Part shown: piece by piece, positions 1-64,000 of the stretch
How the letters are laid out: every line of letters begins with the position of its first letter
Position numbering within the stretch: the first letter of the stretch is position 1
From: Candidatus Bathyarchaeota archaeon
Lineage (GTDB): Archaea; Thermoproteota; Bathyarchaeia; Bathyarchaeales; Bathycorpusculaceae
Assembly (NCBI GenBank): GCA_963832745.1
Contig: CAWHVC010000003.1
Location: 128,001 to 192,000 of the forward strand
Length of the DNA stretch: 64,000 nucleotides
Direction of reading: 5' to 3'
Notes under the pieces: generated by a model
What the model was told of the DNA's origin: nothing
The model's database searches: none
What the model saw: the letters and a program-made list of their open reading frames with translations, nothing else
Program-made: the position numbers and the translations under genes

Positions 1-1448
1 CCATCATAACCGATTAGTCCTCGTCCAAACGAAGCGGAAATTCCGGCGGTGAAGTCACTGGTTGCGGGGAAACTGGTTAATGGCCAACTGACATTACTCA
101 TAATTCTTGAGGTAAAGTTTGTTGATGTTCCTGCAGTCGTGAAGTTTATTAGGAAACGTTGTGCATTTGCACCGGTTCCTATTGTTTGTACGCCTAAGCC
201 GTAGCCACTCATGTAGTGAATAGCTGATGTCAACGGTGAGATTGAAGTGTTTAGTGTCATTGCTCCAGTGTTTGCATTATACTTGTAGAGTCTACTGCCA
301 TCTAAGTATACTATTGTAGATGGGTACTCTATTGCGCCTTGGAATTGCCAGTTGCCGAAACTTTCCACAGTTTGTGAATGGGTAAATCCGTCAACTTCCC
401 AGTATAGTTGTCCAGTGCGCATGTCAACACACTGTAACGTGGTTGTTGCTACCTGCTGTATGCTGCCATTGATATATTCAGACCGTACTTTTGGTACAGC
501 CATGTATCCTCGTCCATCGATAGCCATTGTAATTACGCCCGGGTTTGCTGATGTAGTAGCAAATGGAACTTCATATGACCATTCGGTAGCGCCAAATGTT
601 CCGTATCTGCCTGATCCAGTGATGCCTCCGAGAGCGTTAACTTGTTTCCAAGCAATGTGTGCAGTTTCTGGGGCTTGTACGTATGGGAAAAAGTCCATTC
701 TTTGGTTCCAGTAGGGGCTGCAGTCGGGGTACATTTCATAATAGTCGGGGCCTGAGGGTCCATACCAGGGCCAGTCACCTATGATGGGTAACCAATCTCG
801 CAGTTCTGGCGCTACTGGTCGTGTCCAATAGTCGGTTGGTGTTGTCACGTAGGGCCATGACCATACCATGTCTTCCTGTACGGTGAAAGTGTATTCGGGG
901 CTTGAATCGGGTTTGTAGTAGGTTGAGCCAGTATAGTTTGATGTTGTGGTCATATAGCCAGCTGCGCCTTCAGAGGCTGAAGTGTAAACTACACCGTCAT
1001 TATAGTATCCTGCAGGTAAGAAGCATCCAGGGAAATCAACTTTGTACTTGTATACACCGACCTGTGTTGGAGTGTACTCCATCCATGTAGCGGCTGTGTC
1101 TCTTTCTGAATTCATGGTGAACTCGTCTGTGGTTCCATCTGGTTTAGTAATGGTTATGTGGTATCCGATGAGTTTACGTTGCGCATTGGACGCTGGTGTA
1201 GCCCAAACGTTGACTAGAAGGGTTTGGTCTTTGCCAATTACGCTTGGTCTTATGCTTATCCAGACGTCAGTGTCAAATGTGCCGGTTGCGACGTCACCAC
1301 TTTTCAATGGTCCAGCATACGGCTGTACTGGCGCAAGAGCTGCTTGAACGGGTTGTATCGGAGCGACAATTAGCACTGTTGAAGTTATCATCATCAAAAT
1401 AAAGATGATTGAAAAAACTATTTTTTTCTTTTTACTTGAAGTTTCCAA
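1..1448 (-). CDS. Large secreted surface protein, PQQ-like beta-propeller type (partial, runs off window start)
   Basis: Hand-translated; TTG at 1448 after GGGGAG. Signal peptide (KRKKIVFSIIFILMMITSTVLIV), then motifs such as PTDYWTRPV and PYVQAPETAHIAWK. The frame at base 3 matches the start. Absent from the ORF track because no stop falls in the window. Confidence 0.7.
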   Translation of the reverse strand, partial: METSSKKKKIVFSIIFILMMITSTVLIVAPIQPVQAALAPVQPYAGPLKSGDVATGTFDTDVWISIRPSVIGKDQTLLVNVWATPASNAQRKLIGYHITITKPDGTTDEFTMNSERDTAATWMEYTPTQVGVYKYKVDFPGCFLPAGYYNDGVVYTSASEGAAGYMTTTSNYTGSTYYKPDSSPEYTFTVQEDMVWSWPYVTTPTDYWTRPVAPELRDWLPIIGDWPWYGPSGPDYYEMYPDCSPYWNQRMDFFPYVQAPETAHIAWKQVNALGGITGSGRYGTFGATEWSYEVPFATTSANPGVITMAIDGRGYMAVPKVRSEYINGSIQQVATTTLQCVDMRTGQLYWEVDGFTHSQTVESFGNWQFQGAIEYPSTIVYLDGSRLYKYNANTGAMTLNTSISPLTSAIHYMSGYGLGVQTIGTGANAQRFLINFTTAGTSTNFTSRIMSNVSWPLTSFPATSDFTAGISASFGRGLIGYD

Positions 1449-1610
1449 AATTTTGGTCTCCCCAGTTTTATGAAGACGACAGTCTTGTGAAAAAAGAGTC
1501 ATCTTCAGAACCAATTTGGCGATAAAATGCTTATAACAACTGTTGGAAAGTGACCACTTAATACACAAAAAATTATAAAAAATATATAATAATAAAATTT
1601 AGGTGAAAAA

Positions 1611-1841
1611 TTAATAGAAGTTACGTGCTTCTTTACGTTTTTCTGCTTCCTCATAGAACCGTAGCACTTCGTCCACTATTTCTACGTTTGAAAGCAGCAT
1701 ACGCCTACAGCAATAGCGTTTAATGCCAAGACTGTCAAGCACGTCGCTCGCGTTTTCGCCTGTTTTAATGCGCCTTGCGAATTCTTCCCATCTGTCTCCA
1801 ACCAGTTTGCCGCAGGTGAAGCATCTTACGGGAATTATCAC
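1611..1841 (-). CDS. rpoN: DNA-directed RNA polymerase subunit Rpo10 (N)
   Basis: MIIPVRCFTCGK...RYCCRRMLL signature. Confidence 0.98.
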   Translation of the reverse strand: MIIPVRCFTCGKLVGDRWEEFARRIKTGENASDVLDSLGIKRYCCRRMLLSNVEIVDEVLRFYEEAEKRKEARNFY

Positions 1842-1856
1842 TTTCTTTTTCTCTCC

Positions 1857-2267
1857 TTATCTGTAGCTCTTCTGTTCTTTTGCACGTGCGCCTGCTCCAC
1901 CGAACTTTTTGGTTTCTTTAGCTCTTGAGTCACCAACAATCATCGTTCGGTCGTATTCACTAAAGACTGTACGTAAATGAGAGCTTTTTGTCCATTTCAA
2001 CAATGCGTTTGCGACTGCCATGCGGGCTGCTTCTGCTTGACCCATGAAACCGCCGCCGCTGGTTTGAACGTCAAGGTCTACCTGATGCCAGACCTCTCCG
2101 CCTGCTTGCAGGAGTGGTTCCATGATTTTTGCACGTGCAATATCAGGTTCGTAAATTTCAACTGGTGTCAGGTTTATGCGTACTTTGCCTACGCCTTGTT
2201 TTACTACGGCGCGTGCAGTTGCGGTTTTTCGTTTTCCGCTAACAACTAATACTTTCTTTGCCGGCAT
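1857..2267 (-). CDS. rps9: 30S ribosomal protein uS9
   Basis: GKRKTATARA, GGGFMGQAEA, C-terminal QKSYR. Confidence 0.97.
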   Translation of the reverse strand: MPAKKVLVVSGKRKTATARAVVKQGVGKVRINLTPVEIYEPDIARAKIMEPLLQAGGEVWHQVDLDVQTSGGGFMGQAEAARMAVANALLKWTKSSHLRTVFSEYDRTMIVGDSRAKETKKFGGAGARAKEQKSYR

Positions 2268-2269
2268 GA

Positions 2270-2710
2270 TTATTCACCTTGATTCCATCCGATCTCTTTT
2301 GCTAATTCAGCTAAAGTGAAGGATGGCCCTTTAAGTTTTGAAGCTTGAGCTTCTTCGAATTGGATTGTTTGTTGGTCTTTAAGTTCTAATGGTACACCCA
2401 TGAAAACTTTTAGACGTTTAAATGCATTTTTGCCTTTTGGTTGATGGTAGGGCAGCATGCCTCTTAGGGTCTTTTTGAGCATTCTATCTGGTCTGCGGTA
2501 ATGGAATGGTCCGCGTTCTGGTGCTCCTACTTCAAGGAAAAGGTGTGCTTCTGCTATTTTGCTTTTCTTTTTGCCTGAAATAACGGTTTTTTCAGCGTTG
2601 AGAATGGTTACGTTTTCACCGTTTAGCAACCTTTTAGCGACGTTGCTTGACATTCTGCCAAGGATTAATCCCTCAGCATTTACGTAAGTTACTCGGGAGT
2701 TTGTTGACAT
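2270..2710 (-). CDS. rpl13: 50S ribosomal protein uL13
   Basis: ILGRMSS, GPFHYRRPD, LRGMLP; start moved to ATG 2710 to avoid overlap with rpl18e. Confidence 0.96.
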   Translation of the reverse strand: MSTNSRVTYVNAEGLILGRMSSNVAKRLLNGENVTILNAEKTVISGKKKSKIAEAHLFLEVGAPERGPFHYRRPDRMLKKTLRGMLPYHQPKGKNAFKRLKVFMGVPLELKDQQTIQFEEAQASKLKGPSFTLAELAKEIGWNQGE

Positions 2711-2717
2711 TACATTT

Positions 2718-3080
2718 TCACCGGATAATTTTGATATTTGAGCCTTTGGGATTTTTCGCCACAAGCTCAGGGATTGTTACGTATTTTGCTTTTACAGCGT
2801 CAAGTTTTGCTTTTGCTTTCTCTGAAACGCTGAAAGCAGCTACCGTAATCGGATGACTTAATGAGCCCGTTGCAAGAATTTTGCCGGGGATAACAATGGT
2901 GTCTGCAGTTTTTGTGTTCCTGTTGATGCTGCTCAGGTTCACTGCTGCACGTTGAGAGCGTGGTTGAGCTAACTGTTCAGCTACATCATGCCAGATAGGA
3001 GCATCTTTTTCTCTGCTCTCTTTCTTCAATTGTTTGATAAGCTGGATTAATTCCGGATTGGTTGATTCTGTTTGTCTCAT
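2718..3080 (-). CDS. rpl18e: 50S ribosomal protein eL18
   Basis: TNPEL, AVNLSSINR, IPGKILATG, NPKGSNIKII. Confidence 0.96.
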   Translation of the reverse strand: MRQTESTNPELIQLIKQLKKESREKDAPIWHDVAEQLAQPRSQRAAVNLSSINRNTKTADTIVIPGKILATGSLSHPITVAAFSVSEKAKAKLDAVKAKYVTIPELVAKNPKGSNIKIIR

Positions 3081-3892
3081 TGTTTTTCTACCTTTGCTTG
3101 TTCTTCAAATTCCTTTAGTTGTTGCCCTAAGATTTTTGTTGCTTCTTGAAGTACTCTTTCAGGTGGAAGTGCACCTGTTGACTCCAAATTAATGATAAAA
3201 GAGTTCTTTTCCCATTCAACTTTAAGCGGGGAAGGCTTTTTGGGGCAAGCGTCAACACAGTCCATGCACAAGTTGCATGAATAGATGTCGCGGACGTCAA
3301 TTTTGCCGCCTTTGGTTTCTAAAACTTTTTTGGGGCATATGTCAACGCATTTTTGGCAGTCTTCACATAACTCGGTTGGAGTAGTGATTTTTGGGTAATA
3401 CTTGTATGCTGAAACACATACTGGTTGCCATTTTGCGTGCGTTTTGCCAGTTCCAAGTCTTGCGTAGGCTTCAAGTTTTAGTTTTTGTCCTTTTGCAAGT
3501 TTGATTATTGGGATTTTGTCTGATACTGGAACAATTTCGGGGTTTTCAGAAACGAGTTCACCGCTGTAAACGGTTCTTGTGCCGTCTTTTGCCTCTGCGT
3601 CTAAGGTCAAGGTTACTCGGCATTGCGGACAGCCGAATTCGCTTTGGCAAGGGCATTCTTCAGGAGTATTGTAATTGTCAAGGTCTGTTTTTAATGGAGT
3701 AAGACCAAGCCTGTGAGCAATAATTTCGTCTTGAAGAATTGATGAGTTATCAATCATTACAACTTCATCAATTGCCATGCATGGAACCTGAGCAAGTGAT
3801 ATTCTGCGCAAAGCGTTCATTAGAGGAACCTCTGCGTCTCTTACAATTACGCGAATGACTGTATCGTTTTTCTCAAGGATTTCAACTTTCAC
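3077..3892 (-). CDS. rpoD: RNA polymerase subunit Rpo3 (D) with ferredoxin-like Fe-S domain
   Basis: NALRR, DEIIAHRLGLTP, HAKWQP; CxxCxxCxxxCP occurs twice. Confidence 0.96.
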   Translation of the reverse strand: MKVEILEKNDTVIRVIVRDAEVPLMNALRRISLAQVPCMAIDEVVMIDNSSILQDEIIAHRLGLTPLKTDLDNYNTPEECPCQSEFGCPQCRVTLTLDAEAKDGTRTVYSGELVSENPEIVPVSDKIPIIKLAKGQKLKLEAYARLGTGKTHAKWQPVCVSAYKYYPKITTPTELCEDCQKCVDICPKKVLETKGGKIDVRDIYSCNLCMDCVDACPKKPSPLKVEWEKNSFIINLESTGALPPERVLQEATKILGQQLKEFEEQAKVEKQ

Positions 3893-4001
3893 TTGCTAAG
3901 ACACTCCAACAATAGGTGCAAATATTTGGTTTGCGTTTCAATAATTGTTTCAGTGCATTATTTCAATTTTTCTATTAATCAAATAATGAAAGGGTGGAAG
4001 G

Positions 4002-4403
4002 TTAAACTCTTCTTCCTCTTCTGCCACCGGGTCTTCGGGTGCCGTCATGAGGAATTGGGGTCACTTCTTCAATGCGTTCAATACGGAAGCCAAATCTTGC
4101 AAGGGCTCTGATTGCTGCTTGTGCACCTGGACCAGGAGTCCTTGGACCACTGCCACCTGGTGCGCGAACTTTAATGTGGATTGCTGTTACGCCTTTGTCT
4201 CTTGCAATTTCTGCCGCTCCGGTTGCTGCGCGCATTGCTGCATATGGTGATGATTCCATGCGGTCTGCTTTGACGAACATTCCGCCGGTTGTACGCGCGA
4301 TTGTTTCGGCACCGCTAATGTCAGTTATGTGGATTAAGGTGTTGTTGTAGGAGCTAAAGATGTGGACTATTCCCCATTTTTCGTTACGTTTGCTGTTGCT
4401 CAA
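4002..4403 (-). CDS. rps11: 30S ribosomal protein uS11
   Basis: [36 protein letters not shown]. Confidence 0.98.
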
Positions 4404-4990
4404 AATCTGCCGCCTCCACGTCCGCCTCTTCTGCCTCGGCTAGGTTGTCGGATTTCGGGTGGTTTAGCGACAACTGTTAAGCCTACGCGTAATGGGTGGG
4501 CTTGGTTTGTAAGTGCACTTGTTACTGAGTAAGTAATTTGTGCTTCATCTGCTTTTGGAACGATGTAGCCTGGGATTGTTACTCGTCTGCCATTGATTGA
4601 TATGTGTGCATGAGTGATTAGCTGGCGTGATTGGAATATTGTTCTTGTCAAGCTTTTTCGGAAAACGATTGTTTGCAGTCTACGTTCAAGAATGTCTTCG
4701 ATAGTTAAGTCTAAGACATTGTCTAGAACGGCTGTTTCCTGCAGGATACCCAACTTCTTTAAGCGGGTTAGCAGTTCACCTTCCATTTTTGCGCGTTCTT
4801 CAGGTGTTTTGCTGATTAATGAACGTGCAATGCCTCTGACTTTGGATAGATACGTTTTGTGACGCCAGAGCTCATGTTTGTTTCTTAAACCGTATTGACC
4901 TAAGAGTTTAAGCTCTTCTTGAAGAATATCTTTGCGCCAACGGAAACGTGGAGTTTCGAATTTCTTACGCTGTTTCTTTGGATCTCCCAC
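4400..4990 (-). CDS. rps4: 30S ribosomal protein uS4
   Basis: [31 protein letters not shown]. Confidence 0.97.
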
Positions 4991-4992
4991 GA

Positions 4993-5478
4993 TTATTTGC
5001 CTCCTTCAGCTGGCTTACTACCTTGTTGCAGGGTCTTTTTCTTTACGCCTAATGCTTTGCCTGCGCGTCCAGTGGTTTTTGTTCTTTGACCACGAACTTT
5101 TAAGCTGTAAGCGTGACGGTATCCACGCCAGGAACGGATTTCTCTGGCTTGGTCGATGTCAGTTTTTACTTTGAAAATTAGATCAGCGCTTAAGAGGTGG
5201 ACATCTTTGCCTGTTTCCGAATCCTTTCGCCTGTTAAAGAGCCAGCCGGGGATTCCGTATTTTGCTGGGTCTCGGATTACATCCTCTATTTTTGCGATGT
5301 CTGAATCTGTAATGAAACCTACACGCAGATCTGGGTTAACGCCTGCTTTTTTAATGACAGCGTTTGACAGGCTCATATTGATACCCCTAACTTGTTTCAC
5401 TGCATAAGAAGTTTTTAGGGTGCCTGGTGAGTCAGAGCCCAAGATGCGCACTATGTGACGAAATTCCTGTGACGACAT
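4993..5478 (-). CDS. rps13: 30S ribosomal protein uS13
   Basis: FRHIVRI, WLFNRRKD, RGYRH, VRGQRTKTTGR. Confidence 0.97.
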   Translation of the reverse strand: MSSQEFRHIVRILGSDSPGTLKTSYAVKQVRGINMSLSNAVIKKAGVNPDLRVGFITDSDIAKIEDVIRDPAKYGIPGWLFNRRKDSETGKDVHLLSADLIFKVKTDIDQAREIRSWRGYRHAYSLKVRGQRTKTTGRAGKALGVKKKTLQQGSKPAEGGK

Positions 5479-5893
5479 TCTAAATTATCATCCGTTTTTA
5501 ACTTGAAGCATATACGAAATGAGGCAGTATTTATTTAAACCTTCCCTTGCCAGAATATTCGTTTAATGAAATTTATAAACGTCTAACTATTCCAAGCAAC
5601 GTATCTGCCACTGTTTTTTCTGATAACAAGCAATGCAAAGTACCTAAAAAGGATTATACTTTTGGCACCTCGAGAGACAAAAACACGGCTTACAAGAAAC
5701 AACAGGGCAATTGCAAGACGTTGGCAAAAGGAAAGTTTGCAGTAGAGCAATAAACTCACCATTTATTACCCACAATCAAGCTTTTTGATTCACTATTTTA
5801 CCAGTTTTATTGAATTTCAATAATATATGATAACAAAACTAAATGTAAATAAATGAGGACAACAATGCTGTTGAGCCGGAAGGGATTGGGAAA

Positions 5894-6151
5894 ATGGAAT
5901 TAACTATAACAATAGTTGGTTTAATAGCTGCAGTATTTACAACAATTGCTCTTTTGCCTCAACTGCTCAAAGTTAAACGAACCAAATCAGCCAAAGACAT
6001 CTCCACATGGATGTTTTCACTTTTTTGTGGAGGCGTATTTTTATGGTTTATTTACGGCTTGTTCGTTTTTGATTTGCCCATTATTCTCGCAAATTCCTTC
6101 ACATTCGTTCAAGCAGTAACAATTCTAATGCTTAAAATAAAATACAAATGA
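5894..6151 (+). CDS. SemiSWEET/PQ-loop family small transporter
   Basis: 85 aa, 3 TM segments, TTIALLPQ..K...SAKDIS, W.IYG, PIILAN. Confidence 0.88.
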   Translation: MELTITIVGLIAAVFTTIALLPQLLKVKRTKSAKDISTWMFSLFCGGVFLWFIYGLFVFDLPIILANSFTFVQAVTILMLKIKYK

Positions 6152-6229
6152 AGCCAAACTCTAAGCAAAGCCAAATTTCAAGTTTTTTCAAAAAGAAGAA
6201 GGGAGTTTTTCAAGGCCCTTCAAACTAAT

Positions 6230-6934
6230 CTACAAGAAAAGATTGTTGTCGACATCTATGAAAGTGTTGATTTCACTGGCAATCTTTGGATTTGGATTCT
6301 CCAACCCATACCGGTTAAGCCAAACGGCTTTCATTCCAACATCAATGGCAGGCAAAATATCGCAGTTCCAAGAATCCCCAACATACACAGCGTTGGATGG
6401 TGTGACATCAACTTTTTCAAGGGCAATCTCGAAAAGTTGTTTGCTGGGTTTTTTGTAGCAGTCGCTTTCTGAAATTATAAAGTAGTCAAGTAGTTTGTCT
6501 ATTTTGCATGCTTTTAGTTTCTCCATTTCCTGGTCGACCTGACCATTTGCTATTACGCCCAGTTTGGCATAATTCATCAGGGTTGTTAGGAGTTCTATGC
6601 TGCCGGGCACGGGTTGACGGTTTTTACAGTATTCTTTAGTATACAGTTCCACAGTGTTTTTTTCTTCTTCTATGCTCAGGTTTATTCCATACATTGCGCA
6701 CAGTTTGGATATTCCTTGTGTGGTAACGTCAGCCATTATTAAATTGCCGCTGGGAGTAGCACAATAATCGGAAGCGCCGAGAAGTCTTTCGTGTTCTTCT
6801 TCTAGTTCTTCTAAAGAAACAGCTCTAAGTTTTTGAAATTTTTTTTGAAGTGCCTCTAATCCTTTTAGACGACTGTGCTTATGGTCAAAAAGGGTATCAT
6901 CCAAGTCGAACAATACAGCCTTCATCAGACTCAC
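6230..6934 (-). CDS. HAD-superfamily hydrolase
   Basis: FDLDDTL motif I, KKP, YVGDS..DI. Confidence 0.9.
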   Translation of the reverse strand: MSLMKAVLFDLDDTLFDHKHSRLKGLEALQKKFQKLRAVSLEELEEEHERLLGASDYCATPSGNLIMADVTTQGISKLCAMYGINLSIEEEKNTVELYTKEYCKNRQPVPGSIELLTTLMNYAKLGVIANGQVDQEMEKLKACKIDKLLDYFIISESDCYKKPSKQLFEIALEKVDVTPSNAVYVGDSWNCDILPAIDVGMKAVWLNRYGLENPNPKIASEINTFIDVDNNLFL

Positions 6935-7114
6935 TGCTAATATAATTAGAATGCTACCCTTCTTAAAGTTAACCTAAATATAAGCAAAAAAAAGCATCTG
7001 AACAGTTTTCAAATGAAAAATAACAATTAAAATAAACAAATGCTAAATTGTCCAATACAAAACAACGGCATTGTGTGGCGCTAACTTCAATCACCAAAAC
7101 CTATCAGGACGCTA

Positions 7115-7132
7115 TAGAGGTTCTATGCAGAA
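7115..7132 (+). repeat. attL: left half of dispersed host repeat + 9-bp core (TAGAGGTTC-TATGCAGAA)
   Basis: Matches the left part of the intact copies at 31112-31148 and 43974-43996 (reverse); similarity stops right after the core. Confidence 0.85.
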
Positions 7133-7142
7133 TGCCTGTGGT

Positions 7143-7338
7143 GTAAAAAGCATGGGAAAATGTAAGATAAGGCGTAAGAAAACACGGTAAAAGTGTAAAT
7201 TTACGCTATTACTCGATTTTCATGGTAAACAGAACGGTAAACAACGGCGTAATCTTACACTTTTTGTAAACAGGCAGTATAAAGGTAAATGGGTGAAAGC
7301 GGTAATTACCTGTGTTTCCTTTGGAAATCACCCTGTAA
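7143..7338 (+). repeat. Cluster of 12 GTAA motifs at the left end of the provirus
   Basis: GTAA at 7143, 7162, 7174, 7187, 7195, 7225, 7237, 7249, 7266, 7285, 7302, 7335; several ~12 bp apart. Confidence 0.55.
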
Positions 7339-7365
7339 ACATGCCCGATTCATTGGAAAAAACAC

Positions 7366-7411
7366 TTATATGCTTGTTTTACCATATCAGCGCTTGGTGA
7401 CATCAGATTGA
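7366..7411 (+). promoter_or_regulatory. Viral early promoter/leader: TTATATGCT box + GCTTGGTGACATCAGATTG (SD + TTG start)
   Basis: Same architecture and nearly the same spacing upstream of the integrase (17398-17444). Confidence 0.7.
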
Positions 7412-8094
7412 AGCCGAGGGCTGTTAGACTCAGCGCTGACTACGAAGCAAGACTACAGAAGGTAAAAGACTTCTATGGTGTTAGTGGCGGTTACTTCTCA
7501 GACGAATTTAGAAAGTTACTGGAAGTCCTTAGCGAGTGCATTGATAATCAACGCCAGTGGCAACAGACCGAGGAAACCTTAGAGAAATCGAAAGCTATTT
7601 TTTGCCAGTTCAGAAAAACCATTGAAATACCACACCGCAACAAAAAAACAGGTGAGGTTATTTGGAAAGAAAAAAACCTTGTATGTTCCCGTAACCCACC
7701 AACCTTTAAGAAAGCGTTTTTGCCGTTGTGTGATATTTGCCAAGCTAACAAGTTCCATCTTAAGCTGACAGAGAACACTATTGTTGAACAGCCCAAAATT
7801 GAAACACCCCTCTATGAAGAGTCTCGAGAGTCACAGGTAGCACCCAAGCCGCAACCCCAACCAATTAAGAAAGAACTCCAACCGATTGTAGGCTGGGAAA
7901 ACTACTCTGTACGCTCTGACGGCTCTAAAGTTTGTCCTTTTGGTGGCTATGTCTATCCAGCAAATTGTAAGCGTTGCAAAGAGGCAGACGATAAAAACAA
8001 ATGGGAAACTTGTGTAGCGCTTCATTATCAGCTACAGACTAACCCCTCGGCTCCAAGAAAATTTGATGCCCTAAACACAACAGGGCGCAATTAA
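7408..8094 (+). CDS. Viral protein with N-terminal ribbon-helix-helix-like segment and Cys-rich (Zn-binding) regions
   Basis: RAVRLS beta-strand then amphipathic helices; CDIC, CPF..NCKRC; SD GGTGA before TTG. Confidence 0.6.
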   Translation: MKPRAVRLSADYEARLQKVKDFYGVSGGYFSDEFRKLLEVLSECIDNQRQWQQTEETLEKSKAIFCQFRKTIEIPHRNKKTGEVIWKEKNLVCSRNPPTFKKAFLPLCDICQANKFHLKLTENTIVEQPKIETPLYEESRESQVAPKPQPQPIKKELQPIVGWENYSVRSDGSKVCPFGGYVYPANCKRCKEADDKNKWETCVALHYQLQTNPSAPRKFDALNTTGRN

Positions 8095-8097
8095 ACT

Positions 8098-8370
8098 ATG
8101 AGTGAGCAAGAAATTAAAACCCCCAAACCTGCAACCTTAACCTATATCCTTGAAGTATCCCCCAAATGCAACAGGCTACAAGTTGAACAAGAAATGGCTA
8201 TTAGCCTGCGCAAGCTTAACGACTGCAAAGCTGTTGATGCTTACCGTTTTGGTGAACTTCTCGGTACAACCTGTAAGGGCAAAGGCATTACTGACGAAAC
8301 GTTGACGGCTGATTTTACCGTGATTCTTGAAACCGATAAAATTGCAGAGCTTCATGGCTCTAAACTTTAG
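8098..8370 (+). CDS. Viral hypothetical protein
   Basis: ATG 3 nt after the previous stop; operon packing. Confidence 0.65.
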   Translation: MSEQEIKTPKPATLTYILEVSPKCNRLQVEQEMAISLRKLNDCKAVDAYRFGELLGTTCKGKGITDETLTADFTVILETDKIAELHGSKL

Positions 8371-8381
8371 GAGCCTTGCAA

Positions 8382-9263
8382 ATGTCCGAAACACCCGATT
8401 TATTATTCCTTGGGCGAGGCTTAGACGAACCAACCCCCGAACCAACCAACACACGCACAGACAGCGACATGTTAAAAGAAATTTTTGAGCAGTACCCAAC
8501 AGCCGAAGAAGCAAAGAAGCATGTCAACGAGGTTGCAAAAGGAGAAAACAAGTTTAACCGAAAATTCAGCAAACCCAACTGCTACAAGGCAATCAAAAAG
8601 AAATGCAACTTCAAAGGCGATAAACCAAAAGTTTCAAGCCATGAAGCAACCGCAAGCATTCCAGAAGGCGAAGAAATAGAACTCCCCATCGAGCCAGACA
8701 CACCAACACAAACCACTTCAACGCACTTTGAAGATGAAAGCGGCATACCTGAACCTCAACCTTACAACCAACCATTCACAAACTACGAAGCCGTAAAAGC
8801 AGAACTACAACCAATCCAAGAACGAAGCGTCAAAGGCTTAGTCAACAACGTTTTTGACATGATAGGCGTTAAAGGCGAAGGCAAAAACGGCGTAGGTATA
8901 ACCGACCAAGAAAGCAAAGATACAATCACACTTTTGCCCTATATTCTCAAAAAAATAACAAAGGGCGAAATGAACCAAGAAACCTATGAGAACCTAACCA
9001 TTGGTTTACACGTTGGCAACATTGCAACCAAAGCAATAAAAAGCAAAGTTGCAGACCGAACAAACAAGGAACTCAAGAAAATTTTTGCAGAACAACCAAC
9101 AACAACACAGAAAATAACCCCTGCACCACAGCCAGCCCCAGCACCCGAACCAAAGCCAGAGCAGACACCCGAAACCAAACCCGAACAGCCAGCCATAAAC
9201 ATAACAAGCAACGACAGCCGAAACACGCCTTTCCTAAAAGCAATGGAGAAAATGCAACACTAA
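8382..9263 (+). CDS. Viral hypothetical protein with acidic/Pro-rich linkers
   Basis: Long ORF, AGGAG upstream; no recognisable motif. Confidence 0.75.
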   Translation: MSETPDLLFLGRGLDEPTPEPTNTRTDSDMLKEIFEQYPTAEEAKKHVNEVAKGENKFNRKFSKPNCYKAIKKKCNFKGDKPKVSSHEATASIPEGEEIELPIEPDTPTQTTSTHFEDESGIPEPQPYNQPFTNYEAVKAELQPIQERSVKGLVNNVFDMIGVKGEGKNGVGITDQESKDTITLLPYILKKITKGEMNQETYENLTIGLHVGNIATKAIKSKVADRTNKELKKIFAEQPTTTQKITPAPQPAPAPEPKPEQTPETKPEQPAINITSNDSRNTPFLKAMEKMQH

Positions 9264-9276
9264 AGGGGTGACAAGA

Positions 9277-9549
9277 ATGAACTTTGACGATTTAAAAACT
9301 ATCTTAGGCGTTATGAAAACAATTATGCCGCCAGAAAGCCGTGAACAAGTTGATTCATTGCTTAAGCTGGGAGAAATAGCTCAAACAGTGTTGCCCAAAG
9401 ATGCCGTTCAAACAAAGCCATTAATGGAGATGCTTAAGCGCTGTCATGTTGAGCAAACCACTTACAAGGGTAAAAAGTGCGTTGCCATTATCATCGAAAA
9501 AATCCCCCCAGCAATCGAAACAACCGCAATAAAGAAGGCAGACGCATGA
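9277..9549 (+). CDS. Viral hypothetical protein
   Basis: GGGGTGA SD before ATG 9277. Confidence 0.65.
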   Translation: MNFDDLKTILGVMKTIMPPESREQVDSLLKLGEIAQTVLPKDAVQTKPLMEMLKRCHVEQTTYKGKKCVAIIIEKIPPAIETTAIKKADA

Positions 9550-9767
9550 AGCCCTTAAACGCCTCAATAGACATGCAACCATACAATGAAGAAACAATCA
9601 GAACCAACCACGCCAACCTAAAAAGACGCTCCATAGCAGACCTTGAAGCAATCATCGACAGCAACCACGCAAGCCTAACCACAAAAGGTTTAGCCTTCCT
9701 ACTACTGCAAAAAAGAAAACCAGCCGAAAAGCGCAAACTGCCGCCTAAGCAGTTTGTGTGTGTGTGA
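9546..9767 (+). CDS. Viral hypothetical protein
   Basis: ATGA overlap with the previous gene. Confidence 0.5.
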   Translation: MKPLNASIDMQPYNEETIRTNHANLKRRSIADLEAIIDSNHASLTTKGLAFLLLQKRKPAEKRKLPPKQFVCV

Positions 9768-9778
9768 GTGTGTGTATT

Positions 9779-10132
9779 ATGAGTTGTAGCAGTCAACACT
9801 CAACCATTCTTTTCTGCCCCAAATGCCCCAACAAAAAAACACTTACATGCCAGTTCTGCAACGGAACCCAACTCAAAGCCGAACTAATCAAAGAACGCTT
9901 AGAAGTCAAAGCAAAAGACAGAAGGCGCAACTTCAAACAAGAAATAGTACACGTTTTCGTTTTCAACAACGGCTTAGTAACGACCACAGACCAAAAAGAC
10001 GATGTAATGCTTCAATTCACAGGCAAACAAGAAACCAAACTGAAAAGCATCAAACAAAGAATTGACAAACAAAAACCCTGCAAAATAACTTGGCATTCTG
10101 AAAGATGCATGAAAGAAGAGGTTTACGTCTAA
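9779..10132 (+). CDS. Viral Zn-finger protein
   Basis: CPKC...CQFC. Confidence 0.6.
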   Translation: MSCSSQHSTILFCPKCPNKKTLTCQFCNGTQLKAELIKERLEVKAKDRRRNFKQEIVHVFVFNNGLVTTTDQKDDVMLQFTGKQETKLKSIKQRIDKQKPCKITWHSERCMKEEVYV

Positions 10133-10416
10133 TGGTAAAGGTGACGGTTCAAAGAAAATGTGAGTTGGTAATTAACCAACTCATAACAAAAGGCTTCCTA
10201 ATTCAAGTTAACCAAAATCACCTTGATGCCGCAATAATGAGAACGCTTAGAGTGATGGATAAGCGAACAATCAAGAACGTCAAAGATGCAATGGTTTGTT
10301 TGGAATACTTAACGGTAACAGCGCCAGAAGTTTACAAGCTCAATCTTGATGCAATCACAGAAAAAGCGACCCTTGAAGAACTGAAAAGCCGACAGGTGAC
10401 AATCAATGAATGCTGA
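10132..10416 (+). CDS. Viral small winged-helix-like protein
   Basis: GAGG SD before ATG 10132; helix-helix-beta hairpin pattern; aligns ungapped with host ORF 45822-46067. Confidence 0.55.
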   Translation: MVKVTVQRKCELVINQLITKGFLIQVNQNHLDAAIMRTLRVMDKRTIKNVKDAMVCLEYLTVTAPEVYKLNLDAITEKATLEELKSRQVTINEC

Positions 10417-10672
10417 AAGACAAGGAATCTTAGTTAACCGTTTAGACTCTATAGAAAAAGAGTATAAATGGGGTAATAAAGACAAAGCATTCCATTACTT
10501 GACGGAAATCTTGAAAGAAGTCATTAGAGAAGAAAGCCAAGATAACCAACGAATCAGCGATTTAATAAACATAACAAAAGAGCATAACGACAACATCAAC
10601 AATCACAGCCAAGCCTTAACGGAACTACAATCAAAGGAGCATGTTCATAATGGAAAGTCTAAAAATAAATAA
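10406..10672 (+). CDS. Viral hypothetical coiled-coil protein
   Basis: GGTGA SD, overlapping ORF chain. Confidence 0.6.
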   Translation: MNAERQGILVNRLDSIEKEYKWGNKDKAFHYLTEILKEVIREESQDNQRISDLINITKEHNDNINNHSQALTELQSKEHVHNGKSKNK

Positions 10673-10832
10673 GAAAAGGACTTTCCGAGTACGAATAAAC
10701 CGTACAGATACAAGAAAAGGCGAACCCTACCTATCCTTAGTAGCATTAACTGATAGATACATCGAATTAGAGTTTCAAAGTGACGCTAACATACAGCCAG
10801 AACTTAAACCATTAATGGAGAGAGAAAATTGA
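10650..10832 (+). CDS. Viral hypothetical protein
   Basis: AAGGAG upstream of ATG; overlaps the previous ORF. Confidence 0.45.
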   Translation: MESLKINKKRTFRVRINRTDTRKGEPYLSLVALTDRYIELEFQSDANIQPELKPLMEREN

Positions 10833-10974
10833 GTATTATTCTTTCTTTCTCTAACAGTAACACACACTCACACACACAAACTTTAGGTAAGGAAATGAAG
10901 CGGTCTTTAGAGGTTCATTGGAACGGAAAAATTCCTTTGCCTAAAACCGTTAAAACCTTCTTAGGAGCTAAACA

Positions 10975-11610
10975 ATGACAATTTTTCCACGCCTAACCAT
11001 GCCAGCAAACCGAGTTTACAAAGATTGCTGGGCAATCATCGGAATGCGGCAAAGCGGCAAAACAAATTTTCTAAAATGGCTCTTAAGCCAAAGCCACGCA
11101 AGATATACAATCTTTAACACAATCGGCGCAATCAAAGATTGGCAACCACTACACCCCAAAATTCAACGCATCGTCACCCCTAACGGCTGGGAAGATATAC
11201 AAGCATGTTTCAGCAAAACAGCTAAAGAAGTATGGAAGCAAGGCAATCAACAATTCATTATTGACGATATCGCAGTAAGGCACGATGTAAAAGGCAAACT
11301 TAAGCCCTTTTTAACTGATAAGTTTTGGATGCATAGCGAGCTTGCTAAAATAATGAATCAAGGCGGCAACCGAAATATCAGTTTATGGTTAAAGGCTCAA
11401 AGAGTCGCACAAGTTCACAACGACCTATTAAGCAACTGCGACCACCATGTAATCTTTAAGCTCTATTTGCCGCAAGATATTGATTGGTATTCTGGCGTAA
11501 TTCCAAAAACGGTTGTTGAAGCAAGCAAAGACCTTCCCGAACACGAATTTATTTATTACAGGCTGGGCGAGCAACCACAGTTTTGCAAAGCCGTTAAAAG
11601 GATGGTCTAA
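10975..11610 (+). CDS. Genome-packaging ATPase, A32/FtsK-HerA superfamily
   Basis: Walker A GMRQSGKT, Walker B FIIDD, GGNRNISLWLKAQR segment typical of FtsK/HerA-type viral ATPases; ~210 aa, directly upstream of the MCP. Confidence 0.85.
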   Translation: MTIFPRLTMPANRVYKDCWAIIGMRQSGKTNFLKWLLSQSHARYTIFNTIGAIKDWQPLHPKIQRIVTPNGWEDIQACFSKTAKEVWKQGNQQFIIDDIAVRHDVKGKLKPFLTDKFWMHSELAKIMNQGGNRNISLWLKAQRVAQVHNDLLSNCDHHVIFKLYLPQDIDWYSGVIPKTVVEASKDLPEHEFIYYRLGEQPQFCKAVKRMV

Positions 11611-11629
11611 CCGTCAAGACCTGACCGCC

Positions 11630-11665
11630 TTACAGACTTCCAAACCCCTTTTTACAGACTTCCAA
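11630..11665 (+). promoter_or_regulatory. 14-bp direct repeat TTACAGACTTCCAA x2 upstream of the capsid gene TATA box
   Basis: Exact copies at 11630-11643 and 11652-11665; TTTTTAAA at ~11679. Confidence 0.5.
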
Positions 11666-11756
11666 CTTTAAGCGACTCTTTTTAAACATTACGACAACCG
11701 TTCTTAAGAGGGCAAAAAGATACGGTTTACGAAAAGTTTTAGGAGAAAACGTAAAA

Positions 11757-12632
11757 GTGGCATTTAGAAAAATATTTGAAAAATTCTCCATAAAAACCGA
11801 TAAAATAAAAGCAAATACACTAAGCTCAACCACACAAAGCACCGCAGACACAGCCGAAACCGTCACCCTTGAACTCCCCAAAAACAAACTCATTTACGGC
11901 GTTGACCTAAGAGTAACCAAAGACACAGACAGCACACTCGTTGACAACATCAACGAAATAAGAGTATTCCTAAACGGCAACCTCATAATCAAAAAATACG
12001 CTGGCGTTGTCGCAAAAGCAATCGCACTTTTGAACGGTCAAAAATGTTCAACAGGCTTCTACAAAATCTATTTTGTTGACCCACAACTCGGCGGCTCACC
12101 AATCCCAGCAGACGCATTAACCACATTCACTGTGGAAATTGATGTTGCAAAGGCAGGCGCAGGCGTAAAGAACGTTATCACACCAACATTGCTGGAAGGC
12201 TTCAAAGAATCTTTCCCACTGGCACTTAACAAAATCTTAGTTGAAAAATACAGCATTTCCAAAGCATACGGAACCGACACAGGCGAACAAGAATACGGTC
12301 ACGAAAGAACCCAAGACATTCTCGGCTTAATCTACGACTTAGGCGATAACGGCACACGAAGCGACACAGCATTCAGTTACTTAACCCTTGAAGGCAAAAG
12401 CCGCACCGAAGAAATCACCCCATACAGCAAAATGGCATTCAACCAAATTAAAGAACTCAACACCCAAGAAAGCAACGGAAACGCCCTTGCAACTGGAATC
12501 TTTGCTTTAACCTTCCCCGAAGGATTAGCCAGTTACAGATTCACCGAACTAAGAAGCCTCTTGAACATTGCCAGCGCTGGAACCAACTGCACAGCCAAAG
12601 TAATTGAGCGCTTCCTAATCAGCGCCCAATAA
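11757..12632 (+). CDS. Putative double-jelly-roll major capsid protein (PM2 P2/STIV-like)
   Basis: 291 aa, all-beta pattern; TLELP-x4-YGVDLR...INEIRVFLNG...GFYKIYF..P...LTTFTVEID resembles the PM2 P2 N-terminal jelly roll (SIKLP..YEVIDLR..IKNVRVELDG..SFHF..P..LTTCEIKFD, from memory); lies between the ATPase and membrane proteins. Confidence 0.78.
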   Translation: MAFRKIFEKFSIKTDKIKANTLSSTTQSTADTAETVTLELPKNKLIYGVDLRVTKDTDSTLVDNINEIRVFLNGNLIIKKYAGVVAKAIALLNGQKCSTGFYKIYFVDPQLGGSPIPADALTTFTVEIDVAKAGAGVKNVITPTLLEGFKESFPLALNKILVEKYSISKAYGTDTGEQEYGHERTQDILGLIYDLGDNGTRSDTAFSYLTLEGKSRTEEITPYSKMAFNQIKELNTQESNGNALATGIFALTFPEGLASYRFTELRSLLNIASAGTNCTAKVIERFLISAQ

Positions 12633-12648
12633 GGTGAGGTGAAAAAAC

Positions 12649-12882
12649 ATGGCACAACAAGTTAAATCCCAAGTTCAAACCCTAAGCAACCGCCTTTTCA
12701 CTTTAGGCGGCACTCACCGAGCAGGTCAACACAGCCTAACAGACGGCGAAATCGTTTGCGCCGCAATCGCAGGCATAATGATTTTTGCCCCTTCAATGTG
12801 GGCGAAAATGCCACTTGTCGGCAAATACGGAAGCGCAATGATAGCCTTTGCAATCATGGTAATCGCCTTCATAATTTGGTAA
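12649..12882 (+). CDS. Viral membrane protein (2 TM)
   Basis: GGTGAGGTGA SD; two hydrophobic segments. Confidence 0.75.
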   Translation: MAQQVKSQVQTLSNRLFTLGGTHRAGQHSLTDGEIVCAAIAGIMIFAPSMWAKMPLVGKYGSAMIAFAIMVIAFIIW

Positions 12883-12896
12883 GGAGCCCCGAGAAA

Positions 12897-12968
12897 ATGC
12901 CACAAAAAAACATGATTTTGATTGCAGTAGCGGCTTTGCTACTGCTCAGCTTTATGAACTGGCTCTAA
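12897..12968 (+). CDS. Viral small membrane peptide (23 aa)
   Basis: AAGGAG upstream; MPQKNMILIAVAALLLLSFMNWL. Confidence 0.5.
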   Translation: MPQKNMILIAVAALLLLSFMNWL

Positions 12969-13018
12969 GTCAGTTCACCCCACTTTTTTTAGTTAAAATT
13001 TAAGGGAGAACTTCAAAA

Positions 13019-13278
13019 ATGTACAAACTTCAAGCTCCAAAAATAAAATTAAGCCCTTTTTCAACGATTCGAGCCGTTGCAGAAGGGGCAAGCGTAAAGT
13101 CCAAAACTGGAAGGATGAAGTTGCAGACGCAGGCATTATCGCAGGCGTAACCTTTTTCGGCACTATAGGCGGTACGGCGGCAACAGGTGCGGCAAACATT
13201 GAAGGTGCATTGATAGCGGCTGGAAGCATATTCTTTACAATTCTTGCATTGAAACGAGGCTTAGTTAAGGAAGAATAA
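13019..13278 (+). CDS. Viral 2-TM membrane protein requiring a -1 frameshift (or a 1-bp deletion)
   Basis: SD AGGGAG + ATG 13019 (0-frame stop 13148-13150). The -1 frame encodes ...WKDEVADAGIIAGVTFFG...LIAAGSIFFTILALKRGLVKEE* with no ATG/GTG/TTG before the first TM. Slippery heptamer C CCT TTT at 13054-13060. Confidence 0.5.
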
Positions 13279-13280
13279 TC

Positions 13281-13505
13281 ATGGTTGCCGCCGCAGTTTT
13301 AGCCGCCCTTGACATCACAGCCGAGGCATGGAAGCGCTTAACGCCAGAGCAAAAGAAGAAACTTAGAGCGAAATATGACGAGGGCGCAAAAGGATTAGCT
13401 AAAGCATGGGCTAAAACTTGGGCTAAAAATACAAAAAACGCAAAAAAGACCGTTAAAACGGTTTCTAAGACTTTTGCAAAGAAAAAGGGCAAGGGGAAAC
13501 GCTAA
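13281..13505 (+). CDS. Viral small highly basic protein (possible core/DNA-binding)
   Basis: 74 aa, Lys-rich C-terminus. Confidence 0.65.
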   Translation: MVAAAVLAALDITAEAWKRLTPEQKKKLRAKYDEGAKGLAKAWAKTWAKNTKNAKKTVKTVSKTFAKKKGKGKR

Positions 13506-13507
13506 AA

Positions 13508-14302
13508 ATGGTTTGGATTAACCATCAAACCCCCAGCAACTACACAAACCGCCATAGAGATTGGTATCAAGGCGTTTTTCAAGGGGTAGTACACGCTTTT
13601 GCATTGTCAGAAGAATACCGCTATTATCTAAGCATGGAAAAAGAATGCGTAGAAATCAATGCTTGGTTTGCGGCTGACTTCTTAGGCATTCTTAGCTGGC
13701 TGAAAAACTTTTTAATTGACACCAAACGCAAAGCATACCAAAACGGTTACGTTGACGCATACGACCAAGCCGCCCTTTCAGCTTGTAAGGTCATGGAGTC
13801 AACCGAAGGACAAGCCAAAGAGCTTCTTAACAGCATAAACAACGCCTACAACAAAGCCATTTCTGAATCTCAAAAAATGGTTACAAACGTCAGCGACTAC
13901 ATTAACAAGAACATAACCCCCGCCCTAAGTGATGCCCAAACCGCAGTTTCAAACATTAAAACCCAAGTAAACGGCGTTGTAACCCAAATTAACGGCATAA
14001 GCTCACAAGCTCAAAGCGCTCTTAACAACGCAAAAACAGCCTTATCCAACGCCGACAGCGCAGTAAATTACATCAATAACACGATTGTGCCGAGTCTAAA
14101 CAACAAGACAAAGCAGATTGACAGCCTTTTAAGTGATGCACAGAGCAAAGCCAGCCAAATAAGCGTTTTAGGCGTTGACATCGGCAAAGTCAAAGAACGT
14201 TTAGCGGCTTTAGAGAAAGGGCAAACCGTAACCACTGGAAGCACAAGCCCAACCGACAGCATCAAAGACACAATTTCCTCAATTTTTAGACCAAAAAATT
14301 AA
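13508..14302 (+). CDS. Viral coiled-coil structural protein
   Basis: Long Ala/Ser/Asn-rich amphipathic helical repeats. Confidence 0.7.
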   Translation: MVWINHQTPSNYTNRHRDWYQGVFQGVVHAFALSEEYRYYLSMEKECVEINAWFAADFLGILSWLKNFLIDTKRKAYQNGYVDAYDQAALSACKVMESTEGQAKELLNSINNAYNKAISESQKMVTNVSDYINKNITPALSDAQTAVSNIKTQVNGVVTQINGISSQAQSALNNAKTALSNADSAVNYINNTIVPSLNNKTKQIDSLLSDAQSKASQISVLGVDIGKVKERLAALEKGQTVTTGSTSPTDSIKDTISSIFRPKN

Positions 14303-14323
14303 CTTTTTCGGAGAGAAAAAAAA

Positions 14324-14482
14324 TTGTTTGACCTACAAAACTTTAACATTGAAACTTTGAAAAATTTAGCAAACCAACACCAAAAAGAGTTAATCATAGT
14401 GGCTCTTGTGGGTGCGGCTTTGCTGTTAGTTTGTATTGCCAAAAAGCAAAAAGTATCACTTAGCGAGGTAGCCAACGCATGA
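14324..14482 (+). CDS. Viral small membrane protein (52 aa)
   Basis: Hand-translated; GGAG + TTG; LIIVALVGAALLLVCIA TM; ATGA overlap with the next gene. Confidence 0.55.
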   Translation: MFDLQNFNIETLKNLANQHQKELIIVALVGAALLLVCIAKKQKVSLSEVANA

Positions 14483-15060
14483 CCGTAATTGACAGCTTCT
14501 TTGATTGGCTTGAAGCCATAGTCAAGCCTAAGCCAGCAACAACTCAGCCCACAGAGACAGGTTTTGAACTGCAACCCGTCATAGAACAAACCGTCATAGC
14601 ACCCAACCCAACCCCAGCCGAAACAATACAGCCATTAACACCAATCACGCCAGCCGACCCCGAACCAACAACCCAACCCAGCACACCCTTTAACAGCTTC
14701 ACTTACAACGATAGCCCAACAGTGACCCCAACGGCAACCCAGCAAACGGCAACACCCCCAGCAGACGCAACACAAGCGCCAGTAGGCAAAGGAATTTGGC
14801 AAATAAACTTGAACTATGGCTTCATAAGGAAAGTCAACGAGCCAGAGGACTATCACTTAGAATATGGCGGCGCTAACGGTACACGCTTTGATATTGGCAC
14901 TGTCGGAATTTACGCAGATGGCATTAACAAAGCTGGCGTTCTTAGCAAAGCTGACATGATAGAGCATCAAGCCAAAGGCGGCAACATTGCAAAAGCTGAA
15001 TCTGGCTGGAATAAGGCGGCAATAGCTGACGCAGAAACCTTAAGGAGGGTTGTTCAATGA
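14479..15060 (+). CDS. Viral Pro/Thr-rich protein
   Basis: GAGGT SD; PT-rich linker + C-terminal globular part. Confidence 0.7.
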   Translation: MTVIDSFFDWLEAIVKPKPATTQPTETGFELQPVIEQTVIAPNPTPAETIQPLTPITPADPEPTTQPSTPFNSFTYNDSPTVTPTATQQTATPPADATQAPVGKGIWQINLNYGFIRKVNEPEDYHLEYGGANGTRFDIGTVGIYADGINKAGVLSKADMIEHQAKGGNIAKAESGWNKAAIADAETLRRVVQ

Positions 15061-15806
15061 ACGACACAATAAACGTAACCGTCACAACAACACAAACAGT
15101 CACGCCAATTCAAGGCAAAAAGTACATGATGGTAACCGTTGGCGCTGTTGACGTTCTTGTTAAGACTTGCAAACAGCAAAGTGTTAATGAGGATGGCGAG
15201 TTTTTCAAGCTCAAAGCAAACGGCGTTTACACCCTAAAAGCTGACAACGGCGTTTTCTTCTACGTTATCTGCAAAACTGCCGCTGGCTCAAGTACCCTTG
15301 AGATTGTTGCAAGCAATGACGAACTCTTTTTTCTAAACGACCCCTCGTCATTAGCACAAATTACGCCATACATCTTTAAAGGCACTGGCGGCGCTGTTCC
15401 TGACAACACAAGCCTATACGATGCCCTCACATGGAAACTTCAAAATCCCCCCGCATACATAAATCAAGAAAATCCAGTTCAAAATCAGTATTATACGGTT
15501 CTTGATAGTACTGTGCCAACTCGTATTAAGCAAATGGGTTTTCGTGTTGACACAACAGGCGAAACCGTACTTTGTCGAGTAACTATCGATGGTTTTGTTG
15601 TTTCTGCCGCTCCAAGAGTTGCTACAGCGGGGTCAATGTATTGGTGCTATTTTCAACCTGACTTAGATGGCAACGCTGTTTACAATAGCAGTACACTACC
15701 TACCCCAAACTGGCTTGAAGGCAAGACATTGAAAGTTGAAATTTGCAAAACGACAAATGCGGGCAATGGAAATATTCGTTGTGTTGTAGCTTACGAGACA
15801 AGGTGA
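15057..15806 (+). CDS. Viral beta-rich structural protein (possible penton/spike)
   Basis: Two beta-sandwich-like regions; late-operon position. Confidence 0.55.
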   Translation: MNDTINVTVTTTQTVTPIQGKKYMMVTVGAVDVLVKTCKQQSVNEDGEFFKLKANGVYTLKADNGVFFYVICKTAAGSSTLEIVASNDELFFLNDPSSLAQITPYIFKGTGGAVPDNTSLYDALTWKLQNPPAYINQENPVQNQYYTVLDSTVPTRIKQMGFRVDTTGETVLCRVTIDGFVVSAAPRVATAGSMYWCYFQPDLDGNAVYNSSTLPTPNWLEGKTLKVEICKTTNAGNGNIRCVVAYETR

Positions 15807-15810
15807 TTTT

Positions 15811-16224
15811 TTGAAGCCTTCTTTTTCTTTTTTGGCGGCTATCGGCTGTTTTGGCTTTGCAGTTTTGCTTTTTACACGCATGGACTACCTTGTTAACAAT
15901 ACGCTCTATAAACATGGCTTAAAATTCAGTGATGAATGGTACAGCGAGTACAGTTTGTTGTATGCGTTGCTGTTTCAGTTGACGATTGCTTTGATTTATT
16001 TGTGGACTCGTAGCTGGAAACTTTGCTTAGTTCTTGAAGCCTTTGTCTTGTCAAGCTGTCAGGACTTTGTTTATTTTGGTCTTTGGGAAGGCGGCAAGTT
16101 TCCGTCAGGGGATTGGGATTGGATGCCGTTGTTTAAGACTTTTGGGCATTGGACTACTAAAGACCAGTTAGCGTTTAGTGGTTTGGCGTTGGCTGGGGCT
16201 GGCGTTGTGGCGAAGGTGGCTTAA
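15811..16224 (+). CDS. Viral multi-TM membrane protein
   Basis: AGGTGA SD; 3-4 hydrophobic segments. Confidence 0.7.
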   Translation: MKPSFSFLAAIGCFGFAVLLFTRMDYLVNNTLYKHGLKFSDEWYSEYSLLYALLFQLTIALIYLWTRSWKLCLVLEAFVLSSCQDFVYFGLWEGGKFPSGDWDWMPLFKTFGHWTTKDQLAFSGLALAGAGVVAKVA

Positions 16225-16226
16225 AA

Positions 16227-16874
16227 GTGGGTTTGTTTGATTCCTTTTTTTCACCGAATCCCCCGACTCCAAGCGGCAAGAGTTGCACGGGTTGTTTTTG
16301 GAGTGGCTATCAAGGCAAGATTTGCCGAAAACCCGTTAAGCCTGCACCGATTTTAAACGTTGGACATGCTGATTTGTGCGTTAATTATACGACTACGCCG
16401 CCCACTTTTGACAGCACAACTTACACGGCTGTTGAAGCGGTTAAGACGGCGGTTGATGAAAACAAGATAGCTTTATTGGCAAAACCGACTTTTAGCACGG
16501 TGACGGCGAGTGATAACCTTTTGGTTAGTAGTGATGCTGAAATCGTTACGACTTTGACGGTGTACACTAAGTTTAAGGAGTTTAGGGTACAGGTGAACGG
16601 CAAATACAGGGTAACGTTTGATTTGACAATTGTTGGTACGTATGGCACTTACAGTGCTTTTGGACAGGTTTGGAAAAATGGCGCTCCTTATGGAGTTGAA
16701 GCTACAAATAATTCGGGAAATTGGCATACTCGGAGTGATGATTTGGATTTTGTTGTTGGCGATTTGGTGCAGTTGTACGGCAAAGTCTATGTTAGCGGTA
16801 TTGAGTGTCACTTGAAGAATTTTAGGTTGTACGGTTCTATTTCTGGCAATGTTGCCTTTGAAAACCCTGTTTAA
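16227..16874 (+). CDS. Viral putative spike/receptor-binding protein
   Basis: N-terminal Cys cluster, C-terminal beta-sandwich (GKYRVTF...KNG...GDLVQLY). Confidence 0.55.
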   Translation: MGLFDSFFSPNPPTPSGKSCTGCFWSGYQGKICRKPVKPAPILNVGHADLCVNYTTTPPTFDSTTYTAVEAVKTAVDENKIALLAKPTFSTVTASDNLLVSSDAEIVTTLTVYTKFKEFRVQVNGKYRVTFDLTIVGTYGTYSAFGQVWKNGAPYGVEATNNSGNWHTRSDDLDFVVGDLVQLYGKVYVSGIECHLKNFRLYGSISGNVAFENPV

Positions 16875-16876
16875 AC

Positions 16877-17059
16877 CTATGTTTCACCCAGCTTTTTTAT
16901 TTTTGTCTCAACGGATGGTTTGCCTTCGTTGGCACACCAGCGATATAGTTTAGAAATGCTGTCTATTCCGATTTTTTCAAGTATTTTCTTGTTCTCGTTG
17001 AATAAATTTGTAAATTCTTTGTAGTCTTTGGGGGGGATGCGTATTGTTGTTGCTGGCAT
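16877..17059 (-). CDS. Viral ribbon-helix-helix-like repressor candidate
   Basis: MPATTIRIP beta-strand, GIDSISKL helix; only clear minus-strand gene of the element, divergent from the integrase. Confidence 0.6.
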   Translation of the reverse strand: MPATTIRIPPKDYKEFTNLFNENKKILEKIGIDSISKLYRWCANEGKPSVETKIKKLGET

Positions 17060-17248
17060 GGTTGCTTTGATAGGTTGTAAATGGTTTTATTGTTTTTGAT
17101 ATGGTTGTAAACGTTTGTGATTTTTTGATTACATTAATATACGTGGCTGGTTTTTTTCATTTTAACTGTAGTCTCTTAGGTTGGAACTATCAGTTCTAAC
17201 ACACCGTTTAAGAACAGCAAAAAGGTTTGATGGCTGAAAACAATCCTT

Positions 17249-17320
17249 AGGAAAGTAGGCAACGCCGCCCCAAAAAGACATTTGGTGACATCAGATTGAT
17301 GCGGTCTTGCCTACTCCCCT
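17249..17320 (-). ncRNA. Putative viral antisense sRNA (hairpin with guide loop)
   Basis: 14-bp terminal stem that pairs fully only on the minus strand (two G-U pairs) plus a 4-bp inner stem. Upstream minus-strand BRE/TATA GAGAAAGGCTTAATA (17343-17357). Loop is complementary to 7394-7411 and 17427-17444. Confidence 0.6.
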
Positions 17321-17440
17321 TACTCATTTTCTTTTGAAGTCTTATTAAGCCTTTCTCCAAAACTCGAGGTATTCTCAAAACGGTTAAGGGTTAACGTTTA
17401 TATGCTAACTTGCCTCTTCCTATGGCTTGGTGACATCGGA

Positions 17441-18898
17441 TTGAGTAAATTAAGAGGTACTGTAAAGTTTAAAGAAGATTTGTTGGCGATTTTTCGTCAT
17501 TTAAAGAAAAATCCCCAAGAACCCGACCCTATTAAAAGCTGGGCTGTCGTACCCTTTGAAGGCAAAATCAACGGAAAAACACAGAGAATTGACAACAAAC
17601 GAGCATTAGCCGCCTATTTTGGCATTAGCCACATGAAGCTTTATGACATTCTAAAAAAGAACCCTCATGGAGTAGTTGATGCTTCAAAGCCTAAAACAGT
17701 TCAACCCGAAAGCGCAAGGCAGTATCAAGAAACCATTATCCACACTGAAATCATTAAACGCTATGCCAAATACATTAACCCACAAACAGGCTTACTAACA
17801 GGACACGGTGCATCTGTTGACCGCATGGGCGAAAACCTTTTTTTCATGTTCAAACGTGACCCAGCGCTTTTAACAAAGGAGCAGTATGTGCAGGCTGTTC
17901 GTGACCCCCGATTTGCAAAGGCTGACGGCTCAATAAAAGTGGAACAACTCAGCAAAATTAGACTTGTTTTAGATACTGCCGCCCAACTAAAAGACGTTCC
18001 CATAAGTGGCTACAAATTTAGAGATGGTGACGAATTTTATGAACGAGGCTTACAGATTAAAGGCGGCAAATTGGAACTCTACTTACAAGAGCATGAACTA
18101 ATACAATTTGTCAAAAACATTGACTGTATAGACACTTTAGTAATGCACAGACTCGGCTTAGAAGCTGGAAGCCGTATTTCAAGCGCAATGTTGGTTAGCC
18201 GCGAAAATATCTTGTTTGACCTAAACACCATTGTGATGTATGAACCAAAAGTCAAGAAAAAAGAAAAACGCATCTTTGCCACTGAAACACTCGATTTTAT
18301 TAACATGTACATCAGAGAATGCCCTAAGCCAACGCCACAAAACCCCCGAAACATCGGTATAATCGGAAAACTCTTTGAAAGGCACAAGAGCGCAGGCAAA
18401 AATTATCAAAGCTATAATAGTAGCATTAGACGGGCTGGCTTTAATGCTGGACTATGGGGCTACCAGACCGACGCAAAAGGAAAACCAATGTTTACTGAAA
18501 AAACAGTTAGAAAACGAGGCGGCGGCGGTGCATTAGGCAAAGAAAAACACTACTTAACAGAAGGTAAGTTGACAACAAGCCACACAACAATGAAGCACAC
18601 CTTTGTAAGCCTTTCAAGTCAACACGGTTTTAGCATTGATGATTGTGCAAGACAAACAGGAACCAAAGCAAGCACCCTTACAGACTTCTATCACGGCGGC
18701 GGCGAAAGTACACTTTTAGCGCTTATTTTGGGGAAAAGAACTTTCGTGCCTTGGCATGTGTGGATTAGGGAAACTATAGACCCCCTTTATCGAAAACAAT
18801 ATACTGATTTGAAGAGACAGGGCAAATGGACTATTTCGAGCGAGCAACAACGCATTGAAGAAAAGACGCTTAGCGATAAAATCGAGGATGAAGCCTAA
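17441..18898 (+). CDS. Tyrosine recombinase/integrase, divergent
   Basis: Box I LGLEAGSRISS, EPKVKK, box II SHTTMKHTF...QTG...TLTDFY; TTG start at 17441 after GGTGA SD. Confidence 0.8.
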   Translation: MSKLRGTVKFKEDLLAIFRHLKKNPQEPDPIKSWAVVPFEGKINGKTQRIDNKRALAAYFGISHMKLYDILKKNPHGVVDASKPKTVQPESARQYQETIIHTEIIKRYAKYINPQTGLLTGHGASVDRMGENLFFMFKRDPALLTKEQYVQAVRDPRFAKADGSIKVEQLSKIRLVLDTAAQLKDVPISGYKFRDGDEFYERGLQIKGGKLELYLQEHELIQFVKNIDCIDTLVMHRLGLEAGSRISSAMLVSRENILFDLNTIVMYEPKVKKKEKRIFATETLDFINMYIRECPKPTPQNPRNIGIIGKLFERHKSAGKNYQSYNSSIRRAGFNAGLWGYQTDAKGKPMFTEKTVRKRGGGGALGKEKHYLTEGKLTTSHTTMKHTFVSLSSQHGFSIDDCARQTGTKASTLTDFYHGGGESTLLALILGKRTFVPWHVWIRETIDPLYRKQYTDLKRQGKWTISSEQQRIEEKTLSDKIEDEA

Positions 18899-19027
18899 TG
18901 GCTGATTCCTTTTTGACTGTTGAAGATGGCGAGGTTATGGTTAACATTAACTGCCGTTTTCATCATGCCCACATTTCCTTAAAGCAATACAACGCAATTA
19001 AGAAATTGCGGTTAGCGCCAAGCCGAG

Positions 19028-19252
19028 ATGATGACTTCGACCCAACCCCTTTCTAAGAGGCTGAAAACTTTGCACGACTCAGACAAAGAATTAGTCTGTT
19101 GGGTTATTGTCGCTATCTTGGTTTCTGTTGTGGCTGGCTGTTTGATGTTCTACATGATGCACTTAAGTGTCTCAAACAGTCAAGCAATCCCACTTTCAGA
19201 CCCAGCCAACCCACTAAACCCAATATGGCAGGTGAAGGACTTTGGAAGATGA
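19028..19252 (+). CDS. Viral small membrane protein
   Basis: Single TM segment; start uncertain. Confidence 0.45.
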   Translation: MMTSTQPLSKRLKTLHDSDKELVCWVIVAILVSVVAGCLMFYMMHLSVSNSQAIPLSDPANPLNPIWQVKDFGR

Positions 19253-19378
19253 TTGGACTTTTGACTGCCTTTCTTTTCTAATCGGTGGCGATGTTGTTAT
19301 CTTTATTTTTATTGCATTAGCTCTGTTAGGGTTTGTTTAGGAACAAAGTTTTTTAACTCAACCAAACAACCTTTTTTT

Positions 19379-19564
19379 ATGTCACCAAATAAAAACGGCT
19401 TACCTTGCCCTAAATGCAAGACCGAAACTCAAGACCTTTTCTCTGTTGAAAATGGAACCGAAAAAATATTTTGTCTTGTTTGTGGTACCGAGAAAGGACT
19501 TTTAGAAACAGGGGATACCCCAAAAAGCGCCTGCGGCGCACGGCACAAAGTAGCGCAAGTCTAA
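19379..19564 (+). CDS. Viral Zn-ribbon protein
   Basis: CPKC...CLVCG. Confidence 0.55.
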   Translation: MSPNKNGLPCPKCKTETQDLFSVENGTEKIFCLVCGTEKGLLETGDTPKSACGARHKVAQV

Positions 19565-19652
19565 AGAAGTATTCAGGGGTGACCCCCAAAAAGGTTTTTT
19601 GAAGTCTTTTAATTGACTTGATTTTGTTTTTTGAAGTGTAAGAATGTCAATT

Positions 19653-19680
19653 TATGCAGAAACCTAAGAGGGGTAGGTCG
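19653..19680 (+). repeat. attR: 9-bp core + right half of dispersed host repeat (TATGCAGAA-ACCTAAGAGGGGTAGGTCG)
   Basis: Right half matches 31130-31148 at 18/19. Confidence 0.85.
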
Positions 19681-19797
19681 CCTATTGGTTGAAAAGCGCG
19701 CATGTGCATGTTAAAAAAATTAGTGCTTATACAAGAAAAGAGCAACTTGAAGAGAGAGAGAACAGAGCAAAGCACGTAAACAAGCCAAAAAACAGAA

Positions 19798-20055
19798 TTA
19801 CATGTGCTCAACTATTTCAATCACATTAACGGTTGAAGCAATCCAACGCAAATACGCGTTAACCGTGGCCCGTAAAGCAATAGTGTCGTCCGCATCAACC
19901 GTTAACACAAGAAAGTTATCGTTCACCTGCAAATCCACATTTGCTCGATGGGTAACAGGCGAGTTAACTTCAGGCTTCAACGCCGCAACTGCCGCCGTCA
20001 ACTGTTTGGAGTCACAGAATTTCAAACATATAGACGCTTTAGCCTTAATCGCCAT
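19798..20055 (-). CDS. pcc1: KEOPS complex subunit Pcc1
   Basis: ALKPE...ADDTIALRATVNAYLRWI; conserved position after rpl37ae. Confidence 0.88.
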   Translation of the reverse strand: MAIKAKASICLKFCDSKQLTAAVAALKPEVNSPVTHRANVDLQVNDNFLVLTVDADDTIALRATVNAYLRWIASTVNVIEIVEHM

Positions 20056-20146
20056 TAATTTTCACTTGAGAATTAATTATTGTTCAAATAGATAAGGCTA
20101 AGTCAGAAACAAAAAATAAAATAAGTTATAGAAGAAAAGAAGCCGT

Positions 20147-20485
20147 TTACTCGACTTCTTCTTCGGTTGTTGCCGTCTCAACTGCTGGAGCAGTGGTTTT
20201 TGCGGTTTCTTCGGCTACTGCACCTTTTGCAGACCGCCTAGCTACAATACCAAGTTTTGTCAGTGGAGTGTATGCTCCGCCTGCATAGGTATAGTTGCAT
20301 TTACCGCATTGCCAGACGCCGACACTTACGCGGTGTACTCTAACGAAACCGCATTGTGGGCACTTGTGAGGCCTCTTTAGTTCAGTTATCACTTTTACAT
20401 AGCGTTTTCTAACTGTGGAGCCGTAACGTACGCCTAAACCACGAGTTGGACCAACTTTCTTCATTTTCGGCAACTTTTTCACCAA
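20147..20485 (-). CDS. rpl37ae: 50S ribosomal protein eL43 (L37ae)
   Basis: GVRYG, CPQC, GVWQCGKC, AGGAY. Confidence 0.95.
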   Translation of the reverse strand: MVKKLPKMKKVGPTRGLGVRYGSTVRKRYVKVITELKRPHKCPQCGFVRVHRVSVGVWQCGKCNYTYAGGAYTPLTKLGIVARRSAKGAVAEETAKTTAPAVETATTEEEVE

Positions 20486-21270
20486 TCAAGTTTCTTACGC
20501 AGTTCTGCTGCTTTTGCTTGTGCAATCTTTGAAGCTTCTAAAATCTGTTGCGGTGTGAAATAGCCTGAACCACCTTTCTGGATGGCGCAAATGTTACCTT
20601 CATCGTTGGTTGCCATGGTGAGTCTTGAGTCCATTACTTGTTCTTCTTCAAGTTGAGGATCAACGATTAGTTGGTTGTTGATTTTGCCGATTGTAACAGT
20701 GATTGGGTGACTCTTCATTGGTAGTGGTGTGTAGCCTTGCTTGATTTTCAGTTCGCCATCTTTGATTTCATAGTTTGGCATTTTAGTGTTTAGCAATGCA
20801 GCCATTGCAGCTAATGCGGAAGCGTCAATCAGGTTACCGTCATGATTCAACACGTAAACGTCTACGAAGACAACGAAGACTTTTTTGCCTGCTTCAATGC
20901 ACAGTTTTTCTGTGTCGATAGCATGTGATTCACGTATTCCACGGTCAACGATTCTTGCGAGTTCAATGCTGTTTTCGTCTGGTGGTCCTGGCTCAAAGTT
21001 TGGTGAAGCTAACGGTACAAGTTCAGCGTTTACTGTTTGTACACCATCATTTGGTGTATCTGGGAATGGTTCGCCGGTTTCAACTTTAACGCCGACCAGA
21101 ACCTCGGTTTTTCCTAGGTAAACACGTGCTGAACCTTCGGCTTTCTCGATTATTCCTTGTTCAAGTTTGATAGGTCGGTAATCTTGCAGGCCACGTTCAT
21201 CTAAACGTTGGCCTTTTTCGATGTGCTGACTAATTTGCTTCAGTCTAACTCTTGTAATAAGTGATGACAT
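20479..21270 (-). CDS. rrp42: Exosome complex subunit Rrp42
   Basis: RNase PH fold; PFPDTP, FEPGPPDEN, DGNLIDA. Confidence 0.95.
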   Translation of the reverse strand: MSSLITRVRLKQISQHIEKGQRLDERGLQDYRPIKLEQGIIEKAEGSARVYLGKTEVLVGVKVETGEPFPDTPNDGVQTVNAELVPLASPNFEPGPPDENSIELARIVDRGIRESHAIDTEKLCIEAGKKVFVVFVDVYVLNHDGNLIDASALAAMAALLNTKMPNYEIKDGELKIKQGYTPLPMKSHPITVTIGKINNQLIVDPQLEEEQVMDSRLTMATNDEGNICAIQKGGSGYFTPQQILEASKIAQAKAAELRKKLDW

Positions 21271-22019
21271 TACTCTTCAACCTCTTTATCTTCTACGTCT
21301 TTAACAACCATATATTTGGTTTTTAACGCTTCTTTCTGCATCTCATAGATTTTCTTGCAGCCACCCATAGCCAAATCTATAGCTTGCTGGAATTCATCCT
21401 GAGTTAGGATACCATCCATTTGAAGCAGAGTAATAGCGTTTAATGCGGGCATGTAAGCAACTGGAACATCTGCGGCGCCAAGCTTGTCTTCTGCATCGAA
21501 CAAGTCAAGAACAACAGTGTCGTCGACTTTTCCAGCTGCACAAGCAACTACAAGGTCACGCATTGGGACACCAGCGTCAGCAATTGCTAAAGCTGCAGCA
21601 GTGATGGCTGCGCATCTTGTTCCGCCGTCTGCTTGCAATACTTCTATGAAAACGTCTACGCCTGTTCTTGGGTAAAGTTCCAGGAACAATGCTGGTTCGA
21701 GTGATTCACGGATTACTTTTGAGAGTTCAACTTCTCTTCTGGATGGTGCTGGTGATTTTCGTTCTTGAACTGAGAATGGCGCCATGTGATAGCGGCATCT
21801 TAGAACCATTCTGTCTGCAAGTGCTAAGTGTTTTGGATGCATTTCTCTTGGGCCGAAAGCTGCGGCTAAAATCTTGTTTTTACCGTGTTCAATGTAAGCT
21901 GAACCATCAGCGTTTGAGAGTACACCGACTTGAAGTTTTAGGGGCCGAAGTTCATCCGCTTTGCGGCCATCTAATCTAATACCTTTTTTGTCAATCAATT
22001 TATCGGGTTTTTCATTCAT
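21270..22019 (-). CDS. rrp41: Exosome complex exonuclease Rrp41
   Basis: RLDGR, ADGSAY, MAPFSV.ERK, QADGGTR. Confidence 0.96.
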
Positions 22020-22722
22020 TTTGGGGTTCCTCCACTGTTACTTTACTTTCTTTAAGAAGTTGGGTGATACGATCGGTTAGACCACTTGTGTGGGATTCCT
22101 GCTCGATTTTTCTAATAGCTGTGATAGCGAGTTCCTCGTCTTCTGGGGTCTTACCAGTGACCAAAATTACTCCGTTGAGTCCAAGAATAATTTGGCAGTT
22201 TGTTTCCTGTTTAATCATAGAAATCATTGAACCTTTTCTGCCGATGACTCGTGGAATCTTTGTTGGAACAACATGAAGTAATTGTCCACGGGTAATTTTT
22301 CCAAGGCCTGGTTCTCCAACGGTAAGTTGTGGGTCATGCGCTCGGTCGTATGAAGCGATTTTTGCAACAATTAAATCGCCTGCATTTAAAACTTGAGATA
22401 ACTCGTCATTTTGAGGCTTAAAAGGCCTGCTTAAGACGTCGGATGCTCGTAGCATTGCAGTGTAGGGTGACTTAATATCAACTGTCCAACCGTTAAATCC
22501 AACTTCCGTAACGGTTCCAATAACTATGTCGCCTACTTTAGGCACGTAAAAAGCCCTAAGCGCAACCACGTTGACCTTTTTGTTGTCGATATCTACAAGT
22601 CCAATTCGTTGAGCGTAGATTTTGTTTTCTTCAACATACGTGTTTTCGCCGGGTAAATAGTCGCCTTCTGCAAGCATTTCTCCAGGCGTAACAAGCTGTT
22701 TTTTTTCAAAGAATGTTGGCAT
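22012..22722 (-). CDS. rrp4: Exosome RNA-binding subunit Rrp4
   Basis: S1 + KH domains; [17 protein letters not shown]. Confidence 0.95.
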
Positions 22723-22757
22723 AAAATTCTCTTCCAAATTTTAGTTTTCCATTATTT

Positions 22758-23450
22758 TTAAGATATTATTTTTGCTTCTCCACTTCCCTTAGTTACGTCG
22801 CCAAGTTTGTTTAGCACCGAAGCATAAACTCCAGCAGGCATTTCGATTTCCCCATACCAGGAGCCATCACCGCGCCATTCTTCACGTTTAAGAACACCAA
22901 AAGACTTGATTGTTCCATAAGCTCTTGAAGCGAACTGTGATGGCACTTTTACTGCAACAATAACTTGCTCAATCTTTAAAGGCAAAATTGGTCTAAGCAG
23001 TTTAACTATATCCTTTGATTGCTCCTCAACTGACTTGTAAGGGTCAATAGGGTAACGGATTTGCTCCATGGCGTTTTCGATACGTGCCGGTGGATGCGGC
23101 AGATTTGTTTTGGGGTCAACTGCTTGGCGAGAGATAAAATCAATAATTTGCCTGCGTTTATCATCAACCATCTTGCGTCTTTGATCGGTTGTTAACTGCA
23201 AGGTGCCTTTCTTTAAAATTTCATCCGCAATTTTTAATGGGTCAACTGTTTTGAAGGCTTTTTTCATTATTTCTTCAGAAACTTTGGTACCCTTATTAGC
23301 GTCAGAAAAAACAGTTTCAGCGGCTAAAACCTCGGTAATTGCCGATGTTTTGCCGTTTCGGTAATCTAACGCTTTTTGCGGTTTTACTAAGATTTCGAAG
23401 TGCTCGTTGTCTTTGGTTAAGCGTGCAACGGTGAACCTTTCACTCATCAC
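22758..23450 (-). CDS. sdo1: Ribosome maturation protein Sdo1/SBDS
   Basis: HFEILV, DPKTNLPHPPARIE. Confidence 0.95.
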   Translation of the reverse strand: MMSERFTVARLTKDNEHFEILVKPQKALDYRNGKTSAITEVLAAETVFSDANKGTKVSEEIMKKAFKTVDPLKIADEILKKGTLQLTTDQRRKMVDDKRRQIIDFISRQAVDPKTNLPHPPARIENAMEQIRYPIDPYKSVEEQSKDIVKLLRPILPLKIEQVIVAVKVPSQFASRAYGTIKSFGVLKREEWRGDGSWYGEIEMPAGVYASVLNKLGDVTKGSGEAKIIS

Positions 23451-23454
23451 AACG

Positions 23455-24183
23455 TCACTTGCTTGAACCCAGCTCTTTAATGTAAGAGTCTATTTTTTCG
23501 TCAGAGAGCATCTCAAGCGTTTTAGTGGCAGTTGGTATGATAGCAATTTTGATGCGTGGCGGAAGCTGCCTTGCCTCTAAAGCTTTTACTAAGCATTTTA
23601 CTGCAAGTTTTGTTGTGTCCTCAAGACTAATGGTTTCTTTGTAGTCTTCTTTGAGAATGTTCAGGACTGTTTCTCTTCCTGCGCCTAAAGCGGTTGCTTT
23701 GTAGCCTCTGTATGTTCCGCTGGGGTGTGTTCCGAAAACGCGTGAACCAGTCTTGTCGACTCCTGCGAAGATTATTGACACTCCGAAGGGTCTTACACCG
23801 GCATGCTGCGTATACATTTGTTGTATATCGCAGATACGTTTGGTTACAACCTCAACATCTATGGGTTCATCGTAAGTTAATTTATTGCTTTGAGCATAAA
23901 CTCTCGCCTGATCAATCAGGATTCTTGCGTCGGAACTAAGACCAACAATTGCTGCTCCAATATGGTCATCTACACGGAAGATTTTGTAAGAGAAGCCTGC
24001 TTCTTCAAGGACTTCGATGCTTTCTTCAGAACCAAGCACGACACCTTCAGCGGTTTGGATGCCTAAAATTGTGGCTCCACGATTAACTAATTCCATGGCA
24101 TATTCTACTTGGAAAAGTCTGCCATCGGGGGAGAAAACAGTAATTGCGCGGTCATATGCTCCGGGTGCTGCAAATACAGACAT
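23455..24183 (-). CDS. psmA: Proteasome alpha subunit
   Basis: YDRAITVFSPDGRLFQVEYA, GVRPFGVS. Confidence 0.97.
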   Translation of the reverse strand: MSVFAAPGAYDRAITVFSPDGRLFQVEYAMELVNRGATILGIQTAEGVVLGSEESIEVLEEAGFSYKIFRVDDHIGAAIVGLSSDARILIDQARVYAQSNKLTYDEPIDVEVVTKRICDIQQMYTQHAGVRPFGVSIIFAGVDKTGSRVFGTHPSGTYRGYKATALGAGRETVLNILKEDYKETISLEDTTKLAVKCLVKALEARQLPPRIKIAIIPTATKTLEMLSDEKIDSYIKELGSSK

Positions 24184-24677
24184 AACGTTAACCTCACTTT
24201 ACACTTCTACACTTTGCACAGTCTCATATAATAACTAAACTAAAAACCTTTCCTATTAAAGCAATCTGGGGGTTGACTATGCAATCCACAAATTGCAACA
24301 CTATTTAGCAAATATACAATAAGTCCATACACATTTGTAAACTTAACGCTGAAAAAACTAAAAGCTTGATTGAATTTTAAACTAAAAAATAGAGCCAAGA
24401 CAACACTTTTTTGTATGAAATACCCAGGTCTTCTTGCTTAAAAAATCTTTACAAACCAATTTTAACGGCAATTAACAGCCAACCACTGGTTTTGTATTTC
24501 TTAACAGGTAAGCAAACGTTTGGTTAAAGTTAAGTACAATTAGATTAGAAAACGCTGGATTTTTCCACTCGGCAAGCATACGTCAAGAAAAACGGCATTC
24601 TGGAAAATGTTAACTGGGATCAAGTCAACAAAAACATGGAGTCATGTTAAGTAAGCAAGATTTTTTCAAAAAAAGAA

Positions 24678-24992
24678 TTAGGGTGGAGTTATTTTTATGG
24701 CTTGTGTGGGGCACTGCATCTCGCAAGCTAAACACTGTATGCAATCTTTTTCTCTTGCAGGGTCAGATTTTTTCTCTGAAAGGGAGTTTCCAGGAGATTC
24801 AGCCCACTCATAAAGCGATACAGGACAAACATCGACACATACGCCGTCACCGACGCAGACATCCCAGTCAACTGCAACGTTTGTTCCGTGAACGCCAAGC
24901 TTGTTAGGAGGTTCAACTGGACCCCAAACGTTATGGCCATTATGTTCTGATACTACTTTGCGGTTTTTTTGAAAATCAGGATCAATAGGCAA
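24678..24992 (-). CDS. Dicluster ferredoxin with His-containing N-terminal extension (Zn-ferredoxin-like)
   Basis: CVGDGVCVDVCP and CIQCLACEMQCP. Confidence 0.88.
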   Translation of the reverse strand: MPIDPDFQKNRKVVSEHNGHNVWGPVEPPNKLGVHGTNVAVDWDVCVGDGVCVDVCPVSLYEWAESPGNSLSEKKSDPAREKDCIQCLACEMQCPTQAIKITPP

Positions 24993-25090
24993 AACAATTC
25001 ACCATCAATAAAGCGGAAAAGCGGAAATATTAGTTTTTCTCCAAGTCTTGTTTAGGCAAAATATTATCTAAACCCCTTTCTAATTCTTAA

Positions 25091-25864
25091 ATGGTTAAAA
25101 TGACTCGTTATAGCCTGCCGACTGGAATGCGGTATGCTACCCTCAGCGAAAGAGAACAGTTTTACAGAGAAGAGTTCAACCTAAATAGGGTAGCCGAATG
25201 GTTCAGCCATCCAGTGGGTAAAATAAAGTTTGCAGTAATTATGGGCAGGCATACACAGATTTACCCCGAAAAGTACCGAGACAACGCCGCAACAACTATC
25301 ATCATTGATGACTACACGAGCCTTGAAGATGTTAAGGGTGAAGTTGTGGAGTTTTTGCCCGAAGCAGTATATTATGACCGAACCGTTTACGGCGAAAACA
25401 ACGAAAAACTCGGACAGGAGCTCGCTTTTGATCTTGATCCAGAAAATGTAGTTTGCCCCATTCATGGCAGCCTTGAGGATAAGATGAAGCGTGGGCAGGG
25501 CTTAAGCTTCTGCGAACTGGAACTAGACATTGTTAAACGTGAAGCGACTGATTTAATCGAAAAGTTAGGAATCCGTTTTTCCGATTTGAGGGTTGTTTAT
25601 TCGGGAAGAGGCTTTCATATTCACGTTTTTGACCAAGAAGCATACGGTTTAAACCAAAAGCAGCGGCTTGAGATAGCCCGCGAAGTTAAGCATGCAGGTT
25701 TTCATATTGATGAATGGGTTACCTCTGGCGAAATGCGGCTAATTCGGTTGCCCTTTAGCCTCAATGGTTTAGTGTCACGTATAGTGTTACCTCTACAGAA
25801 ACAGGAGCTTGAAGCTTTCAACCCAGTTACCGACGAACGGTGTAAACCAAAATTTTTGGGTTAA
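25091..25864 (+). CDS. Stand-alone archaeo-eukaryotic primase (PriS-like) protein
   Basis: ELAFDLD, VYSGRGFHIH, RLIRLPFSLNG. Confidence 0.8.
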   Translation: MVKMTRYSLPTGMRYATLSEREQFYREEFNLNRVAEWFSHPVGKIKFAVIMGRHTQIYPEKYRDNAATTIIIDDYTSLEDVKGEVVEFLPEAVYYDRTVYGENNEKLGQELAFDLDPENVVCPIHGSLEDKMKRGQGLSFCELELDIVKREATDLIEKLGIRFSDLRVVYSGRGFHIHVFDQEAYGLNQKQRLEIAREVKHAGFHIDEWVTSGEMRLIRLPFSLNGLVSRIVLPLQKQELEAFNPVTDERCKPKFLG

Positions 25865-25868
25865 ACGA

Positions 25869-25958
25869 CTACTTTTTTACGTCTTTAGCTTTCTTTTCAG
25901 ATTTACTGTAATAGTAGGCTTGCTTCTTTTTTGTGTCTTCAGCTTTTTGTTTTGCCAT
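25869..25958 (-). CDS. Small basic peptide (29 aa)
   Basis: GAGGG SD; MAKQKAEDTKKKQAYYYSKSEKKAKDVKK. Confidence 0.4.
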   Translation of the reverse strand: MAKQKAEDTKKKQAYYYSKSEKKAKDVKK

Positions 25959-26072
25959 AACAAACCCTCAAAAACATGTAAACTTTATATGCATAAAAAA
26001 TTTGTCTTAAAATGCGAGAATTGAAAGGTTTATTTGGCTTTTGCACCTTACCTTTAAAGTGCTGGTTTATTT

Positions 26073-27449
26073 ATGGTTGAACAATTTGACAGTATTGTTA
26101 TTGGTTCAGGCTCAGGCATGCTTATCGCTTCAATAGCAGTAGAACAAGGCCAAAAAGTAGCGCTTGTTGAAAGTGGACGCATGGGAGGAACCTGCATTAA
26201 CCGTGGTTGTGTGCCATCTAAAATGTTGATTTACCCCGCCGACGTAGCAGCCACCCTTAAAGATTCAGAAAAAATCGGCGTTAATGCAACCATAAACTCG
26301 ATGGATTTTCAGAACATCATGGCACGTATGCATAAGCTTGTTGATGGGGACTCAAACATGCAAGCTCAAGGAGTAGAACAAACGTCAACGCTTACATGGT
26401 TTAAAGAAACAGGAGAATTCACAGGCGACTACACCATGCAAATCGGTACTCAAACCATCACCGCCAAAAAAATATACATAGTGTCAGGCGCACGTTCAGC
26501 CATTCCACCGATTAAGGACCTTGAACGCATCAACTACCTAACAAGCGATAACGTGCTACAATTGCAGACCCCACCTAAAAGCGTTATAATTGTTGGCGGT
26601 GGATACATCGGCGTCGAATATGGCCACTTTTTTGCCGGAATGGGAGTAAAAACCACGATTATTCAACGTTCATCTAAACTGATACCGGAAGAGGAGCCGG
26701 AAGTTTCTGACTTGTTGAAGTTGGAACTGGAGAAAAGGATTGAATTATACACTAATTTTGAAGCTTTAGAGGCACGCCAAGAGCCTGACGGAGTAGTTTT
26801 GACCACCAGAAGCCGAATTGATGGAACCGTTAAAGAGTTTAAGGCTGAAAGGTTAATGATTGCAACTGGCCGAGTTTCAAACGCTGACATTCTTAGGCCA
26901 GAAAAAACTGGCGTACAACTTGACGAACGTGGTTACATAAAAGTTAACGATTATTTGGAAACCAGTAAGAAGAATATTTGGGCATTTGGCGACGCTATTG
27001 GAAAAGCCATGTTTAAACATGCCGCCAATTTTGAAGCTGGTATTGTTTGGCACAACTCAAATCATGACCACAAGGTTCCAATGAGCTACTTGACGGTGCC
27101 GCATGGAATCTTTACTCATCCTCAAGTTGCGTCTATTGGGCTTAAAGAGGCTGAAGCAAAAGCACAAAAACTTAACATCCTAATTGGCAGGGCGCTTTAT
27201 CGTGACACCGCCATGGGAGCCGCAATGGGTGAACCAAACGGTTTCGTAAAAGTAATTGTGGAGCAGAAAACGGGCAAAATCCTTGGCGCTCACATAATCG
27301 GCGTAGAAGCTCCAGTACTAATTCAGGAAATCGTTAACGCGATGGCTTCGGGCAACGGAACTTTCGAGCCCATTGCTCAGGCAATGCATATTCACCCGGC
27401 ACTTTCTGAAGTAGTGCAGAACGCATTTGGGAATTTGCAGCCGGCCTAA
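26073..27449 (+). CDS. Pyridine nucleotide-disulfide oxidoreductase (dihydrolipoamide dehydrogenase/mycothione reductase-like)
   Basis: GSGSG, GGTCINRGCVPSK, GGGYIG, HPALSE. Confidence 0.92.
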   Translation: MVEQFDSIVIGSGSGMLIASIAVEQGQKVALVESGRMGGTCINRGCVPSKMLIYPADVAATLKDSEKIGVNATINSMDFQNIMARMHKLVDGDSNMQAQGVEQTSTLTWFKETGEFTGDYTMQIGTQTITAKKIYIVSGARSAIPPIKDLERINYLTSDNVLQLQTPPKSVIIVGGGYIGVEYGHFFAGMGVKTTIIQRSSKLIPEEEPEVSDLLKLELEKRIELYTNFEALEARQEPDGVVLTTRSRIDGTVKEFKAERLMIATGRVSNADILRPEKTGVQLDERGYIKVNDYLETSKKNIWAFGDAIGKAMFKHAANFEAGIVWHNSNHDHKVPMSYLTVPHGIFTHPQVASIGLKEAEAKAQKLNILIGRALYRDTAMGAAMGEPNGFVKVIVEQKTGKILGAHIIGVEAPVLIQEIVNAMASGNGTFEPIAQAMHIHPALSEVVQNAFGNLQPA

Positions 27450-27516
27450 CGTTTGCCTGAATCTAAACAGTTATATTTGCCTAAAAACCTAATTTCTAAA
27501 CAGGAGTAGGTTTTTT

Positions 27517-27801
27517 ATGCAGTTTTCTAAAGTTGCTGGAAAAAAAGCAGACCACAAAGTAACCCTATACGCACTTAGCACCTGTGTCTGGTGCAAAATG
27601 ACAAAACAGTTTCTTGCCGATAATGGAGTAGAGTATCAGTTTGTTGATGTTGACTTGCTTGAGGATGACGACAGGGATAAAGCACGTGAAGCCATTTTAA
27701 AACTAGGCGCAACCCTAAGTTACCCTACAATAATTGTTGACGACAAAACTGTAATTACAGGTTTTAAGAAAGACCAGCTCAAAGAGGTGTTGGGAGTTTG
27801 A
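27517..27801 (+). CDS. Glutaredoxin-like protein
   Basis: LSTCVWC, SYP, ITGF. Confidence 0.88.
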   Translation: MQFSKVAGKKADHKVTLYALSTCVWCKMTKQFLADNGVEYQFVDVDLLEDDDRDKAREAILKLGATLSYPTIIVDDKTVITGFKKDQLKEVLGV

Positions 27802-28358
27802 CCACCATTGACCAGGTACGTCAAAGGGCAGAAGCAGACGCAAAAACTTATGGTTACTACTTAACACCAGACCCGGAACTGTTGCAAGCATTTTTTGAAG
27901 GATTAAAAACCAACGAAGACCGCTATGGATACCCCCTTTGCCCATGCCGGTTGGCGTCTGGAAAGTTTGAGTACGACAGAGACATAATTTGTCCCTGTGA
28001 CTATCGAGACCCCGACGTAGCTCAATATGGAGCATGCTACTGCCGCCTCTACGTAAACAAAACAGTGTATGAAAGCAAGAACCTTCCAGAAGTTCCCGAG
28101 CGGCGACCAATAGAAAAACAGAACCGAGCTTACCAACCAAAAACAGCAGCAACTGCAACTACGTCAACCTCCACAAGCCAGACAACTGCGGAAAAGCAGG
28201 CGCCAACCCAAGAGACAAAATCAGCTGCAGATGGGGAAGTGAAAAAGAAGCTTTGGTACTGCAAACAATGCGGTTATGTGGCTTACAGGGAAGATCCACC
28301 GTATGTTTGTCCGATTTGCAAGGCCAAACAGGAAATGTTTGAGGAATTAAAACCTTAA
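27798..28358 (+). CDS. Ferredoxin-thioredoxin reductase catalytic domain fused to a rubredoxin-like domain
   Basis: CPC...CPC...CYC, plus CKQCG...CPIC. Confidence 0.88.
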   Translation: MTTIDQVRQRAEADAKTYGYYLTPDPELLQAFFEGLKTNEDRYGYPLCPCRLASGKFEYDRDIICPCDYRDPDVAQYGACYCRLYVNKTVYESKNLPEVPERRPIEKQNRAYQPKTAATATTSTSTSQTTAEKQAPTQETKSAADGEVKKKLWYCKQCGYVAYREDPPYVCPICKAKQEMFEELKP

Positions 28359-28372
28359 GTCAGGTTTAGCGG

Positions 28373-28531
28373 TTAAGCTTTCTTTATTTCTAACTCGACT
28401 TTTTTCCAGTCTTCGTCAATGCCTTTAAGCGAAGACATTGCACCAACCATTGTTTTTGCCAAAAATTTTTCGACAAACTCGTTTAGTGGGATTTCTTTTC
28501 CGTCAACTTTTAGTTTACAGTTTAGGCTCAT
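28373..28531 (-). CDS. Small conserved hypothetical protein
   Basis: LKVDGKEIPLNEFV...SSLKG. Confidence 0.7.
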   Translation of the reverse strand: MSLNCKLKVDGKEIPLNEFVEKFLAKTMVGAMSSLKGIDEDWKKVELEIKKA

Positions 28532-29034
28532 TAGGCTACACCGGTGTATGGTTTGATAAGCCTGAAAAATAAAGATTTTACTCACAAAAGATATTTTTGA
28601 TTAAAAATTCTGGACTGGTTTGCTTTTTCAAAAAAGGGGAAACTGATATTTGTTGTTTTGATTGTTTGAGTTATTATTCCTCATTTTTGTTTTCTCCTTT
28701 TTTGCTAATTATTGATTGGTGCGGCGGTCCTCTTCCTTTGCAGTGAATAATTGGCAAAGGCAAATACTAAGGATCCAACTCCAAAGGCAGCGATCAATAA
28801 GGCGCTCACCATTCGGTTTTTCCTCCTTTAAGGTACAATGCTGTTTTTGTCAGGGTTGTACCGGTTTTTGTTTTTGCCCGTTTTGGTTTTTTGGGTTTTT
28901 TGCTCATTTTTTGACCACCTTTTCGGTTACATAACAGATAATTGCTCATTAAAATATAAATATAGTTGTGATTTGTTCACACAATTTATGATTTATTAAG
29001 TAAATGTATGAAAATTAAAAGAAAAAGGGGACAC

Positions 29035-29598
29035 TTAAGTTTTTGAGCCCACAGCCTTAACCGTTACCCGCAACTTAGCCAAGTTTTCCTTAATCTCAGC
29101 CTTAACACCCATAGCAGCAAAATACTCTTCAAGGAAAACCTTAACAAACTCTTTAGAAACATCAGAAAACAAAATCAACGTAAAATCGTTAGGCGCATTC
29201 TTGGTAATTCGGAAAAAGTTGCACGCCTCAAGCCGAACGAGCATCTCTTCTGGCGAGTGAACCTTGGTCTTCAGTTGTTCCCAGTGTGAACGGGCGATTT
29301 CTCTATGTTCGCTCCAGAATTTCTCTTTCTCTTTTTCAGACGAAATTGCAACGAGCTGCAGGAATGATAACCAATGGTCAACATCTAAAATGACATGTTC
29401 ACCTGTCAGCAATAAATCCATGTAGGAACCAATTTTCTTTTTTGTATTCGGGTCTTCGAGTGGGCGGTTTTCGTTGTAGAATTTTAGGGCGCGCCGCATT
29501 ACTTCGCTTTGGGAAACTTGGGAGTCGGTGCTAATTTTTTCTAGCAACTCCGCGGTTTGTTTGTCGAAAGCTACCGTTATTCTTGTTGGGTTAGTCAT
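29035..29598 (-). CDS. CopG/RHH transcriptional regulator with C-terminal domain
   Basis: RITVAFD...SQSEVMRRAL. Confidence 0.82.
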   Translation of the reverse strand: MTNPTRITVAFDKQTAELLEKISTDSQVSQSEVMRRALKFYNENRPLEDPNTKKKIGSYMDLLLTGEHVILDVDHWLSFLQLVAISSEKEKEKFWSEHREIARSHWEQLKTKVHSPEEMLVRLEACNFFRITKNAPNDFTLILFSDVSKEFVKVFLEEYFAAMGVKAEIKENLAKLRVTVKAVGSKT

Positions 29599-29853
29599 TC
29601 TCACACAACAGCCAATTAAACGTATGAGCAATAATTCATAATTCATATAAACATTTCTAATGTAATCAAGCCACTTTCTTGTGCATTATTAAAACTTTCA
29701 GGCGCAATCAACCCACAAACGTTAAACTCTCATAGACGTATACGAAAGCATCAACAAACATACAAAATCCCGAACGAGCATTTGAAAATCTTTTTAGCCC
29801 AAACCAAACATAAACCATTAGTGCACAGACGGTTTTAGGGAAGAAGCAATACC

Positions 29854-30510
29854 ATGAAAAACCCAAAAATTTACTTGCCACAAAAAGAAAGAACCAAAAA
29901 AATCATTGAACTCTTAGAAAAACAGTACCCAGACGCAAAAACCGCTCTAAACTATACTAATCCATTGGAGATTTTGGTTGCAACCATGCTTTCAGCGCAA
30001 ACAACCGACGAACGCGTCAACATAGTAACCCAAAGCTTATTTAAAAAATACAAGACACCGCAAGACTATGCAAACGTAGACATAAAAGAGCTCGAACAGG
30101 ACATCCGTTCAACAGGGTTTTACCATAACAAGGCACGTAACCTACAGAACTGTTGCAAAATGCTTATTGAAAGATTCCATGCTCGAGTTCCAAAAACTAT
30201 GCAGGAACTGCTTGAATTGCAGGGTGTGGCACGTAAAACCGCCAATATTGTGCTTTACAACGCTTATGGAGTCATTGATGGAGTGGCTGTGGATACTCAC
30301 GTGCGGAGGTTATCTCAACGGCTGGGTTTAGCAGACACTGATAACCCTGATCATATTGAACAGGAACTAATGCAAATAACGCCGAAAGAGAACTGGATGA
30401 AGCTGACTGATTTGCTGATTTTTCATGGACGTCAAGTATGCATTGCAAGAAAACCCAAATGCGAAATCTGCGTACTAAACGAGATATGCCCTTCAGCATT
30501 CACCTTTTAG
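29854..30510 (+). CDS. nth: Endonuclease III
   Basis: LSAQTTD, GVARKTAN, VDTHV, CxxxxxxCxxCxxxxxC. Confidence 0.96.
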   Translation: MKNPKIYLPQKERTKKIIELLEKQYPDAKTALNYTNPLEILVATMLSAQTTDERVNIVTQSLFKKYKTPQDYANVDIKELEQDIRSTGFYHNKARNLQNCCKMLIERFHARVPKTMQELLELQGVARKTANIVLYNAYGVIDGVAVDTHVRRLSQRLGLADTDNPDHIEQELMQITPKENWMKLTDLLIFHGRQVCIARKPKCEICVLNEICPSAFTF

Positions 30511-30566
30511 TTGAGAACTCAACATTTATATGATTTTGAAGCGCTGTCTAGTTTAAGGTTATTTTT

Positions 30567-31046
30567 ATGGCTGATAGAATAAAAGTCGGAGATAAAGCAC
30601 CTGATTTTAGTTTACAAGATACTGACTTGACAACGCATAAACTAAGCAAGTATTTGGGCAAAAAAGTGGTTTTAGCTTTTTTTGTTACAGCTTTCACTAC
30701 AACCTGCACCATGGAAGTTTGTCAATTTCGGGATTCCATGTCAAAACTGATTGATTTGGAAGCGCAGGTTATTGGAATAAGCGTTAACAGTGCAGTTTCA
30801 AACAGGGATTTTGTGGAAAGCAATCATTTGCCTTTTCCAGTGTTAACCGACGGCAAACAAGAAGTCATCAGAACCTACGGTTTAACCCCCGAAGAAGCTG
30901 TGGGCGCTAACGGTTACGAATACGTGAAACGGTCAGTTGTTATACTTGACAAAGAGGGTATTGTTCGTTATGTTTGGGTTGCAAATTCAGCAACGGTGGA
31001 ACCCAACTATGACGAGATACAAAAAATACTAAAAACAATCCCTTAA
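30567..31046 (+). CDS. Peroxiredoxin (BCP/AhpC-TSA family)
   Basis: [14 protein letters not shown]. Confidence 0.85.
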
Positions 31047-31111
31047 TTTTACTACAGAAAATTAACTGCACCAACACCGCTATGTTGTTCTCCAACCTGT
31101 TAGGAGCCTAT

Positions 31112-31148
31112 TAGAGGTTCTATGTAAAAACCTAAGGGGGGTAGGTCG
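31112..31148 (+). repeat. Intact copy of dispersed intergenic repeat (attB-like)
   Basis: TAGAGGTTCTATGTAAAAACCTAAGGGGGGTAGGTCG; 34/37 identical to the reconstituted provirus target. Confidence 0.85.
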
Positions 31149-31306
31149 TATTGACGCTTTTTCAACCCAAAAACAAGCAGCAAAGCCTCATCTGCCAACA
31201 ACAACACGCAATTTCACCTGCAATTTTGCCCTTCAAAGTTTCAGGATAGCGAAAAGGTGAAAAGCAACTTTGTGTTGATTAAATCATAAGATATGGTGAC
31301 TCAAAA

Positions 31307-31504
31307 ATGAGCAACGATGTTGATATGGCTACTATCCAGTTAAACAATGAAAAAATGAATTTCCTCTTAGGCAAAAAAGACTTCAAAACTGGCAGCCGCG
31401 GTTATCATGCACAGGGCAAAATGATGTCAGGCGGCAAAAACTATCAAGTAAACATCCTTGTCGTAGAAATTGGTTCGAAACCTAAAGAAGAAAAGAAAAA
31501 GTAA
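31307..31504 (+). CDS. Small conserved hypothetical protein
   Basis: GGTGA SD; KDFKTGSRGYHAQGK...YQVN..VEIGSK. Confidence 0.75.
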   Translation: MSNDVDMATIQLNNEKMNFLLGKKDFKTGSRGYHAQGKMMSGGKNYQVNILVVEIGSKPKEEKKK

Positions 31505-31532
31505 AATAATTTTCTAAATTTTTTGTTTTTGT

Positions 31533-32048
31533 TTACACAACTATTGATGCATTGACTATAATGACTTCTTTGACTGGCCTGTCGTCTCGGTCTGTTTTTG
31601 TTTTGCCGATTGCTTCAACAACTTCCATGCCAGAAACTACTTTTCCGAATTGTGGATGCTTTGAGTCCAAGTAGTTGTTGTTGACTAAGTTGATGAAGAA
31701 TTGGCTGCTGCCAGTATTTGGACCAGCGTTCGCCATGGCAATAGTACCCTTATCATTATAGTTTTTCCTTGTGAATTCATCTTTAATGTCTGGGATTGAT
31801 GGGTCACCACAGCCAGTGCCTGTTGGGTCGCCGCCTTGAATCATAAAGCCCTTAATAACTCTGTGAAAAATTGTGCCGTTAAAGACTCCTTTCTGTGCCA
31901 AGTTTTTGAAGTTGTTTGTGGTTATTGGCATGTCGTTTCGTAACTGTAAGGTTATGTCGCCCATGCTTGTGTGAAGAAGGATTTTTGTGCCGTTAGTGTA
32001 TTGGTCTGCCGGTTGTGCAGGTTGGACGTTTGGGTTTGTGTCTACCAT
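31533..32048 (-). CDS. Cyclophilin-type peptidyl-prolyl isomerase
   Basis: FHRVIKGFMIQGGD, AMANAGPNTGSSQFFI. Confidence 0.93.
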   Translation of the reverse strand: MVDTNPNVQPAQPADQYTNGTKILLHTSMGDITLQLRNDMPITTNNFKNLAQKGVFNGTIFHRVIKGFMIQGGDPTGTGCGDPSIPDIKDEFTRKNYNDKGTIAMANAGPNTGSSQFFINLVNNNYLDSKHPQFGKVVSGMEVVEAIGKTKTDRDDRPVKEVIIVNASIVV

Positions 32049-32172
32049 AAATTTTTACTCCTTAAAAATATCCAAATTGGAAAGCTGCTATTATGGATAT
32101 TGTAAGAACCATCGTCTACCCAAATCTTGTTTACAAAATTTTAGAAAACAGAAAAGAAAAGAAGGTTAGTAC

Positions 32173-32880
32173 CTACGAAATGATTGTTGCTGAAATGATA
32201 GTTACTGTCTGTGTTGGAACACTATATTCTCCATAGGCGTTTGCAGTCACTGGAACATTGGCTATTGCATCAACTACGCTTTGGCCTGCGATTACTTGTC
32301 CGAAGGCAGTGTAAGTTTGATCAAATGTGTTGCCAGCATTATCGATAACCTTGGGGCCGTTATCAACTAGGTTAATGAAGAATTGGCTTGTTGCTGAGTT
32401 AGGTTGACTAGTCTTAGCCATAGCAATTGTGTAGGGTAAGTTGCGGTTATAGGTACCTATTTCATCGTTTATCGTTGGAACGCTACTACTGATTGCGCCA
32501 CCTTGAATCATGAAACCAGCCATTATTCGGTGGAAAACTGTGCCGTCATATTTTCCCTGAGCAACTAAGTTCAGGAAGTTTTGTGTTGTGATTGGTTTAT
32601 TGTCAAACAATTCAAGCGTAATGTTGCCCATGTTTGTCTGCAAAACAACTTGAGTGTTGTTAGTTGCAGGGGTTTGGGTAGGTACCGCTGTCGGAGTAGG
32701 TGTGGGGCTTGTTGTTGGATTAGCATCATTTGTGCCAAATCCACCCACAAAATATACTCCAGCAATAATTAACACTATAGCCAAAACACCGACAACAATA
32801 AACAATGTTTTCTTTGAGTTGCCACTTTTAGAGCCAGGCTTGTACTGCACTGGTTTTTTCCGATTATATTTGGGAGCCAT
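32173..32880 (-). CDS. Membrane-anchored cyclophilin-type PPIase
   Basis: N-terminal TM + PT linker; FHRIMAGFMIQGG, SATSQFFIN. Confidence 0.92.
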   Translation of the reverse strand: MAPKYNRKKPVQYKPGSKSGNSKKTLFIVVGVLAIVLIIAGVYFVGGFGTNDANPTTSPTPTPTAVPTQTPATNNTQVVLQTNMGNITLELFDNKPITTQNFLNLVAQGKYDGTVFHRIMAGFMIQGGAISSSVPTINDEIGTYNRNLPYTIAMAKTSQPNSATSQFFINLVDNGPKVIDNAGNTFDQTYTAFGQVIAGQSVVDAIANVPVTANAYGEYSVPTQTVTIISATIIS

Positions 32881-32935
32881 AACTCAAATTCAACAAAACA
32901 TTATTTAAAATTTTTTCCAAAACTCCAATATCGAA

Positions 32936-33679
32936 CTATCGGATAATTTTATCAAACATTTCTGAAACTTCACGCAGGTTCTTGACCGCAAACTCTGGCG
33001 TTTGACTACACGCCGCCAAATCTTTCAACGAATAAAACTGTGACCTAACAAACACCGCCCTAATCCCCACGTCCCTTGCGCCTTTAATGTCCTCAACAGG
33101 GCTGTCTCCAATGTAAACCGCCTCGTCAGCCTTCACCCGTAATCTGTCTAAAACTTCCCTGAAAATGTGTGGAGAAGGCTTCCTCCAACCATTCTCATGG
33201 GAAACAACCACTGCGTTAAAGTATTTACTTACACCCAACTGGTCTAAACTGAAGTAAACAACAGGGGCATAAGTGAAGTTAGAAAGCAAAGCAACTTTGC
33301 CATGTGCTGCTGCTTGTTCAAACAGTTTTACTGCGCCCGCTCTTAACTTAAGTGAATCAATAAAATCTTTGAAAAAAACGTTCAAGGCAGCTTTAATATG
33401 TGGGTCGTCGGCGGCTACTTTGTAGCCTACTTCGCTTAATGCTTCAGCAACCCAAATAGCGTTTGTTACTTCACGCAGCTGCTGGTAACGGACGACGCGG
33501 TATTTTTCATGCGCTCTACTGTAAGCATCCAAAAAACCTTCAGCCTCAACTTTGAAGCCTTCCTCAACCAGTGCGCAGTGAAGCTTCTTTTTTGAATCAT
33601 CCATGCTGTAACCTCCACAATTCACTACTGTTCCAATGTAATCAAAAATTACAGCCTTAATCTGCCCCAAAACACTCAA
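32936..33679 (-). CDS. HAD-superfamily hydrolase
   Basis: IFDYIGT, RKP, IGDS..EDI. Confidence 0.85.
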   Translation of the reverse strand: MSVLGQIKAVIFDYIGTVVNCGGYSMDDSKKKLHCALVEEGFKVEAEGFLDAYSRAHEKYRVVRYQQLREVTNAIWVAEALSEVGYKVAADDPHIKAALNVFFKDFIDSLKLRAGAVKLFEQAAAHGKVALLSNFTYAPVVYFSLDQLGVSKYFNAVVVSHENGWRKPSPHIFREVLDRLRVKADEAVYIGDSPVEDIKGARDVGIRAVFVRSQFYSLKDLAACSQTPEFAVKNLREVSEMFDKIIR

Positions 33680-34413
33680 TCCTTAAACAAAATGTCTTTT
33701 TCAACAACACGCTTAAGCGTTCGACCAATACTGGTGCCTAAAAGTTTAGTTTCGTCACCGAGGGCTACTTCAACTGTTGAGTCAAAACTGATTTCTCCAA
33801 GAAAACGCAATCCAATCTTTTTAGTTTCAACCTCTATGTTATTGCTTTGGGTTTGCTTCATGTTTTCTAAAAGACCGATGATTGGCGCTTTTAATTCACA
33901 AAGCAAAGCGACCTGCTTCTTAACGGTTTCAAAAGCCAAAAGTGATGAAGTTGTAACAATCAAAAACTCAACTCGACTAATCAGCCGTAGCAAGTCAAGA
34001 ATGACGTCGCCGATTCCCGGCGGCATATCAATAACCAAAAAATCCAAACTACCCCACTGCGTAATGGCCAACAACTCGATAAGTGCGTTAGAAACGTCAG
34101 TTCCTCGTAATGGTGCAGGGTTTTCGCCTACAAAATAAACAAGTGACATGTATTCAAGCCCGTTCACCATGGGCGGCACTATGCCTTTGTCTTCTTTGGG
34201 TACGGTTATTTGTGCGTTTAGGATGACATGGGTTGATGGGCTGGTGAAGTCTAGATCAAACAGGCCTACTTTGCAGCCTTGGTCTTTCAGAGTTAACGCC
34301 AGTGTGGTTGCAACCATGCTTTTTCCAACACCGCCTTTGCCGCTGGAAATCGCCACAATCCGCTTCACATTTGAGAGTCGCAGGTTGATGACGCTAACTC
34401 TTGGGTCAATCAT
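33676..34413 (-). CDS. Mrp/NBP35 family P-loop ATPase (Fe-S/Ni hydrogenase maturation)
   Basis: SGKGGVGKS, IDMPPG, ENM; next to hypA. Confidence 0.9.
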   Translation of the reverse strand: MIDPRVSVINLRLSNVKRIVAISSGKGGVGKSMVATTLALTLKDQGCKVGLFDLDFTSPSTHVILNAQITVPKEDKGIVPPMVNGLEYMSLVYFVGENPAPLRGTDVSNALIELLAITQWGSLDFLVIDMPPGIGDVILDLLRLISRVEFLIVTTSSLLAFETVKKQVALLCELKAPIIGLLENMKQTQSNNIEVETKKIGLRFLGEISFDSTVEVALGDETKLLGTSIGRTLKRVVEKDILFKD

Positions 34414-34419
34414 TTTAGG

Positions 34420-34818
34420 TTATTTTACTCCTTGAATATTGTCAAGCCAAACGCCTCGTCCGCTAACTATTTCAAAATCGGGGCTTCCACATTTGGGGCA
34501 CTTAATAAAAGTGTGTGCTGCTTCTGGCACAAAATGGATGGCTTCAGCGGTAGCAGTGTCAAGGGTTTCTTTTTTGAATTGCCAGTTAGTTCCGCAGACG
34601 CGGCATTTTAGTTCAGTTTTGGCTTTTAGAATGTGGAATTTGGCGTCTTTGTATAAGTCTGATTTTATTTGTCCAAGAGCAAACTTGAGAATATGTTTTT
34701 CGACATCTTGAAGTTCGCCGACTCTTATGGTTACTTCAGTGACTTTTTTTAGCTGCTCTTTTTGCGCGATTTGTGTTGCTGTGGCAAGTATTGCTTCAGC
34801 TAATGCCCATTCATGCAT
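34420..34818 (-). CDS. hypA: Hydrogenase nickel incorporation protein HypA
   Basis: MHEW, CRVC...CPKCGS. Confidence 0.93.
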   Translation of the reverse strand: MHEWALAEAILATATQIAQKEQLKKVTEVTIRVGELQDVEKHILKFALGQIKSDLYKDAKFHILKAKTELKCRVCGTNWQFKKETLDTATAEAIHFVPEAAHTFIKCPKCGSPDFEIVSGRGVWLDNIQGVK

Positions 34819-35235
34819 AAACCAGTTTTAACCTTTTAGAGTAATTTAAAAATATTGTATTTTGCCACTATTCTTCTAAATCTTGCAAAACCTCAAAGGC
34901 TTTAGCGAGCCGTTTGGCCAAGTCAGCATCAACTTTAGGGTCCTCATCAATATTGGTCAAGATTGGAAGTTTTCGCATAACCCTAAACTGCCTGCTTTTG
35001 TTATAACAATTGCTACCTCGGGAGCTTCGAAGTTCGAAGTAACACAAAAAAACATTTATGAAAATTAACATTTAACTATCAAAACGTCCCCAAATCATGA
35101 ATAAGAAAAACATTTTAGAACTCAACTTTCATGGATGTCACGCAAAAAAGGCGTTTCACATCAACAAATTACGTTCAACATTTTGAGACCTTACCAAGAA
35201 AAAAGATATATGCAAACACGCCGCTAAACATTGCT

Positions 35236-35508
35236 ATGGCAACCAAAGTACATTGCGCCCACATTCTAGTAAAAACTTTAACAGAAGCTCAAGCAGTAAA
35301 AGCACGCATTGATAAAGGCGAAAGCTTTGCCGAAATTGCCAAAAAAGTCTCACTTTGCCCCTCAGGCAAAAAAGGTGGAGACCTTGGAACATTCGGAAGA
35401 GGACAAATGGTAAAGCCTTTTGAAACTGCTGCTTTCGCGCTACAGAAAGGTCAAGTTTCTGACCCTGTTAAGACAGAATTCGGGTATCACATTATCAAAT
35501 GCATTTGA
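35236..35508 (+). CDS. Parvulin-type PPIase (PpiC-like)
   Basis: HILV, SLCPS...GGDLG, TEFGYHII. Confidence 0.92.
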   Translation: MATKVHCAHILVKTLTEAQAVKARIDKGESFAEIAKKVSLCPSGKKGGDLGTFGRGQMVKPFETAAFALQKGQVSDPVKTEFGYHIIKCI

Positions 35509-35591
35509 TAAAGCTGCTTTGCCGGCAGATCATTTCTGGATGCTTCTAAGCCGTTCCAGATTTCACCATTTTAACTGAGAATTGAAAAAAC

Positions 35592-36335
35592 TTGAATAAA
35601 ACAACGTTTCATCAAAGTCGAAATCCAACAATAGCATGCATTGTCTTCTTTGCTGCCTACGTGCTATTCTCAATTCTAAGAGTAAACCTTCAGCCAATCG
35701 ATGTAGCAGTTAACCTTTGGACAATAACAATCCACAACGACATAGCAATCCTTTTGGCAAAAGCACTCTCAACAATTTTTGATACAATAATCATAGTTGC
35801 CGCATCAATAGTGATTGCAACTTTTCTTTTCTTAAAGAAACGTAAAGCCCAAAGTGTATTGCTTTTAACCGCTATAGGTGGAGAAGCCTTATTTGTAAAC
35901 ATCGTAAAAAATATTGACCAAGTCGCCCGACCAGAAAACCAGTTATTGCTTGGTTCCGGCTACTCTTATCCCAGCGGTCACAGTGCAGGCGTGGTTGTTT
36001 TCATCGGGTTAATTGCTTATTATGCTTGGCTAAACTGGGATAGCAGCAAACGTGTAAAGGTTTTTGCTTTGGCAGGTTTTGGTTTGCTTGTTGCTTTTGT
36101 GAGTTTTGACCGTGTCTATCTTAATGTGCACTGGTTAAGTGATGTTGTTGGTGGTTGGTTGTTTGGTGCTTTTTGGTTGTCATTTTGTATTATGGTGTAT
36201 GAGCGGTTGAAGTTTGCGGGCAAGTTTGAGACTGAACGGTTCAATTTCGCCGCCAACATTCTTTTTGGTGTTGGTGTTTTGGTTGCTGTTTCGATTGTTA
36301 CTTTGGGTTGGTTTTTTAATTATTTGACTTTTTGA
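35592..36335 (+). CDS. PAP2 family membrane phosphatase
   Basis: RP, SYPSGH, RVYLNVHWLSD. Confidence 0.9.
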   Translation: MNKTTFHQSRNPTIACIVFFAAYVLFSILRVNLQPIDVAVNLWTITIHNDIAILLAKALSTIFDTIIIVAASIVIATFLFLKKRKAQSVLLLTAIGGEALFVNIVKNIDQVARPENQLLLGSGYSYPSGHSAGVVVFIGLIAYYAWLNWDSSKRVKVFALAGFGLLVAFVSFDRVYLNVHWLSDVVGGWLFGAFWLSFCIMVYERLKFAGKFETERFNFAANILFGVGVLVAVSIVTLGWFFNYLTF

Positions 36336-36447
36336 TTTTTTATTTTCAAGTTTTGCTGATAATTAAGATATATCTTAAGCAGATATACTTATATTTGGCA
36401 AACAACCATTAAAAAACAACAAACACCTTGCAAGCAGGCAACATAGC

Positions 36448-38862
36448 ATGGCAGAGGCAAAAACAAAAAAAATCGTTCTTAACATTGGCGGCATGAGCTG
36501 CATAAACTGCGCCAAAGTAATAGAAAAATATACATCAAAACTAGGCGGTGTAACCCATGTAACCGTCAACTTAGCAGCTGAAAAAGCAATCATAGACTAC
36601 AACCCCGACATCATAGACCAAAAAACAATTGAAGCCACAATAACCGACATAGGCTACCAAGTAATCCATGAGAAAATAGTCATACCAGTCGGCGGAATGA
36701 CCTGCATAAACTGCGCCAAAACCATCGAAAAAGTCCTAAACGCCAGAGAAGGCGTCTACAACGCGGTTGTTAATTTTGCGGCTGAGCAAGTCGCTGTAGA
36801 GTACAATCCTGAACAAATAAGCAATGTAGCCATCAAAAAAGCGATAACCGATACGGGCTACGAAGTTATTGAAACTCAAAAAACCGCAGACGTAGACTCA
36901 GAAAGTAAAGCACGTCAACGCCATATTCAACGCCTAAAGCTTCTCTTAGTTTCAAGCGTTGCCTTGACGATTCCTATCATAATTTTAATGTGGATTCCAA
37001 TTCTGCCTATGGAAATAAACAAAATCGTAATGTTCCTCCTTGCAACTCCAGTTCAGTTTGTTGTAGGCTGGACATTTTACGTCGGTGCATACAAGGCATT
37101 ACGTAACAAAACCGCCAACATGGACACCTTAATCGCAATGGGTACATCCACCGCTTGGATTTACAGCACCATTGTAACTTTTCTGCCAGGCATATTTGGA
37201 GATGCAGCCGTATTCTTTGACACAGCAACCATGATTATGTCATTCATATTACTTGGCAAACTCTTAGACGCCATTGCTAAAGGCCGAACTTCCGAAGCGA
37301 TACGCAAGATTATGGGTTTGCAAGCCAAAGTTGCCCGCGTCATCCGAGACAGCGTCGAACAGGAGGTTCCAGTCGAAGAGGTTCAAGTCGGCGATATCAT
37401 CCTTGTTAAACCTGGAGAAAAAATTCCAGTTGACGGTATGGTTGTTGAAGGTTACTCGGCAGTTGACGAGAAAGTAATAACAGGCGAAAGCATCCCAGTC
37501 GAAAAGAAGGTTGGCGACCAAGTTGTCGGTGCAACCTTAAACAAAACAGGCGTATTCAAATTTAAAGCAACCAAAGTGGGAAAAGACACAGTTCTTGCCC
37601 AAATTATCGGCATGGTTGAAGATGCTTTAAGTTCAAAGGCGCCAGTTCAAAGACTTGCCGACGTTGCAGCAAGCTACTTTGTTCCCGCAATCATACTTAC
37701 TGCCACACTTTCCGCGTTCTTATGGTACTTTGTTGTCGGCGAAACCTATGTGTTCTCATTAACAGTGTTCATAGCAGTCTTAATCGTTGCATGCCCCTGC
37801 GCTTTGGGTCTTGCAACGCCCACAGCCATCATGGTTGGCGTTGGAAAAGGTGCAGAAAACGGCATCCTAATAAAAAGTGGCGAAGCCTTAGAAACAGCCC
37901 ACAAACTTCAAGCAATCGTATTTGACAAAACCGGGACACTCACAAAAGGAGAACCTGAAGTAACCGACATAATCCCACTAATCCCAGAAGCAGAACTTTT
38001 ACAGTTTGCGGCTATTGCAGAGAAAAACTCTGAGCATCCCCTCGGCGAAGCCATCACCCGAAAAGCTGCCATGCAAGGCGTAACAATCGAGGACCCAGAG
38101 TCTTTTGAGGCTATGCCCGGTTTTGGTGTACAAGTCACTTACAACCACAAACAGGTGCTTTTGGGTAACCGGAAACTGATGGAAACTAATAACATTGACA
38201 TCAGAGAGCTTGAACATAAAATGGCTACTCTCGAAGAGGGGGGCAAAACAGCAATGCTTGTTGCAGTAGACGGCAAGTTTGCCGGGTTAATTGCGGTTGC
38301 TGACACGTTAAAAGAACATTCCAGTGAGGCGGTACGTGTGCTTCAACAGATGGGCTTAGAAGTAGTCATGCTTACAGGGGATAATCAGAGAACCGCTGAT
38401 GCAATTGCAAAACAGGCAGGAGTAAACCGCGTGATCGCTGAAGTTTTGCCTGATGAAAAGGCTAACCAAATAAAGAAGTTGCAAGCAGAAGGCAAAGTTG
38501 TTGCGATGGTCGGCGACGGAATAAATGATGCACCCGCTTTAGCTCAGGCAAACATTGGCATCGCAGTTGGCAGCGGAACAGACGTAGCAGTGGAAACAGG
38601 CGATATAGTACTAATCAAAAATGACCTGCGTGATGTGGTAGTTAGCATTCAGTTAAGCCGTGCTACAATGCGAAAAATCAAGCAGAACCTGTTCTGGGCA
38701 TTCTTCTATAACATTATCCTCATACCATTGGCTGCTGGAGCCTTCTATCCAATACTGCATGTGCTCTTTGATCCCGTTTACGCTGCGGCTGCAATGGCAA
38801 CCAGTTCAGTAACTGTAGTAACAAACGCTTCATTGCTAAGGAGATTCAAACCAAAACTCTAA
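36448..38862 (+). CDS. copA: Copper-translocating P1B-type ATPase
   Basis: Two HMA CxxC domains, TGES, CPC, DKTGT, HP, GDGIND, YN/MxxSS. Confidence 0.95.
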
Positions 38863-38900
38863 GTTACACGATAACCAATAGTATGGAGGTGAAACGTTTT

Positions 38901-39134
38901 ATGGCAAAAGATTTAGTTTGCAACATGGATGTTGACGAGAAAACCGCAAAATGGAAAACAGTTTACCAAGGAAAAACATACTACTTCTGCGCTCCAGGAT
39001 GCAAAAAAATGTTCGAAGAAGAACCGGAACTCTACATAAACGCTGAAGTCTCAGAAGACCAGCACCACCAGCATCATCACCATCACGAAGGAGAAGACAC
39101 TAAGAGCTGCGGTTGTGGCTGCGGAGGACACTAA
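38901..39134 (+). CDS. YHS/TRASH metal-binding protein with His/Cys-rich tail
   Basis: KDLVCNMDV..YYFCAPGC; HHQHHHHH, CGCGCGGH. Confidence 0.85.
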   Translation: MAKDLVCNMDVDEKTAKWKTVYQGKTYYFCAPGCKKMFEEEPELYINAEVSEDQHHQHHHHHEGEDTKSCGCGCGGH

Positions 39135-39158
39135 ACCCCCGCTTCTAGTTTTATTTTT

Positions 39159-39833
39159 TTAAATGTCATTTTCTTTCTTTAAAGGCTCAGAAACCGTTGC
39201 CAACAAGATGTTTTCAGCAAACAAGTCCTCATCAAAAGCTCCAACAAAATCAATTTTATCGTTAATTACAACTTTAGGAACACCCATAACATTGTATTTC
39301 ATGCTTAAGTCGGGAAATTCGCTTGTGCTAATAACATCGGCTTTTACGAAGTCACTTTCAACTGCAAGTTTGTGAGCTATAGCGGCTGCAACGGGGCAGT
39401 GTGGACAAGTTAGGGAGACAAAAACTTGAATGTGCACAGGAGATTTAACGTCTTGAAGTATCTTTTTGGTTTTTTCTGTTAAGTCAGTTGATCCCTTTGA
39501 AACGTTAAAGATTGCGTCAATCAGGGCTTGTAATTCGTATCCATAGGGCAATCCGTAGATTCTTACGCCATAATCTTTTGCACCGATAATCGCCAACGCG
39601 GGAATCTTGTCAATTCCGTACTCTTTAGCTTTCGCAGCGTCAGCAACAAAATCGTAAACTTCAACCGACAACTTACCGTTTAAACTAGCGATTTCCTGAA
39701 TTAACCCTCTTGTGTTGTTACAGGAACCGCACTCTATTTCTTGTGTAAACATAACAATTCTGACGGGGTTACTTAGTTTCAGGTTTAAATCGTTTTTTAA
39801 AAGGTCTTTTTTGTCTTCAGGAATCATTCCCAT
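39159..39833 (-). CDS. Protein disulfide oxidoreductase (two thioredoxin folds)
   Basis: CGSC and CPHC; P-x-GYE. Confidence 0.88.
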   Translation of the reverse strand: MGMIPEDKKDLLKNDLNLKLSNPVRIVMFTQEIECGSCNNTRGLIQEIASLNGKLSVEVYDFVADAAKAKEYGIDKIPALAIIGAKDYGVRIYGLPYGYELQALIDAIFNVSKGSTDLTEKTKKILQDVKSPVHIQVFVSLTCPHCPVAAAIAHKLAVESDFVKADVISTSEFPDLSMKYNVMGVPKVVINDKIDFVGAFDEDLFAENILLATVSEPLKKENDI

Positions 39834-39949
39834 AAAATATGTCTCCAGCAAAGAGTGTTCTATTAACCATTAAATGGTTTCAGAACTATATACTAATAGA
39901 ATCAGAGAATCTTGAATATAACTTTTCAAAAAAAGAAGAGTTAAGTTGT

Positions 39950-40894
39950 TTATGCATTATCGCCGTTGAAAACGTGCCTTGATGAACTTGAGGTTTCTTC
40001 GACCAACTGGTGAAGTCCATCAAGAACAAAAGCAAGTCTTTCACCTTTACTGGTTAAACCGTACATTTTTGGTGTTTTGCGAATGAAAATTAGTTTCTTT
40101 CCTTTCAAACCACGTAGGTACTTGTAGGTTCGTCTTATTGAAAGCCCTGTTTCTTTAGCTAGTTTGCCTGCAGAAATGCCTTCGGGACTGATTGCTTCGT
40201 AAACTCTTTTTTCTGTTGGTGCAAGGTTTTCTTTGCTTGGGTCTCGTTTGGATTTGAAGAAGAATATGTAATCTCTTTCTTTTGGTGTTTCAATTAAATC
40301 TTCTTCACGCAGACGTTTTAGGATGCGAGAAGTAATTTTTGGCGCAATTAGTTCTTGTACGTCTTCGAAAGTTTTAGGTCCAGCAAGTAAGGCGCAAAGC
40401 AGTGTTTCTTCGTAACATTCGCTATGTGCAGGAAGTACTGTGCAGTATTCTGGAAAACCAAAAAGTAGCTCAGTTAATCTACCGCCGAAATTGGTTGCGT
40501 AATACTCGTCTCTAGTTTCATTTGCAAGACCTACTTGCATTAACGGACGCAGATACTCAGCGTTGATAGTGTCTTGACTGTGTGTGTGACCTGTTTTTTT
40601 CAGTTCTTGCTGAATCTGACTAACCGAGTATTTGCCTTTAACGATTGATTGTAAAATGTGGAATCTAGTTTCATTTTTTAGGACATTAAATAGGTCTTTG
40701 ATGAAGTTTGGGTTGTCCATTGTGTCACGTAGTTGGCGCAACTCATTTTTTAGTTTGTATACTTGGCAGCGTCCAATACATTCAAGTGGTGATACAGGTG
40801 CACAGTTTCGGCATTCAGTGTCAAGTGTAGACAATAGGTCTGCGAGGTCCTTCTTTTTTTCGCCGTTTTTTATCGGCATTACGACATTTCCCAT
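39950..40894 (-). CDS. Multi-winged-helix protein with Cys cluster
   Basis: CRNC...C...C, then several wHTH-like segments; start placed at ATG 40894 after GAGGGG. Confidence 0.7.
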   Translation of the reverse strand: MGNVVMPIKNGEKKKDLADLLSTLDTECRNCAPVSPLECIGRCQVYKLKNELRQLRDTMDNPNFIKDLFNVLKNETRFHILQSIVKGKYSVSQIQQELKKTGHTHSQDTINAEYLRPLMQVGLANETRDEYYATNFGGRLTELLFGFPEYCTVLPAHSECYEETLLCALLAGPKTFEDVQELIAPKITSRILKRLREEDLIETPKERDYIFFFKSKRDPSKENLAPTEKRVYEAISPEGISAGKLAKETGLSIRRTYKYLRGLKGKKLIFIRKTPKMYGLTSKGERLAFVLDGLHQLVEETSSSSRHVFNGDNA

Positions 40895-41060
40895 TATTTC
40901 CCCCTCTCGACATTGCCATGACGGGTGAAGGAGTAAAGAGATTGGTTGTGAAAAACTTGTAACGTTTTTCGATAGTCCCGTCATGACACGCGTCATAGGT
41001 ATGACAATCGTCAACTTTAAATATATTTCCCCATAAATTACCCAATAATCAGGTGATTGT

Positions 41061-41468
41061 TTGCTGTTACCATGTGAAGTCGGAGTGAAAACAGTTCTGC
41101 CAGCAGTAAAAGCCATAATGGCCAGAACAATCGTAGAAAAACATGGATTAAAAGAAAAAGATACTGCAACGCTTTTGGGTTTGTCGCAATCTGCCATTAG
41201 CCGGTACATGAACCGTGACCGCGGCAATAACCTGCTTGAAATAGAAAACACACTGGAAGTCCAGTTACTTATTGACCAGATGGTTACTTACCTAGTTAAG
41301 GAACCAGAGAAAAAACATGAAATTATGACGTTATTCTGTCAAACCTGCAAAACCATCCGCGAAAAGGGCTTGATGTGCAAACTGTGCCGTAAAGATATGA
41401 ATGAAGACTGGGCTCAAGATTGCGCTTTTTGCAGAGTTGAGGCAATAAAAATCTGCCAACCGCCCTAA
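41061..41468 (+). CDS. HTH transcriptional regulator
   Basis: LLPCE..VK.VLPA, LLGLSQSAISRY. Confidence 0.85.
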   Translation: MLLPCEVGVKTVLPAVKAIMARTIVEKHGLKEKDTATLLGLSQSAISRYMNRDRGNNLLEIENTLEVQLLIDQMVTYLVKEPEKKHEIMTLFCQTCKTIREKGLMCKLCRKDMNEDWAQDCAFCRVEAIKICQPP

Positions 41469-41540
41469 ATTTCATTTCTTTCCAAAGCATCTTGAACGTT
41501 TATTAAAGCCCAGATTAAACTGAAGTTAAGGGATTATGCT

Positions 41541-42479
41541 TTGTCTTCATACGATGAGAAAAACGTTCTAGACATTATCGAAAAAGTGAGCAAAAGTGTC
41601 GTAAACATAAGCACAGTGAAGCTTGTTCATAATATTTTTTATCAAGCAGTTCCAGTCGGCGGTATGGGTTCAGGCACTATAATTGACGCAAAACAAGGCT
41701 TAATCCTGACCAATAACCATGTAGTGGGTGGCGCAGAAAAAATCAACATAACACTTTGGAATAATGAAGTTCTACAAGGTACCATCGCTGGGTCCTGTGC
41801 AATCCATGACATCGCAGTCATAAAAGTCAACGGAAATGATTTACAGGCATCTGAACTTGGGGATTCTGACAAGCTTCGGGTTGGACAACGTGTTTACGCG
41901 ATTGGTAACCCGTTTGGTTTAACAGGTGGACCTAGCGTAACAAGCGGTGTTGTGAGCGCGATTAACCGCACAATTGAGTCTCAACGAGGCGTTTTTGAGA
42001 ATCTTGTTCAAACTGACGCCGCCATCAACCCGGGCAATAGTGGTGGTCCACTTGTGGATTTAGAAGGAAAAGTTGTGGCAATCAACACTGCAATTATCCC
42101 GTACGCTCAAGGCATAGGATTTGCTGTTCCAATTAATTCTGCAAAAACCTGCACAAATGGCATCATAACTGAAGGCGCACCTAAGAGTGCATGGCTGGGT
42201 ATAATCGGTTTAAGCCTGACCCTTGATGTAGCGCGGTATTATGGATTGCCTGTTGATCATGGCGTTTTGGTTACGAAAGTTTCACGAGGAAGCCCGGCGG
42301 CGTCTGCAGGGATAGCTGAAGGTGACATAATTTTAAGTTTAGAAAACGTTGAAATTCATAGAATTGAGGATTTAGTTGCTCAAATTCATAAACGCAAAGT
42401 CGGTGATTCCATTCGAATATTTGCTTTACGTAATAGTCGTGAGCATTACTTTGACTTAACTTTAAGCCAAACTCCATAA
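41541..42479 (+). CDS. HtrA/DegP-like serine protease with PDZ domain
   Basis: LTNNHVV, DIAV, QTDAAINPGNSGGPL. Confidence 0.93.
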   Translation: MSSYDEKNVLDIIEKVSKSVVNISTVKLVHNIFYQAVPVGGMGSGTIIDAKQGLILTNNHVVGGAEKINITLWNNEVLQGTIAGSCAIHDIAVIKVNGNDLQASELGDSDKLRVGQRVYAIGNPFGLTGGPSVTSGVVSAINRTIESQRGVFENLVQTDAAINPGNSGGPLVDLEGKVVAINTAIIPYAQGIGFAVPINSAKTCTNGIITEGAPKSAWLGIIGLSLTLDVARYYGLPVDHGVLVTKVSRGSPAASAGIAEGDIILSLENVEIHRIEDLVAQIHKRKVGDSIRIFALRNSREHYFDLTLSQTP

Positions 42480-42509
42480 TGTAAAATATGTTTTTGTAGG
42501 TGGAATAAA

Positions 42510-42941
42510 TTGAGTAGTGAAGAGCAAATTAAAGAAATCCTAACAAAATACAAGACTATAGCAGTGGTTGGGTTATCAAACACCATTGGAAAACCAAGCC
42601 ACCGAGTAGCTGCATATCTTAAACAGCACGGCTACATCATAATACCTGTAAATCCTACAATCGAAGAAGCTTTAGGCAGTAAAAGCTACAAAACCCTGCT
42701 AGATATACCTCCAGAAATCGCAAAAGGTATTGAGGTTGTGGATATTTTTCGTAAAAGTGAAGATGTGCCGCCGGTTGTTGAGCAGGCAATTGAGCTTAAG
42801 CAGCGGTATGGTCAACCCTTCGTGGTTTGGATGCAGCTGGGTATCCGTAATGAGCTGGCGGCTGAGGCTGCGAGGCAAGCGGGGCTAATTGTGGTTATGG
42901 ATAAGTGCATGATGAAGGAGCGCCTCCACCTGTTTCCTTAA
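42510..42941 (+). CDS. CoA-binding protein (YccU-like)
   Basis: IAVVGLS, PVNP, VDIFR, WMQLG, MDKC. Confidence 0.9.
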   Translation: MSSEEQIKEILTKYKTIAVVGLSNTIGKPSHRVAAYLKQHGYIIIPVNPTIEEALGSKSYKTLLDIPPEIAKGIEVVDIFRKSEDVPPVVEQAIELKQRYGQPFVVWMQLGIRNELAAEAARQAGLIVVMDKCMMKERLHLFP

Positions 42942-42945
42942 TAGC

Positions 42946-43809
42946 TTATGCGGCCCCCAATATCAATGAAGCAACCGTTGCAATTATCACGATTGCCAGA
43001 GTCTCTGCCAAAGTTACCTTCCAGTTGACACGCGTTTTCTTTGAACGATACCTGACCAGAAAGATGCCCACTATGGCAACAACCAAAGCCAGAGAAACCA
43101 CGATGTTGAAGACTGGTGGAAGCAGTAAGTACGCAGCTATGGGTATAATCCCTGCTACGAACGTGGTGGTTCCACAGATTATTGCAGCATAAAGATTCGA
43201 ACGATGAATTTCTTTACCTAGCAACGTGAATAGCTTTTGCACTAGTATCAAAGATTTGTCGCGTTCTTTTTTGTCCGGAATGTCGCTTAAACTGTAATTC
43301 ATCAATGTTTGCAGCGTCATGATATCGGCAAGGTCTTCAGTGATACCGCCAAGTAGAAAACTGGAAAAGTTGGTGATAGCAACTGCACTCAAAGTTAGAA
43401 AAGCTGCGAAGACTACAGCGTTTGGGTTACCAAGAAATGTTGATGTGCCTGCGAAAGTGGCTATGAATGCTGAGAGTATAACGACAAGACTTGTCACTGA
43501 ACCGTCAACAAGTCCTGCGACAACTTCCATAATAGGCTCCTTTTTCAATAGTAGGCTTTCCCATTCTTTGCCCAGTTTTTGGCCCTGAGTAGTTAACTGG
43601 ACGTATTCGCCGTCTTCTCTAAGTAGCCCTTCGTTACGCATTTCTTTAAGTGATTTGTCTAGTTCACTCATTTCCACGCAAGTGTAGCTGACGCAGACAC
43701 GGTCAATTTTGCCTTTGAGAACTGACTTTTTAATTTTAGCGCCCTTGCTTAAATTTAAAAGAACAATTACCCTAATGACATCTGGTAAATCTTGTATTTC
43801 AAATGCCAC
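42946..43809 (-). CDS. Membrane protein: N-terminal wHTH-like domain + VIT1/CCC1-like TM region
   Basis: VQLTTQG wing; GLVDG TM motif and ~5 TM segments. Confidence 0.6.
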   Translation of the reverse strand: MAFEIQDLPDVIRVIVLLNLSKGAKIKKSVLKGKIDRVCVSYTCVEMSELDKSLKEMRNEGLLREDGEYVQLTTQGQKLGKEWESLLLKKEPIMEVVAGLVDGSVTSLVVILSAFIATFAGTSTFLGNPNAVVFAAFLTLSAVAITNFSSFLLGGITEDLADIMTLQTLMNYSLSDIPDKKERDKSLILVQKLFTLLGKEIHRSNLYAAIICGTTTFVAGIIPIAAYLLLPPVFNIVVSLALVVAIVGIFLVRYRSKKTRVNWKVTLAETLAIVIIATVASLILGAA

Positions 43810-43957
43810 TTAACAACTTCACCAATTTAATACTCAACTGAGATTCAAATTGACTAATAACTCTTATGCGACAAACTGAACCTTTCCGATGGCGTCAAGG
43901 CACAAATTGGCGTACTTTCGGGGTGATTTTACGGGTTTAAAGCCTACCCATTTGTGA

Positions 43958-43996
43958 ATAGGTAGACCCCCTATAGGTTTCTGCATAGAACCTCTA
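43958..43996 (-). repeat. Intact copy of dispersed intergenic repeat (reverse strand)
   Basis: Reverse complement of 43974-43996 is TAGAGGTTCTATGCAGAAACCTA, 23/23 with the reconstituted attB, followed by a G-run. Confidence 0.85.
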
Positions 43997-44241
43997 TTAG
44001 GATTCATATAGGCTCCAAAAAGGTTGGTGACGAGCTACCCTCCTCTACGTTTTCTGCAATGATTGAAGATTAGACACCAAATAAGCAAGTTATGTTAATG
44101 ATTAAATAGGGTTGCATAGACTGTTTTGTTATGTCTGACTTAGCACCGAATTGTCCATGCCCAAAGCGAAACTGCCAACGCCATGGAAACTGCACCGAAT
44201 GTGTACGGCACCATAAAGAAAAAAATGAGATGCCTTACTGT

Positions 44242-44646
44242 TCAAGGTAACGCAAATGAATGCAGGCCAACCGTGAAAAACGAAGCCAGAAGTGTTACAA
44301 TTACCAAAATGCATGAGACAAGAGAAGCCCATTTGGCAAGCTTGAATTTTCCTTCAAAATTAAAAACTGAACCAAACGAAACAGAGAGGAACAGCAGAAG
44401 TGTTGAGGTTTCTTTTGGGTCCCATGACCAGTAGTTACCCCATGCTGTTTGAGCCCAAAGCATACCCGAAGCTAACCCCAGAAAGGTGAACAGCCATGCG
44501 GCCAAACAAAAAATGCCAGTTAACTTGTTGTCTCTAAGACGGCTAATCGATAGTGCCGTTGCAAATAGGAAGACAAAAACGTAACCTATGATGGCTAATG
44601 GGGGATGAATGTAGAGCATTACAGAAGTTAATTCGTGACTGCTCAT
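44242..44646 (-). CDS. Miniature cytochrome c assembly protein (CcsA/CcmF-like WWD domain)
   Basis: [31 protein letters not shown]-terminal GLHSF. Confidence 0.82.
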
Positions 44647-45683
44647 GACGGTTTCTTTGCCCTCATTTTAACGACAACAAAAACAGCAGCCAACAAAACC
44701 GTTACAACCGCCGCCACAATTGTAATCGTTATCCAGTCGATCCCTTGGGCTTCTTCTACTTCAAAGCTGGTAATTGTTGATGCTGACTGAACAGAAGATG
44801 AAGAGTCTTGAATGGTTGCTCGAATAGCACAGGTTGATGCCATATCTGGGGTTGTCCACTGGTAACTGCCGCTGCCGGGCAAGTCAGTTGCCAACGTTAT
44901 CCATTGTTTATTGTTTATTATGTATTCCAGTTTGACTTTCAGGGTGCTTGTTCCGCCGGTGGCTTGCCACTGAATGGTCTGCTTTGAACCTATCGGCAAA
45001 TGTTCACCTTGAGTTGGAGCTGTAATTTGAATTGATAGGGTTGTTTGGGTTGTCGATGGTGAAGCAGAAGGTTGAGTGGAGGTTGAAGGTGTGTTTGTTA
45101 GGGTAGCTGTTGAGGTGGGGGCTGGTGTCGATGTGGACTGTGTTGGTGTGGGTGTTGATGCTGGGGGTGTTGGTGTGGGAAAAGGTTCTGGGGTTCCTGT
45201 GGGTTGACCTATAGTAATTAACGGGTAAGGTGAGTAGGTATCAGAGAAATAGCAGTTGCCATGCGTATTGTATCCTGTTGCTTGAATATTCAGGTAGTCG
45301 TAGCCATCTGAGGTTCCTGTTATTTGCCATGTAGCTGTTGTAGTTCCTGAAGGTAAGGAACCAATGGTGTATGTAGGGTTGGTAACTTTGAAATGGCCAT
45401 TGGCAGAACTTAACGTTAAGGAAACACCGTTCATAGTTGAGTAGGTTGCTGTGTTAACGTCATTTAAGACAACCACTTTTACGGTAATAGTTTGATCAAC
45501 ACTTAATGTTGAAGGTATTTGGTTGCCACTATCACCTTCAAGAATGTCAAGGTACTGATAATATCCCTCTGAACTGTGGCAGCTTTGGCAGGGATTATTT
45601 GAAATACTAAGGGTTGGCGGAGAAAAAACCAGCCCAAGAACAGCCAAAGATACAATTAGCACTATTATTGTCACTTTTTTCAA
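44643..45683 (-). CDS. Secreted membrane-anchored CxxCH (c-type heme) protein with Ig-like domains
   Basis: Signal peptide, CQSCH, PT linker, C-terminal TM + basic tail; overlaps the ccsA-like gene. Confidence 0.72.
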
Positions 45684-45821
45684 ACAGAAACGTCTCCCTT
45701 TGCCCGCAAGACACAGCTTTCTTTATCAAAACCAAAAGCCGGTACTTAATCTTTTTTAAAAAAGCAAAAAAAGAGGTTAAATAAGCATAAGAGCAATAAA
45801 CAACCTTCAAAGTGGCATTAA

Positions 45822-46067
45822 ATGGCTAAGGGCCATAAAGCTGAAGCGCAAAAAAGATTGAAAATCCAGAGGTATTTCTGGAATATCGTCGGCACTGAAG
45901 AACACATCAATATTCCCAAGCTGCAGGATGCGATTCGAAAAGAATTTCACTCAACAGATAGCCGTTTGATTGATTCCCAGATTAGGTTAATGCAGACCGA
46001 AGGCAAAATCAGGGTTGAAGAAAAAGTTAAGGTATGGATAAAACAGCCTAGTTCTGTGGACACTTAA
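45822..46067 (+). CDS. Small winged-helix-like protein
   Basis: 81 aa basic ORF; LMQTEGKIRV wing pattern. Confidence 0.6.
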   Translation: MAKGHKAEAQKRLKIQRYFWNIVGTEEHINIPKLQDAIRKEFHSTDSRLIDSQIRLMQTEGKIRVEEKVKVWIKQPSSVDT

Positions 46068-46530
46068 GTGTGATTTTTTTGGTTACGTGCAGGTCGATGG
46101 TTATCATGAAGATAAAGGGTAGTGCAAGATAGAGGAAGGCAAACGCGGGGTTGCTAAATAATTGAACGCAAAAGCTTTGAGATATCAAGTTCGGGTTTGT
46201 GACGTCTATTCCAATGAGATTAAACTGGTTAATTATGGCTGTACTTGCTACCGTTAAGCCTAAGCTGATTAGGAATCGAATAAAAAGCCTGTTTACTCCT
46301 CCAAAGACAAGTCTTGAAATAATTGTAGATAAGACAAAGGTCCAAGCAAATGAGAAGATGAAAACTGCCGTGTTTGTTCTGCTGATTAGTATTGATGCGA
46401 GAAAGGGGTTGAATAAGCTTAGTGAGGCTGTAATTGAGGAGAGGGCTGTTTGGGTGAAGATTTGGTAGCTGAGCATTAAGAAGTAGGCTAAAACCAAGTA
46501 GGCTGCTGTCATCGTTATTTTTCTAGCCAA
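46048..46530 (-). CDS. Hypothetical membrane protein
   Basis: 4 TM segments. Confidence 0.7.
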   Translation of the reverse strand: MARKITMTAAYLVLAYFLMLSYQIFTQTALSSITASLSLFNPFLASILISRTNTAVFIFSFAWTFVLSTIISRLVFGGVNRLFIRFLISLGLTVASTAIINQFNLIGIDVTNPNLISQSFCVQLFSNPAFAFLYLALPFIFMITIDLHVTKKITLKCPQN

Positions 46531-46689
46531 ACCGCTTCACTTCTTCAAGTAATTAACGTGATCTGTTATAATTGTTACTCACCTACAATTGCCTTTTTTG
46601 TTATAACCATAACCTATCAATCAGGCGTACAAGCGACGAAGATATTAGCAAATTAACTGTATAATCAAAAACAAGAAAAAGGTCAAAAA

Positions 46690-47291
46690 ATGAAACACCC
46701 CACGATAACAATCCTATCGGCACTCACCGCTGCCTGCGCGTACATCATTTTCACCTTGGCATCTGCACTTCATTTTCTCCAAGCCTACAGTCCATTAACA
46801 CAGTCCATTAACCAATTGGCTCAGCGACTTTGGCAACCCAAACCCAAAATCCAACAGGCGCATTATACTACAATCTTGTCGGCGCATTAACAAGCTTTAG
46901 CCTTGCGGGCCTTTTTCGTTGCAATAACAACCTGGAAAGCAACCGACGACAAAACAAAAGCATTGTTACATTTTTTACAAATCGCTGGGATAGCCCTTGC
47001 CTGCGCATTTATTGCAACAGTAATTTACCCCTTGGGAGTTAACGACCAAATCCATGGAGCCGCCTCAACAGCCCTGTTTGTTTGCGTGGGCTTTTTTGAA
47101 ATTTTTTCGGCAACTGCCATGCGTAGAAATCCTGTTTACGGAAAGAAGCTTTTTGTTTTCGGCATAACGGTGGCTATTATAAATTTTGTTTCCGGGTCAG
47201 CTTCAATTTTGCAAACATGTTTGTCGGCGAATGGGTAATGGTTGCGTTACTAATCACTTATATGCTAACGCTTTCCGTAACAAGAAATGAA
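46690..47291 (+). pseudogene. Frameshifted DUF998-like membrane protein
   Basis: Hydrophobic coding pieces in several frames (YSPL.. / NWLSDFG / NPTGALYYN / VIYP..IHG). Confidence 0.6.
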
Positions 47292-47295
47292 TAGA

Positions 47296-47631
47296 TTATT
47301 TTTTGCTTTTTCCCCTGAAGTCTTCAGGGTCAATTTGAACACGTTTTCCATCTTTCATAATATAGAAGTGAAAATCATATTCAGCACAATAATTTTTAAA
47401 GTCCAAATAATCCCTTTCATTTCCCTTAAACATGTCCTCAGTTGCAACTTGACAGATACGGGTCAAGCAGCCAGGCTTTTTAGCTACAACATCAGGAGTG
47501 TAGGGACCCATTTTAGCAGGTTTATTCCAACCCTCAACGTTAGCGTTAACATCCCAATTATCCTTCTTTAATGCTTCAGCTATTTCTAAAACGCATGCGT
47601 CACGAGGTTCATCAACTTTTTTCTTACTCAT
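47296..47631 (-). CDS. Hypothetical protein, PD-(D/E)XK-like pattern
   Basis: PYTPDVVAKK...ICQV. Confidence 0.65.
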   Translation of the reverse strand: MSKKKVDEPRDACVLEIAEALKKDNWDVNANVEGWNKPAKMGPYTPDVVAKKPGCLTRICQVATEDMFKGNERDYLDFKNYCAEYDFHFYIMKDGKRVQIDPEDFRGKSKK

Positions 47632-47696
47632 AAAAGCACCAATACAAGTAAGCGCGAAGGTTTAATTAAGAATTTAGAAAAAATGTTTTCAACAGG

Positions 47697-47828
47697 TTAC
47701 TTTTTGCCTTTGCCGGCATGTTTTGCTGGAAGTGAAACCTGTTTTCTCTCTTTACGCTTTTGTTCTTTTTCACGTAACATTTGCTTATGCTTTTCTAGAC
47801 CTTCAGCTTTCTTTGCTTTCTTAGACAA
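47697..47828 (-). CDS. Small basic protein (43 aa)
   Basis: AGGTTGA SD + TTG; MSKKAKKAEGLEKHKQMLREKEQKRKERK... Confidence 0.5.
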   Translation of the reverse strand: MSKKAKKAEGLEKHKQMLREKEQKRKERKQVSLPAKHAGKGKK

Positions 47829-48331
47829 AATACATCAACCTTTTTAAAATATAGAAAAATGAGATACTCAAAAACATTTGCATTTTTAAAATTATTTAAG
47901 TGATTAAAAAATTGTTAAAAAAATAAACAGGGAATGCCTTTTGAGATTTAGATGGTTTGTTTCAGTGCACGTTTTAAAAGTAGCAAACCTGCAGCTAAAA
48001 ACACTAAGCCCGCTATGATGAGCACGTAAGGCAACCAAATGTGCAGAGAAATTTTGGAGCCTAACTGGATTTGTGCATCCACACCGTCAGAGCCGTCGGC
48101 GTTCATTATGACATGGCGACTATGCTAAGAAGTAGCACTAAAATACTGACTAAAGTTAACAGGATTTTCTTTTTTGAAGCAGTCAAGTTGGCCATTCCCC
48201 TATTAAGCAAGCTACAATTAATTTTGAATAAAAGCTTTCCGAAGAACCTTAAAACAAACTCCTAAACGTCGGGTAAAAATACAACTTGAATTTAGTAAAG
48301 CATATTTTATTCAATCTTGAATTAACTATTA

Positions 48332-49636
48332 ATGCATAAGCAATTCACAGTTTCACTTATCGCAATCATTTTTACTTTAACAATTACCAGCATAATCGCT
48401 GTCTCCGTCGAGCCAGCTAAAGCTGAAACGGGCAAAACCATAAGGGTCCCACAAGACTTTCCCAGCATAAACGCCGCAGTAGGCAATGCTTCACAGGGGG
48501 ACACCATATTTGTGAAAGGCGGAGTTTACACTGAAAAATTGGTTATTGATAAGCAATTGTCGCTTGTGGGCGAGGATGAAGCTTTAACCGTTATTGATGG
48601 GGGCGGAGAGGGAACAGTTGTTTGGATAAACGTTGACAATGTTACCTTAAGCGGATTTACCATAAGAAATAGTGGTGACAACTTTACGGACAGCGGCATC
48701 TATGTCAACAGCTCCAAAAGCGCAACTCTTTCGGGCAATACGGTTACCAGCAACAACATCGGAGTTTATCTTGCTGAGTCTCCTAAAAGCCTGCTCAGAG
48801 ACAACGCTTTAGAGGGCAACAAGTTCAATTTTGGCGTTTACAGCAGCAATTTTGACGGCTACATCCAAGACATTGACCAGTCGAACACTGTGGAAGGCAA
48901 ACCGATGGTTTATTGGGTAAATACAGAAGACAAACAAGCCCCATCCAACGCGGGGTATATTGCTGTTGTGAATTGCACCGACATAACGGTTTCCAGCGTG
49001 GTTTTAGAGAAGAACTGGCAAAACCTACTGTTTGCCTACACCAACAACTCCAAAATCACAAACGTGACAAGCACACTAGGCGAGGACAGTCTTTGGCTAA
49101 TAGACAGCCATAACTGCAACCTACAAAACAGCAACATAACAGGAAACATTTGGGGCGGCACAGCTCTTGTTAACACTTCAAACTGCACAGTTCAAGGCAA
49201 CACTTTCAAGGCCAACGGCGGCTATGGTTTGTTTCTGTCAGATTCTTCAGGTAACCTGTTTTACCATAACAACTTCATATCTAACCCTCACCAAGCATGG
49301 CTCTATGGTCAAAACAGTAACAGTTGGGACAATGGTTACCCAAGCGGTGGAAACTATTGGAATAATTACACGGGCGTGGACCAAAAAAAAGGTCCCAACC
49401 AGAATGAAACGGGAAGCGATGGCATCGGTGATACCCCAGTTTACTTAGGGCAGGACAACGTTGATAATTACCCATTGATGACTCCATGGACCCAGCAGCC
49501 AAATGTGCCTGTCGTGATACCCATAGAGTTTTCAGTAACCGGAATAATTGCAGTAACCGTCATACTTGCCATTTTCATAGTTTACTTCGCGAAAAAGTGG
49601 TCAACAAAAAAGCAAGCAGCAAAAGAGGAAAAATAA
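48332..49636 (+). CDS. Secreted NosD/CASH parallel beta-helix protein with C-terminal anchor
   Basis: IRVPQDFPSI, Asn-rich repeats, GGNYW, DGIGD, DNYPL, TM. Confidence 0.85.
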   Translation: MHKQFTVSLIAIIFTLTITSIIAVSVEPAKAETGKTIRVPQDFPSINAAVGNASQGDTIFVKGGVYTEKLVIDKQLSLVGEDEALTVIDGGGEGTVVWINVDNVTLSGFTIRNSGDNFTDSGIYVNSSKSATLSGNTVTSNNIGVYLAESPKSLLRDNALEGNKFNFGVYSSNFDGYIQDIDQSNTVEGKPMVYWVNTEDKQAPSNAGYIAVVNCTDITVSSVVLEKNWQNLLFAYTNNSKITNVTSTLGEDSLWLIDSHNCNLQNSNITGNIWGGTALVNTSNCTVQGNTFKANGGYGLFLSDSSGNLFYHNNFISNPHQAWLYGQNSNSWDNGYPSGGNYWNNYTGVDQKKGPNQNETGSDGIGDTPVYLGQDNVDNYPLMTPWTQQPNVPVVIPIEFSVTGIIAVTVILAIFIVYFAKKWSTKKQAAKEEK

Positions 49637-49638
49637 AA

Positions 49639-50343
49639 ATGGCTATACAAACGCTTAAAAAATATTCAAACGTGATATGGTTTGTTATTATAGCAGTGGT
49701 TTTTTCGCTTTTCTTGTACTGGATAAGCGTGGCTGTTTACGGGTTTGGCGACTGGCTTTTTCTTTCAATCAACATAGTATTTTTTGCGGTTTTTTTGGCG
49801 TTTATTCAGTTCCGGCGAAAAATAGCTCGTTTGCCGGCAAGCGCCACTTTAGCGTTTATTGTTGCCTTGTATTTTGAAATGTACGGTGTTCCTTTAACTG
49901 CGTACTTTTTCACGTGGGCGCTTGGTTACGATAGAGTCTACATGCTAGAGTACCTACTCACAGGCGTAATTGGCGTTGAAGCATTCACGATTCTTTTTCA
50001 CTGGTTTATTTTGCCCGTTTCAAACATCCTCATGCTTGCGGGGCTGCTGTTGATTGTGTTTGGCTGGAGAAAAATTCATCAAGCCAAAGGCACACATATG
50101 GTAAAAGACGGTATCTACCATTACATCCGTCACCCACAATATCTGGGCTTCCTAATGCTAACGCTAGGTATGAACATCCAATACACAACCATTCCGACAC
50201 TGTTGATGTGGCCACTCCTCATTATCCTGTACTACCGACTGGCAAGGCAGGAAGAACAGGAAGTTTCAGAAAAGTTTGGGCAAGAGTACGAACAATACAA
50301 AAAGGAAACACCCATGTTTTTCCCACATTTAAGAAAAAAATGA
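49639..50343 (+). CDS. Isoprenylcysteine carboxyl methyltransferase-family membrane protein
   Basis: EMYGVPLT, GIY.YIRHPQY, EE...FG.EY..Y. Confidence 0.85.
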   Translation: MAIQTLKKYSNVIWFVIIAVVFSLFLYWISVAVYGFGDWLFLSINIVFFAVFLAFIQFRRKIARLPASATLAFIVALYFEMYGVPLTAYFFTWALGYDRVYMLEYLLTGVIGVEAFTILFHWFILPVSNILMLAGLLLIVFGWRKIHQAKGTHMVKDGIYHYIRHPQYLGFLMLTLGMNIQYTTIPTLLMWPLLIILYYRLARQEEQEVSEKFGQEYEQYKKETPMFFPHLRKK

Positions 50344-50942
50344 GGAAACTAACAGCAGTCACTCTAGCATTCACTGCAGTATTTATTATTGTAATGTCAA
50401 GCTCTTTCGCCAGCGCAAGCATCAACACGCTACACATCGACTTAGACATCGCAAAATCCACCATCACCCCTTATGAAAAACAGCAAATCACCACCATAGT
50501 CAACGAAAAAGGCGTAGGAATCGTATTTGTTATTCAGCCAGCACAAGGCCCAGCTTGGACAGACTTCTTAAATGAACATCCAGACTTGAGAGCTTTGTGG
50601 GTTCTTGCTCCTGATGACGTAAAAGCCCAAATACAAGCAGCAGTTGGAAACAAAATTGTTTCTTACGCAATTGTCAACTTTGACGACGCAGGATCTAAAA
50701 CGTTGAATTTTGAAACTGACTTTACAGGCATTAACGGGGCACCAAGCACAGGTTTAATAGGAGAATACAAAGTGTTCTTTGCATACGTGTCATTTGAGCC
50801 ATGGTATTGCATGGAAACAGGTTTTGCTTGTGGCGCATGGAACGTTGTCCCTGAAGTGCCGCTTGGAACAGCAATGGCGGCTGTCTCAATGATTGCAGCA
50901 GTAGGCTTCTTAAAGTATAAAAACAAAATTTCTAAGCTTTAA
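50340..50942 (+). CDS. Secreted protein with PEF-CTERM-like sorting signal
   Basis: Signal peptide; VVPEVP + TM + basic tail. Confidence 0.7.
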   Translation: MRKLTAVTLAFTAVFIIVMSSSFASASINTLHIDLDIAKSTITPYEKQQITTIVNEKGVGIVFVIQPAQGPAWTDFLNEHPDLRALWVLAPDDVKAQIQAAVGNKIVSYAIVNFDDAGSKTLNFETDFTGINGAPSTGLIGEYKVFFAYVSFEPWYCMETGFACGAWNVVPEVPLGTAMAAVSMIAAVGFLKYKNKISKL

Positions 50943-51085
50943 TTTTTTTATTTATTTTTTATTTTTTAGGCATAATTTTGTTTTTAGGTAATTTTATTGT
51001 GTATTTGTTTTCTACAATTTGTTTTATTAGACATGTTTTGGAAAGTTTTTTTAAAGGCTTTCTTTGAAAGTTGTTTGGTGGTTAG

Positions 51086-51583
51086 TTGAGAGGCAAGCAG
51101 TGGTCAGTTGAAGAAGAACGGCAATTGCGTGAACTTGTTAAGGAAGGCAAAAGTTTGGAGGAAATTTCACAGAATATGGGTAAGTCTGTTCTTTCTGTGA
51201 AAGGTAAATTGCATAATTTGGGTTTAAATAAGTTACGAGTTGGTCGGAGTTTCTGGGGTACAGGTGCAACAACAACTGTTGCAACAACTACTTCTTCTGA
51301 AGCTTCGGCTTCGGTTAATGGGGCGGTTTTTGGTGGTATTGCTTTAAAATTGAAGCAAAAGTTGTCTACTCTTGAAGAAAATGCTAAGCGTCTTGATGCA
51401 GCAAATGCTTTGTTAACAGATCCAAATGTTAATCTTAGTCGTACTGATGTGCAAAGACTGCATGCTGCTGTTTTGGGTACTAAGACTTATCATGAAGTTT
51501 ATGTGAAGTATGTGCAGTATCGCAAGTTAGAGGAAGAGGTTGCGGAGTTGAAACGGAAGCTTGCGGAAGAAAAAGATCAATAA
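51086..51583 (+). CDS. HTH (Myb-like) + coiled-coil protein, candidate terminase small subunit
   Basis: WSVEEERQL...SLEEISQNMGKS..SV; overlaps the TerL start. Confidence 0.65.
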   Translation: MRGKQWSVEEERQLRELVKEGKSLEEISQNMGKSVLSVKGKLHNLGLNKLRVGRSFWGTGATTTVATTTSSEASASVNGAVFGGIALKLKQKLSTLEENAKRLDAANALLTDPNVNLSRTDVQRLHAAVLGTKTYHEVYVKYVQYRKLEEEVAELKRKLAEEKDQ

Positions 51584-53021
51584 ATCTGGGGTTGATCGTC
51601 GTAGTTTGCGTGTTGATGAGTTGATGGCGCAATGGAAGGGGCTTAGGGATGATTACCGTGCTCATCATGAAGCCAGAGTTGCTAAGGTTGAAGCAGCACG
51701 CGGTAATGCAGCATTGTTTTTTAGGGCGATTTGTCGTTTGGAGCTTTTTTGGTACCAGCTTGAGCTTGCTGAATTGTATAAGCAGAACCAGTTTATTGCT
51801 GTTAGGTGGCCAAGACAGACTGGTAAAAGCACTTTTATTGGTGGGCTGCTTTTGCAGGATGCTTATGAGAATGCTGATTTAAATATTGGTTTTGTTGGTC
51901 CTAGTTGGCGCCAGACTAAGCTGAATCTTCGTAGAATTGCAGGTTTTTGCCGCAATTTGCCTTCGGGAAGCTGTCATGTACAAAAAACCAGGCTAAGCTT
52001 TAGTAACGGCTCAGTTATAGAGGCTTTTCCTAACAACCCTGAAACCATTAGGGGCAATACTTTTCACAGGTTATGGTGGGATGAAACTAACTTTACAGCT
52101 GGCGACGAGAACTTGTATGATGCTATCTTGTTTACTTTAGGCACAACAAACGGAAAGTTAGTTGCTAGCAGTACTCCGTTTAGTAGTGATTCGCTGTTTT
52201 GGAAAATGTGTAATCACAAAAAATTTCAAGATTTTGCTCGTCATCATTTTAGTTGGGAGAGGGCTTTGGTGCCTAATGGTCCGTTATCTTCTGAGATGAT
52301 TAAGCGAATACAGCTTCAGTTTGGTGATGACCAGCAGCGTTGGCGTCGTGAAATGGAGGCTGAATGGGCTGAGGATGAGGATGTTTGGTTGCCCCAGAGC
52401 CTGATTGTATCTTGTGTGGGTACCGAAAAAACTTGCGGTAACGATCTTGAAATGTACAATCCAGAAACACGTTGCAGCGGAGAGTTTTTTGCTGGTTTAG
52501 ATCTTGCACAGACTAAAGACTACTGCGTTTTTAGTGTCGTCGAGCGGTTAAATGATAAGCTTTTTTTGAGGCATTTGAAGATTTTTTCTCAACCTACCAA
52601 GTACGCGCATGTTTTAGGTTACATTAAGATGCTACAGGATCGCTGGAATGGTTTTGAGAAAATCAGGGTCGATTTCACCAGGGAGGGACCAAGCTTTATT
52701 GCCGATATGGAGACTGCAGGCATCGAAAACGCAGAAGGCGTAAACTTTAGCCTTCCACGTAAAAGTGAAATGGCTAGCTTGTTAAAACAGCGTATGATGA
52801 ATCAGCGTTTCTATTATCCCCTGTTTGGCTGGGAGAAGCCCTACAAATGTGATGTCTGTAGTGAGTTAAATATTGAAAGATATCAGCTACGAAATGACGG
52901 CAATATTAGCTTTGGTCACCCCAATGGAACGCATGATGACGTATTTTGGAGTATAGCTTTGGCAGTGTATGGAACTGCTGAAATGCAACCAGAACCATTC
53001 TTAGCCGTGATACCCCGATAA
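51561..53021 (+). CDS. Terminase large subunit (ATPase + RNase H-like nuclease)
   Basis: LFWYQ adenine-binding motif, RQTGKST Walker A, WWDE Walker B, SSTP coupling motif, GLDLA / RVD / HDD nuclease acidic residues. Confidence 0.9.
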   Translation: MRKKKINKSGVDRRSLRVDELMAQWKGLRDDYRAHHEARVAKVEAARGNAALFFRAICRLELFWYQLELAELYKQNQFIAVRWPRQTGKSTFIGGLLLQDAYENADLNIGFVGPSWRQTKLNLRRIAGFCRNLPSGSCHVQKTRLSFSNGSVIEAFPNNPETIRGNTFHRLWWDETNFTAGDENLYDAILFTLGTTNGKLVASSTPFSSDSLFWKMCNHKKFQDFARHHFSWERALVPNGPLSSEMIKRIQLQFGDDQQRWRREMEAEWAEDEDVWLPQSLIVSCVGTEKTCGNDLEMYNPETRCSGEFFAGLDLAQTKDYCVFSVVERLNDKLFLRHLKIFSQPTKYAHVLGYIKMLQDRWNGFEKIRVDFTREGPSFIADMETAGIENAEGVNFSLPRKSEMASLLKQRMMNQRFYYPLFGWEKPYKCDVCSELNIERYQLRNDGNISFGHPNGTHDDVFWSIALAVYGTAEMQPEPFLAVIPR

Positions 53022-53073
53022 AATCTATAAAAACATGCTGTCTGTTCAGTTGGCGATTCCTTATTGTTAATTG

Positions 53074-53152
53074 TGGTGCGGTCGCCGGGATTTGAACCCG
53101 GGATCATTAGCTTGGAAGGCTAAAGTCCTAAACCAGACTAGACGACAACCGC
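53074..53152 (-). tRNA. tRNA-Gly(UCC), CCA encoded, no intron
   Basis: Acceptor GCGGTTG/CGACCGC, anticodon arm TTAGC-CTTCCAA-GCTAA, T-loop GGTTCAAATCC. Confidence 0.96.
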
Positions 53153-53274
53153 CCAGATTGTGCAGAGCAGGCATTGCGCTTTTTGTTCAGTGCATTAGGC
53201 AGACAAATAGCTTGAGTTTTTAATAAATCTTTCAGAACAACTGTTAACAAGATTGCAGTAAAGCACTTTCTTTT

Positions 53275-55317
53275 TTAGTTAAGAGGGGTTGGTCTCATTT
53301 TTTTGTGTTTAAGAATTAAAACACAACCCGCAATTAATACAGCAGCCACAATAATTGCAGCGTAGATTGCCCAGTTTTCAATGGATTCATTCGGTTGGTT
53401 AATGGCTGAATTAATGTTAACAATTACTTGGTGTGAACTGTGATGGTAGGTGAAATGTAAAAGCCAAGAGTCTTCAACTGGCAACACATTGCAGTCCAAG
53501 TTGTTATTGTCCAAATAAACTTGGATGCTTGAAGCGTCCTGCACCAAGGCTTTAGCTACATAAACGTCTGCAAACCCAAAAGTTCCTGATTCTCCAGTTA
53601 CTGTGAAGCTTAATTCTTTGCTTGTAGAGTTAAAACTAAGACTTGAAACCGTAGAGTTTGAGGCTACTGAGAAAATGTTCTGTTGGTCATACTGTGTAAC
53701 AGCCAAATTTACTATCGTGCTTGTTTCTGGATAGGTATTGTCGCCTTCAAAAACGGCTTTCAATAGATAGTTTCCTGTAACAGAGGGTAGCCAACTGACT
53801 GAAAACGAACCGTCAGAAGCGGTGTTGACAAGGGTAAGGTCTTGATAGGATTTTCCACCGTTAACACTGTAGGACAATAAAATTGGTTGATTTGCTAATG
53901 CAGTTTCATTCTGGACCAGATTTCCTTTTATTGCTACATTAAAGCCTGAATAAGAAGTTGAGCTTACGCAGGAAACAAATAGCGTTGTAGAATTCGGATT
54001 AGCTATTGGTGTAGGTGTTGGAGTTTGAGTTGGTGCGGGGGTGGGGCTGGTGTTTGGTTTAGGTGTTGGGGTTGGGGTTTCGGTTGGGTTTGGTATGGGG
54101 GTTGGGCTGACATTTGGAGTAGTTATTGGAGTTTGAGAAGGATTTGGAGAGGGAGCTGGAGTGGGTGAAGGAGAAGGTGAGGGAGTAGGGATTGGTGTTG
54201 GAACTGGAGAAGGAACATATGTTGATGAAGGAAAAGGCGTGAGGCCACCAATACCTGCGGAAGTACTTACATATGGAGGTGCTTGCATGTTAGAGGACGT
54301 TAAAAAGGGCAGATAAATCACTGGACCAAAAGTGTAATTTTCAAAGTGAATTGTCTTGTTTATTTCCTGTTCATTATTTGTTCCCCACCAGTTACCAGTG
54401 GCATCAAGTTCTATTGAACGATTAGAGAATACATTGTAAAAGTTGCCGTAAATATTGTTATCAAAGATTGTGGGGGTAGAGTTTGTCTGTGGCGGATATA
54501 GGGAGTTATACAGAAAAGAAATTCCCTGCATGTTTTCTGTTATGAAATTGTTTTTGATAGTTGCGTTGGAACCTCTCATGATTCTGATGCCAAATTCGCT
54601 ACCTCTAATGAAATTGCCTTGAATAAGTGATAGGTCGGTTCCGCCGCTTTGAAGGTTTATTCCAGTGGCACCATAAATTTGGCTGTTTAAATTATTAATA
54701 ATGTTGTTAGTAATGATTGCCTTGATTGTTGTTTCTGAATTAACAGTAACTCCTATTCCAACACCGCCAGTGAAAACATTGTTTGAAATTATTGGAGCAC
54801 ACTGTCCTCCATTGGGCATGGAAAATAGTGAAATGTAAACGCTTGTTAGGTCGCAATTAGCTATTTTTAATGAGACACCTTCTACTTGGATTAGAGCCAT
54901 TTTGATGTTACAGTTTTCCAGAATTGTTCCTGTTTGCGTTTGTTCATTCCAATCTGTGTTGAAGCCGCCAAATTTGATGAAATTTATATTTGACCCGTAA
55001 GTATTGCCTAAACCGATAATCCGAATGGGATCGCTAACAGTTCCTACAGCAGAAAAGACACCCTCAACGTCGAAACAATAACCGTTAAGATTAACTGTTG
55101 TTCCAGGCTCAACAGTAAGTTTAACTCCTTGACTTAGAACTACGTTGCCTGCGAAGGTATAGGGGCTGCCTGTTTTAGTCCATACAGCATCTTGGCTGAT
55201 AACTCCATTAACGTTTGTTGTAGTTTGTGCTTCCACGTTTCTTGAATAAAGGGTAACAAAACCAATGGTTGAAGAAATTAGAAGGAACAACAAGAGAACG
55301 GCAGGCAATTTTTTCAT
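53275..55317 (-). CDS. Secreted beta-helix surface protein with PT-rich linker and TM anchor
   Basis: [16 protein letters not shown], long PS/PT repeats, C-terminal TM. Confidence 0.85.
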
Positions 55318-55640
55318 GATATCTCACTATTGAAGACTCTACTGGTAAGTTGTTTGCCGAAGTATTTTAATCTAGTTAAAAATCAACGATTATTATCAAT
55401 AAATCATTGAAAAGCAGCAAAATGTACAGTAGAAACCCTAAATCTTAACTTTTTGTGGCACACTGTTTGGTACTTGACAATTATTTAACAATCCTTTTAG
55501 GAGCTTGGGATAAAACCTAACAAGTTGATTATGAGTGGGTGCTTGAATTTGTCCTAAGCCTGACTAAACCAAAAACTGCTCAGGTCAAGTTATAGCCTAA
55601 GCGAAATTTTGAGCACATTCTATAGTTGTTGAGTGTGTAG

Positions 55641-56447
55641 CTATTTCTTAGGGTTCTCGTCTGTCCATATTGGAATGCAAACGCCAAATGCCCTGTTTAA
55701 CGGTTCAGTTGCATGTAAAGCGATAACTTTACGTTTGTCGAACCAGAAGCATTGCACCGCAGAAAAACAGTTCTTGTCATAACTGCTTGGGTAAAAGTAG
55801 CCTTTTCCTGACATTTTAATGTCTTTGTCAACAGGTATAACCTTGAAGTCTTCAAAGTAACCCTCCTTAGTTGGTGCGTCATCTTGGATTTTTTGTCCCA
55901 CTGCGTATCGAGTTTGGAATAGCTTTTTGTTTTCTGAACTCATACAGCCATGCTCTAATATATTGTAATCAAAATCTGTGAAGATCTCGTCAGGCGTTTG
56001 CTCGTTTTTGTCAATAAACATTGCGTTGGAAACTTGTCTGACTTCAGTAAAGCATTTATTTTTAGCAATTAACTCGGAAGTATAAATGAAAAATTTACTA
56101 AGTACTCTTTCTAGATATGTCTGGCCTTCTTTGCTGAAGGCTAATTCAAAATTTTCTTTAAACGAACCAAGTCTCATTTTGAGACCTAAACGGTTTGTTA
56201 AACTTTCCTGTAACACTATTTGTTCAGGAAAGTTGAGATGAGTCAAGTGTGTTTTTTCGTCAGTAAAAAATCCCAGTGCCCTCTGGGCAGTTAAAACGTT
56301 AGGGTAAACCCATGAATCGCCGAAACGGATGAATTTTGAGTTATCTAAAGGTTCAACATAGCCAGCTAAATAATCGATGCGTAAAAGTACGTTATTGGCG
56401 GTTTCATTTAGTTCCTGTTCTTCTGTATGTTCGATGTGAGAAGGCAT
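55641..56447 (-). CDS. Hypothetical protein
   Basis: 268-aa ORF, no recognised motif. Confidence 0.65.
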   Translation of the reverse strand: MPSHIEHTEEQELNETANNVLLRIDYLAGYVEPLDNSKFIRFGDSWVYPNVLTAQRALGFFTDEKTHLTHLNFPEQIVLQESLTNRLGLKMRLGSFKENFELAFSKEGQTYLERVLSKFFIYTSELIAKNKCFTEVRQVSNAMFIDKNEQTPDEIFTDFDYNILEHGCMSSENKKLFQTRYAVGQKIQDDAPTKEGYFEDFKVIPVDKDIKMSGKGYFYPSSYDKNCFSAVQCFWFDKRKVIALHATEPLNRAFGVCIPIWTDENPKK

Positions 56448-56662
56448 TGTAATTATTATTTACCATTTTTAATTTAACATTTACTTATATTTCCTACTTA
56501 CATACGAAGGTTAATTAATTGAGTAACTGGAAAGTTCAATTGCGCCCGAACTTAAAACAATGGTGCACATATTTTAACAGAAAATCACCCTAAAAAATCC
56601 GGTAGCAAAGAGAAGGGTATATCTTGCACAAAAATCCTATGCTTTAGTTTACCTAAGTCAGA

Positions 56663-56944
56663 GTGAAAGTTATGTGTCCAGAAATGCACAAAGTTCCCGG
56701 TAACCGCATCAAAGTTCTAACCAAAGACGCAAAACAGATGGTTAACGGACCATACTATTGTCCAAAATGCAGAAAAGAGCTCCTGCAAATTTTAGGAAAC
56801 GTAGATAAAAAAGAAGTTTATGCTGTCTGCAAATGCGGAGTAAATCAACAATTAACTTATGCACCAGTTTTCCAGCCAATCGACTACTACAACAAGTTCC
56901 GAGACATCTGGAAAAAACAAACATACGGCATAATCAAACGTTAA
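56663..56944 (+). CDS. Elf1-like Zn-ribbon protein
   Basis: YYCPKC...AVCKCG...QPIDYYNKFRD resembles the archaeal Elf1 pattern. Confidence 0.55.
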   Translation: MKVMCPEMHKVPGNRIKVLTKDAKQMVNGPYYCPKCRKELLQILGNVDKKEVYAVCKCGVNQQLTYAPVFQPIDYYNKFRDIWKKQTYGIIKR

Positions 56945-57054
56945 TTTTTCTTTTTATTTTCATTTTTAATTTTTACTTGTAACGTGACTTGTTTTTGGGG
57001 TATACATAAGCGTTTTAAGCTTTGTATATTCATATACGCTGAAGCGAAACAAGC

Positions 57055-58137
57055 ATGACAATGCCTAATAAGCAAGTTTTAGCAAGTGTTTTGTTAATGC
57101 TGTTTTTGATGGCTTATACTTTTACAGTTCAACCAGTTTCTGCTCAGAGCGATGTTGTCGTCAAAAATTTTGAGTGGGACTACGATGGCAGGCATTGGAC
57201 TTGGAACCTTAGTATTCCAACAGGTTTGTATAACCAATATCAGACGGTTGATGTTTCGGAACGTGTTCAAACCGGTTTGAAGGGTTACGGCTTTCTTACA
57301 ACTACTAACGATATTTACATTAAGGCGTTGGCTGAAAAGTTGAACCAGACCGCCACTGAGTTGGGTTATAACTCGTATGAGACTATATCTTTTGTTCTTG
57401 CTTTTGTACAGAGTTTACCTTACACTTCTGACTCGGTTACCTCAGGATTTGATGAATACCCAAGATTTCCTGTTGAAACCTTAGTTGATGGCGGCGGCGA
57501 TTGTGAAGATACAGCTATTCTTTTTGCTACAATAACTTTGATTTTACATTACGGTACAGTTTATCTTAACCCGCCAAACCATTGTGCTGTAGGCATTTTA
57601 GGCAATGGCCTTCCTGGTTACTACTTAAGCTATCATAACCAAACATATTATTACTGTGAAACAACTGGCAACGGTTTTGAAATCGGTGAAATGCCTAAAG
57701 AATATCAAGACGTCAAGATGGCAATTTATGAAATAAATACCGCTTACCAGTATAACCCATTTTCTGAATTTTTGTTGCCAACAGTAACACCGACACAAAC
57801 CCCCTTGCCTACCTCTTCACCTACGCCTATTCCAACAATAAAAACAACACCGACACCAACAATAGCAACAACACCTAAACTAACAAACACACCAACAAAC
57901 TATTCTGACGGCACAGACGTCGACTTTAACTTTGTACTAATTATCGTTGGATTGGTCTGCATACTATGCGTAGTAATCGCAATCGTGACAAGAAAACCCA
58001 AAAACCCCTCAAACTCGCCAGTTGCAATACCAAACTATCAGAGTAGTTACTTTGAAGGAGTTTACTGTATTCACTGTGGCGAAAAGAACCCTTCTGAAGC
58101 AGTTTTCTGTCGAAGATGCGGAAAGAAAATCGCTTAA
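57055..58137 (+). CDS. Transglutaminase-like cysteine protease domain protein with TM and Zn ribbon
   Basis: FVQSLPY, GGDCED, HCAVG, YCETT; CIHCG..CRRCG. Confidence 0.82.
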   Translation: MTMPNKQVLASVLLMLFLMAYTFTVQPVSAQSDVVVKNFEWDYDGRHWTWNLSIPTGLYNQYQTVDVSERVQTGLKGYGFLTTTNDIYIKALAEKLNQTATELGYNSYETISFVLAFVQSLPYTSDSVTSGFDEYPRFPVETLVDGGGDCEDTAILFATITLILHYGTVYLNPPNHCAVGILGNGLPGYYLSYHNQTYYYCETTGNGFEIGEMPKEYQDVKMAIYEINTAYQYNPFSEFLLPTVTPTQTPLPTSSPTPIPTIKTTPTPTIATTPKLTNTPTNYSDGTDVDFNFVLIIVGLVCILCVVIAIVTRKPKNPSNSPVAIPNYQSSYFEGVYCIHCGEKNPSEAVFCRRCGKKIA

Positions 58138-58661
58138 TCCTTAGACAAAAGGCTTTGAACAAACTTGTCGATGCGTGAACGCGCGTAAAGTGCTATTACG
58201 ATTTCTGCACCGATTATCACTGTAAGAAAACTGGCAAGCAAACGAGTCATCGTTACAAAGAATTCGCCCGCATCGTAATCGATGTAGCTGCCTGCGGAAG
58301 CTATCCAGCTCCAAGTGCTAAACCGCCCCGTATTAAGAAAAGCTGCTAAATCAGTTGACATCCACAAGCATAAACCAACCATTAATACTGACAATACGGT
58401 GCCGATGATTGTGAGGTTTATCCAGTCTTTGCTTAGTTTTGACTGGCAGCTTATTCTGCTTTCTGTCCCTGTTTGGTTTAGAGTGCAGGTGACAACTTTT
58501 TTGGCGCTTTGCGGTGATATGCCCCAAAGTGACCCCTGTTTAACCACCAAACCATCGGGAGGGGCTTCGGACAGGATTTTGCAGCCTTTTTGTTCAAGAT
58601 GAACTTTCAAGTCAGCGTACACGTCAGCAACTGGCAAGTTTATGGTTTGTTCTACCACCAA
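58134..58661 (-). CDS. Hypothetical membrane protein
   Basis: 2 TM segments. Confidence 0.7.
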   Translation of the reverse strand: MVVEQTINLPVADVYADLKVHLEQKGCKILSEAPPDGLVVKQGSLWGISPQSAKKVVTCTLNQTGTESRISCQSKLSKDWINLTIIGTVLSVLMVGLCLWMSTDLAAFLNTGRFSTWSWIASAGSYIDYDAGEFFVTMTRLLASFLTVIIGAEIVIALYARSRIDKFVQSLLSKD

Positions 58662-58696
58662 ATAAGGGCACCCACTTTAAGTTGATGCTTTAGAGG

Positions 58697-59317
58697 TTAT
58701 TGTGGTTTTTTGTCTGACTTATACAGCCGCTTCTCATAATTAGGACGGGAACCGCTCAATCCGCGAAGGGGTTTGCCCATTTGACGTTGACGTTCAAGAT
58801 TTTTAATTCTCGCATACAACTTGGAGACTTTAGTTTTAGAAGGGGGTTTGCGTGCATGGTGCACTGGGACTGGGGTGAAGGGCTGGGTAATTTCCATTTT
58901 TTTATGTTTAATTTTTTGTTTTTGTAGGTCACGGACTTTTTTGAACCAGACCGTGCCTTCTTTAAAGTTAACTTGTTCTACTTCCCAGCCTACTTCAATC
59001 CACGCTTTGCTCTGCGCATTCGTGCCATTGTTGCTCCACCATAACGGGTCACGATACGCTGCCATAGGCAGATTGGTGCCGATTAAGCCGTCGATTCGGG
59101 CAAAAGAAAGCTTTACCATGCTGGTGAAGGCTGCTCGAAACTTGAGATGATTAGTTAAGCCTGAATATTTGGAAGCGTGGCGTGGAGTAACTACTCGGCG
59201 GGCACAGTGAAGGCATAACATAGCGTTGGGGTCGCCAGTGGCAACGTCTGGAGTCATACAGTCGCGGCAAAACATTTTTTTGCAACGTTCGCACTGCCGC
59301 ATGTAAGTTGTACGCAT
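58697..59317 (-). CDS. Zn-finger + conserved SKY..LP..WWSN..AW domain protein
   Basis: CERC..CRDC..CLHC; the reading frame extends upstream (CGICG) without a canonical start. Confidence 0.7.
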   Translation of the reverse strand: MRTTYMRQCERCKKMFCRDCMTPDVATGDPNAMLCLHCARRVVTPRHASKYSGLTNHLKFRAAFTSMVKLSFARIDGLIGTNLPMAAYRDPLWWSNNGTNAQSKAWIEVGWEVEQVNFKEGTVWFKKVRDLQKQKIKHKKMEITQPFTPVPVHHARKPPSKTKVSKLYARIKNLERQRQMGKPLRGLSGSRPNYEKRLYKSDKKPQ

Positions 59318-59423
59318 AACTCTCCCGCAGATTCCGCATTCATCCTTAACGGTAAAAACACCCCTTTAGCAGGAAAAGGAACCTACAATATTTTTGTGAA
59401 TTGTGAATATTAATTTTTAGCTG

Positions 59424-60956
59424 TTAAAGGGGGGTTTCTGCGGGTAATTTGGGGTTATTGTTTCTTTTGAGGATGAATTGTTGAATAGTACCTTTGATTT
59501 CGGCTATTATGAGTTTGAGTAAACTGCGTGCTTGCTTGTCAATTACCAGTAACAGACCAAGGTAGATGACAATGCCTACCACAGTTTTAGCAACAGTCAA
59601 CACCAACGTAGTTGTGTAAGGCATAAAGTAAAGAATTAACCCCATGATTACTGCAGCTAAAACATATTTTCCCATGCTGCTCCACGCGACGGGTAACCGT
59701 GTTGTTTTGTGCATGAATAGGTATAACCCGATGAAGGTGGATATGTGAACACCAATGTTTATGGCAATAACATACATGACGGATTCGACTGGTCCCGCTT
59801 GAATCTGTGTTAAGACAAGATACACCAGAGGCAGAGAAATTGCTGCTTGAATAAAGGATAACGAGAAAACCTTGAAAATTTTAGTTTTTGGAAGCTGTCG
59901 TAACGGGATTTTGCCGTCAGCGTCAAAGTTTTCAGCACCCATTAAAATGTTACCGTAAAAGTTTGAAATCAAAAGAATCACAGTATCTATTGTCAGCATG
60001 ATTAGGGCTGGCCAAGCAACGGTGTAGGCTACGTTTAAGACTGTTAAGAACGAGGTTGACATTACAATATTTAAGGCGGCAAGCGGAATTGCAAACATCA
60101 TTACTGTTCTAAAAGAAGTGCCAATGTGTTCATCGGCACAGCTGTTGTTTAACAGTTTAGGATACAATGCAAACGCCAAAAAGGAAGCGTACATGATGAT
60201 GTTTGTGAAAGTAAATGCTGCTTGATAGTAAGCTCGGGTGTCAGCGCCGCCGAAATAATACAACAGGACAAGGACAAAAGCAAGCAGTTGCGTTCCTGCG
60301 GTGCTGTAAGCAATTAACGCGGAGCCTTTAACCCATTCACGCAGGTAATCCCAACGGATTTTTTGTTTAAATTCGCTTGCGAAGATTTTTACGTAATAGA
60401 ATACCTGCACAAGTATTGAGAGGGTTAAGCTTAAGATTGCGCCTAAGAACAGTTGCCCCAACCCAAGGATGATGCCGAAAGCTAAAGCAACCTTTACAAC
60501 TTCATGTATTAGCAAACCATACCCGATTGCTTGAGGCCTATAAGAACGCAGGCAAGATTCAAGATTATTCACTAAAGCCGTATCCAAAATATACAGAGAA
60601 GCAATATAGTAAATTGGCAAATATTCTTGTGTTCCAATAGCCTGTGCGATGAGTGTTATAGCTGGAAAATAAATCAGCATGGAACCTAAAGCGATGATAA
60701 AGTTTGCGATAGTGCTTGTTTTTACGGCGCCCTCTTTGTCTCTTGCAACAAAACGTGTTGCCCAAAACGGAATAAAAGTGCTAAAAATCAAGAAATATGC
60801 AGTATAATCGAAAATGTTTGTCCATGTGCCGTACTGGTCAGGAGTCATACTTCGGGTTATCAGAAGCGTGTAGGCTAAACCGGTTACGACGCTTAAGATT
60901 TGGGCTGTGAAAATGATAAAACCGGAATATTGAAGCCTTAACTGCTTTTTATCCAT
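59424..60956 (-). CDS. Polysaccharide flippase-like (MATE/Wzx-type) membrane protein
   Basis: ~13 TM segments, TR.M.P..YG N-terminal motif. Confidence 0.75.
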   Translation of the reverse strand: MDKKQLRLQYSGFIIFTAQILSVVTGLAYTLLITRSMTPDQYGTWTNIFDYTAYFLIFSTFIPFWATRFVARDKEGAVKTSTIANFIIALGSMLIYFPAITLIAQAIGTQEYLPIYYIASLYILDTALVNNLESCLRSYRPQAIGYGLLIHEVVKVALAFGIILGLGQLFLGAILSLTLSILVQVFYYVKIFASEFKQKIRWDYLREWVKGSALIAYSTAGTQLLAFVLVLLYYFGGADTRAYYQAAFTFTNIIMYASFLAFALYPKLLNNSCADEHIGTSFRTVMMFAIPLAALNIVMSTSFLTVLNVAYTVAWPALIMLTIDTVILLISNFYGNILMGAENFDADGKIPLRQLPKTKIFKVFSLSFIQAAISLPLVYLVLTQIQAGPVESVMYVIAINIGVHISTFIGLYLFMHKTTRLPVAWSSMGKYVLAAVIMGLILYFMPYTTTLVLTVAKTVVGIVIYLGLLLVIDKQARSLLKLIIAEIKGTIQQFILKRNNNPKLPAETPL

Positions 60957-61132
60957 CAGGACCACGTTGTTACTTTCAGGGCTTGTTTTCAGGTTGTCTG
61001 CCCGTCGCACAATTTGGACTGGTTATAGTGGTTGCATTTAGGTTGCAGATATACTATTTCCCAAAACAAAACCATAAACGCCAAAAGAAAAGGGGCGTAA
61101 CAAAAAGCTAAAAAGAAGAAAAACGGCTAAAT

Positions 61133-62623
61133 TTAGCCCTTAACAACTGCCAGAGGCACAAGCCGCGCCACTTTAGTCGCTATACCAACTTGGTCACTAA
61201 CTTCCGCCACAACATCAACATTCTTGTACGCTGGGTCGGCTTCCTCAGCTAGCACCATTGGACTTGCCGCTCGTACAACTATGCCGCGTTTTTCAAGGCT
61301 GGTTTTGATTTCTCCGCCCCAGTACTTGCGTTTAGCCGCGGAACGACTCATCATGCGTCCGGCGCCATGAGCGGTTGAGCCGAAGGTTAAATTCATAGCT
61401 TTTTGGCTACCAACCAGAACCCAAGAGCTTGTTCCCATACTGCCAGGGATAAGGACAGGTTGACCTTCGCTCCGGTAATCTGCAGCCACGTCAGGGTGCC
61501 CAGGCGGAAAAGCGCGTGTAGCACCTTTGCGGTGAACCCAAACCTTCTTTGTTACCCCGTCATCAACTTGGTGATTCTCAATTTTGGCAATGTTATGTGC
61601 AACATCGTAAACAAGTTTTAAGCCAAGTTTTTCAGCGTCTTGTTTTAGTACTTGCTGGAAGCTTTGACGTACCCAATGCATAATGGCTTGACGGTTTGCA
61701 AAAGCATAGTTTACTGCACAAGCCATTGCTTGATAATAGTTGTGTGCTTCAAGACTTGTTCCGGGAGCGCAGGCTAATTCGCGGTCTGGAACGGTAATGT
61801 GATATTTTTGGATGGCATGCTCCATGACGCGCAGGTAATCGGAGCAGACTTGGTGTCCGTAACCTCGAGAGCCACAGTGAATCATAACTGTTACTTGACC
61901 TTCATGGGTTATGCCGAAAGCTTTGGCAGTTTTTTGATTTAAAATTTTGTCGACTTTTTGGATTTCGAGAAAATGGTTACCTGAACCTAAAGTGCCGATT
62001 TGTGTTAAACCTCGGCTTTTAGCGGTTTTGGAAACCATGTCAGGATTCGCGTTTGCCATGCAACCTTGTTCTTCACAATGCTCAGCGTCTTCCTTCCAGC
62101 CTAAACCGCGTTCGATTAGATAGTTTACGCCGTCAATACTTAGACGGTCTAGTTCACTGTTACTGACCGTGAAGTCTTTTCTGCGGCTACCCAACCCTGA
62201 GGGGACATTATGAAAAATGCTTTCAGCCAGAGCAGGCAAATGTGGCCTTATGTCTTCTTCGGAAAGGTTTGATGCTAAAAGCCTAACGCCGCAGTTAATA
62301 TCATATCCGACGCCGCCGGGGCTTATGACGCCTTCATTGTAATCGGTTGCTGCTACTCCTCCAATGGGGAAACCGTAGCCTTCATGTCCATCGGGCAACG
62401 TTATAGCATGCTTGTATATGCCGGGAAGCTGTGCAACATTGGAACATTGCCAAAGGGTGCGGTCTGTTTGCATCTTTTCCAGTAACGCTTGATTAGCAAA
62501 AACCATGCCTGGAACACGCATAGCCTGCTTGTACTGTGGAATCTTCCAGATGTAATCGGTAACTTTTTCCAGAGGAATATGCTCTGGTGCTGCTCGATCT
62601 TCGCCTTCGCCCAAAAATTTCAC
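61133..62623 (-). CDS. rtcB: tRNA-splicing ligase RtcB
   Basis: LPDGHEGYGFPIGG, GYDINCG, GSGNHF, HRKGATR, HGAGR, AYK. Confidence 0.97.
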   Translation of the reverse strand: MKFLGEGEDRAAPEHIPLEKVTDYIWKIPQYKQAMRVPGMVFANQALLEKMQTDRTLWQCSNVAQLPGIYKHAITLPDGHEGYGFPIGGVAATDYNEGVISPGGVGYDINCGVRLLASNLSEEDIRPHLPALAESIFHNVPSGLGSRRKDFTVSNSELDRLSIDGVNYLIERGLGWKEDAEHCEEQGCMANANPDMVSKTAKSRGLTQIGTLGSGNHFLEIQKVDKILNQKTAKAFGITHEGQVTVMIHCGSRGYGHQVCSDYLRVMEHAIQKYHITVPDRELACAPGTSLEAHNYYQAMACAVNYAFANRQAIMHWVRQSFQQVLKQDAEKLGLKLVYDVAHNIAKIENHQVDDGVTKKVWVHRKGATRAFPPGHPDVAADYRSEGQPVLIPGSMGTSSWVLVGSQKAMNLTFGSTAHGAGRMMSRSAAKRKYWGGEIKTSLEKRGIVVRAASPMVLAEEADPAYKNVDVVAEVSDQVGIATKVARLVPLAVVKG

Positions 62624-62659
62624 CAGCTACAGAGAAAAGAAGGAGAAGTTATAAAATGT

Positions 62660-63584
62660 TTAGGAAACCTGTTTTGCTTGGGCTTTCTTGACGTATTCCA
62701 CAAAACCGTGGATGCTGTTTTCTATTGCGGTTTTAGCGTAAATCTTGTTTTGCTGCAAGAAGCTTGAAAGCCGATTCATAACGGGGTCTTCAGTAAGAAC
62801 ACGTTCAGTAATCTGCTCAAACGTTTGGTTTTGCATTACTGCATCCTGAACAATTCTATCCCACATCAACAGTTGCGCCTTGTAGCCGCGTAAACGTCGA
62901 ACAGCATCGTCTGCTTTTCCAAAGTGGCTATAGTACAACACGGAAGGTCGATAGTTGATAAGTTTGTCAATTGAAGCAACAGCGGATTCAAGATAAAACG
63001 GTGGAGGCGTGGTTGGTGATACTTCGTTGAATTCTGGGAAGTAAGTGCCTGCTGCGTCGCCTGGAAAGATTCCGTTGTTAAAGTTTTCATGGAAACTTAA
63101 GTTGTGTGAAGCGTGACCTAAAGTTTCAAAAATGGTTAGTTTACCGCCATCACCAAGGTCAATTGTTCCTTCAGTTACTGACTCTATTCGGTTTTGAGGA
63201 ACAGGTTCAGGTTTTCCAAATACGTCGCTTACAAAGCCAAGTACAGATTGGGATGAAGGCCACAGTTTCTCGGGGTCAATCATGTGTGGCATGCCTCTTG
63301 GATGAACAAGTACTTTGGCGTTTGGCAGATGTTTAAGGAGAGTTCCTGCTCCGCCTCCGTGGTCAAGATGAATGTGTGTGATTGCGACGGTATCTACGTC
63401 TTCAGGGTTTATTTTTAACTCTGCCTAGACCGCAGAGTAGATTGGGTACTGAACTTGTGGGTCCTGACTCGATGAGCATGGTTTTTTTGGCGGTTTTAAT
63501 CACATAGCTTGCGATGAAGTTTTTGTAGCCGCCAGTTTCAAGGTCAATAAGGTAAAGGTTCTTTCCGATCTGTTTAGTATGCAT
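62660..63584 (-). pseudogene. Metallo-beta-lactamase-fold hydrolase split by a +1 frameshift
   Basis: N-terminal frame stops at 63402; removing one base at 63424-63425 (CTA GGC AGA to CTA GCA GAG) joins it to THIHLDHGGG and the 62660-63292 frame. Confidence 0.75.
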
Positions 63585-63662
63585 GGTATACCCCAGTAAA
63601 TCATGGGTTTAAGATGTGTGTTGTAGCATAAACTTTTCCATGTCTACTCACAATAGAGAATG

Positions 63663-64000
63663 CTACAAATGAATTTTTGCAATCCAGAAATGTTGGTTGC
63701 CTGAAGCCTGATAAGTTGAATCCCAAGTACCAACACATATGAAGTCTCCATCGCCTGTTGTTATGATACGGCTTGGAGATGTAGAATGCTTCAATGTAAC
63801 AGGTCCAGCGTTAAACTCGGCTTCAACGTTTCCAAAATTATCGATTTTTGCAAACCAAGCAGTGTATGTTGTTCCTTCAATGTAAGAAATTTTTGTTGCA
63901 TTAGCTACTCCACCAATTAGGTAACCTCCTTCTTCTGCAGGGGCAATTGAATTAATATCGATAACGTTGGGGTAAGTTCGGTTCCAGAGCATTTTGCCTT
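63663..64000 (-). CDS. C-terminal part of a secreted beta-propeller-like protein (partial)
   Basis: LWNRTY, GGYLIGG, WFAKID..G repeats; runs off the window end. Confidence 0.6.
   Translation of the reverse strand, partial: GKMLWNRTYPNVIDINSIAPAEEGGYLIGGVANATKISYIEGTTYTAWFAKIDNFGNVEAEFNAGPVTLKHSTSPSRIITTGDGDFICVGTWDSTYQASGNQHFWIAKIHL

Follow-up and report, generated by a model that had tools for sequence, protein, structure and literature searches.

The 64,000-nt window of Bathyarchaeia DNA analysed here contains an integrated virus-like element and, outside it, two intact copies (R1 and R2) of the repeat that the element interrupts (Table 1). The element's ORFs of at least 60 amino acids lie mostly on the forward strand. 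Homologues of its putative packaging ATPase, 47–50% identical, sit beside a capsid gene in the metagenome contigs L004, L007, L009 and L010, and the element shares its ATPase, capsid and integrase genes with four metagenome contigs of 12–13.5 kb; L004 is circular, with a 123-nt terminal overlap. The gene that follows the ATPase probably encodes a double jelly-roll major capsid protein. The P2_N match, below the Pfam cut-off, is found in one of five aligned homologues. Clusters bearing the name ‘major capsid protein P2’ give an Atlas feature score of 0.97, although a recognition value of 1683 makes such a high score weak evidence. A sequence-profile comparison of the candidate with solved structures (PDB) gave no match.

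Table 1. Positions of the element, its predicted genes and the host repeats in the window
Feature	Position	Strand	Basis or remark
Left half of interrupted repeat, host side of attL	7098..7132	+	Profile positions 14-49, E 3e-4; first TATGCAGAA closes the half
Integrated virus-like element, about 12.5 kb	7133..19653	+	Bounded by two repeat halves
Left arm of element, P′ arm of attP	7133..7432	+	Conserved motif AAAAGCATGGGAAAATGT at 7146-7163; putative arm-type sites or iterons
Putative genome-packaging ATPase	10975..11610	+	phrog_2666 ‘terminase large subunit’, E 8.9e-14; weak AAA_14 match
Probable major capsid protein, PM2 P2 (double jelly-roll) type	11757..12632	+	Pfam P2_N, E 0.0024, 18 bits (cut-off 25)
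Divergent tyrosine recombinase (integrase), P0001, 498 aa	17402..18898	+	Family profile and predicted fold
Small zinc-ribbon ORF near right end	19379..19564	+	Weak Zn_Ribbon_Prim match, E 0.0042; 42%-identical homologue in G438 element
Right half of interrupted repeat, host side of attR	19649..19699	+	Profile positions 37-86, E 6.8e-7; second 9-bp core opens the half
R1, intact repeat copy	31089..31170	+	Profile positions 9-91, E 3.2e-19; core TATGTAAAA, two mismatches to the integration core
Segment between R1 and R2, inverted relative to closest relative G008	31171..43884		Four flank matches in G008 contig C6 (strand, order)
R2, intact repeat copy, exact core	43962..44027	-	Profile positions 1-66, E 1.3e-17; inverted relative to R1
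Degenerate second copy beside R2	44032-44086	-	Profile positions 15-67, E 0.0037

The element resembles PM2-like viruses in its small, circular dsDNA genome (10–13 kb) and temperate lifestyle, both as predicted, and in having an ATPase gene immediately before a candidate P2-like capsid gene of about 290 aa. It differs in a capsid homology that falls below the Pfam cut-off, and in its host class, the Bathyarchaeia. Members of the PM2-like group have a vertical double jelly-roll capsid protein and an adjacent packaging ATPase; euryarchaeal proviruses, TKV4 and MVV among them, belong to it. One survey of Bathyarchaeia viruses lists four families, and neither ‘double jelly’ nor ‘Varidnaviria’ occurs in its text (PMC10848311).

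The two ends of the element split a single copy of the repeat. The 9-mer TATGCAGAA is found at both ends (7124-7132 and 19654-19662), and the half-sites 7115-7132 and 19662-19680, when joined, differ from 31112-31148 at three of 37 positions (34/37 identical), while the 23-nt core of the join equals the reverse strand of 43974-43996 at 23 of 23. The initial annotation had proposed this join with the same counts, and a direct reading of the letters confirms all of them. At up to three mismatches, the 23-mer has two matches in the window (31112, two mismatches; 43974, none) and none in 100 shuffles. By a profile of the repeat family, the two halves have the same orientation, and their profile coordinates abut with a slight overlap. 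An AGGTT-N9-AACCT dyad, annotated as framing the crossover region, is real in the interrupted copy, but the genome has only six occurrences of the complete 19-mer and the left arm of the repeat varies from copy to copy across the family; the dyad is a trait of a minority of copies and not of the family. No tRNA gene was found at the junctions in the window.

The repeat family numbers 137 copies, of about 60–80 nt each, in the 3.02-Mb Bathyarchaeia genome G000, from which the window comes. Of these, 125 are intergenic (at most 10% overlap with crude ORFs), the crude coding fraction of this genome being 0.817. Three related genomes show what the site looks like when empty. The HAD-hydrolase gene of G008 lies 641 bp from the exosome genes, and the interval contains an intact repeat copy in the same orientation and no element; the orthologous spacers of G381 (207 bp) and G433 (about 1.1 kb) likewise hold an intact repeat copy and no element. 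With the core at both ends and empty sites in relatives, the element is an integrated provirus, and its annotation as an insertion into a dispersed intergenic repeat, not into a tRNA gene, is supported.

Two further insertions are recorded by remnants of related elements. On contig C5 of G000, the 158 nt after a left half-repeat (85384-85432) match the left end of the element at 89% identity, and on contig C1 of G433, the 127 nt after another left half-repeat do so at 81%. Both remnants join the half-repeat at the same base as the element does, and the host flanks differ among all three insertions. Where the G433 remnant ends on the right is uncertain, since the repeat has a natural second module that resembles a right half.

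These junctions bear on whether the arrangement could be an artefact, with a viral contig misjoined at a repeat, or the product of homologous recombination by a virus carrying a full repeat copy. In a metagenome-like genome such as this one, assemblies often go wrong at dispersed repeats. Either event would, however, leave a full repeat at both ends, whereas complementary halves sharing only 9 bp are seen. Nine base pairs are also too short for an assembler overlap, the junction recurs on C5 and in G433, and the 23-mer is absent, at up to six mismatches, from all 13 metagenome relatives. We regard such an origin as barely credible.

The enzyme that probably performed the integration is encoded near the right end of the provirus. 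Its true start probably lies near 17441, and the reading frame is uninterrupted; the right junction at 19654, and with it attP, lies 755 nt downstream of the stop codon. Taken alone, P0001 matches PF00589 at E 0.082 (13.1 bits, against a Pfam threshold of 27.1), whereas 65 of its 83 relatives match this family at E ≤0.1 (best 1.9e-18). A profile built from the 83 relatives finds archaeal XerA (5hxy, E 1.4e-19) and 4a8e (E 1.9e-16). The AF2 model of P0001 (pLDDT 88.3, pTM 0.81) retrieves 20 PDB matches at E ≤1e-3 with Foldseek, the best being IntI4 (2a3v, 5.4e-6), followed by XerA, XerH, lambda Int and Tn1549 Int, with Cre also present. Among the 15 of these 20 matches that were listed, further chains of the same entries aside, all are tyrosine recombinases with one exception at rank 16, the recombinase-like prophage repressor YopR. 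The model thus has the catalytic-domain fold of the tyrosine recombinases. Their catalytic set comprises Arg-I, a beta-hairpin Lys, His-II, Arg-II, His/Trp-III and a Tyr nucleophile. Across the 83 relatives, R258 and K283 are invariant and Y430 is conserved in 82, while H394 and H408 are conserved in 71 and 65. The Arg-II position is K398 in P0001, which aligns with the R of XerA HVLRHTF; it is K in 65 relatives and R in 16. The N-terminus forms a helix-turn-helix region. Profile and predicted fold together support the annotated placement of the 498-aa protein in the tyrosine recombinase superfamily; recombination activity is no more than predicted, given the sub-threshold Pfam score of P0001 and the Lys at its Arg-II position.

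Among archaeal enzymes, the SSV-type (‘suicidal’) integrases are also virus-encoded tyrosine recombinases, but their attP lies within the integrase gene, which is split upon integration (PMC8371274), whereas the gene of the Bathyarchaeia integrase is left whole. The pNOB8-type (lambda-like) integrases, which keep their gene intact, and archaeal XerA share the recombinase fold and, in part, the catalytic residues with P0001. Further common traits are a gene left whole by integration and arm-like repeats next to a short core. Differences lie in the only remote sequence similarity to P0001, itself below the Pfam threshold, in the Lys that replaces the second catalytic Arg in most P0001 relatives, and in the target, here a dispersed repeat.

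The left end of the element is rich in short repeats, with 11 copies of [GT]GTAA[AG] in its first 300 nt, where the window averages 0.78 per 300 nt, and the conserved motif AAAAGCATGGGAAAATGT lies at an equal distance from the core in relatives. Arm sites, a core-position sequence and a AAAAGCATGG motif follow one another in the same order in four metagenome relatives (L004, L007, L012 and L014). The circular L004 matches the attP layout of the element without its 9-bp core TATGCAGAA, and in the integrated relatives in G438 and G233, the layout is split over the two ends, with a 7-bp core duplicated. From these, attP would run from a few arm-type sites, distal to the integrase, through the core and, after 13–19 nt, a conserved motif AAAAGCATGGG, to a short iteron array. 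That the attP of the element contains TATGCAGAA is an argument by analogy, because no circular relative carrying this core was found. A search for a free or excised form of the element (7133-19653) likewise found none, and the stretch is contained in none of the sequencing runs (largest share 0.11).

The sister group also speaks to transposition, by which an unrecognised transposase with a strong preference for the repeat would have made a staggered cut and a 9-bp target-site duplication. A direct duplication of that length does flank the element, IS elements that target REP sequences exist, and a very target-specific transposon could also leave the identical duplicated sequence in all events. 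Against this, the core-position sequence of the sister group is single in circular L004 and three linear contigs and duplicated at the ends of the integrated copies, the hallmark of conservative recombination. The element moreover encodes a tyrosine recombinase, terminal inverted repeats are not visible in its two ends as read, and no transposase family was matched by 20 of its ORFs against Pfam or by 10 of those against PHROGs. Transposition is therefore very unlikely.

We consider it highly probable that a temperate virus of about 12.5 kb, which encodes a packaging ATPase, a tyrosine integrase of its own and probably a PM2-type capsid protein, entered one copy of the dispersed repeat by conservative site-specific recombination. 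Strand exchange would have taken place within the 9 bp TATGCAGAA common to attP and the repeat, leaving one copy at each junction; the exact exchange points would fall inside this 9-mer. The sub-lineage appears to have used at least three different repeat copies. With its core lying in a repeat of which dozens of copies are nearly identical, this sub-lineage would find many potential attB sites in each genome. Some of the repeat sequence around the 9-mer may be recognised as well.

The integrase may instead need only a short match to the 9-bp core, perhaps with weak preferences in the flanks, without having evolved to recognise the repeat itself; the repeat would then be a target through containing close to half of the 9-mer's genomic copies. 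Only 48 of the 104 genomic copies of TATGCAGAA lie inside repeats, the repeat varies in its left arm, and a possible fourth scar with this core, in G346, lies 8 nt after a tRNA-Arg gene and outside any repeat, although it may be a chance match. More distant elements, whose integrases are 25–39% identical, occupy unique, non-repeat sites with a constant 7-bp core, TCTGGAA; the flanks of these sites are unrelated between genomes and unique within each. If the 9-mer sufficed, all three insertions would fall in repeats by chance about one time in ten. Yet each of the three clear events falls in a repeat, and at one and the same base, a sample too small to decide, and the G433 remnant continues to match the repeat for four bases past the 9-mer, giving a 13-mer that occurs 39 times in G000. 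A core-only requirement is possible, but we hold it to be rather unlikely. A scan of the kind proposed in the initial annotation, for the motif and its split copies, recovered split copies at the identical base on C5 and in G433; the distant relatives sit at unique TCTGGAA sites, and repeat targeting is therefore a trait of the sub-lineage and not of the integrase family.

The virus thus appears to use a many-copy landing site instead of a tRNA gene. As targets of archaeal tyrosine recombinases, a 2021 review gives tRNA genes, protein-coding genes and a few intergenic regions, and neither ‘repeat sequence’ nor ‘repeated sequence’ occurs in its text (PMC8371274). The filamentous prophages of Neisseria (Nf1/MDA phage) offer a bacterial counterpart, with an attachment site in a short, multi-copy intergenic repeat; these are ssDNA phages of a bacterium, whereas the present case involves an archaeon, a probable icosahedral capsid gene and a tyrosine recombinase. 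The recombinase of Nf1/MDA is of the Piv/IS110 type and not a tyrosine recombinase. Integration of these prophages ‘targets the repeat sequence dRS3’, present in about 700 copies per N. meningitidis genome, and the sites are variable (PMC7058167).

A more far-reaching reading is that the element belongs to an undescribed family of small, temperate, capsid-bearing Bathyarchaeia viruses, in which one sub-lineage switched its core from a unique TCTGGAA-type site to the many-copy repeat, and whose integrase also reshuffles the host chromosome between repeat copies. This is doubtful. If true, the sub-lineage would have dozens of landing sites per genome, and one integrase-driven event would be the 12.8-kb inversion bounded by the oppositely oriented copies at 31.1 and 44.0 kb. 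It would parallel pTN3 in Thermococcus, where integrase-driven inversions reportedly occur, but would act through true multi-copy att-like sites.

The repeat itself recalls REP/BIME and NIME-type mosaic repeats, being short, multi-copy, intergenic and modular, and it too receives a mobile element. It is built from tandem CCTATTWGG units and a conserved block, to which a hairpin module and a second module may be added. A conserved palindrome or hairpin accompanied by a RAYT (Y1) transposase, which marks REP-like repeats, is lacking: RNAalifold returned no consensus structure for 93 near full-length copies, and the Y1/RAYT family (PF01797) has no match in G000, while the control was positive in six of 14 genomes. 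The mobile element differs as well, being a virus with a tyrosine integrase and not an IS. The 137 copies show no orientation bias relative to adjacent genes (orientation classes 39/34/25/39). An exact 19-mer of the repeat is present in 24 of 401 genomes sampled across the class, all 24 from one family, and the reversed pattern, used as a control, has no match in the 401. R1 and R2 bound a 12.8-kb segment that is inverted relative to G008, and repeat copies are present at the junctions of the inverted segment in that genome.

The element, an integrated virus-like stretch, interrupts one copy of a repeat found throughout the host genome. Read directly, the 9-bp core TATGCAGAA stands at 7124-7132 and again at 19654-19662. 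The half-site letters quoted in the initial annotation are present at their positions, and 7115-7132 joined to 19662-19680 differs from 31112-31148 at 3 of 37 positions; the 23-nt core of the joined string is identical to the reverse strand of 43974-43996. This 23-mer has two matches in the window at three or fewer mismatches, versus none in 100 shuffles, and 95 in the whole genome at five or fewer, six of them exact. The AGGTT/AACCT dyad that was proposed to frame the crossover region does occur, although its full 19-mer is found only six times in the genome. The observation is confirmed. The view that a provirus sits in a dispersed host intergenic repeat is borne out by the split copy, by empty sites in relatives and by a repeat family of 137 copies, which together support the use of a dispersed repeat as the attachment site.

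The element lies among genes for both RNase PH-type exosome subunits and ribosomal protein S13, and the exosome and S13 genes in its flanks identify the host as an archaeon. A tRNA-Gly gene is the sole Rfam match in the window at gathering thresholds. Three related genomes (G008, G381 and G433) have the corresponding site empty, and the element is in none of them. In G008, whose flanks are 87% identical, the interval from the HAD-hydrolase gene to the exosome genes is 641 bp and contains a repeat copy that is unbroken, keeps the exact 9-mer and has the same orientation. The spacer of G381 is 207 bp and holds a two-module copy, while that of G433 is about 1.1 kb and holds a full copy.

The host assembly comprises 3.02 Mb in five contigs, the window being part of contig C3, with a G+C content of about 0.42. 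The 137 repeat copies were collected with an iterated nhmmer profile; 125 of them overlap crude ORFs by no more than 10%, though crude ORFs make up 82% of the genome. Their orientation relative to neighbouring genes shows no bias (39 convergent, 34 divergent, 25 and 39 tandem). The conserved part, about 60 nt long, consists of one to three tandem CCTATTWGG units, a variable hexamer and the block TATGCAGAAACCTATAGGGGGTAGG; in many cases a hairpin module and a second related module come next. Genome-wide the repeat is a mosaic, in which a full copy frequently precedes a GGGGTCTACC...GGTAGAC hairpin module; the second module has a GCAGAA...CTAAGGGGGGTAGG block again, with a hairpin tail (examples L040, L088, L037 and, from G381, L165). 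RNAalifold found no consensus structure among 93 near full-length copies, and the genome encodes no Y1 (RAYT-type) transposase. Of 401 genomes sampled from the class, 24 contain an exact 19-mer taken from the repeat, and none contains the reversed control pattern. All 24 genomes belong to the family of the host and span six genera, with only 10 of 40 genomes positive in its own genus. A 21-nt degenerate pattern, scanned over one genome per prokaryotic species, matched at least 113 stretches; among the 80 matches listed, 79 are from Bathyarchaeia, Bathyarchaeota or Thermoproteota archaeon MAGs and one is from a Bacteroidales MAG. This single exact match outside archaeal MAGs among those listed (contig L038, 967-987) may reflect chance or a mis-binned contig.

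Further insertions into the repeat were found at two loci. On contig C5 of the host genome, a left half-repeat at 85384-85432 has the 9-mer at its end; the next 158 nt match the left end of the element with 89% identity, and ordinary host-like genes come after them. With no right half-repeat within 15 kb and no element protein encoded, the site is a scar. Just to its left, a degraded tyrosine recombinase frame with four stops (C5:84639-85013) and a tRNA-like gene left unassigned by ARAGORN, with 'ca' as its anticodon (C5:85211-85296; 5211-5296 in the extracted stretch L001), are found, and a second, older mobile element may once have been present here. Downstream of the scar, ORFs with PAS and HisKA domains form separate short frames (C5:88432-89231; L001 8432-9231), possibly the remains of a broken sensor kinase gene. 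When 120 genomes of the genus were searched with the left end of the element, three more genomes gave matches. One of them, G433, has a left half-repeat that likewise terminates in the 9-mer and passes directly into a left-end homologue that is 81% identical; its host flanks are unrelated to those of either host-genome site, and a 20-kb stretch around it showed no tRNA gene. The three insertions (window, C5 and G433) therefore entered three different repeat copies at the same base.

A gapped junction pattern, scanned over 332 genomes of the family, gave no clear case beyond these. It matched in 19 genomes, on visual inspection mostly in coding sequence or at ambiguous places, and the matches inside repeats are confined to the host genome (twice) and G433. 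The G446 and G473 matches lie in mutually homologous sequence, left and right. No element protein or element end was present at the 113 loci with the repeat pattern (0.85 Mb), where eight apparent right-half-only matches proved to be second modules after a full copy and not junctions. In G346 (C8; L190 reverse strand, about 2094-2215), the same core followed by AAAAGCATGG, a motif also seen in viral relatives, stands 8 nt beyond a tRNA-Arg(CCG) gene, outside any repeat and with no element genes within 18 kb. It may be a scar left at a site other than a repeat, or it may match by chance.

TATGCAGAA occurs 104 times in the host genome, and 48 of these occurrences lie within repeat copies, so that three of three events in repeats (a chance of about 1 in 10) is weak evidence for recognition beyond the 9-mer.

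The integrase was recognised through its family. Alone, the 498-aa ORF has no Pfam or PHROG match, and a word-indexed search gave only three relatives; an exhaustive profile search recovered 126 cluster representatives. A peptide-pattern search of genome contigs and viral contigs confirmed no relative. A profile of 83 representatives matches archaeal XerA (E 1.4e-19), and 65 of the 83 match PF00589. An AlphaFold model using the 83-member alignment reached a pLDDT of 88.3; an initial model, built on four sequences, was poor (pLDDT 43.8) and was discarded. The Foldseek matches listed at E <=1e-3 are tyrosine recombinases, save YopR, a recombinase-like prophage repressor. Residues R258, K283 and Y430 are invariant or almost so, while at the position of the second catalytic arginine (residue 398) 65 of the 83 members have lysine and 16 have arginine; we infer that the enzyme is active despite its lysine there. 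Many members have an N-terminal helix-turn-helix domain (HTH_29 in 22 of 83, HTH_23 in 19 of 83). As its gene is whole, it is not an SSV-type integrase.

Integrase relatives are encoded on 13 metagenome contigs, four of which (12-13.5 kb) also carry ATPase and capsid genes. One of these four, L004, is circular, given its 123-nt terminal overlap. L004, L007, L012 and L014 carry the motif AAAAGCATGG downstream of the integrase gene; (T)TCTGGA(A) stands 15-19 nt ahead of the motif, and the short repeated words on its flanks vary from virus to virus. In the integrated relatives of G438 and G233 this arrangement is divided between the two ends, and each junction has TCTGGAA. The host site reconstructed for G438 has a perfect 7-nt inverted repeat around the core, the 7 nt on one side being the exact reverse complement of those on the other, which is the classic core-site shape. 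The window element is arranged alike: TATGCAGAA takes the core position, 13 nt before the motif, and the first 300 nt contain 11 copies of [GT]GTAA[AG], versus a mean of 0.78 per 300 nt. This layout is characteristic of conservative site-specific recombination with putative arm-type sites rather than of transposition; the free form of the element would carry the 9-mer.

These homologous elements keep a constant 7-bp core, TCTGGAA, at unique, unrelated sites. The element flanks in G233 and G438 are not dispersed repeats in their own genomes or in three or four others. The closest integrase homologues, in G104, G367 and G233 (37-39% identical), have no other element gene and no split repeat in common with the window, and a direct-repeat search at these loci gave only short, unconvincing pairs. 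Because the TCTGGAA-core relatives occupy unique and unrelated sites, repeat targeting belongs to one sub-lineage.

Features of the element and of integrated relatives with a TCTGGAA core
Feature	Location	Strand	Basis or remark
Integrase, 498 aa	17402-18898	+	family profile, AlphaFold model, Foldseek
Terminase large subunit-type ORF / ATPase	10975-11610	+	PHROG match, E 8.9e-14
Capsid candidate ORF	11757-12632	+	sub-threshold match to PM2 coat protein P2 N-terminal domain, E 0.0024
Relative L159 (G438:C1)	2615-10885		unique, non-repeat, non-tRNA site
Relative L151 (G233:C9)	11454-19769	reverse	unique, non-repeat, non-tRNA site
Relative L152 (G104:C71)	right end 6267		unique, non-repeat, non-tRNA site

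Between the repeat halves, the element consists of 12.5 kb of ORFs, mostly on the + strand. Its capsid candidate, the ORF that follows the terminase-type one, has a language-model feature score of 0.97 to clusters named major capsid protein P2, and no match to solved structures by sequence profile; a double jelly-roll fold is probable. For the ORF at 8376-9263, a protein-atlas look-up gave nothing usable (best score 0.86). Among sequencing runs screened for sampled words of the stretch, the largest share in any run was 0.11.

Few members of the class Bathyarchaeia are in culture and few of its viruses are known; with the element these gain a small temperate type that bears a capsid gene, together with a family of recombinases. 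The main texts of a Bathyarchaeia virus survey (PMC10848311) and a Bathy-6 genome report (PMC11697101) do not describe this element type or repeat, and the text of the survey names no double jelly-roll family for the class. According to a 2021 review of archaeal tyrosine recombinases (PMC8371274), archaeal proviruses and plasmids mostly target tRNA genes and only occasionally unique sites in intergenic regions or coding genes; dispersed repeats are not among the targets it names, and the terms 'repeat sequence' and 'repeated sequence' are absent from its text. The literature consulted yielded no archaeal provirus in a dispersed repeat and no tyrosine-recombinase prophage in REP elements. The nearest parallel documented there comes from Neisseria, whose Nf1/MDA prophage integrates into a dispersed repeat, dRS3 (PMC7058167). 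In the present case the host is an archaeon, the provirus has a tyrosine integrase and the attachment site is a dispersed repeat. With an attB in many copies, the position of the provirus can vary between lysogens, related proviruses or scars can pile up, and the repeats turn into rearrangement breakpoints. Use as an integration tool, as proposed in the initial annotation, is speculative.

Two intact copies in the window, R1 (31089-31170, + strand) and R2 (43962-44027, - strand), are inverted to each other. The 12.8-kb segment 31171-43884 is inverted relative to the closest relative, G008 (C6:297893-313245), and repeat copies are present at the G008 inversion junctions; the inversion describes relative order only. 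The flanks of the copy at 31.1 kb are also apart or on opposite strands in G381, G433 and G339, which marks the repeats as a rearrangement hotspot. The inversion could have arisen by homologous recombination between copies or by integrase action, and integrase-driven inversions are known for pTN3, as cited in the same 2021 review (PMC8371274).

What the first reader, a model, noticed from the sequence alone, without database searches (positions are those of the whole stretch)
17249..17357. Viral hairpin sRNA whose loop is antisense to the SD and start codon of two viral genes
Seen: the 18-mer TTGGTGACATCAGATTGA occurs at 7394-7411 (SD + TTG of the first early gene), at 17427-17444 (SD + TTG of the integrase, 1 mismatch) and at 17282-17299, where no gene follows. 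That third copy lies in the loop of a hairpin. Read on the minus strand the outer stem is 14 bp (AGGGGAGUAGGCAA/UUGCCUACUUUCCU) with two G-U pairs that would be A-C mismatches on the plus strand. A minus-strand BRE-TATA (GAGAAAGGCTTAATA) lies ~25 nt upstream of the stem. Inference: a trans-acting antisense RNA that blocks translation initiation of the integrase and the early operon, an RNA-based lysogeny/immunity switch analogous to phage P1 C4 or P4 CI RNA. I know of none described for archaeal DJR viruses.
Basis: partly seen in the sequence, partly recalled or inferred. Interest (0 to 1): 0.9.

Follow-up and report, generated by a model that had tools for sequence, protein, structure and literature searches.

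The report
Provirus hairpin mirroring its mRNA leaders
An integrated archaeal virus carries a strong hairpin whose tip copies the first 16-18 bases of the virus's own messenger RNAs, most likely a small antisense RNA that can silence all its genes at once.

Summary
The 18-mer occurs three times in the window and nowhere else in the 3.02 Mb genome. The middle copy sits at the tip of the most stable local fold of a ~12.6 kb provirus (7044 to about 19650) in a Bathyarchaeia genome.

Two syntenic proviruses in another genome of the genus, L077 and L081, have the same layout. Each uses a different 16-mer and a different stem sequence. The motif therefore changes in step in all copies.

At 7 of 7 promoter copies it starts 20-22 nt after a TATA box. 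It is thus the 5' leader of the viral mRNAs, not strictly the ribosome-binding site plus start codon.

The antisense strand folds better in 3 of 3. Its six-base tip loop complements the first six leader bases.

Best reading (about 0.47): a trans-acting antisense small RNA that sets immunity specificity. No transcript data exist. The sense strand also looks like promoter-hairpin-T-tract.

Rivals are a one-orientation protein operator and a sense-strand RNA or terminator. If true, this is a new variant of a known kind of regulation.

The parts
7044..19650 (+). Integrated double-jelly-roll-capsid provirus. The left edge is firm and the right edge approximate.
   Evidence: Window 11-7043 and 19781-23435 align to one stretch of the nearest genome G008, with about 640 nt there in place of 12.7 kb. 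Weak host likeness resumes near 19650. Packaging ATPase 10975-11610 matches phrog_2666 at 8.9e-14. Capsid protein 11757-12632 gives a weak P2_N hit, and four homologues carry PF18628.
7365..7373 (+). TATA box of the early promoter
   Evidence: CTTATATGC; 20 nt lie between the 8-bp box and the motif. This spacing is shared by 7 of 7 motif-bearing promoters.
7394..7411 (+). Leader motif copy 1: predicted 5' end, ribosome-binding site GGTGA and TTG start of the early operon
   Evidence: It is 20 of 21 identical to the hairpin copy over 7394-7414 (family D2).
7408..8094 (+). First early gene, 228 aa, with a ribbon-helix-helix-like N-terminus and two four-cysteine clusters
   Evidence: Alignment of 16 homologues has invariant C66, C93, C108, C111, C176, C187, C190, C202. 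The model shows coil 1-9 then helices 10-23 and 30-58 at pLDDT about 90. There is no Pfam or Foldseek support, so the name is inference.
16877..17059 (-). Only minus-strand ORF of the provirus (60 aa), downstream of the hairpin on the minus strand. It is absent at this place in L077 and L081.
   Evidence: A four-helix model (pLDDT 77) has no significant match. Pfam gives nothing below E 0.05.
17207..17225 (.). Conserved block TTTAAGAACAGCAAAAA. On plus it is a TATA-like box 34 nt before the stem. On minus it is a T5 run 23-27 nt after the stem.
   Evidence: TTTAA is aligned in 3 of 3. Promoter-matrix score 4.7 bits on plus.
17249..17320 (-). Hairpin, the candidate antisense small RNA body
17282..17299 (-). 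Motif copy 2. Read on the minus strand it is the complement of the leaders, with CACCAA in the tip loop.
   Evidence: An uninterrupted 18-bp duplex forms with both leaders; the int mismatch becomes G-U.
17327..17335 (+). T-tract TTTTCTTTT followed by GAAG, 6 nt after the stem. It is a plus-strand terminator-like signal. On minus it is the A-rich spacer between the TATA-like box and the stem.
   Evidence: Conserved in 3 of 3. T5 runs are enriched after host stop codons.
17341..17357 (-). BRE/TATA-like box for the minus-strand transcript (BRE = TFB recognition element)
   Evidence: AAAGGCTTAATAAGAC scores 6.9 bits, the 99.89th percentile of background. It is the best hit on that strand within the scanned 360 nt.
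17397..17405 (+). TATA box of the integrase promoter
   Evidence: TTTATATGC, 21 nt before the motif.
17427..17444 (+). Leader motif copy 3 (1 mismatch): ribosome-binding site and TTG start of the integrase gene
17441..18898 (+). Tyrosine-recombinase-like integrase, 485 aa
   Evidence: It has no Pfam, PHROG or PDB hit of its own. Distant homologues P0016 and P0017 carry PF00589. A profile hit to PDB 3nkh 'Integrase' has E 0.047. Invariant R258, K283, H394, K398, H399, Y430.

Best explanation
The hairpin at 17249-17320 is most likely the body of a small RNA transcribed from the minus strand. It would start at or near the base of the stem, from a BRE/TATA-like box at 17357-17341.

Its tip loop (CACCAA) and the 5' side of its weak upper stem are the exact complement of the shared 5' leader of the viral mRNAs. 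The early operon leader starts at 7394 and the integrase leader at 17427.

Inferred steps:
- Pairing starts at the loop.
- It zips into a 16-18 bp duplex that covers the 5' end, the ribosome-binding site and, where present, the start codon.
- This blocks translation or triggers cleavage of every leader-bearing mRNA.
- The provirus is kept silent, and incoming viruses with the same leader are shut off.
- Leader and RNA change together, which sets immunity specificity.
- Plus-strand transcripts that run through the hairpin to the T-tract at 17327-17335 would be fully complementary and could soak up the RNA once lytic transcription starts.

Shown: the repeats, the fold, and the co-variation in three proviruses. 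Inferred: the transcript, its strand, the pairing and its effect.
For: 1. Co-variation. Three syntenic proviruses each carry their own motif in every copy.
- Window: the 18-mer, 3 copies.
- L077: TTGAGGATACACACAA, 4 copies with at most 1 mismatch; 0 of 200 shuffles reach the 6 hits found.
- L081: TTGAGGATAGATTCAG, 3 exact copies; 0 of 200 shuffles.

2. The identity block starts 20-22 nt after an 8-bp TATA box at 7 of 7 promoter copies, which is at the expected transcript start. A GC precedes it only at promoter copies (7 of 7), while hairpin copies have AT (3 of 3). Identity confined to the transcribed part suits an RNA-level reader.

3. In L077 the motif is kept at promoters where it is not the ribosome-binding site or start.

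4. The hairpin is conserved in shape with unrelated stem sequences. The antisense strand is favoured in 3 of 3: -37.1 vs -28.6, -41.9 vs -35.0, and -36.2 vs -32.7 kcal/mol. It ranks 1 of 2504, 1 of 2402 and 5-6 of 2362 local windows.

5. All three antisense folds end in a six-base loop complementary to leader bases 1-6 (CACCAA, CCUCAA, CCUCAA). The tip stem needs G-U pairs that exist only in the antisense RNA: 2 in the window and 1 in L077.

6. Cognate RNA-leader duplexes are -33.9 to -47.4 kcal/mol. Non-cognate ones are -13.8 to -32.6, and sense-strand controls -12.1 to -24.8. Uninterrupted duplexes are 18, 18, 13, 17, 16, 16 and 16 bp. The window's single mismatch (A to G) stays paired as G-U.

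7. The minus-strand BRE/TATA-like box scores at the 99.89th percentile, 20-21 nt before the stem.

8. L077 and L081 lie on one contig of one genome with different motif 3' halves.
Against: - No RNA data exist; no sequencing run was listed.
- The plus strand has its own conserved TATA-like box (TTTAAGAA, TTTAATAA, CTTAAACA) 21-34 nt before the stem. It also has a strong T-tract 5-7 nt after it in 3 of 3. So a sense RNA or a plain terminator fits the anatomy as well.
- The minus-strand box at the 20-23 nt spacing is weak in L081 (4.1 bits). In L077 it is not among the top 8 hits.
- After the hairpin the minus strand has a T5 run in the window and T4 in L081, but no run of 4 or more T for over 100 nt in L077.
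- The G-U asymmetry is only 9 antisense-only pairs against 3 possible sense-only pairs.
- The L077 early copy has a C to G change that would give a G-G mismatch.
- Only three proviruses could be compared, two of them from one genome.
Confidence: 0.47

Rival explanations
1. The motif is an asymmetric double-stranded DNA operator for a virus-encoded regulator, such as the ribbon-helix-helix-like early protein. The regulator would bind at +1 of every viral promoter. It would also bind a third, same-orientation site upstream of the integrase promoter, acting as a roadblock or looping partner. This works like the one-orientation 'stoperators' of mycobacteriophage repressors (recalled). Regulator and sites would co-vary to give immunity types.
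For: - The motif overlaps the predicted start site at 7 of 7 promoters.
- The first early gene has a ribbon-helix-helix-like N-terminus.
- L077 and L081 share both the motif's first 9 bases and a near-identical N-terminal strand (VGYRLD and VSYRLD), and the window differs in both.
- All copies have one orientation.
- The spacing from the hairpin copy to the int copy is 145, 159 and 158 nt.
Against: - It does not explain why one copy always sits at the tip of the strongest hairpin of the provirus, with flanks that pair with the motif itself.
- It does not explain why identity begins at the transcript start rather than upstream.
- It does not explain what reads the 7 bases that differ between L077 and L081, if the strand residues are the same.
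- No internal repeat or palindrome is visible in any of the three motifs.
- Other repeats that look more like protein sites lie upstream of the early TATA box, at window 7180-7335 and L081 6360-6400.
- The ribbon-helix-helix call has no Pfam or Foldseek support.
Confidence: 0.22
2. The functional strand is the plus strand. The hairpin plus T-tract would be a terminator that insulates the integrase gene from late transcription. Alternatively it is a short sense RNA (TATA-like box, hairpin, T-tract) that displays a copy of the leader as a decoy for whatever binds viral leaders.
For: - A conserved TTTAA box lies 21-34 nt before the stem, and a T-tract of the host's terminator type (T-run plus GAAG) lies 5-7 nt after it, in 3 of 3.
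- T5 runs are about twice as frequent as A5 runs in the 5-30 nt after host stop codons.
- Promoter-matrix scores on plus are 4.1-4.7 bits, similar to the minus candidates in L081.
Against: - A terminator needs neither a 70-86 nt imperfect hairpin nor an exact leader copy at its tip.
- L077 and L081 already have a T-tract directly after the last late gene.
- The sense fold is weaker in 3 of 3 and differs in shape among the three.
- The tip stem breaks on the sense strand in the window and L077.
- No partner for a decoy is known.
Confidence: 0.15
3. The copies are recombination sites (att-like direct repeats) or parts of a replication origin with a nick site in a hairpin loop.
For: Direct repeats lie about 10 kb apart beside an integrase gene. 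Apart from weak chance-level matches they are the only repeats shared between the two ends of the region.
Against: - All three copies lie inside the inserted DNA; the host flanks end at 7043 and resume at or before 19781.
- Recombination between them would leave the integrase gene behind.
- Extra nick sites at every promoter would cut the genome.
- The copies sit at a fixed distance from TATA boxes (7 of 7).
Confidence: 0.04

Closest known systems
Phage P1/P7 C4 RNA and phage P4 CI RNA (immunity antisense RNAs; recalled, not read here)
   Same: A small structured RNA from the prophage pairs through loops with the ribosome-binding region of phage mRNAs. Related phages differ in the loop and the targets together, which gives separate immunity types.
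   Different: C4 and CI are cut from the same transcript as their targets, so regulator and target are inverted copies on one strand. Here the copies are direct repeats, so the RNA must come from the opposite strand and its own promoter. The host is archaeal and there is no sequence likeness. Rfam found nothing at E up to 1 in 5000-21000 apart from one chance-level match elsewhere.
Tant antisense RNA of haloarchaeal virus phiH (passages read in PMC4284463)
   Same: It is an archaeal virus immunity function. An antisense RNA binds an early lytic transcript, and processing removes the ribosome-binding site of the first ORF.
   Different: Tant is cis-encoded, overlapping its single target. Here a short copy of the leader sits elsewhere in the genome and would act in trans on two or three mRNAs.
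micF-type trans-encoded small RNAs of bacteria (recalled)
   Same: A separate gene carries a complement of the 5' untranslated region and start of its target and blocks initiation.
   Different: Here complementarity is perfect over 16-18 nt, the RNA is virus-borne, and it aims at a leader shared by all viral mRNAs.
Stoperators of mycobacteriophage L5-type repressors (recalled)
   Same: Asymmetric sites in one orientation at a promoter and in intergenic DNA, co-varying with immunity type.
   Different: Those are protein sites, number in the dozens, and do not sit at the tip of hairpins. This is the model for the main rival.
Intergenic repeats of halovirus HF2 (passages read in PMC8707807)
   Same: Repeated promoter cassettes in an archaeal virus, with a conserved block that includes the transcript start.
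   Different: HF2 repeats include the TATA box and all are promoters. Here only the transcribed 16-18 nt are shared, and one copy has no promoter and lies in a hairpin.

Membership tests
Trans-acting antisense small RNA that blocks translation initiation | A discrete transcript from the named strand | not testable with these tools
   No sequencing run was listed. Promoter-like boxes exist on both strands.
Trans-acting antisense small RNA that blocks translation initiation | Complementarity to the 5' leader or ribosome-binding region of target mRNAs | tested here: met
   Uninterrupted duplexes of 13-18 bp form with 7 of 7 leaders. Cognate energies are -33.9 to -47.4 kcal/mol.
Trans-acting antisense small RNA that blocks translation initiation | Stable fold that presents part of the antisense stretch in a loop | tested here: met
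   A six-base tip loop complementary to leader bases 1-6 in 3 of 3, with z scores -5.2 to -6.6.
Trans-acting antisense small RNA that blocks translation initiation | Regulator and targets change together in relatives | tested here: met
   Three proviruses with three motifs, each shared by all its copies.
Trans-acting antisense small RNA that blocks translation initiation | Own promoter and terminator on that strand | tested here: inconclusive
   The promoter box is good in the window (6.9 bits), weak in L081, and not in the top 8 in L077. T-runs after the hairpin occur in 2 of 3.
P1 C4 / P4 CI RNA family | Regulator and targets on the same transcript (inverted copies on one strand) | tested here: not met
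   All copies are direct repeats on the coding strand.
P1 C4 / P4 CI RNA family | Sequence or structure match to the curated RNA families | tested here: not met
   No Rfam match at the hairpin at E up to 1.
Protein operator (ribbon-helix-helix type) | Internal direct or inverted half-sites in the site | tested here: not met
   None is seen by eye in any of the three motifs. This is a weak test.
Protein operator (ribbon-helix-helix type) | A cognate DNA-binding protein encoded by the element | tested here: inconclusive
   The N-terminus of the early protein has the strand-helix-helix pattern, but there is no Pfam or Foldseek support.
Archaeal T-tract terminator | Run of 5 or more T just downstream on the transcribed strand | tested here: met
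   The plus strand has T4CT4, T5CT5 and T6GT4 at 5-7 nt after the stem in 3 of 3. This does not explain the leader copy.
att site of the integrase | Repeats mark the borders of the inserted DNA | tested here: not met
   The borders are at 7043/7044 and about 19650-19780. The copies are internal.

The most novel reading that the evidence does not exclude
A 'leader lock'. Every mRNA of these Bathyarchaeia capsid-bearing proviruses begins with the same 16-18 nt leader. One opposite-strand small RNA, whose hairpin tip is the exact complement, silences them all at once. Leader and RNA diversify together, creating immunity types that let two related proviruses share one cell. Sense read-through of the hairpin acts as the sponge that flips the switch. 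This would be the first trans-acting antisense immunity RNA in an archaeal virus.
Probability: 0.35. Interest if true: 0.8.

Novelty: new variant of a known kind. Interest (0 to 1): 0.64.

Why it matters
How archaeal viruses other than a few halophile and Sulfolobus models choose between dormancy and growth is almost unknown. Nothing is known for Bathyarchaeia, which are abundant and essentially uncultured.

A short, sequence-programmable RNA switch with a readable specificity code would have three uses:
- It would give a testable model for provirus silencing and superinfection immunity in archaea.
- It would allow immunity groups to be read from sequence alone.
- It would offer a compact regulatory part.

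Even under the protein-operator rival, the finding defines the promoters, leaders and immunity determinant of a virus group. That group is not described in the one Bathyarchaeia virus survey I checked. Passages of PMC10848311 hold no mention of jelly-roll or Varidnaviria. Its supplements were not seen.

Tried and rejected
1. att-site reading. Rejected because the copies are internal to the insert.

2. Small ORF after the hairpin copy. There is a 13-codon frame in the window only, and no start in L077 or L081.

3. Hairpin copy as a promoter. There is no TATA box 20-22 nt upstream in any of the three.

4. Known RNA family. Rfam gave nothing at the site.

5. Expression data. No run was listed and no RNA holder was listed.

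6. More relatives.
- The integrase protein found nothing in viral contigs or genome contigs.
- The capsid alignment found nothing in viral contigs or in the phage collection.
- The first metagenome scan found nothing. The second gave 6 short contigs, L084-L089, that do not reach the hairpin region.
- Whole-genome scans with the capsid protein or profile matched 2 of 120 genomes (genus), 2 of 401 (order sample), 2 of 401 (class sample) and 3 of 332 (family). All counts include the window's own genome.
These are capsid P0024 at 82% and P0025 at 76%, and integrase P0002 at 62%.

7. The 11 other integrase-homologue loci of the genus, without the capsid gene. They show no matching hairpin by eye and no repeat of 13 nt or more at the integrase start.

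8. RNAalifold on a MAFFT alignment of the three hairpins. It gave 11 pairs and -0.86 kcal/mol. The alignment is not structural, so this says nothing.

9. A host promoter matrix made by my own EM on 246 upstream regions. It is weak: the clear viral TATA promoters score only 3-5 bits. It does not separate the strands.

10. The sigma-70 and terminator scan does not apply to archaea and did not flag the hairpin.

11. Fold searches. The 60-aa ORF and the early protein had no match at E 0.001 or better.

Full report
THE OBSERVATION

The 18-mer TTGGTGACATCAGATTGA is at 7394, 17282 (both exact) and 17427 (one A-to-G change). There is no other match at up to 3 mismatches. The chance expectation is 0.06, and 0 of 100 shuffles reach 3. 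The 3.02 Mb genome holds only these three, all in one orientation.

The outer 14-bp stem around the middle copy is as described, with two G-U pairs on the minus strand. The minus-strand RNA of 17245-17325 folds at -37.1 kcal/mol (z -5.4). The plus strand folds at -28.6 (z -4.3). Over the whole provirus this is the most stable of 2504 sliding 90-nt windows on either strand. Rfam has no match at the site.

CONTEXT

The nearest genome of the genus (G008) aligns to window 11-7043 and 19781-23435, with about 640 nt in place of 12.7 kb. The insert therefore runs from 7044 to about 19650. It lies between a HAD hydrolase gene and the L37ae-exosome cluster.

The insert carries these genes:
- A packaging ATPase (phrog_2666, 8.9e-14).
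- A capsid protein with a weak P2_N hit, whose homologues carry PF18628.
- A 485-aa protein at the right end that I read as a tyrosine recombinase. This rests on indirect grounds only: PF00589 in two distant homologues, a PDB profile hit at E 0.047, and invariant R, K, H, K, H, Y columns. Reading those columns as catalytic residues is recalled knowledge.

A record title names the genus' relative as Candidatus Bathyarchaeia. All three motif copies are inside the insert, so they are not att sites. No other repeat of note links the ends.

RELATIVES

Twelve full-length homologues of the integrase (41-45% identity) occur in the genus. Matches at E 1e-5 or better were found in 20 of 120 genomes, the window's own included. 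One of these loci, L077 in genome G085, is a syntenic provirus. Its ATPase, capsid and six further late genes match at 30-76%. A second provirus in the same contig, L081, was found with the capsid protein. No further complete relative could be reached.

THE KEY RESULT

Each relative has the same layout with its own motif.
- L077 has TTGAGGATACACACAA at four places. These are the integrase start, a hairpin 159 nt upstream of it, a site 16 nt before the capsid gene start, and the early promoter (1 mismatch there). The tool lists 6 hits at up to 3 mismatches, and 0 of 200 shuffles reach 6.
- L081 has TTGAGGATAGATTCAG at the early gene, in a hairpin, and at the integrase gene. All three are exact, and 0 of 200 shuffles reach 3.

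At all 7 promoter copies the motif starts 20-22 nt after an 8-bp TATA box and is preceded by GC. The 3 hairpin copies have no such box and are preceded by AT.

In this host, TATA-like words peak 40-50 nt before start codons, and Shine-Dalgarno-like words peak at -15 to -11. Short leaders are therefore the rule, and the motif is essentially the whole 5' leader. It is not always ribosome-binding site plus start. In L077 two of the three promoter copies lie well upstream of the start codon. In the window and in L081 the only motif-bearing promoters are the early and the integrase ones.

THE HAIRPIN IN THE RELATIVES

The stems are unrelated in sequence, but a 71-86 nt imperfect hairpin is present in all three.
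- The antisense strand folds better each time: -41.9 vs -35.0 in L077 and -36.2 vs -32.7 in L081.
- It ranks 1 of 2402 local windows in L077 and 5-6 of 2362 in L081.
- The three antisense folds agree on a six-base tip loop that is the complement of leader bases 1-6.
- The short closing stem is made by the bases just outside the motif pairing with motif bases 7-11. This flank changes with the motif (GACAT, GCAT, TAT).
- In the window and L077 the closing stem needs G-U pairs that are A-C on the sense strand.
- Over the whole folds there are 9 antisense-only G-U pairs against 3 possible sense-only ones. This leans one way but is not significant.

Cognate RNA-leader duplexes are far stronger than non-cognate or sense controls. 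Uninterrupted pairing is 13-18 bp. The window's one mismatch stays paired as G-U. The L077 early copy does not, and there the early gene has also lost its start codon.

WHICH STRAND

This is the weak point.

On the minus strand:
- The window has a good BRE/TATA-like box 20 nt before the stem, at 6.9 bits and the 99.89th percentile.
- L081 has weak candidates at 23 and 36 nt.
- L077's candidate is not among the top 8.
- T-runs follow the hairpin in the window (T4, T5) and L081 (T4) but not in L077.

On the plus strand:
- A TTTAA box is aligned in 3 of 3, 21-34 nt before the stem.
- A T-tract of the type seen after host genes follows the stem by 5-7 nt in 3 of 3.

The plus strand therefore looks like a complete promoter-hairpin-terminator unit too. 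My promoter matrix is too weak to decide. No RNA run was listed.

WEIGHING

Several features point to an RNA-level reader built around the motif:
- The sharp start of identity at the transcript start.
- The retention of the motif where it has no ribosome-binding role.
- The nesting of one copy at the very tip of the strongest fold in each provirus.
- The co-varying tip stem.

Only the antisense RNA gives the exact copy a direct job. I put this reading at about 0.47.

The rivals are:
- A one-orientation protein operator, with the hairpin as a mere terminator, at about 0.22. It is helped by the ribbon-helix-helix-like early protein (not confirmed). It is also helped by the match between its N-terminal strand and the motif's first half.
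- A sense-strand terminator or decoy RNA, at about 0.15.
- Recombination or origin readings, at about 0.04.

Both strands may matter. Sense read-through ending at the T-tract would be a perfect sponge for the antisense RNA. That is speculation.

COMPARISON WITH KNOWN SYSTEMS

It would work like the P1/P7 C4 and P4 CI immunity RNAs (recalled). It would also work like the phiH Tant RNA (passages read). It is not a member of those families:
- The copies are direct repeats, so the RNA must be opposite-strand with its own promoter.
- It acts in trans.
- It aims at a leader common to all viral mRNAs.

Searches of the paper library were run for archaeal virus plus antisense RNA plus lysogeny, and for archaeal viruses plus virus-encoded, small RNA, antisense and Shine-Dalgarno. 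Neither listed such a system. I saw only listings and the passages named above, and no supplements.

VERDICT

The feature is real and the comparative evidence ties the copies together. The mechanism is inferred. If the best reading holds, it is a new variant of a known kind.

Noticed in passing
L077 (G085:C1:142551-162343) and L081 (G085:C1:470500-490400): Two related capsid-bearing proviruses sit on one contig of one Bathyarchaeia genome. They have different leader motifs and different integrase families (510 aa vs 437 aa). This is as expected of viruses that are immune to themselves but not to each other.
   Followed up: partly
window 9751-9773 and 10860-10882: A GT-rich inverted repeat (19 nt perfect, 23 nt at 91%) flanks a 1.08 kb stretch of small ORFs inside the provirus. 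It could be an inserted or invertible segment.
   Followed up: no
window 7150-7335: The 350 nt between the left border and the early promoter hold CGGTAAA-like repeats, an 18-nt inverted repeat (7189-7206 / 7247-7264) and the small palindrome TTTCCTTTGGAAA. These look like protein sites or an origin. L081 has GTTTTCAC-like repeats at the same place (6360-6400).
   Followed up: no
L066 9673/9707, L069 10546/10580, L072, L074, L076; window about 7150-7175: Other elements with the same integrase family share a tandem motif AAGCATGGGAAAGTGTGCAATAAGC. A similar word lies near the left end of the window's provirus.
   Followed up: no
window 7408-8094: The early protein belongs to a small family (15 representatives at E 0.001 or better, query included). 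It has a ribbon-helix-helix-like N-terminus and eight invariant cysteines in two clusters. It has no Pfam family and no fold match.
   Followed up: partly
window 17441-18898: The integrase family has no Pfam hit, although it has the invariant R, K, H, K, H, Y pattern. In L071 and L073 the early-protein homologue follows it directly, and in L069 the homologue of the third viral ORF does. This fits a circular form joined between the integrase gene and the early gene.
   Followed up: partly
L077 15127-15245: The early gene of L077 has about 38 extra bases after the leader and no start codon before its ribbon-helix-helix-like part. This provirus may be decaying.
   Followed up: partly
window 16877-17059 (minus): A 60-aa ORF is the only minus-strand gene of the provirus, with its own TATA-like box near 17133-17143. 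It is absent at this position in L077 and L081, and a 52% homologue lies in L066. It may be a small DNA-binding protein and could be co-transcribed with the hairpin RNA.
   Followed up: partly
whole genome G000: The host uses short leaders. Shine-Dalgarno-like words peak at -15 to -11, and TATA-like words at -50 to -40. A weak BRE/TATA consensus of AAAGC-TTTAAT emerged. T5 runs are enriched 5-30 nt after stop codons.
   Followed up: partly
window 11757-12632: This PM2-type capsid protein family has 22 cluster representatives in the protein collection. The one Bathyarchaeia virus survey I checked does not mention jelly-roll capsids (passages only).
   Followed up: partly

Follow-up and report, generated by a model that had tools for sequence, protein, structure and literature searches.

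The locus lies within a 64,000-nt stretch of the genome of a Candidatus Bathyarchaeota archaeon (contig CAWHVC010000003.1), referred to here as the window; all coordinates follow its numbering, and the host genome is 99% complete. Two forward-strand genes converge on a tRNA gene. The first (51086..51583; 165 aa, TTG start) is an ORF for a helix-turn-helix (HTH)/coiled-coil protein in the position of a small terminase subunit (TerS). The second (51561..53021; 486 aa, TTG start) is an intact gene for a terminase large subunit (TerL). The TTG start of TerL was favoured because the alignment of homologues extends 5' of the first internal ATG; with this start the two ORFs share 23 nt. A spacer of 52 nt (53022..53073) separates the TerL stop codon from the 3' end of tRNA-Gly(UCC), a complete gene on the reverse strand (53074..53152; anticodon tcc) located with ARAGORN. 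A reading made earlier from the sequence only had described a TerL with its motifs, overlapping an upstream HTH gene and ending 52 bp from the tRNA 3' end; the ORFs, profile matches, homologue alignment and measured distance agree with it.

Upstream of the HTH gene, a T-rich spacer of 143 nt (50943..51085, forward strand) was read directly. It contains a TTTAAA-like box, with GGTGG immediately 5' of the TTG of the HTH gene, and is likely to represent a putative promoter and ribosome-binding region. The composition of the cassette had been called T-rich and unlike that of its neighbours. This holds for the spacer and for strand skew, which deviates from the neighbouring DNA (GC skew +0.33 and +0.18, AT skew -0.11 and -0.03), but not for G+C content, which is ordinary (0.41-0.425 for the cassette and about 0.42 for the surroundings).

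TerL was matched to Pfam Terminase_6N (PF03237) over residues 84-282 (E = 3.2e-10, above the cut-off) and to PHROG_2, 'terminase large subunit', over residues 60-471 (E = 1.7e-34). Among 16 aligned homologues, G88-K89, D174-E175, S204-T205-P206, D314, D371 and H458-D459-D460 are invariant; we take these positions to correspond to Walker A, Walker B, the coupling motif and the acidic residues of the nuclease. The N-terminal ATPase domain of a TerL is present, as given by the PF03237 match and the first three invariant groups. A C-terminal RNase-H-like nuclease region is predicted from the PHROG_2 alignment to residue 471 and the invariance of D314, D371 and D459-D460. Despite 28% divergence from its nearest aligned relative, the protein retains 143 of the 144 columns that are invariant in ten relatives.

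The partner was matched to PHROG_323 (E = 2.9e-8), and its residues 3-76 gave weak, sub-threshold Pfam matches to Myb, GcrA and HTH_38. Its AlphaFold model shows a three-helix HTH (residues 8-45); residues 52-86 form a disordered linker, and a long C-terminal helix spans residues 119-164. In a fold search the HTH domain alone resembled the GcrA DBD and the Tc3 HTH. Likeness to a known TerS family was found neither in sequence (Pfam and PHROG TerS families) nor in fold (PDB, solved small terminases included, at E <= 0.001). The gene lies directly 5' of TerL in proviruses and stand-alone cassettes alike and, according to the model, encodes an N-terminal HTH and a helical region; on this position and architecture it was assigned as a candidate TerS.

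The absence of portal, HK97 capsid, tail and integrase genes and of a duplicated tRNA end, noted earlier for the window, was reproduced, and the search for capsid and portal was extended to the whole 99%-complete genome, in which neither PF05065 nor PF04860 was found. This genome likewise yielded no gene for capsid, portal or tail from the cognate provirus family. Around the cassette no terminal inverted or direct repeats were found, and near it no integrase homologue. The tRNA-Gly 3' end occurs once in the window, as the gene itself, with no second copy in the genome. An element bounded by terminal repeats or by a duplicated tRNA end was rejected for the window copy, as no such repeats were found. 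The integrase, att repeats and structural module of an integrated provirus are thus all missing from the window cassette. An empty tRNA-Gly(UCC) site could not be defined from 30 relatives, the flanks of which share only weak PEMT paralogue matches with the window. DNA similarity between the window copy and its relatives (about 70% identity) is confined to the interval from the HTH start to the TerL stop; no conserved non-coding flanks were found in comparison with related cassettes, and the spacer 50943..51085 falls outside the similarity. Near-identical copies of related cassettes diverge about 33-57 nt past the TerL stop.

The cassette had been called an orphan, which is correct as regards capsid genes and incorrect as regards copy number. 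The genome carries four HTH-TerL pairs (three intact and one broken) and one C-terminal fragment, so that the cassette is indeed multicopy; the paralogues are 58-71% identical. The broken pair (C4) has a syntenic counterpart in a second genome (G002) that is also broken, and some other copies of the family are broken too; retention of the cassette is therefore not absolute. Genuine provirus debris is present beside tRNA-Arg (C5:453-459 kb), where a regulator, a head protein and the cement protein survive in pieces along with a TerL tail of 43 aa; it is fragmentary, in contrast to the intact pairs. Of 41 genomes of the genus, 34 gave a match to TerL and 23 a match to the capsid protein. Three genomes that are 92-99% complete (G000, G010 and G022) have a full-length TerL with the capsid unmatched, and the seven genomes in which TerL was unmatched include some that are 96-97% complete.

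TerL homologues at 60-75% identity sit in complete head-tail proviruses of relatives, alongside the viruses' own portal and capsid genes. The conserved block of these proviruses consists of an HK97 capsid protein (PF05065, 1.1e-7), a cement protein (PF09956), a portal-like protein, a tail tube protein (PF18906) and a YQBQ-like tail protein, followed by p137, p80, HTH, TerL and ABC/GNAT. Beyond the ABC-ATPase/GNAT gene, which was considered as a portal gene and rejected on its identity, lie a few further genes, then a tyrosine integrase (PF00589; 4-6 kb 3' of TerL, adjoining tRNA-Leu in one provirus) and the target tRNA. Known tailed proviruses of this group include BATPV1 (PMC11705971) and a 46.8-kb Bathy-6 provirus (PMC11697101). 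On the named contig carrying BATPV1 (L221), a TerL 66% identical to that of the window lies in a tail-p137-p80-HTH-TerL-ABC/GNAT block, and the provirus at this locus is probably BATPV1. The window locus shares with the tailed proviruses a homologous TerL with catalytic motifs and an HTH partner in the same position with the same overlap; it differs in that capsid, portal, tail, integrase and ABC/GNAT genes were found neither at the locus nor in the genome, and in the chromosomal inheritance of the pair. Judged by gene order and homology, the HTH-TerL family plainly derives from head-tail proviruses of Bathyarchaeia. As proposed earlier, the TerL cassette plausibly belongs to another viral lineage than the DJR provirus, which is itself weakly evidenced. 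The left border of one provirus (G040) carries a copied HTH 3' end and TerL 5' end, and that of another (G014) an HTH fragment; integration of proviruses into resident cassettes was rejected as an explanation, such border fragments being present in just two of seven proviruses.

A proviral ancestry raises the possibility of ordinary debris, in which a provirus at tRNA-Gly(UCC) decayed and its two packaging genes, by now functionless, were by chance the last to stay intact. The family is plainly proviral, the position at a tRNA 3' end fits the right end of a provirus, and decayed remnants and broken cassettes exist as described above. The recurrence of the identical two boundaries argues against decay by chance. 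Among the intact TerL loci of relatives, 23 of 36 are bare pairs (class assigned on about 10 kb of flank); in named Bathyarchaeota genomes the figure is 48 of 80 (6 kb of flank, including some rows with short flanks, which the tree treats as unclassable), and for IMG/VR loci it is 0 of 80. The question whether there are always two genes is answered by 'very often exactly two'.

In a phylogeny of 168 distinct TerLs, bare pairs form two clades. Clade I (support 100) contains 29 rows, of which 24 are bare pairs and five have flanks too short to class; clade II (support 99), which includes the window copy, contains 14 bare pairs and three unclassable rows (17 in all) and is sister to five provirus rows. 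Neither clade contains a provirus copy, although IMG/VR and MAG sampling is biased and unsampled proviruses could fall within them. Bare pairs also occupy syntenic loci across different species.

The suggested linkage to tRNA genes proved recurrent. Of 70 cassette rows, 15 (11 distinct) have a tRNA, or the 3' fragment of one, no more than 220 nt past the TerL stop, against none of 36 provirus rows; 13 of the 15 are antisense, as in the window. ARAGORN, run on 24 short loci, gave tRNAs in two; partial tRNA copies were found by BLAST with tRNA sequences. Partial 3' halves of tRNA-Gly(UCC) are present in several relatives, and this gene is an integration hotspot in the genus; the many integrations there also suit the debris explanation. 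More generally, cassettes adjoin tRNA integration sites and variable surface-protein islands.

Selection was estimated from TerL dN/dS (NG86), with values of 0.048-0.106 for cassette pairs and 0.036-0.075 for provirus pairs. In one syntenic pair (ownC/L046) the cassette has a dS of 0.547 and the 14 flanking host genes a dS of 0.31-1.73; omega is 0.048 for TerL, 0.108 for the HTH gene and 0.02-0.20 for the host genes. Bare pairs inherited at syntenic loci show an omega of 0.05-0.11 across dS 0.5-1.7. The dN/dS comparison called for at the outset accordingly indicates strong purifying selection, similar to that on provirus copies and host genes. For the window TerL dS is saturated against every relative, so that its own-branch dN/dS is not measurable, a point in favour of debris, the evidence of constraint on this copy being the 143 of 144 invariant columns. 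At another locus (L035/L054) the cassette has a dS of 1.6 and its flanks 0.1-0.56; incoming alleles have therefore replaced resident ones, and part of the apparent constraint of the family could in consequence be imported from functional viruses.

As to whether the nearest homologues lie in complete proviruses at this tRNA and under relaxed selection, complete proviruses do hold homologues at 60-75% identity, but the nearest relatives of the window copy are bare pairs located elsewhere than at tRNA-Gly, and selection is unrelaxed. Given the recurrent boundaries, the provirus-free clades, syntenic inheritance under low omega, the retained invariant columns and the fragmentary nature of the true remnants, debris is improbable for this cassette and strongly disfavoured for the family as a whole. 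Two-gene units kept by selection across species look recruited or self-maintained and not like dead virus remains. The two-gene state is a discrete, old and heritable unit.

Self-maintenance could take the form of an autonomous selfish element, a genomic parasite in which the RNase-H-like nuclease of TerL would cut the target and the HTH protein choose the site. Upstream contexts vary within single clades, clade II having five and clade I 16. Several copies occur per genome, alleles are replaced at one locus, and at five loci an intact copy is followed by TerL 3' fragments. These features would suit such an element, whereas the window copy lacks terminal inverted or direct repeats and DNA similarity between cassettes stops at the start and stop codons. 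No near-identical cassettes were found at separate sites in one genome, the sole near-identical pair (L047/L061) sharing its flanks. The paralogues in the window genome are only 58-71% identical, and any movement is therefore ancient or rare. Adjacency to tRNA genes suggests movement by the integrases of larger elements. An integrase beside the cassettes was sought among neighbours of 360-450 aa and rejected; these are UbiD, aconitase X (AcnX), glycosyltransferases, an exosortase-like protein and an MFS transporter. The genes 5' of related cassettes are host genes. We consider an autonomous element unlikely.

Vertical inheritance with host-like omega, presence in genomes without capsid genes and intact ATPase and nuclease motifs are also compatible with a recruited cellular enzyme of non-viral role, for example an ATP-dependent nuclease or translocase in recombination, repair or chromosome processing. 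To this we attach a low probability: the gene is patchy (unmatched in seven of 41 genus genomes, nearly complete ones among them), its copy number varies and broken copies occur, alleles are replaced from virus-like sources, and the cassettes adjoin integration sites and variable surface-protein islands. Patchiness, copy variation, allele replacement and location fit accessory, conflict-related genes better than housekeeping genes.

The suggestion of a domesticated or selfish two-gene module instead of simple prophage debris is upheld by two-gene recurrence, multiple copies, tRNA linkage, purifying selection and clades free of proviruses. That the HTH-TerL pair is a selectively maintained, virus-derived stand-alone terminase module is well supported by the comparative sequence evidence. 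The best overall explanation, which we hold to be probable, is a resident stand-alone module of viral origin that is kept by selection and predicted to act in trans. The module would descend from packaging genes that belonged to head-tail proviruses of Bathyarchaeia integrating at tRNA genes. At the window locus, all that would have survived of such an integration is HTH-TerL at its tRNA-proximal end, with the segment towards the integrase and the whole upstream part lost. The pair may remain an ATP-driven holoenzyme that cuts and translocates DNA, with the fast-evolving HTH partner presumably picking the target. Having no capsid of its own, it would act in trans upon infection by, or induction of, a related virus. 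Chromosomal or island DNA beside the cassette could then be loaded into viral capsids (hijacking, resembling lateral transduction); alternatively, the pair could cut or compete for viral DNA and portals (interference or defence). Action in trans on the capsids or DNA of related viruses, hijacking or blocking packaging, is the most likely function. More tentatively, and with less than even confidence, we propose a terminase holoenzyme domesticated from temperate tailed viruses of Bathyarchaeia as a multi-allelic, HTH-guided chromosomal system beside a tRNA or hotspot, which, once a related virus provides procapsids, would abort the packaging of that virus or package the adjacent variable island in one direction. 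The HTH partner and TerL of two cassettes gave no match to PADLOC-DB 2.0 defence models. No description of orphan or stand-alone terminase pairs was found in the literature searched, though supplementary lists may name such genes.

Terminases are treated as virus hallmark genes and so are used by viral-detection pipelines. In these genomes, over half of the TerL genes sampled lie outside proviruses, in conserved and selected two-gene chromosomal units, and a lone TerL in Bathyarchaeia does not count as evidence for a provirus. The cassettes offer a clean natural example of a packaging motor exapted without a capsid, and a testable way to approach conflict between virus and host, or gene transfer, in a class of very abundant, nearly uncultured archaea.

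Gene transfer agents (GTAs) of the RcGTA type retain, within one genome, genes for capsid, portal and tail. The cassette resembles them as a domesticated, host-maintained terminase under purifying selection and differs in that none of these genes was found in its genome; since that genome yielded no head or tail cluster, a role as part of a GTA is unlikely. Lateral transduction starts at in situ prophage pac sites and needs a complete inducible prophage. There, as would be the case here, the terminase acts one-directionally on adjacent chromosomal DNA, and the variable side of the cassettes is 3' of TerL; the difference is that a helper must supply all structural parts for the cassette.

Phage satellites with their own packaging specificity include SaPI/PICI elements with TerS, capsid-forming PICIs and PLE; these elements encode an integrase as well as replication and regulation functions, and their ends are defined. 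To our knowledge no satellite made of TerS and TerL alone has been described. In the cassette no integrase, replication or regulation genes and no defined ends were found, host genes lie upstream of related cassettes and repeats are absent, so that it does not match a satellite of the PICI, P4 or PLE kind. The likeness lies in a chromosomal element at integration sites with packaging genes that exploits or blocks helper capsids, a role which for the cassette is predicted. If interference or hijacking is confirmed, the cassettes would constitute a terminase-based immunity or a capsid-less, helper-dependent transduction platform, either being of a kind undescribed in archaea or bacteria, and satellite-like or defence-like packaging strategies would extend to a minimum of two genes and to Archaea.

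Two ORFs on one strand take up positions 51086-53021 of the window: an HTH/coiled-coil partner gene (51086-51583, 165 residues) and a TerL gene (51561-53021, 486 residues). The TerL stop is separated by 52 nt from a tRNA-Gly(UCC) gene of opposite orientation (53074-53152). The 486-residue protein matched Terminase_6N in Pfam above the cut-off (E = 3.2e-10) and PHROG_2, 'terminase large subunit', over residues 60-471 (E = 1.7e-34), and is a terminase large subunit. G88-K89, D174-E175, S204-T205-P206, D314, D371 and H458-D459-D460 were invariant in an alignment of 16 homologues; by convention, we take these positions to be Walker A, Walker B, the coupling motif and the nuclease acidic residues. 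The intact two-gene unit described in the sequence-only reading was confirmed. The T-rich composition that this reading ascribed to it held in part: the strand skew differs from that of the neighbours and the upstream spacer is T-rich, but the G+C content is ordinary.

The N-terminus of the partner gave weak matches to Myb, GcrA and HTH_38. In its structure model (mean pLDDT 77), three helices form the HTH, residues 52-86 a disordered linker rich in Ser and Thr, and residues 119-164 a long helix at the C-terminus. A structure search with this model gave no match at E <= 0.001, and fold likeness to solved structures was confined to the HTH (GcrA DNA-binding domain, Tc3 HTH). Both neighbours of the pair (50208-50942 and 53275-55317) resemble surface proteins anchored by a hydrophobic C-terminus; the 244-residue neighbour has a PEF/PGF-CTERM-like tail.

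The pair proved to be multicopy. Four HTH+TerL pairs were found in the source assembly (G000; 3.02 Mb, 99% complete): the window copy, ownB (C3:49347-51204), ownC (C3:444909-446751) and one with a broken TerL (C4:141747-143602). The window itself spans C3:128001-192000. A 43-residue TerL C-terminal fragment is additionally present on C5. The PF03237 profile detected only the four pairs and one sub-threshold match. Identity among the paralogues is 58-71% for TerL and 25-55% for the partners. Across the genus and order, one survey of 41 genomes matched TerL in 32, many with several copies, and many fragments were found besides; all named relatives are labelled Candidatus Bathyarchaeota or Bathyarchaeia, except for one record (Methanocella).

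In relatives, nine loci place HTH-TerL at the end of a conserved head-tail provirus block. The block starts with a regulator, a 430-530-residue head-region protein and a cement/decoration protein (PF09956), followed by a capsid protein of the HK97 type (PF05065, 1.1e-7; several PHROG major-head families), a portal-like protein (PF04860, weak) and tail genes, two of which encode a tube protein (PF18906) and a YQBQ-like protein. It ends with two small proteins, here labelled p137 and p80, then HTH, TerL and an ABC-ATPase/GNAT protein; 4-6 kb past TerL comes a tyrosine integrase (PF00589), which in one provirus adjoins an antisense tRNA-Leu. Related TerLs at 80 IMG/VR loci all have provirus-type neighbours. 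The gene following TerL (L036:10974-12413 and homologues) encodes an ABC-type ATPase fused to a GNAT acetyltransferase, with weak PADLOC matches to mad3 and mad8. PMC11705971 and PMC11697101 describe tailed proviruses of Bathyarchaeia (BATPV1 and a 46.8-kb Bathy-6 provirus), and PMC10848311 other viruses of this class. The contig carrying BATPV1 also holds our locus L221, whose TerL is 66% identical to that of the window. Two complete proviruses carry partial copies at their left borders, ~19-27 kb upstream of their own intact HTH-TerL: the 3' part of the HTH gene plus the opening ~40 codons of TerL (L070:2131-2510, genome G040) and the 3' part of the HTH gene (L072:9536-9676, genome G014). 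An older tandem element, or integration beside a resident cassette, could have left them as relics.

Most genomic copies are bare pairs, lacking provirus-family neighbours. With ~10 kb of flank per side, 36 intact TerL loci of relatives comprised 23 with HTH+TerL only, nine proviral, two partial and two of another provirus type. Among 80 loci of named genomes classed on 6 kb flanks (shorter in some rows, entered as 'UNK', unclassable, in the larger tree), provirus-family neighbours were absent at 48 and present at 30, and two were otherwise classed. Host genes immediately upstream include UbiD, aconitase X, glycosyltransferases, an MFS transporter and an exosortase-like protein. Synteny between species was found for ownB with L039 and L066, ownC with L046, L035 with L054 and L045 with L051; the broken C4 copy is syntenic with a broken copy in G002.

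In a 36-row IQ-TREE tree, one 15-row clade consisted of cassettes only, and the window copy fell in a clade of five cassette rows nested within provirus TerLs. With 168 distinct TerLs, a FastTree tree contained two large clades devoid of provirus copies, with a few small cassette groups elsewhere. Clade I (29 rows: 24 bare, five unclassable; support 100) includes ownB and ownC; clade II (17 rows: 14 bare, three unclassable; support 99) includes the window copy and is sister to five provirus rows. Their members occupy 16 and five different upstream contexts, respectively. The two-gene state thus came from proviruses a few times and has since persisted and spread as two genes.

The sequence-only reading had found no portal or HK97 capsid gene in the window, and this extends to the genome: profile searches of G000 with PF05065 and PF04860 returned nothing, and family-specific searches found no capsid, portal or tail gene. 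In this comparison across the genus, the capsid protein was matched in 23 of 41 genomes and TerL in 34; G000, G010 and G022 (92-99% complete) have a full-length TerL and no capsid match. Decayed provirus remnants do occur in G000 (C5:453-459 kb, C2:65-72 kb, C1:402-412 kb and C2:230-232 kb). The first, at C5:453100-458900 beside tRNA-Arg(TCG), is a provirus of the same family after heavy deletion, retaining fragments of the regulator, head-region protein (81% identity) and cement protein and the 43-residue TerL fragment; a gene for a large secreted protein has been inserted into it. Apart from these, a series of small ORFs at 7400-19000 of the window, all on one strand and with positive AT skew, fits, weakly, the DJR provirus noted from the sequence; it includes a 211-residue P-loop protein (10975-11610) directly upstream of a 291-residue protein (11757-12632) with a weak, sub-threshold match to the PM2-type coat protein N-domain (PF18628, E = 0.0024).

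Plain provirus debris, of which G000 has examples, is an improbable account of the pair, partly in view of the selection on it. Nei-Gojobori dN/dS (omega) for TerL ranged from 0.048 to 0.106 between cassette copies and from 0.036 to 0.075 between provirus copies. At ownC/L046, dS was 0.547 for both cassette genes and 0.31-1.73 for 14 flanking host genes, with omega of 0.048 (TerL), 0.108 (HTH) and 0.02-0.20 (host genes). These host-like values show that the pair was inherited with the chromosome and constrained after becoming bare; ownB/L039 and L045/L051 gave the same pattern. The partner was less constrained than TerL at every compared locus (omega 0.11-0.37). Since dS between the window TerL and every relative is saturated, its constraint was gauged by invariant columns: 143 of the 144 invariant in ten relatives are retained, while 28% of sites differ from the nearest aligned relative. 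Simple vertical descent does not hold everywhere: at L035/L054, cassette dS is 1.6 against 0.1-0.56 in the flanks, with the left breakpoint ~190 nt within the HTH gene; here an allele has been replaced. TerL 3' fragments downstream of intact TerL at five loci fit serial replacement. A cellular role unconnected with viruses appears unlikely.

The tRNA linkage was found to recur. ARAGORN located a tRNA in only two of 24 short loci; by BLAST with tRNA sequences, 15 of 70 cassette rows (11 once duplicates are collapsed) had a tRNA or tRNA 3' fragment no more than 220 nt past the TerL stop, versus 0 of 36 provirus rows. Thirteen of the 15 are antisense to TerL, as in the window, and include tRNA-Pro(GGG) in two different syntenic groups; a near-complete tRNA-Ala and a tRNA-Lys 3' fragment, at one locus each, have the other orientation. 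The TerL-then-convergent-tRNA layout is that of a provirus right end minus the ABC/GNAT-to-integrase segment. Partial 3' copies of tRNA-Gly(UCC) in several relatives (G007, G008, G013, G016, G045, G051, G056) mark it as an integration hotspot. One full tRNA-Gly(UCC) in G008 (C6:268446-293525) has partial 3' copies ~5 and ~25 kb away, the signature of tandem integrations. Homologues of the provirus integrase (PF00589) occur at eight places in G000 (e.g. C1:143k, C1:671k, C2:87-88k, C3:403k, C5:11k, C5:84k and C5:451k), seven of them a few kb or less from a tRNA gene, a pattern suggestive of many integrated elements. In many pairs of near-identical cassettes, similarity ends 33-57 nt past the stop. 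The tRNA linkage is one reason why we give little credence to a self-mobile element.

The central proposal of the sequence-only reading, a module rather than simple debris, is supported and now extends from one locus to a family. HTH+TerL is well supported as a virus-derived free-standing module that is old, heritable, multi-allelic, under purifying selection and without need of capsid genes in cis. The pair may be an active terminase, with the partner choosing the target, and may act on related viruses in trans, either through hijack/transduction or through interference. In favour of this reading, the catalytic motifs are intact, the partner evolves faster, alleles turn over, and cassettes sit beside integration hotspots and variable DNA, including large secreted proteins and MazE-like genes. 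Downstream of other cassettes, the recurrent genes encode large secreted PQQ-propeller/Ig-like proteins and MazE-like proteins. PADLOC holds no model for the pair, and our literature search found no paper on stand-alone HTH+TerL pairs. Beside the head-tail proviruses, in which TerL accompanies capsid and portal genes, the HTH+TerL pair would represent a terminase used outside a virus genome.
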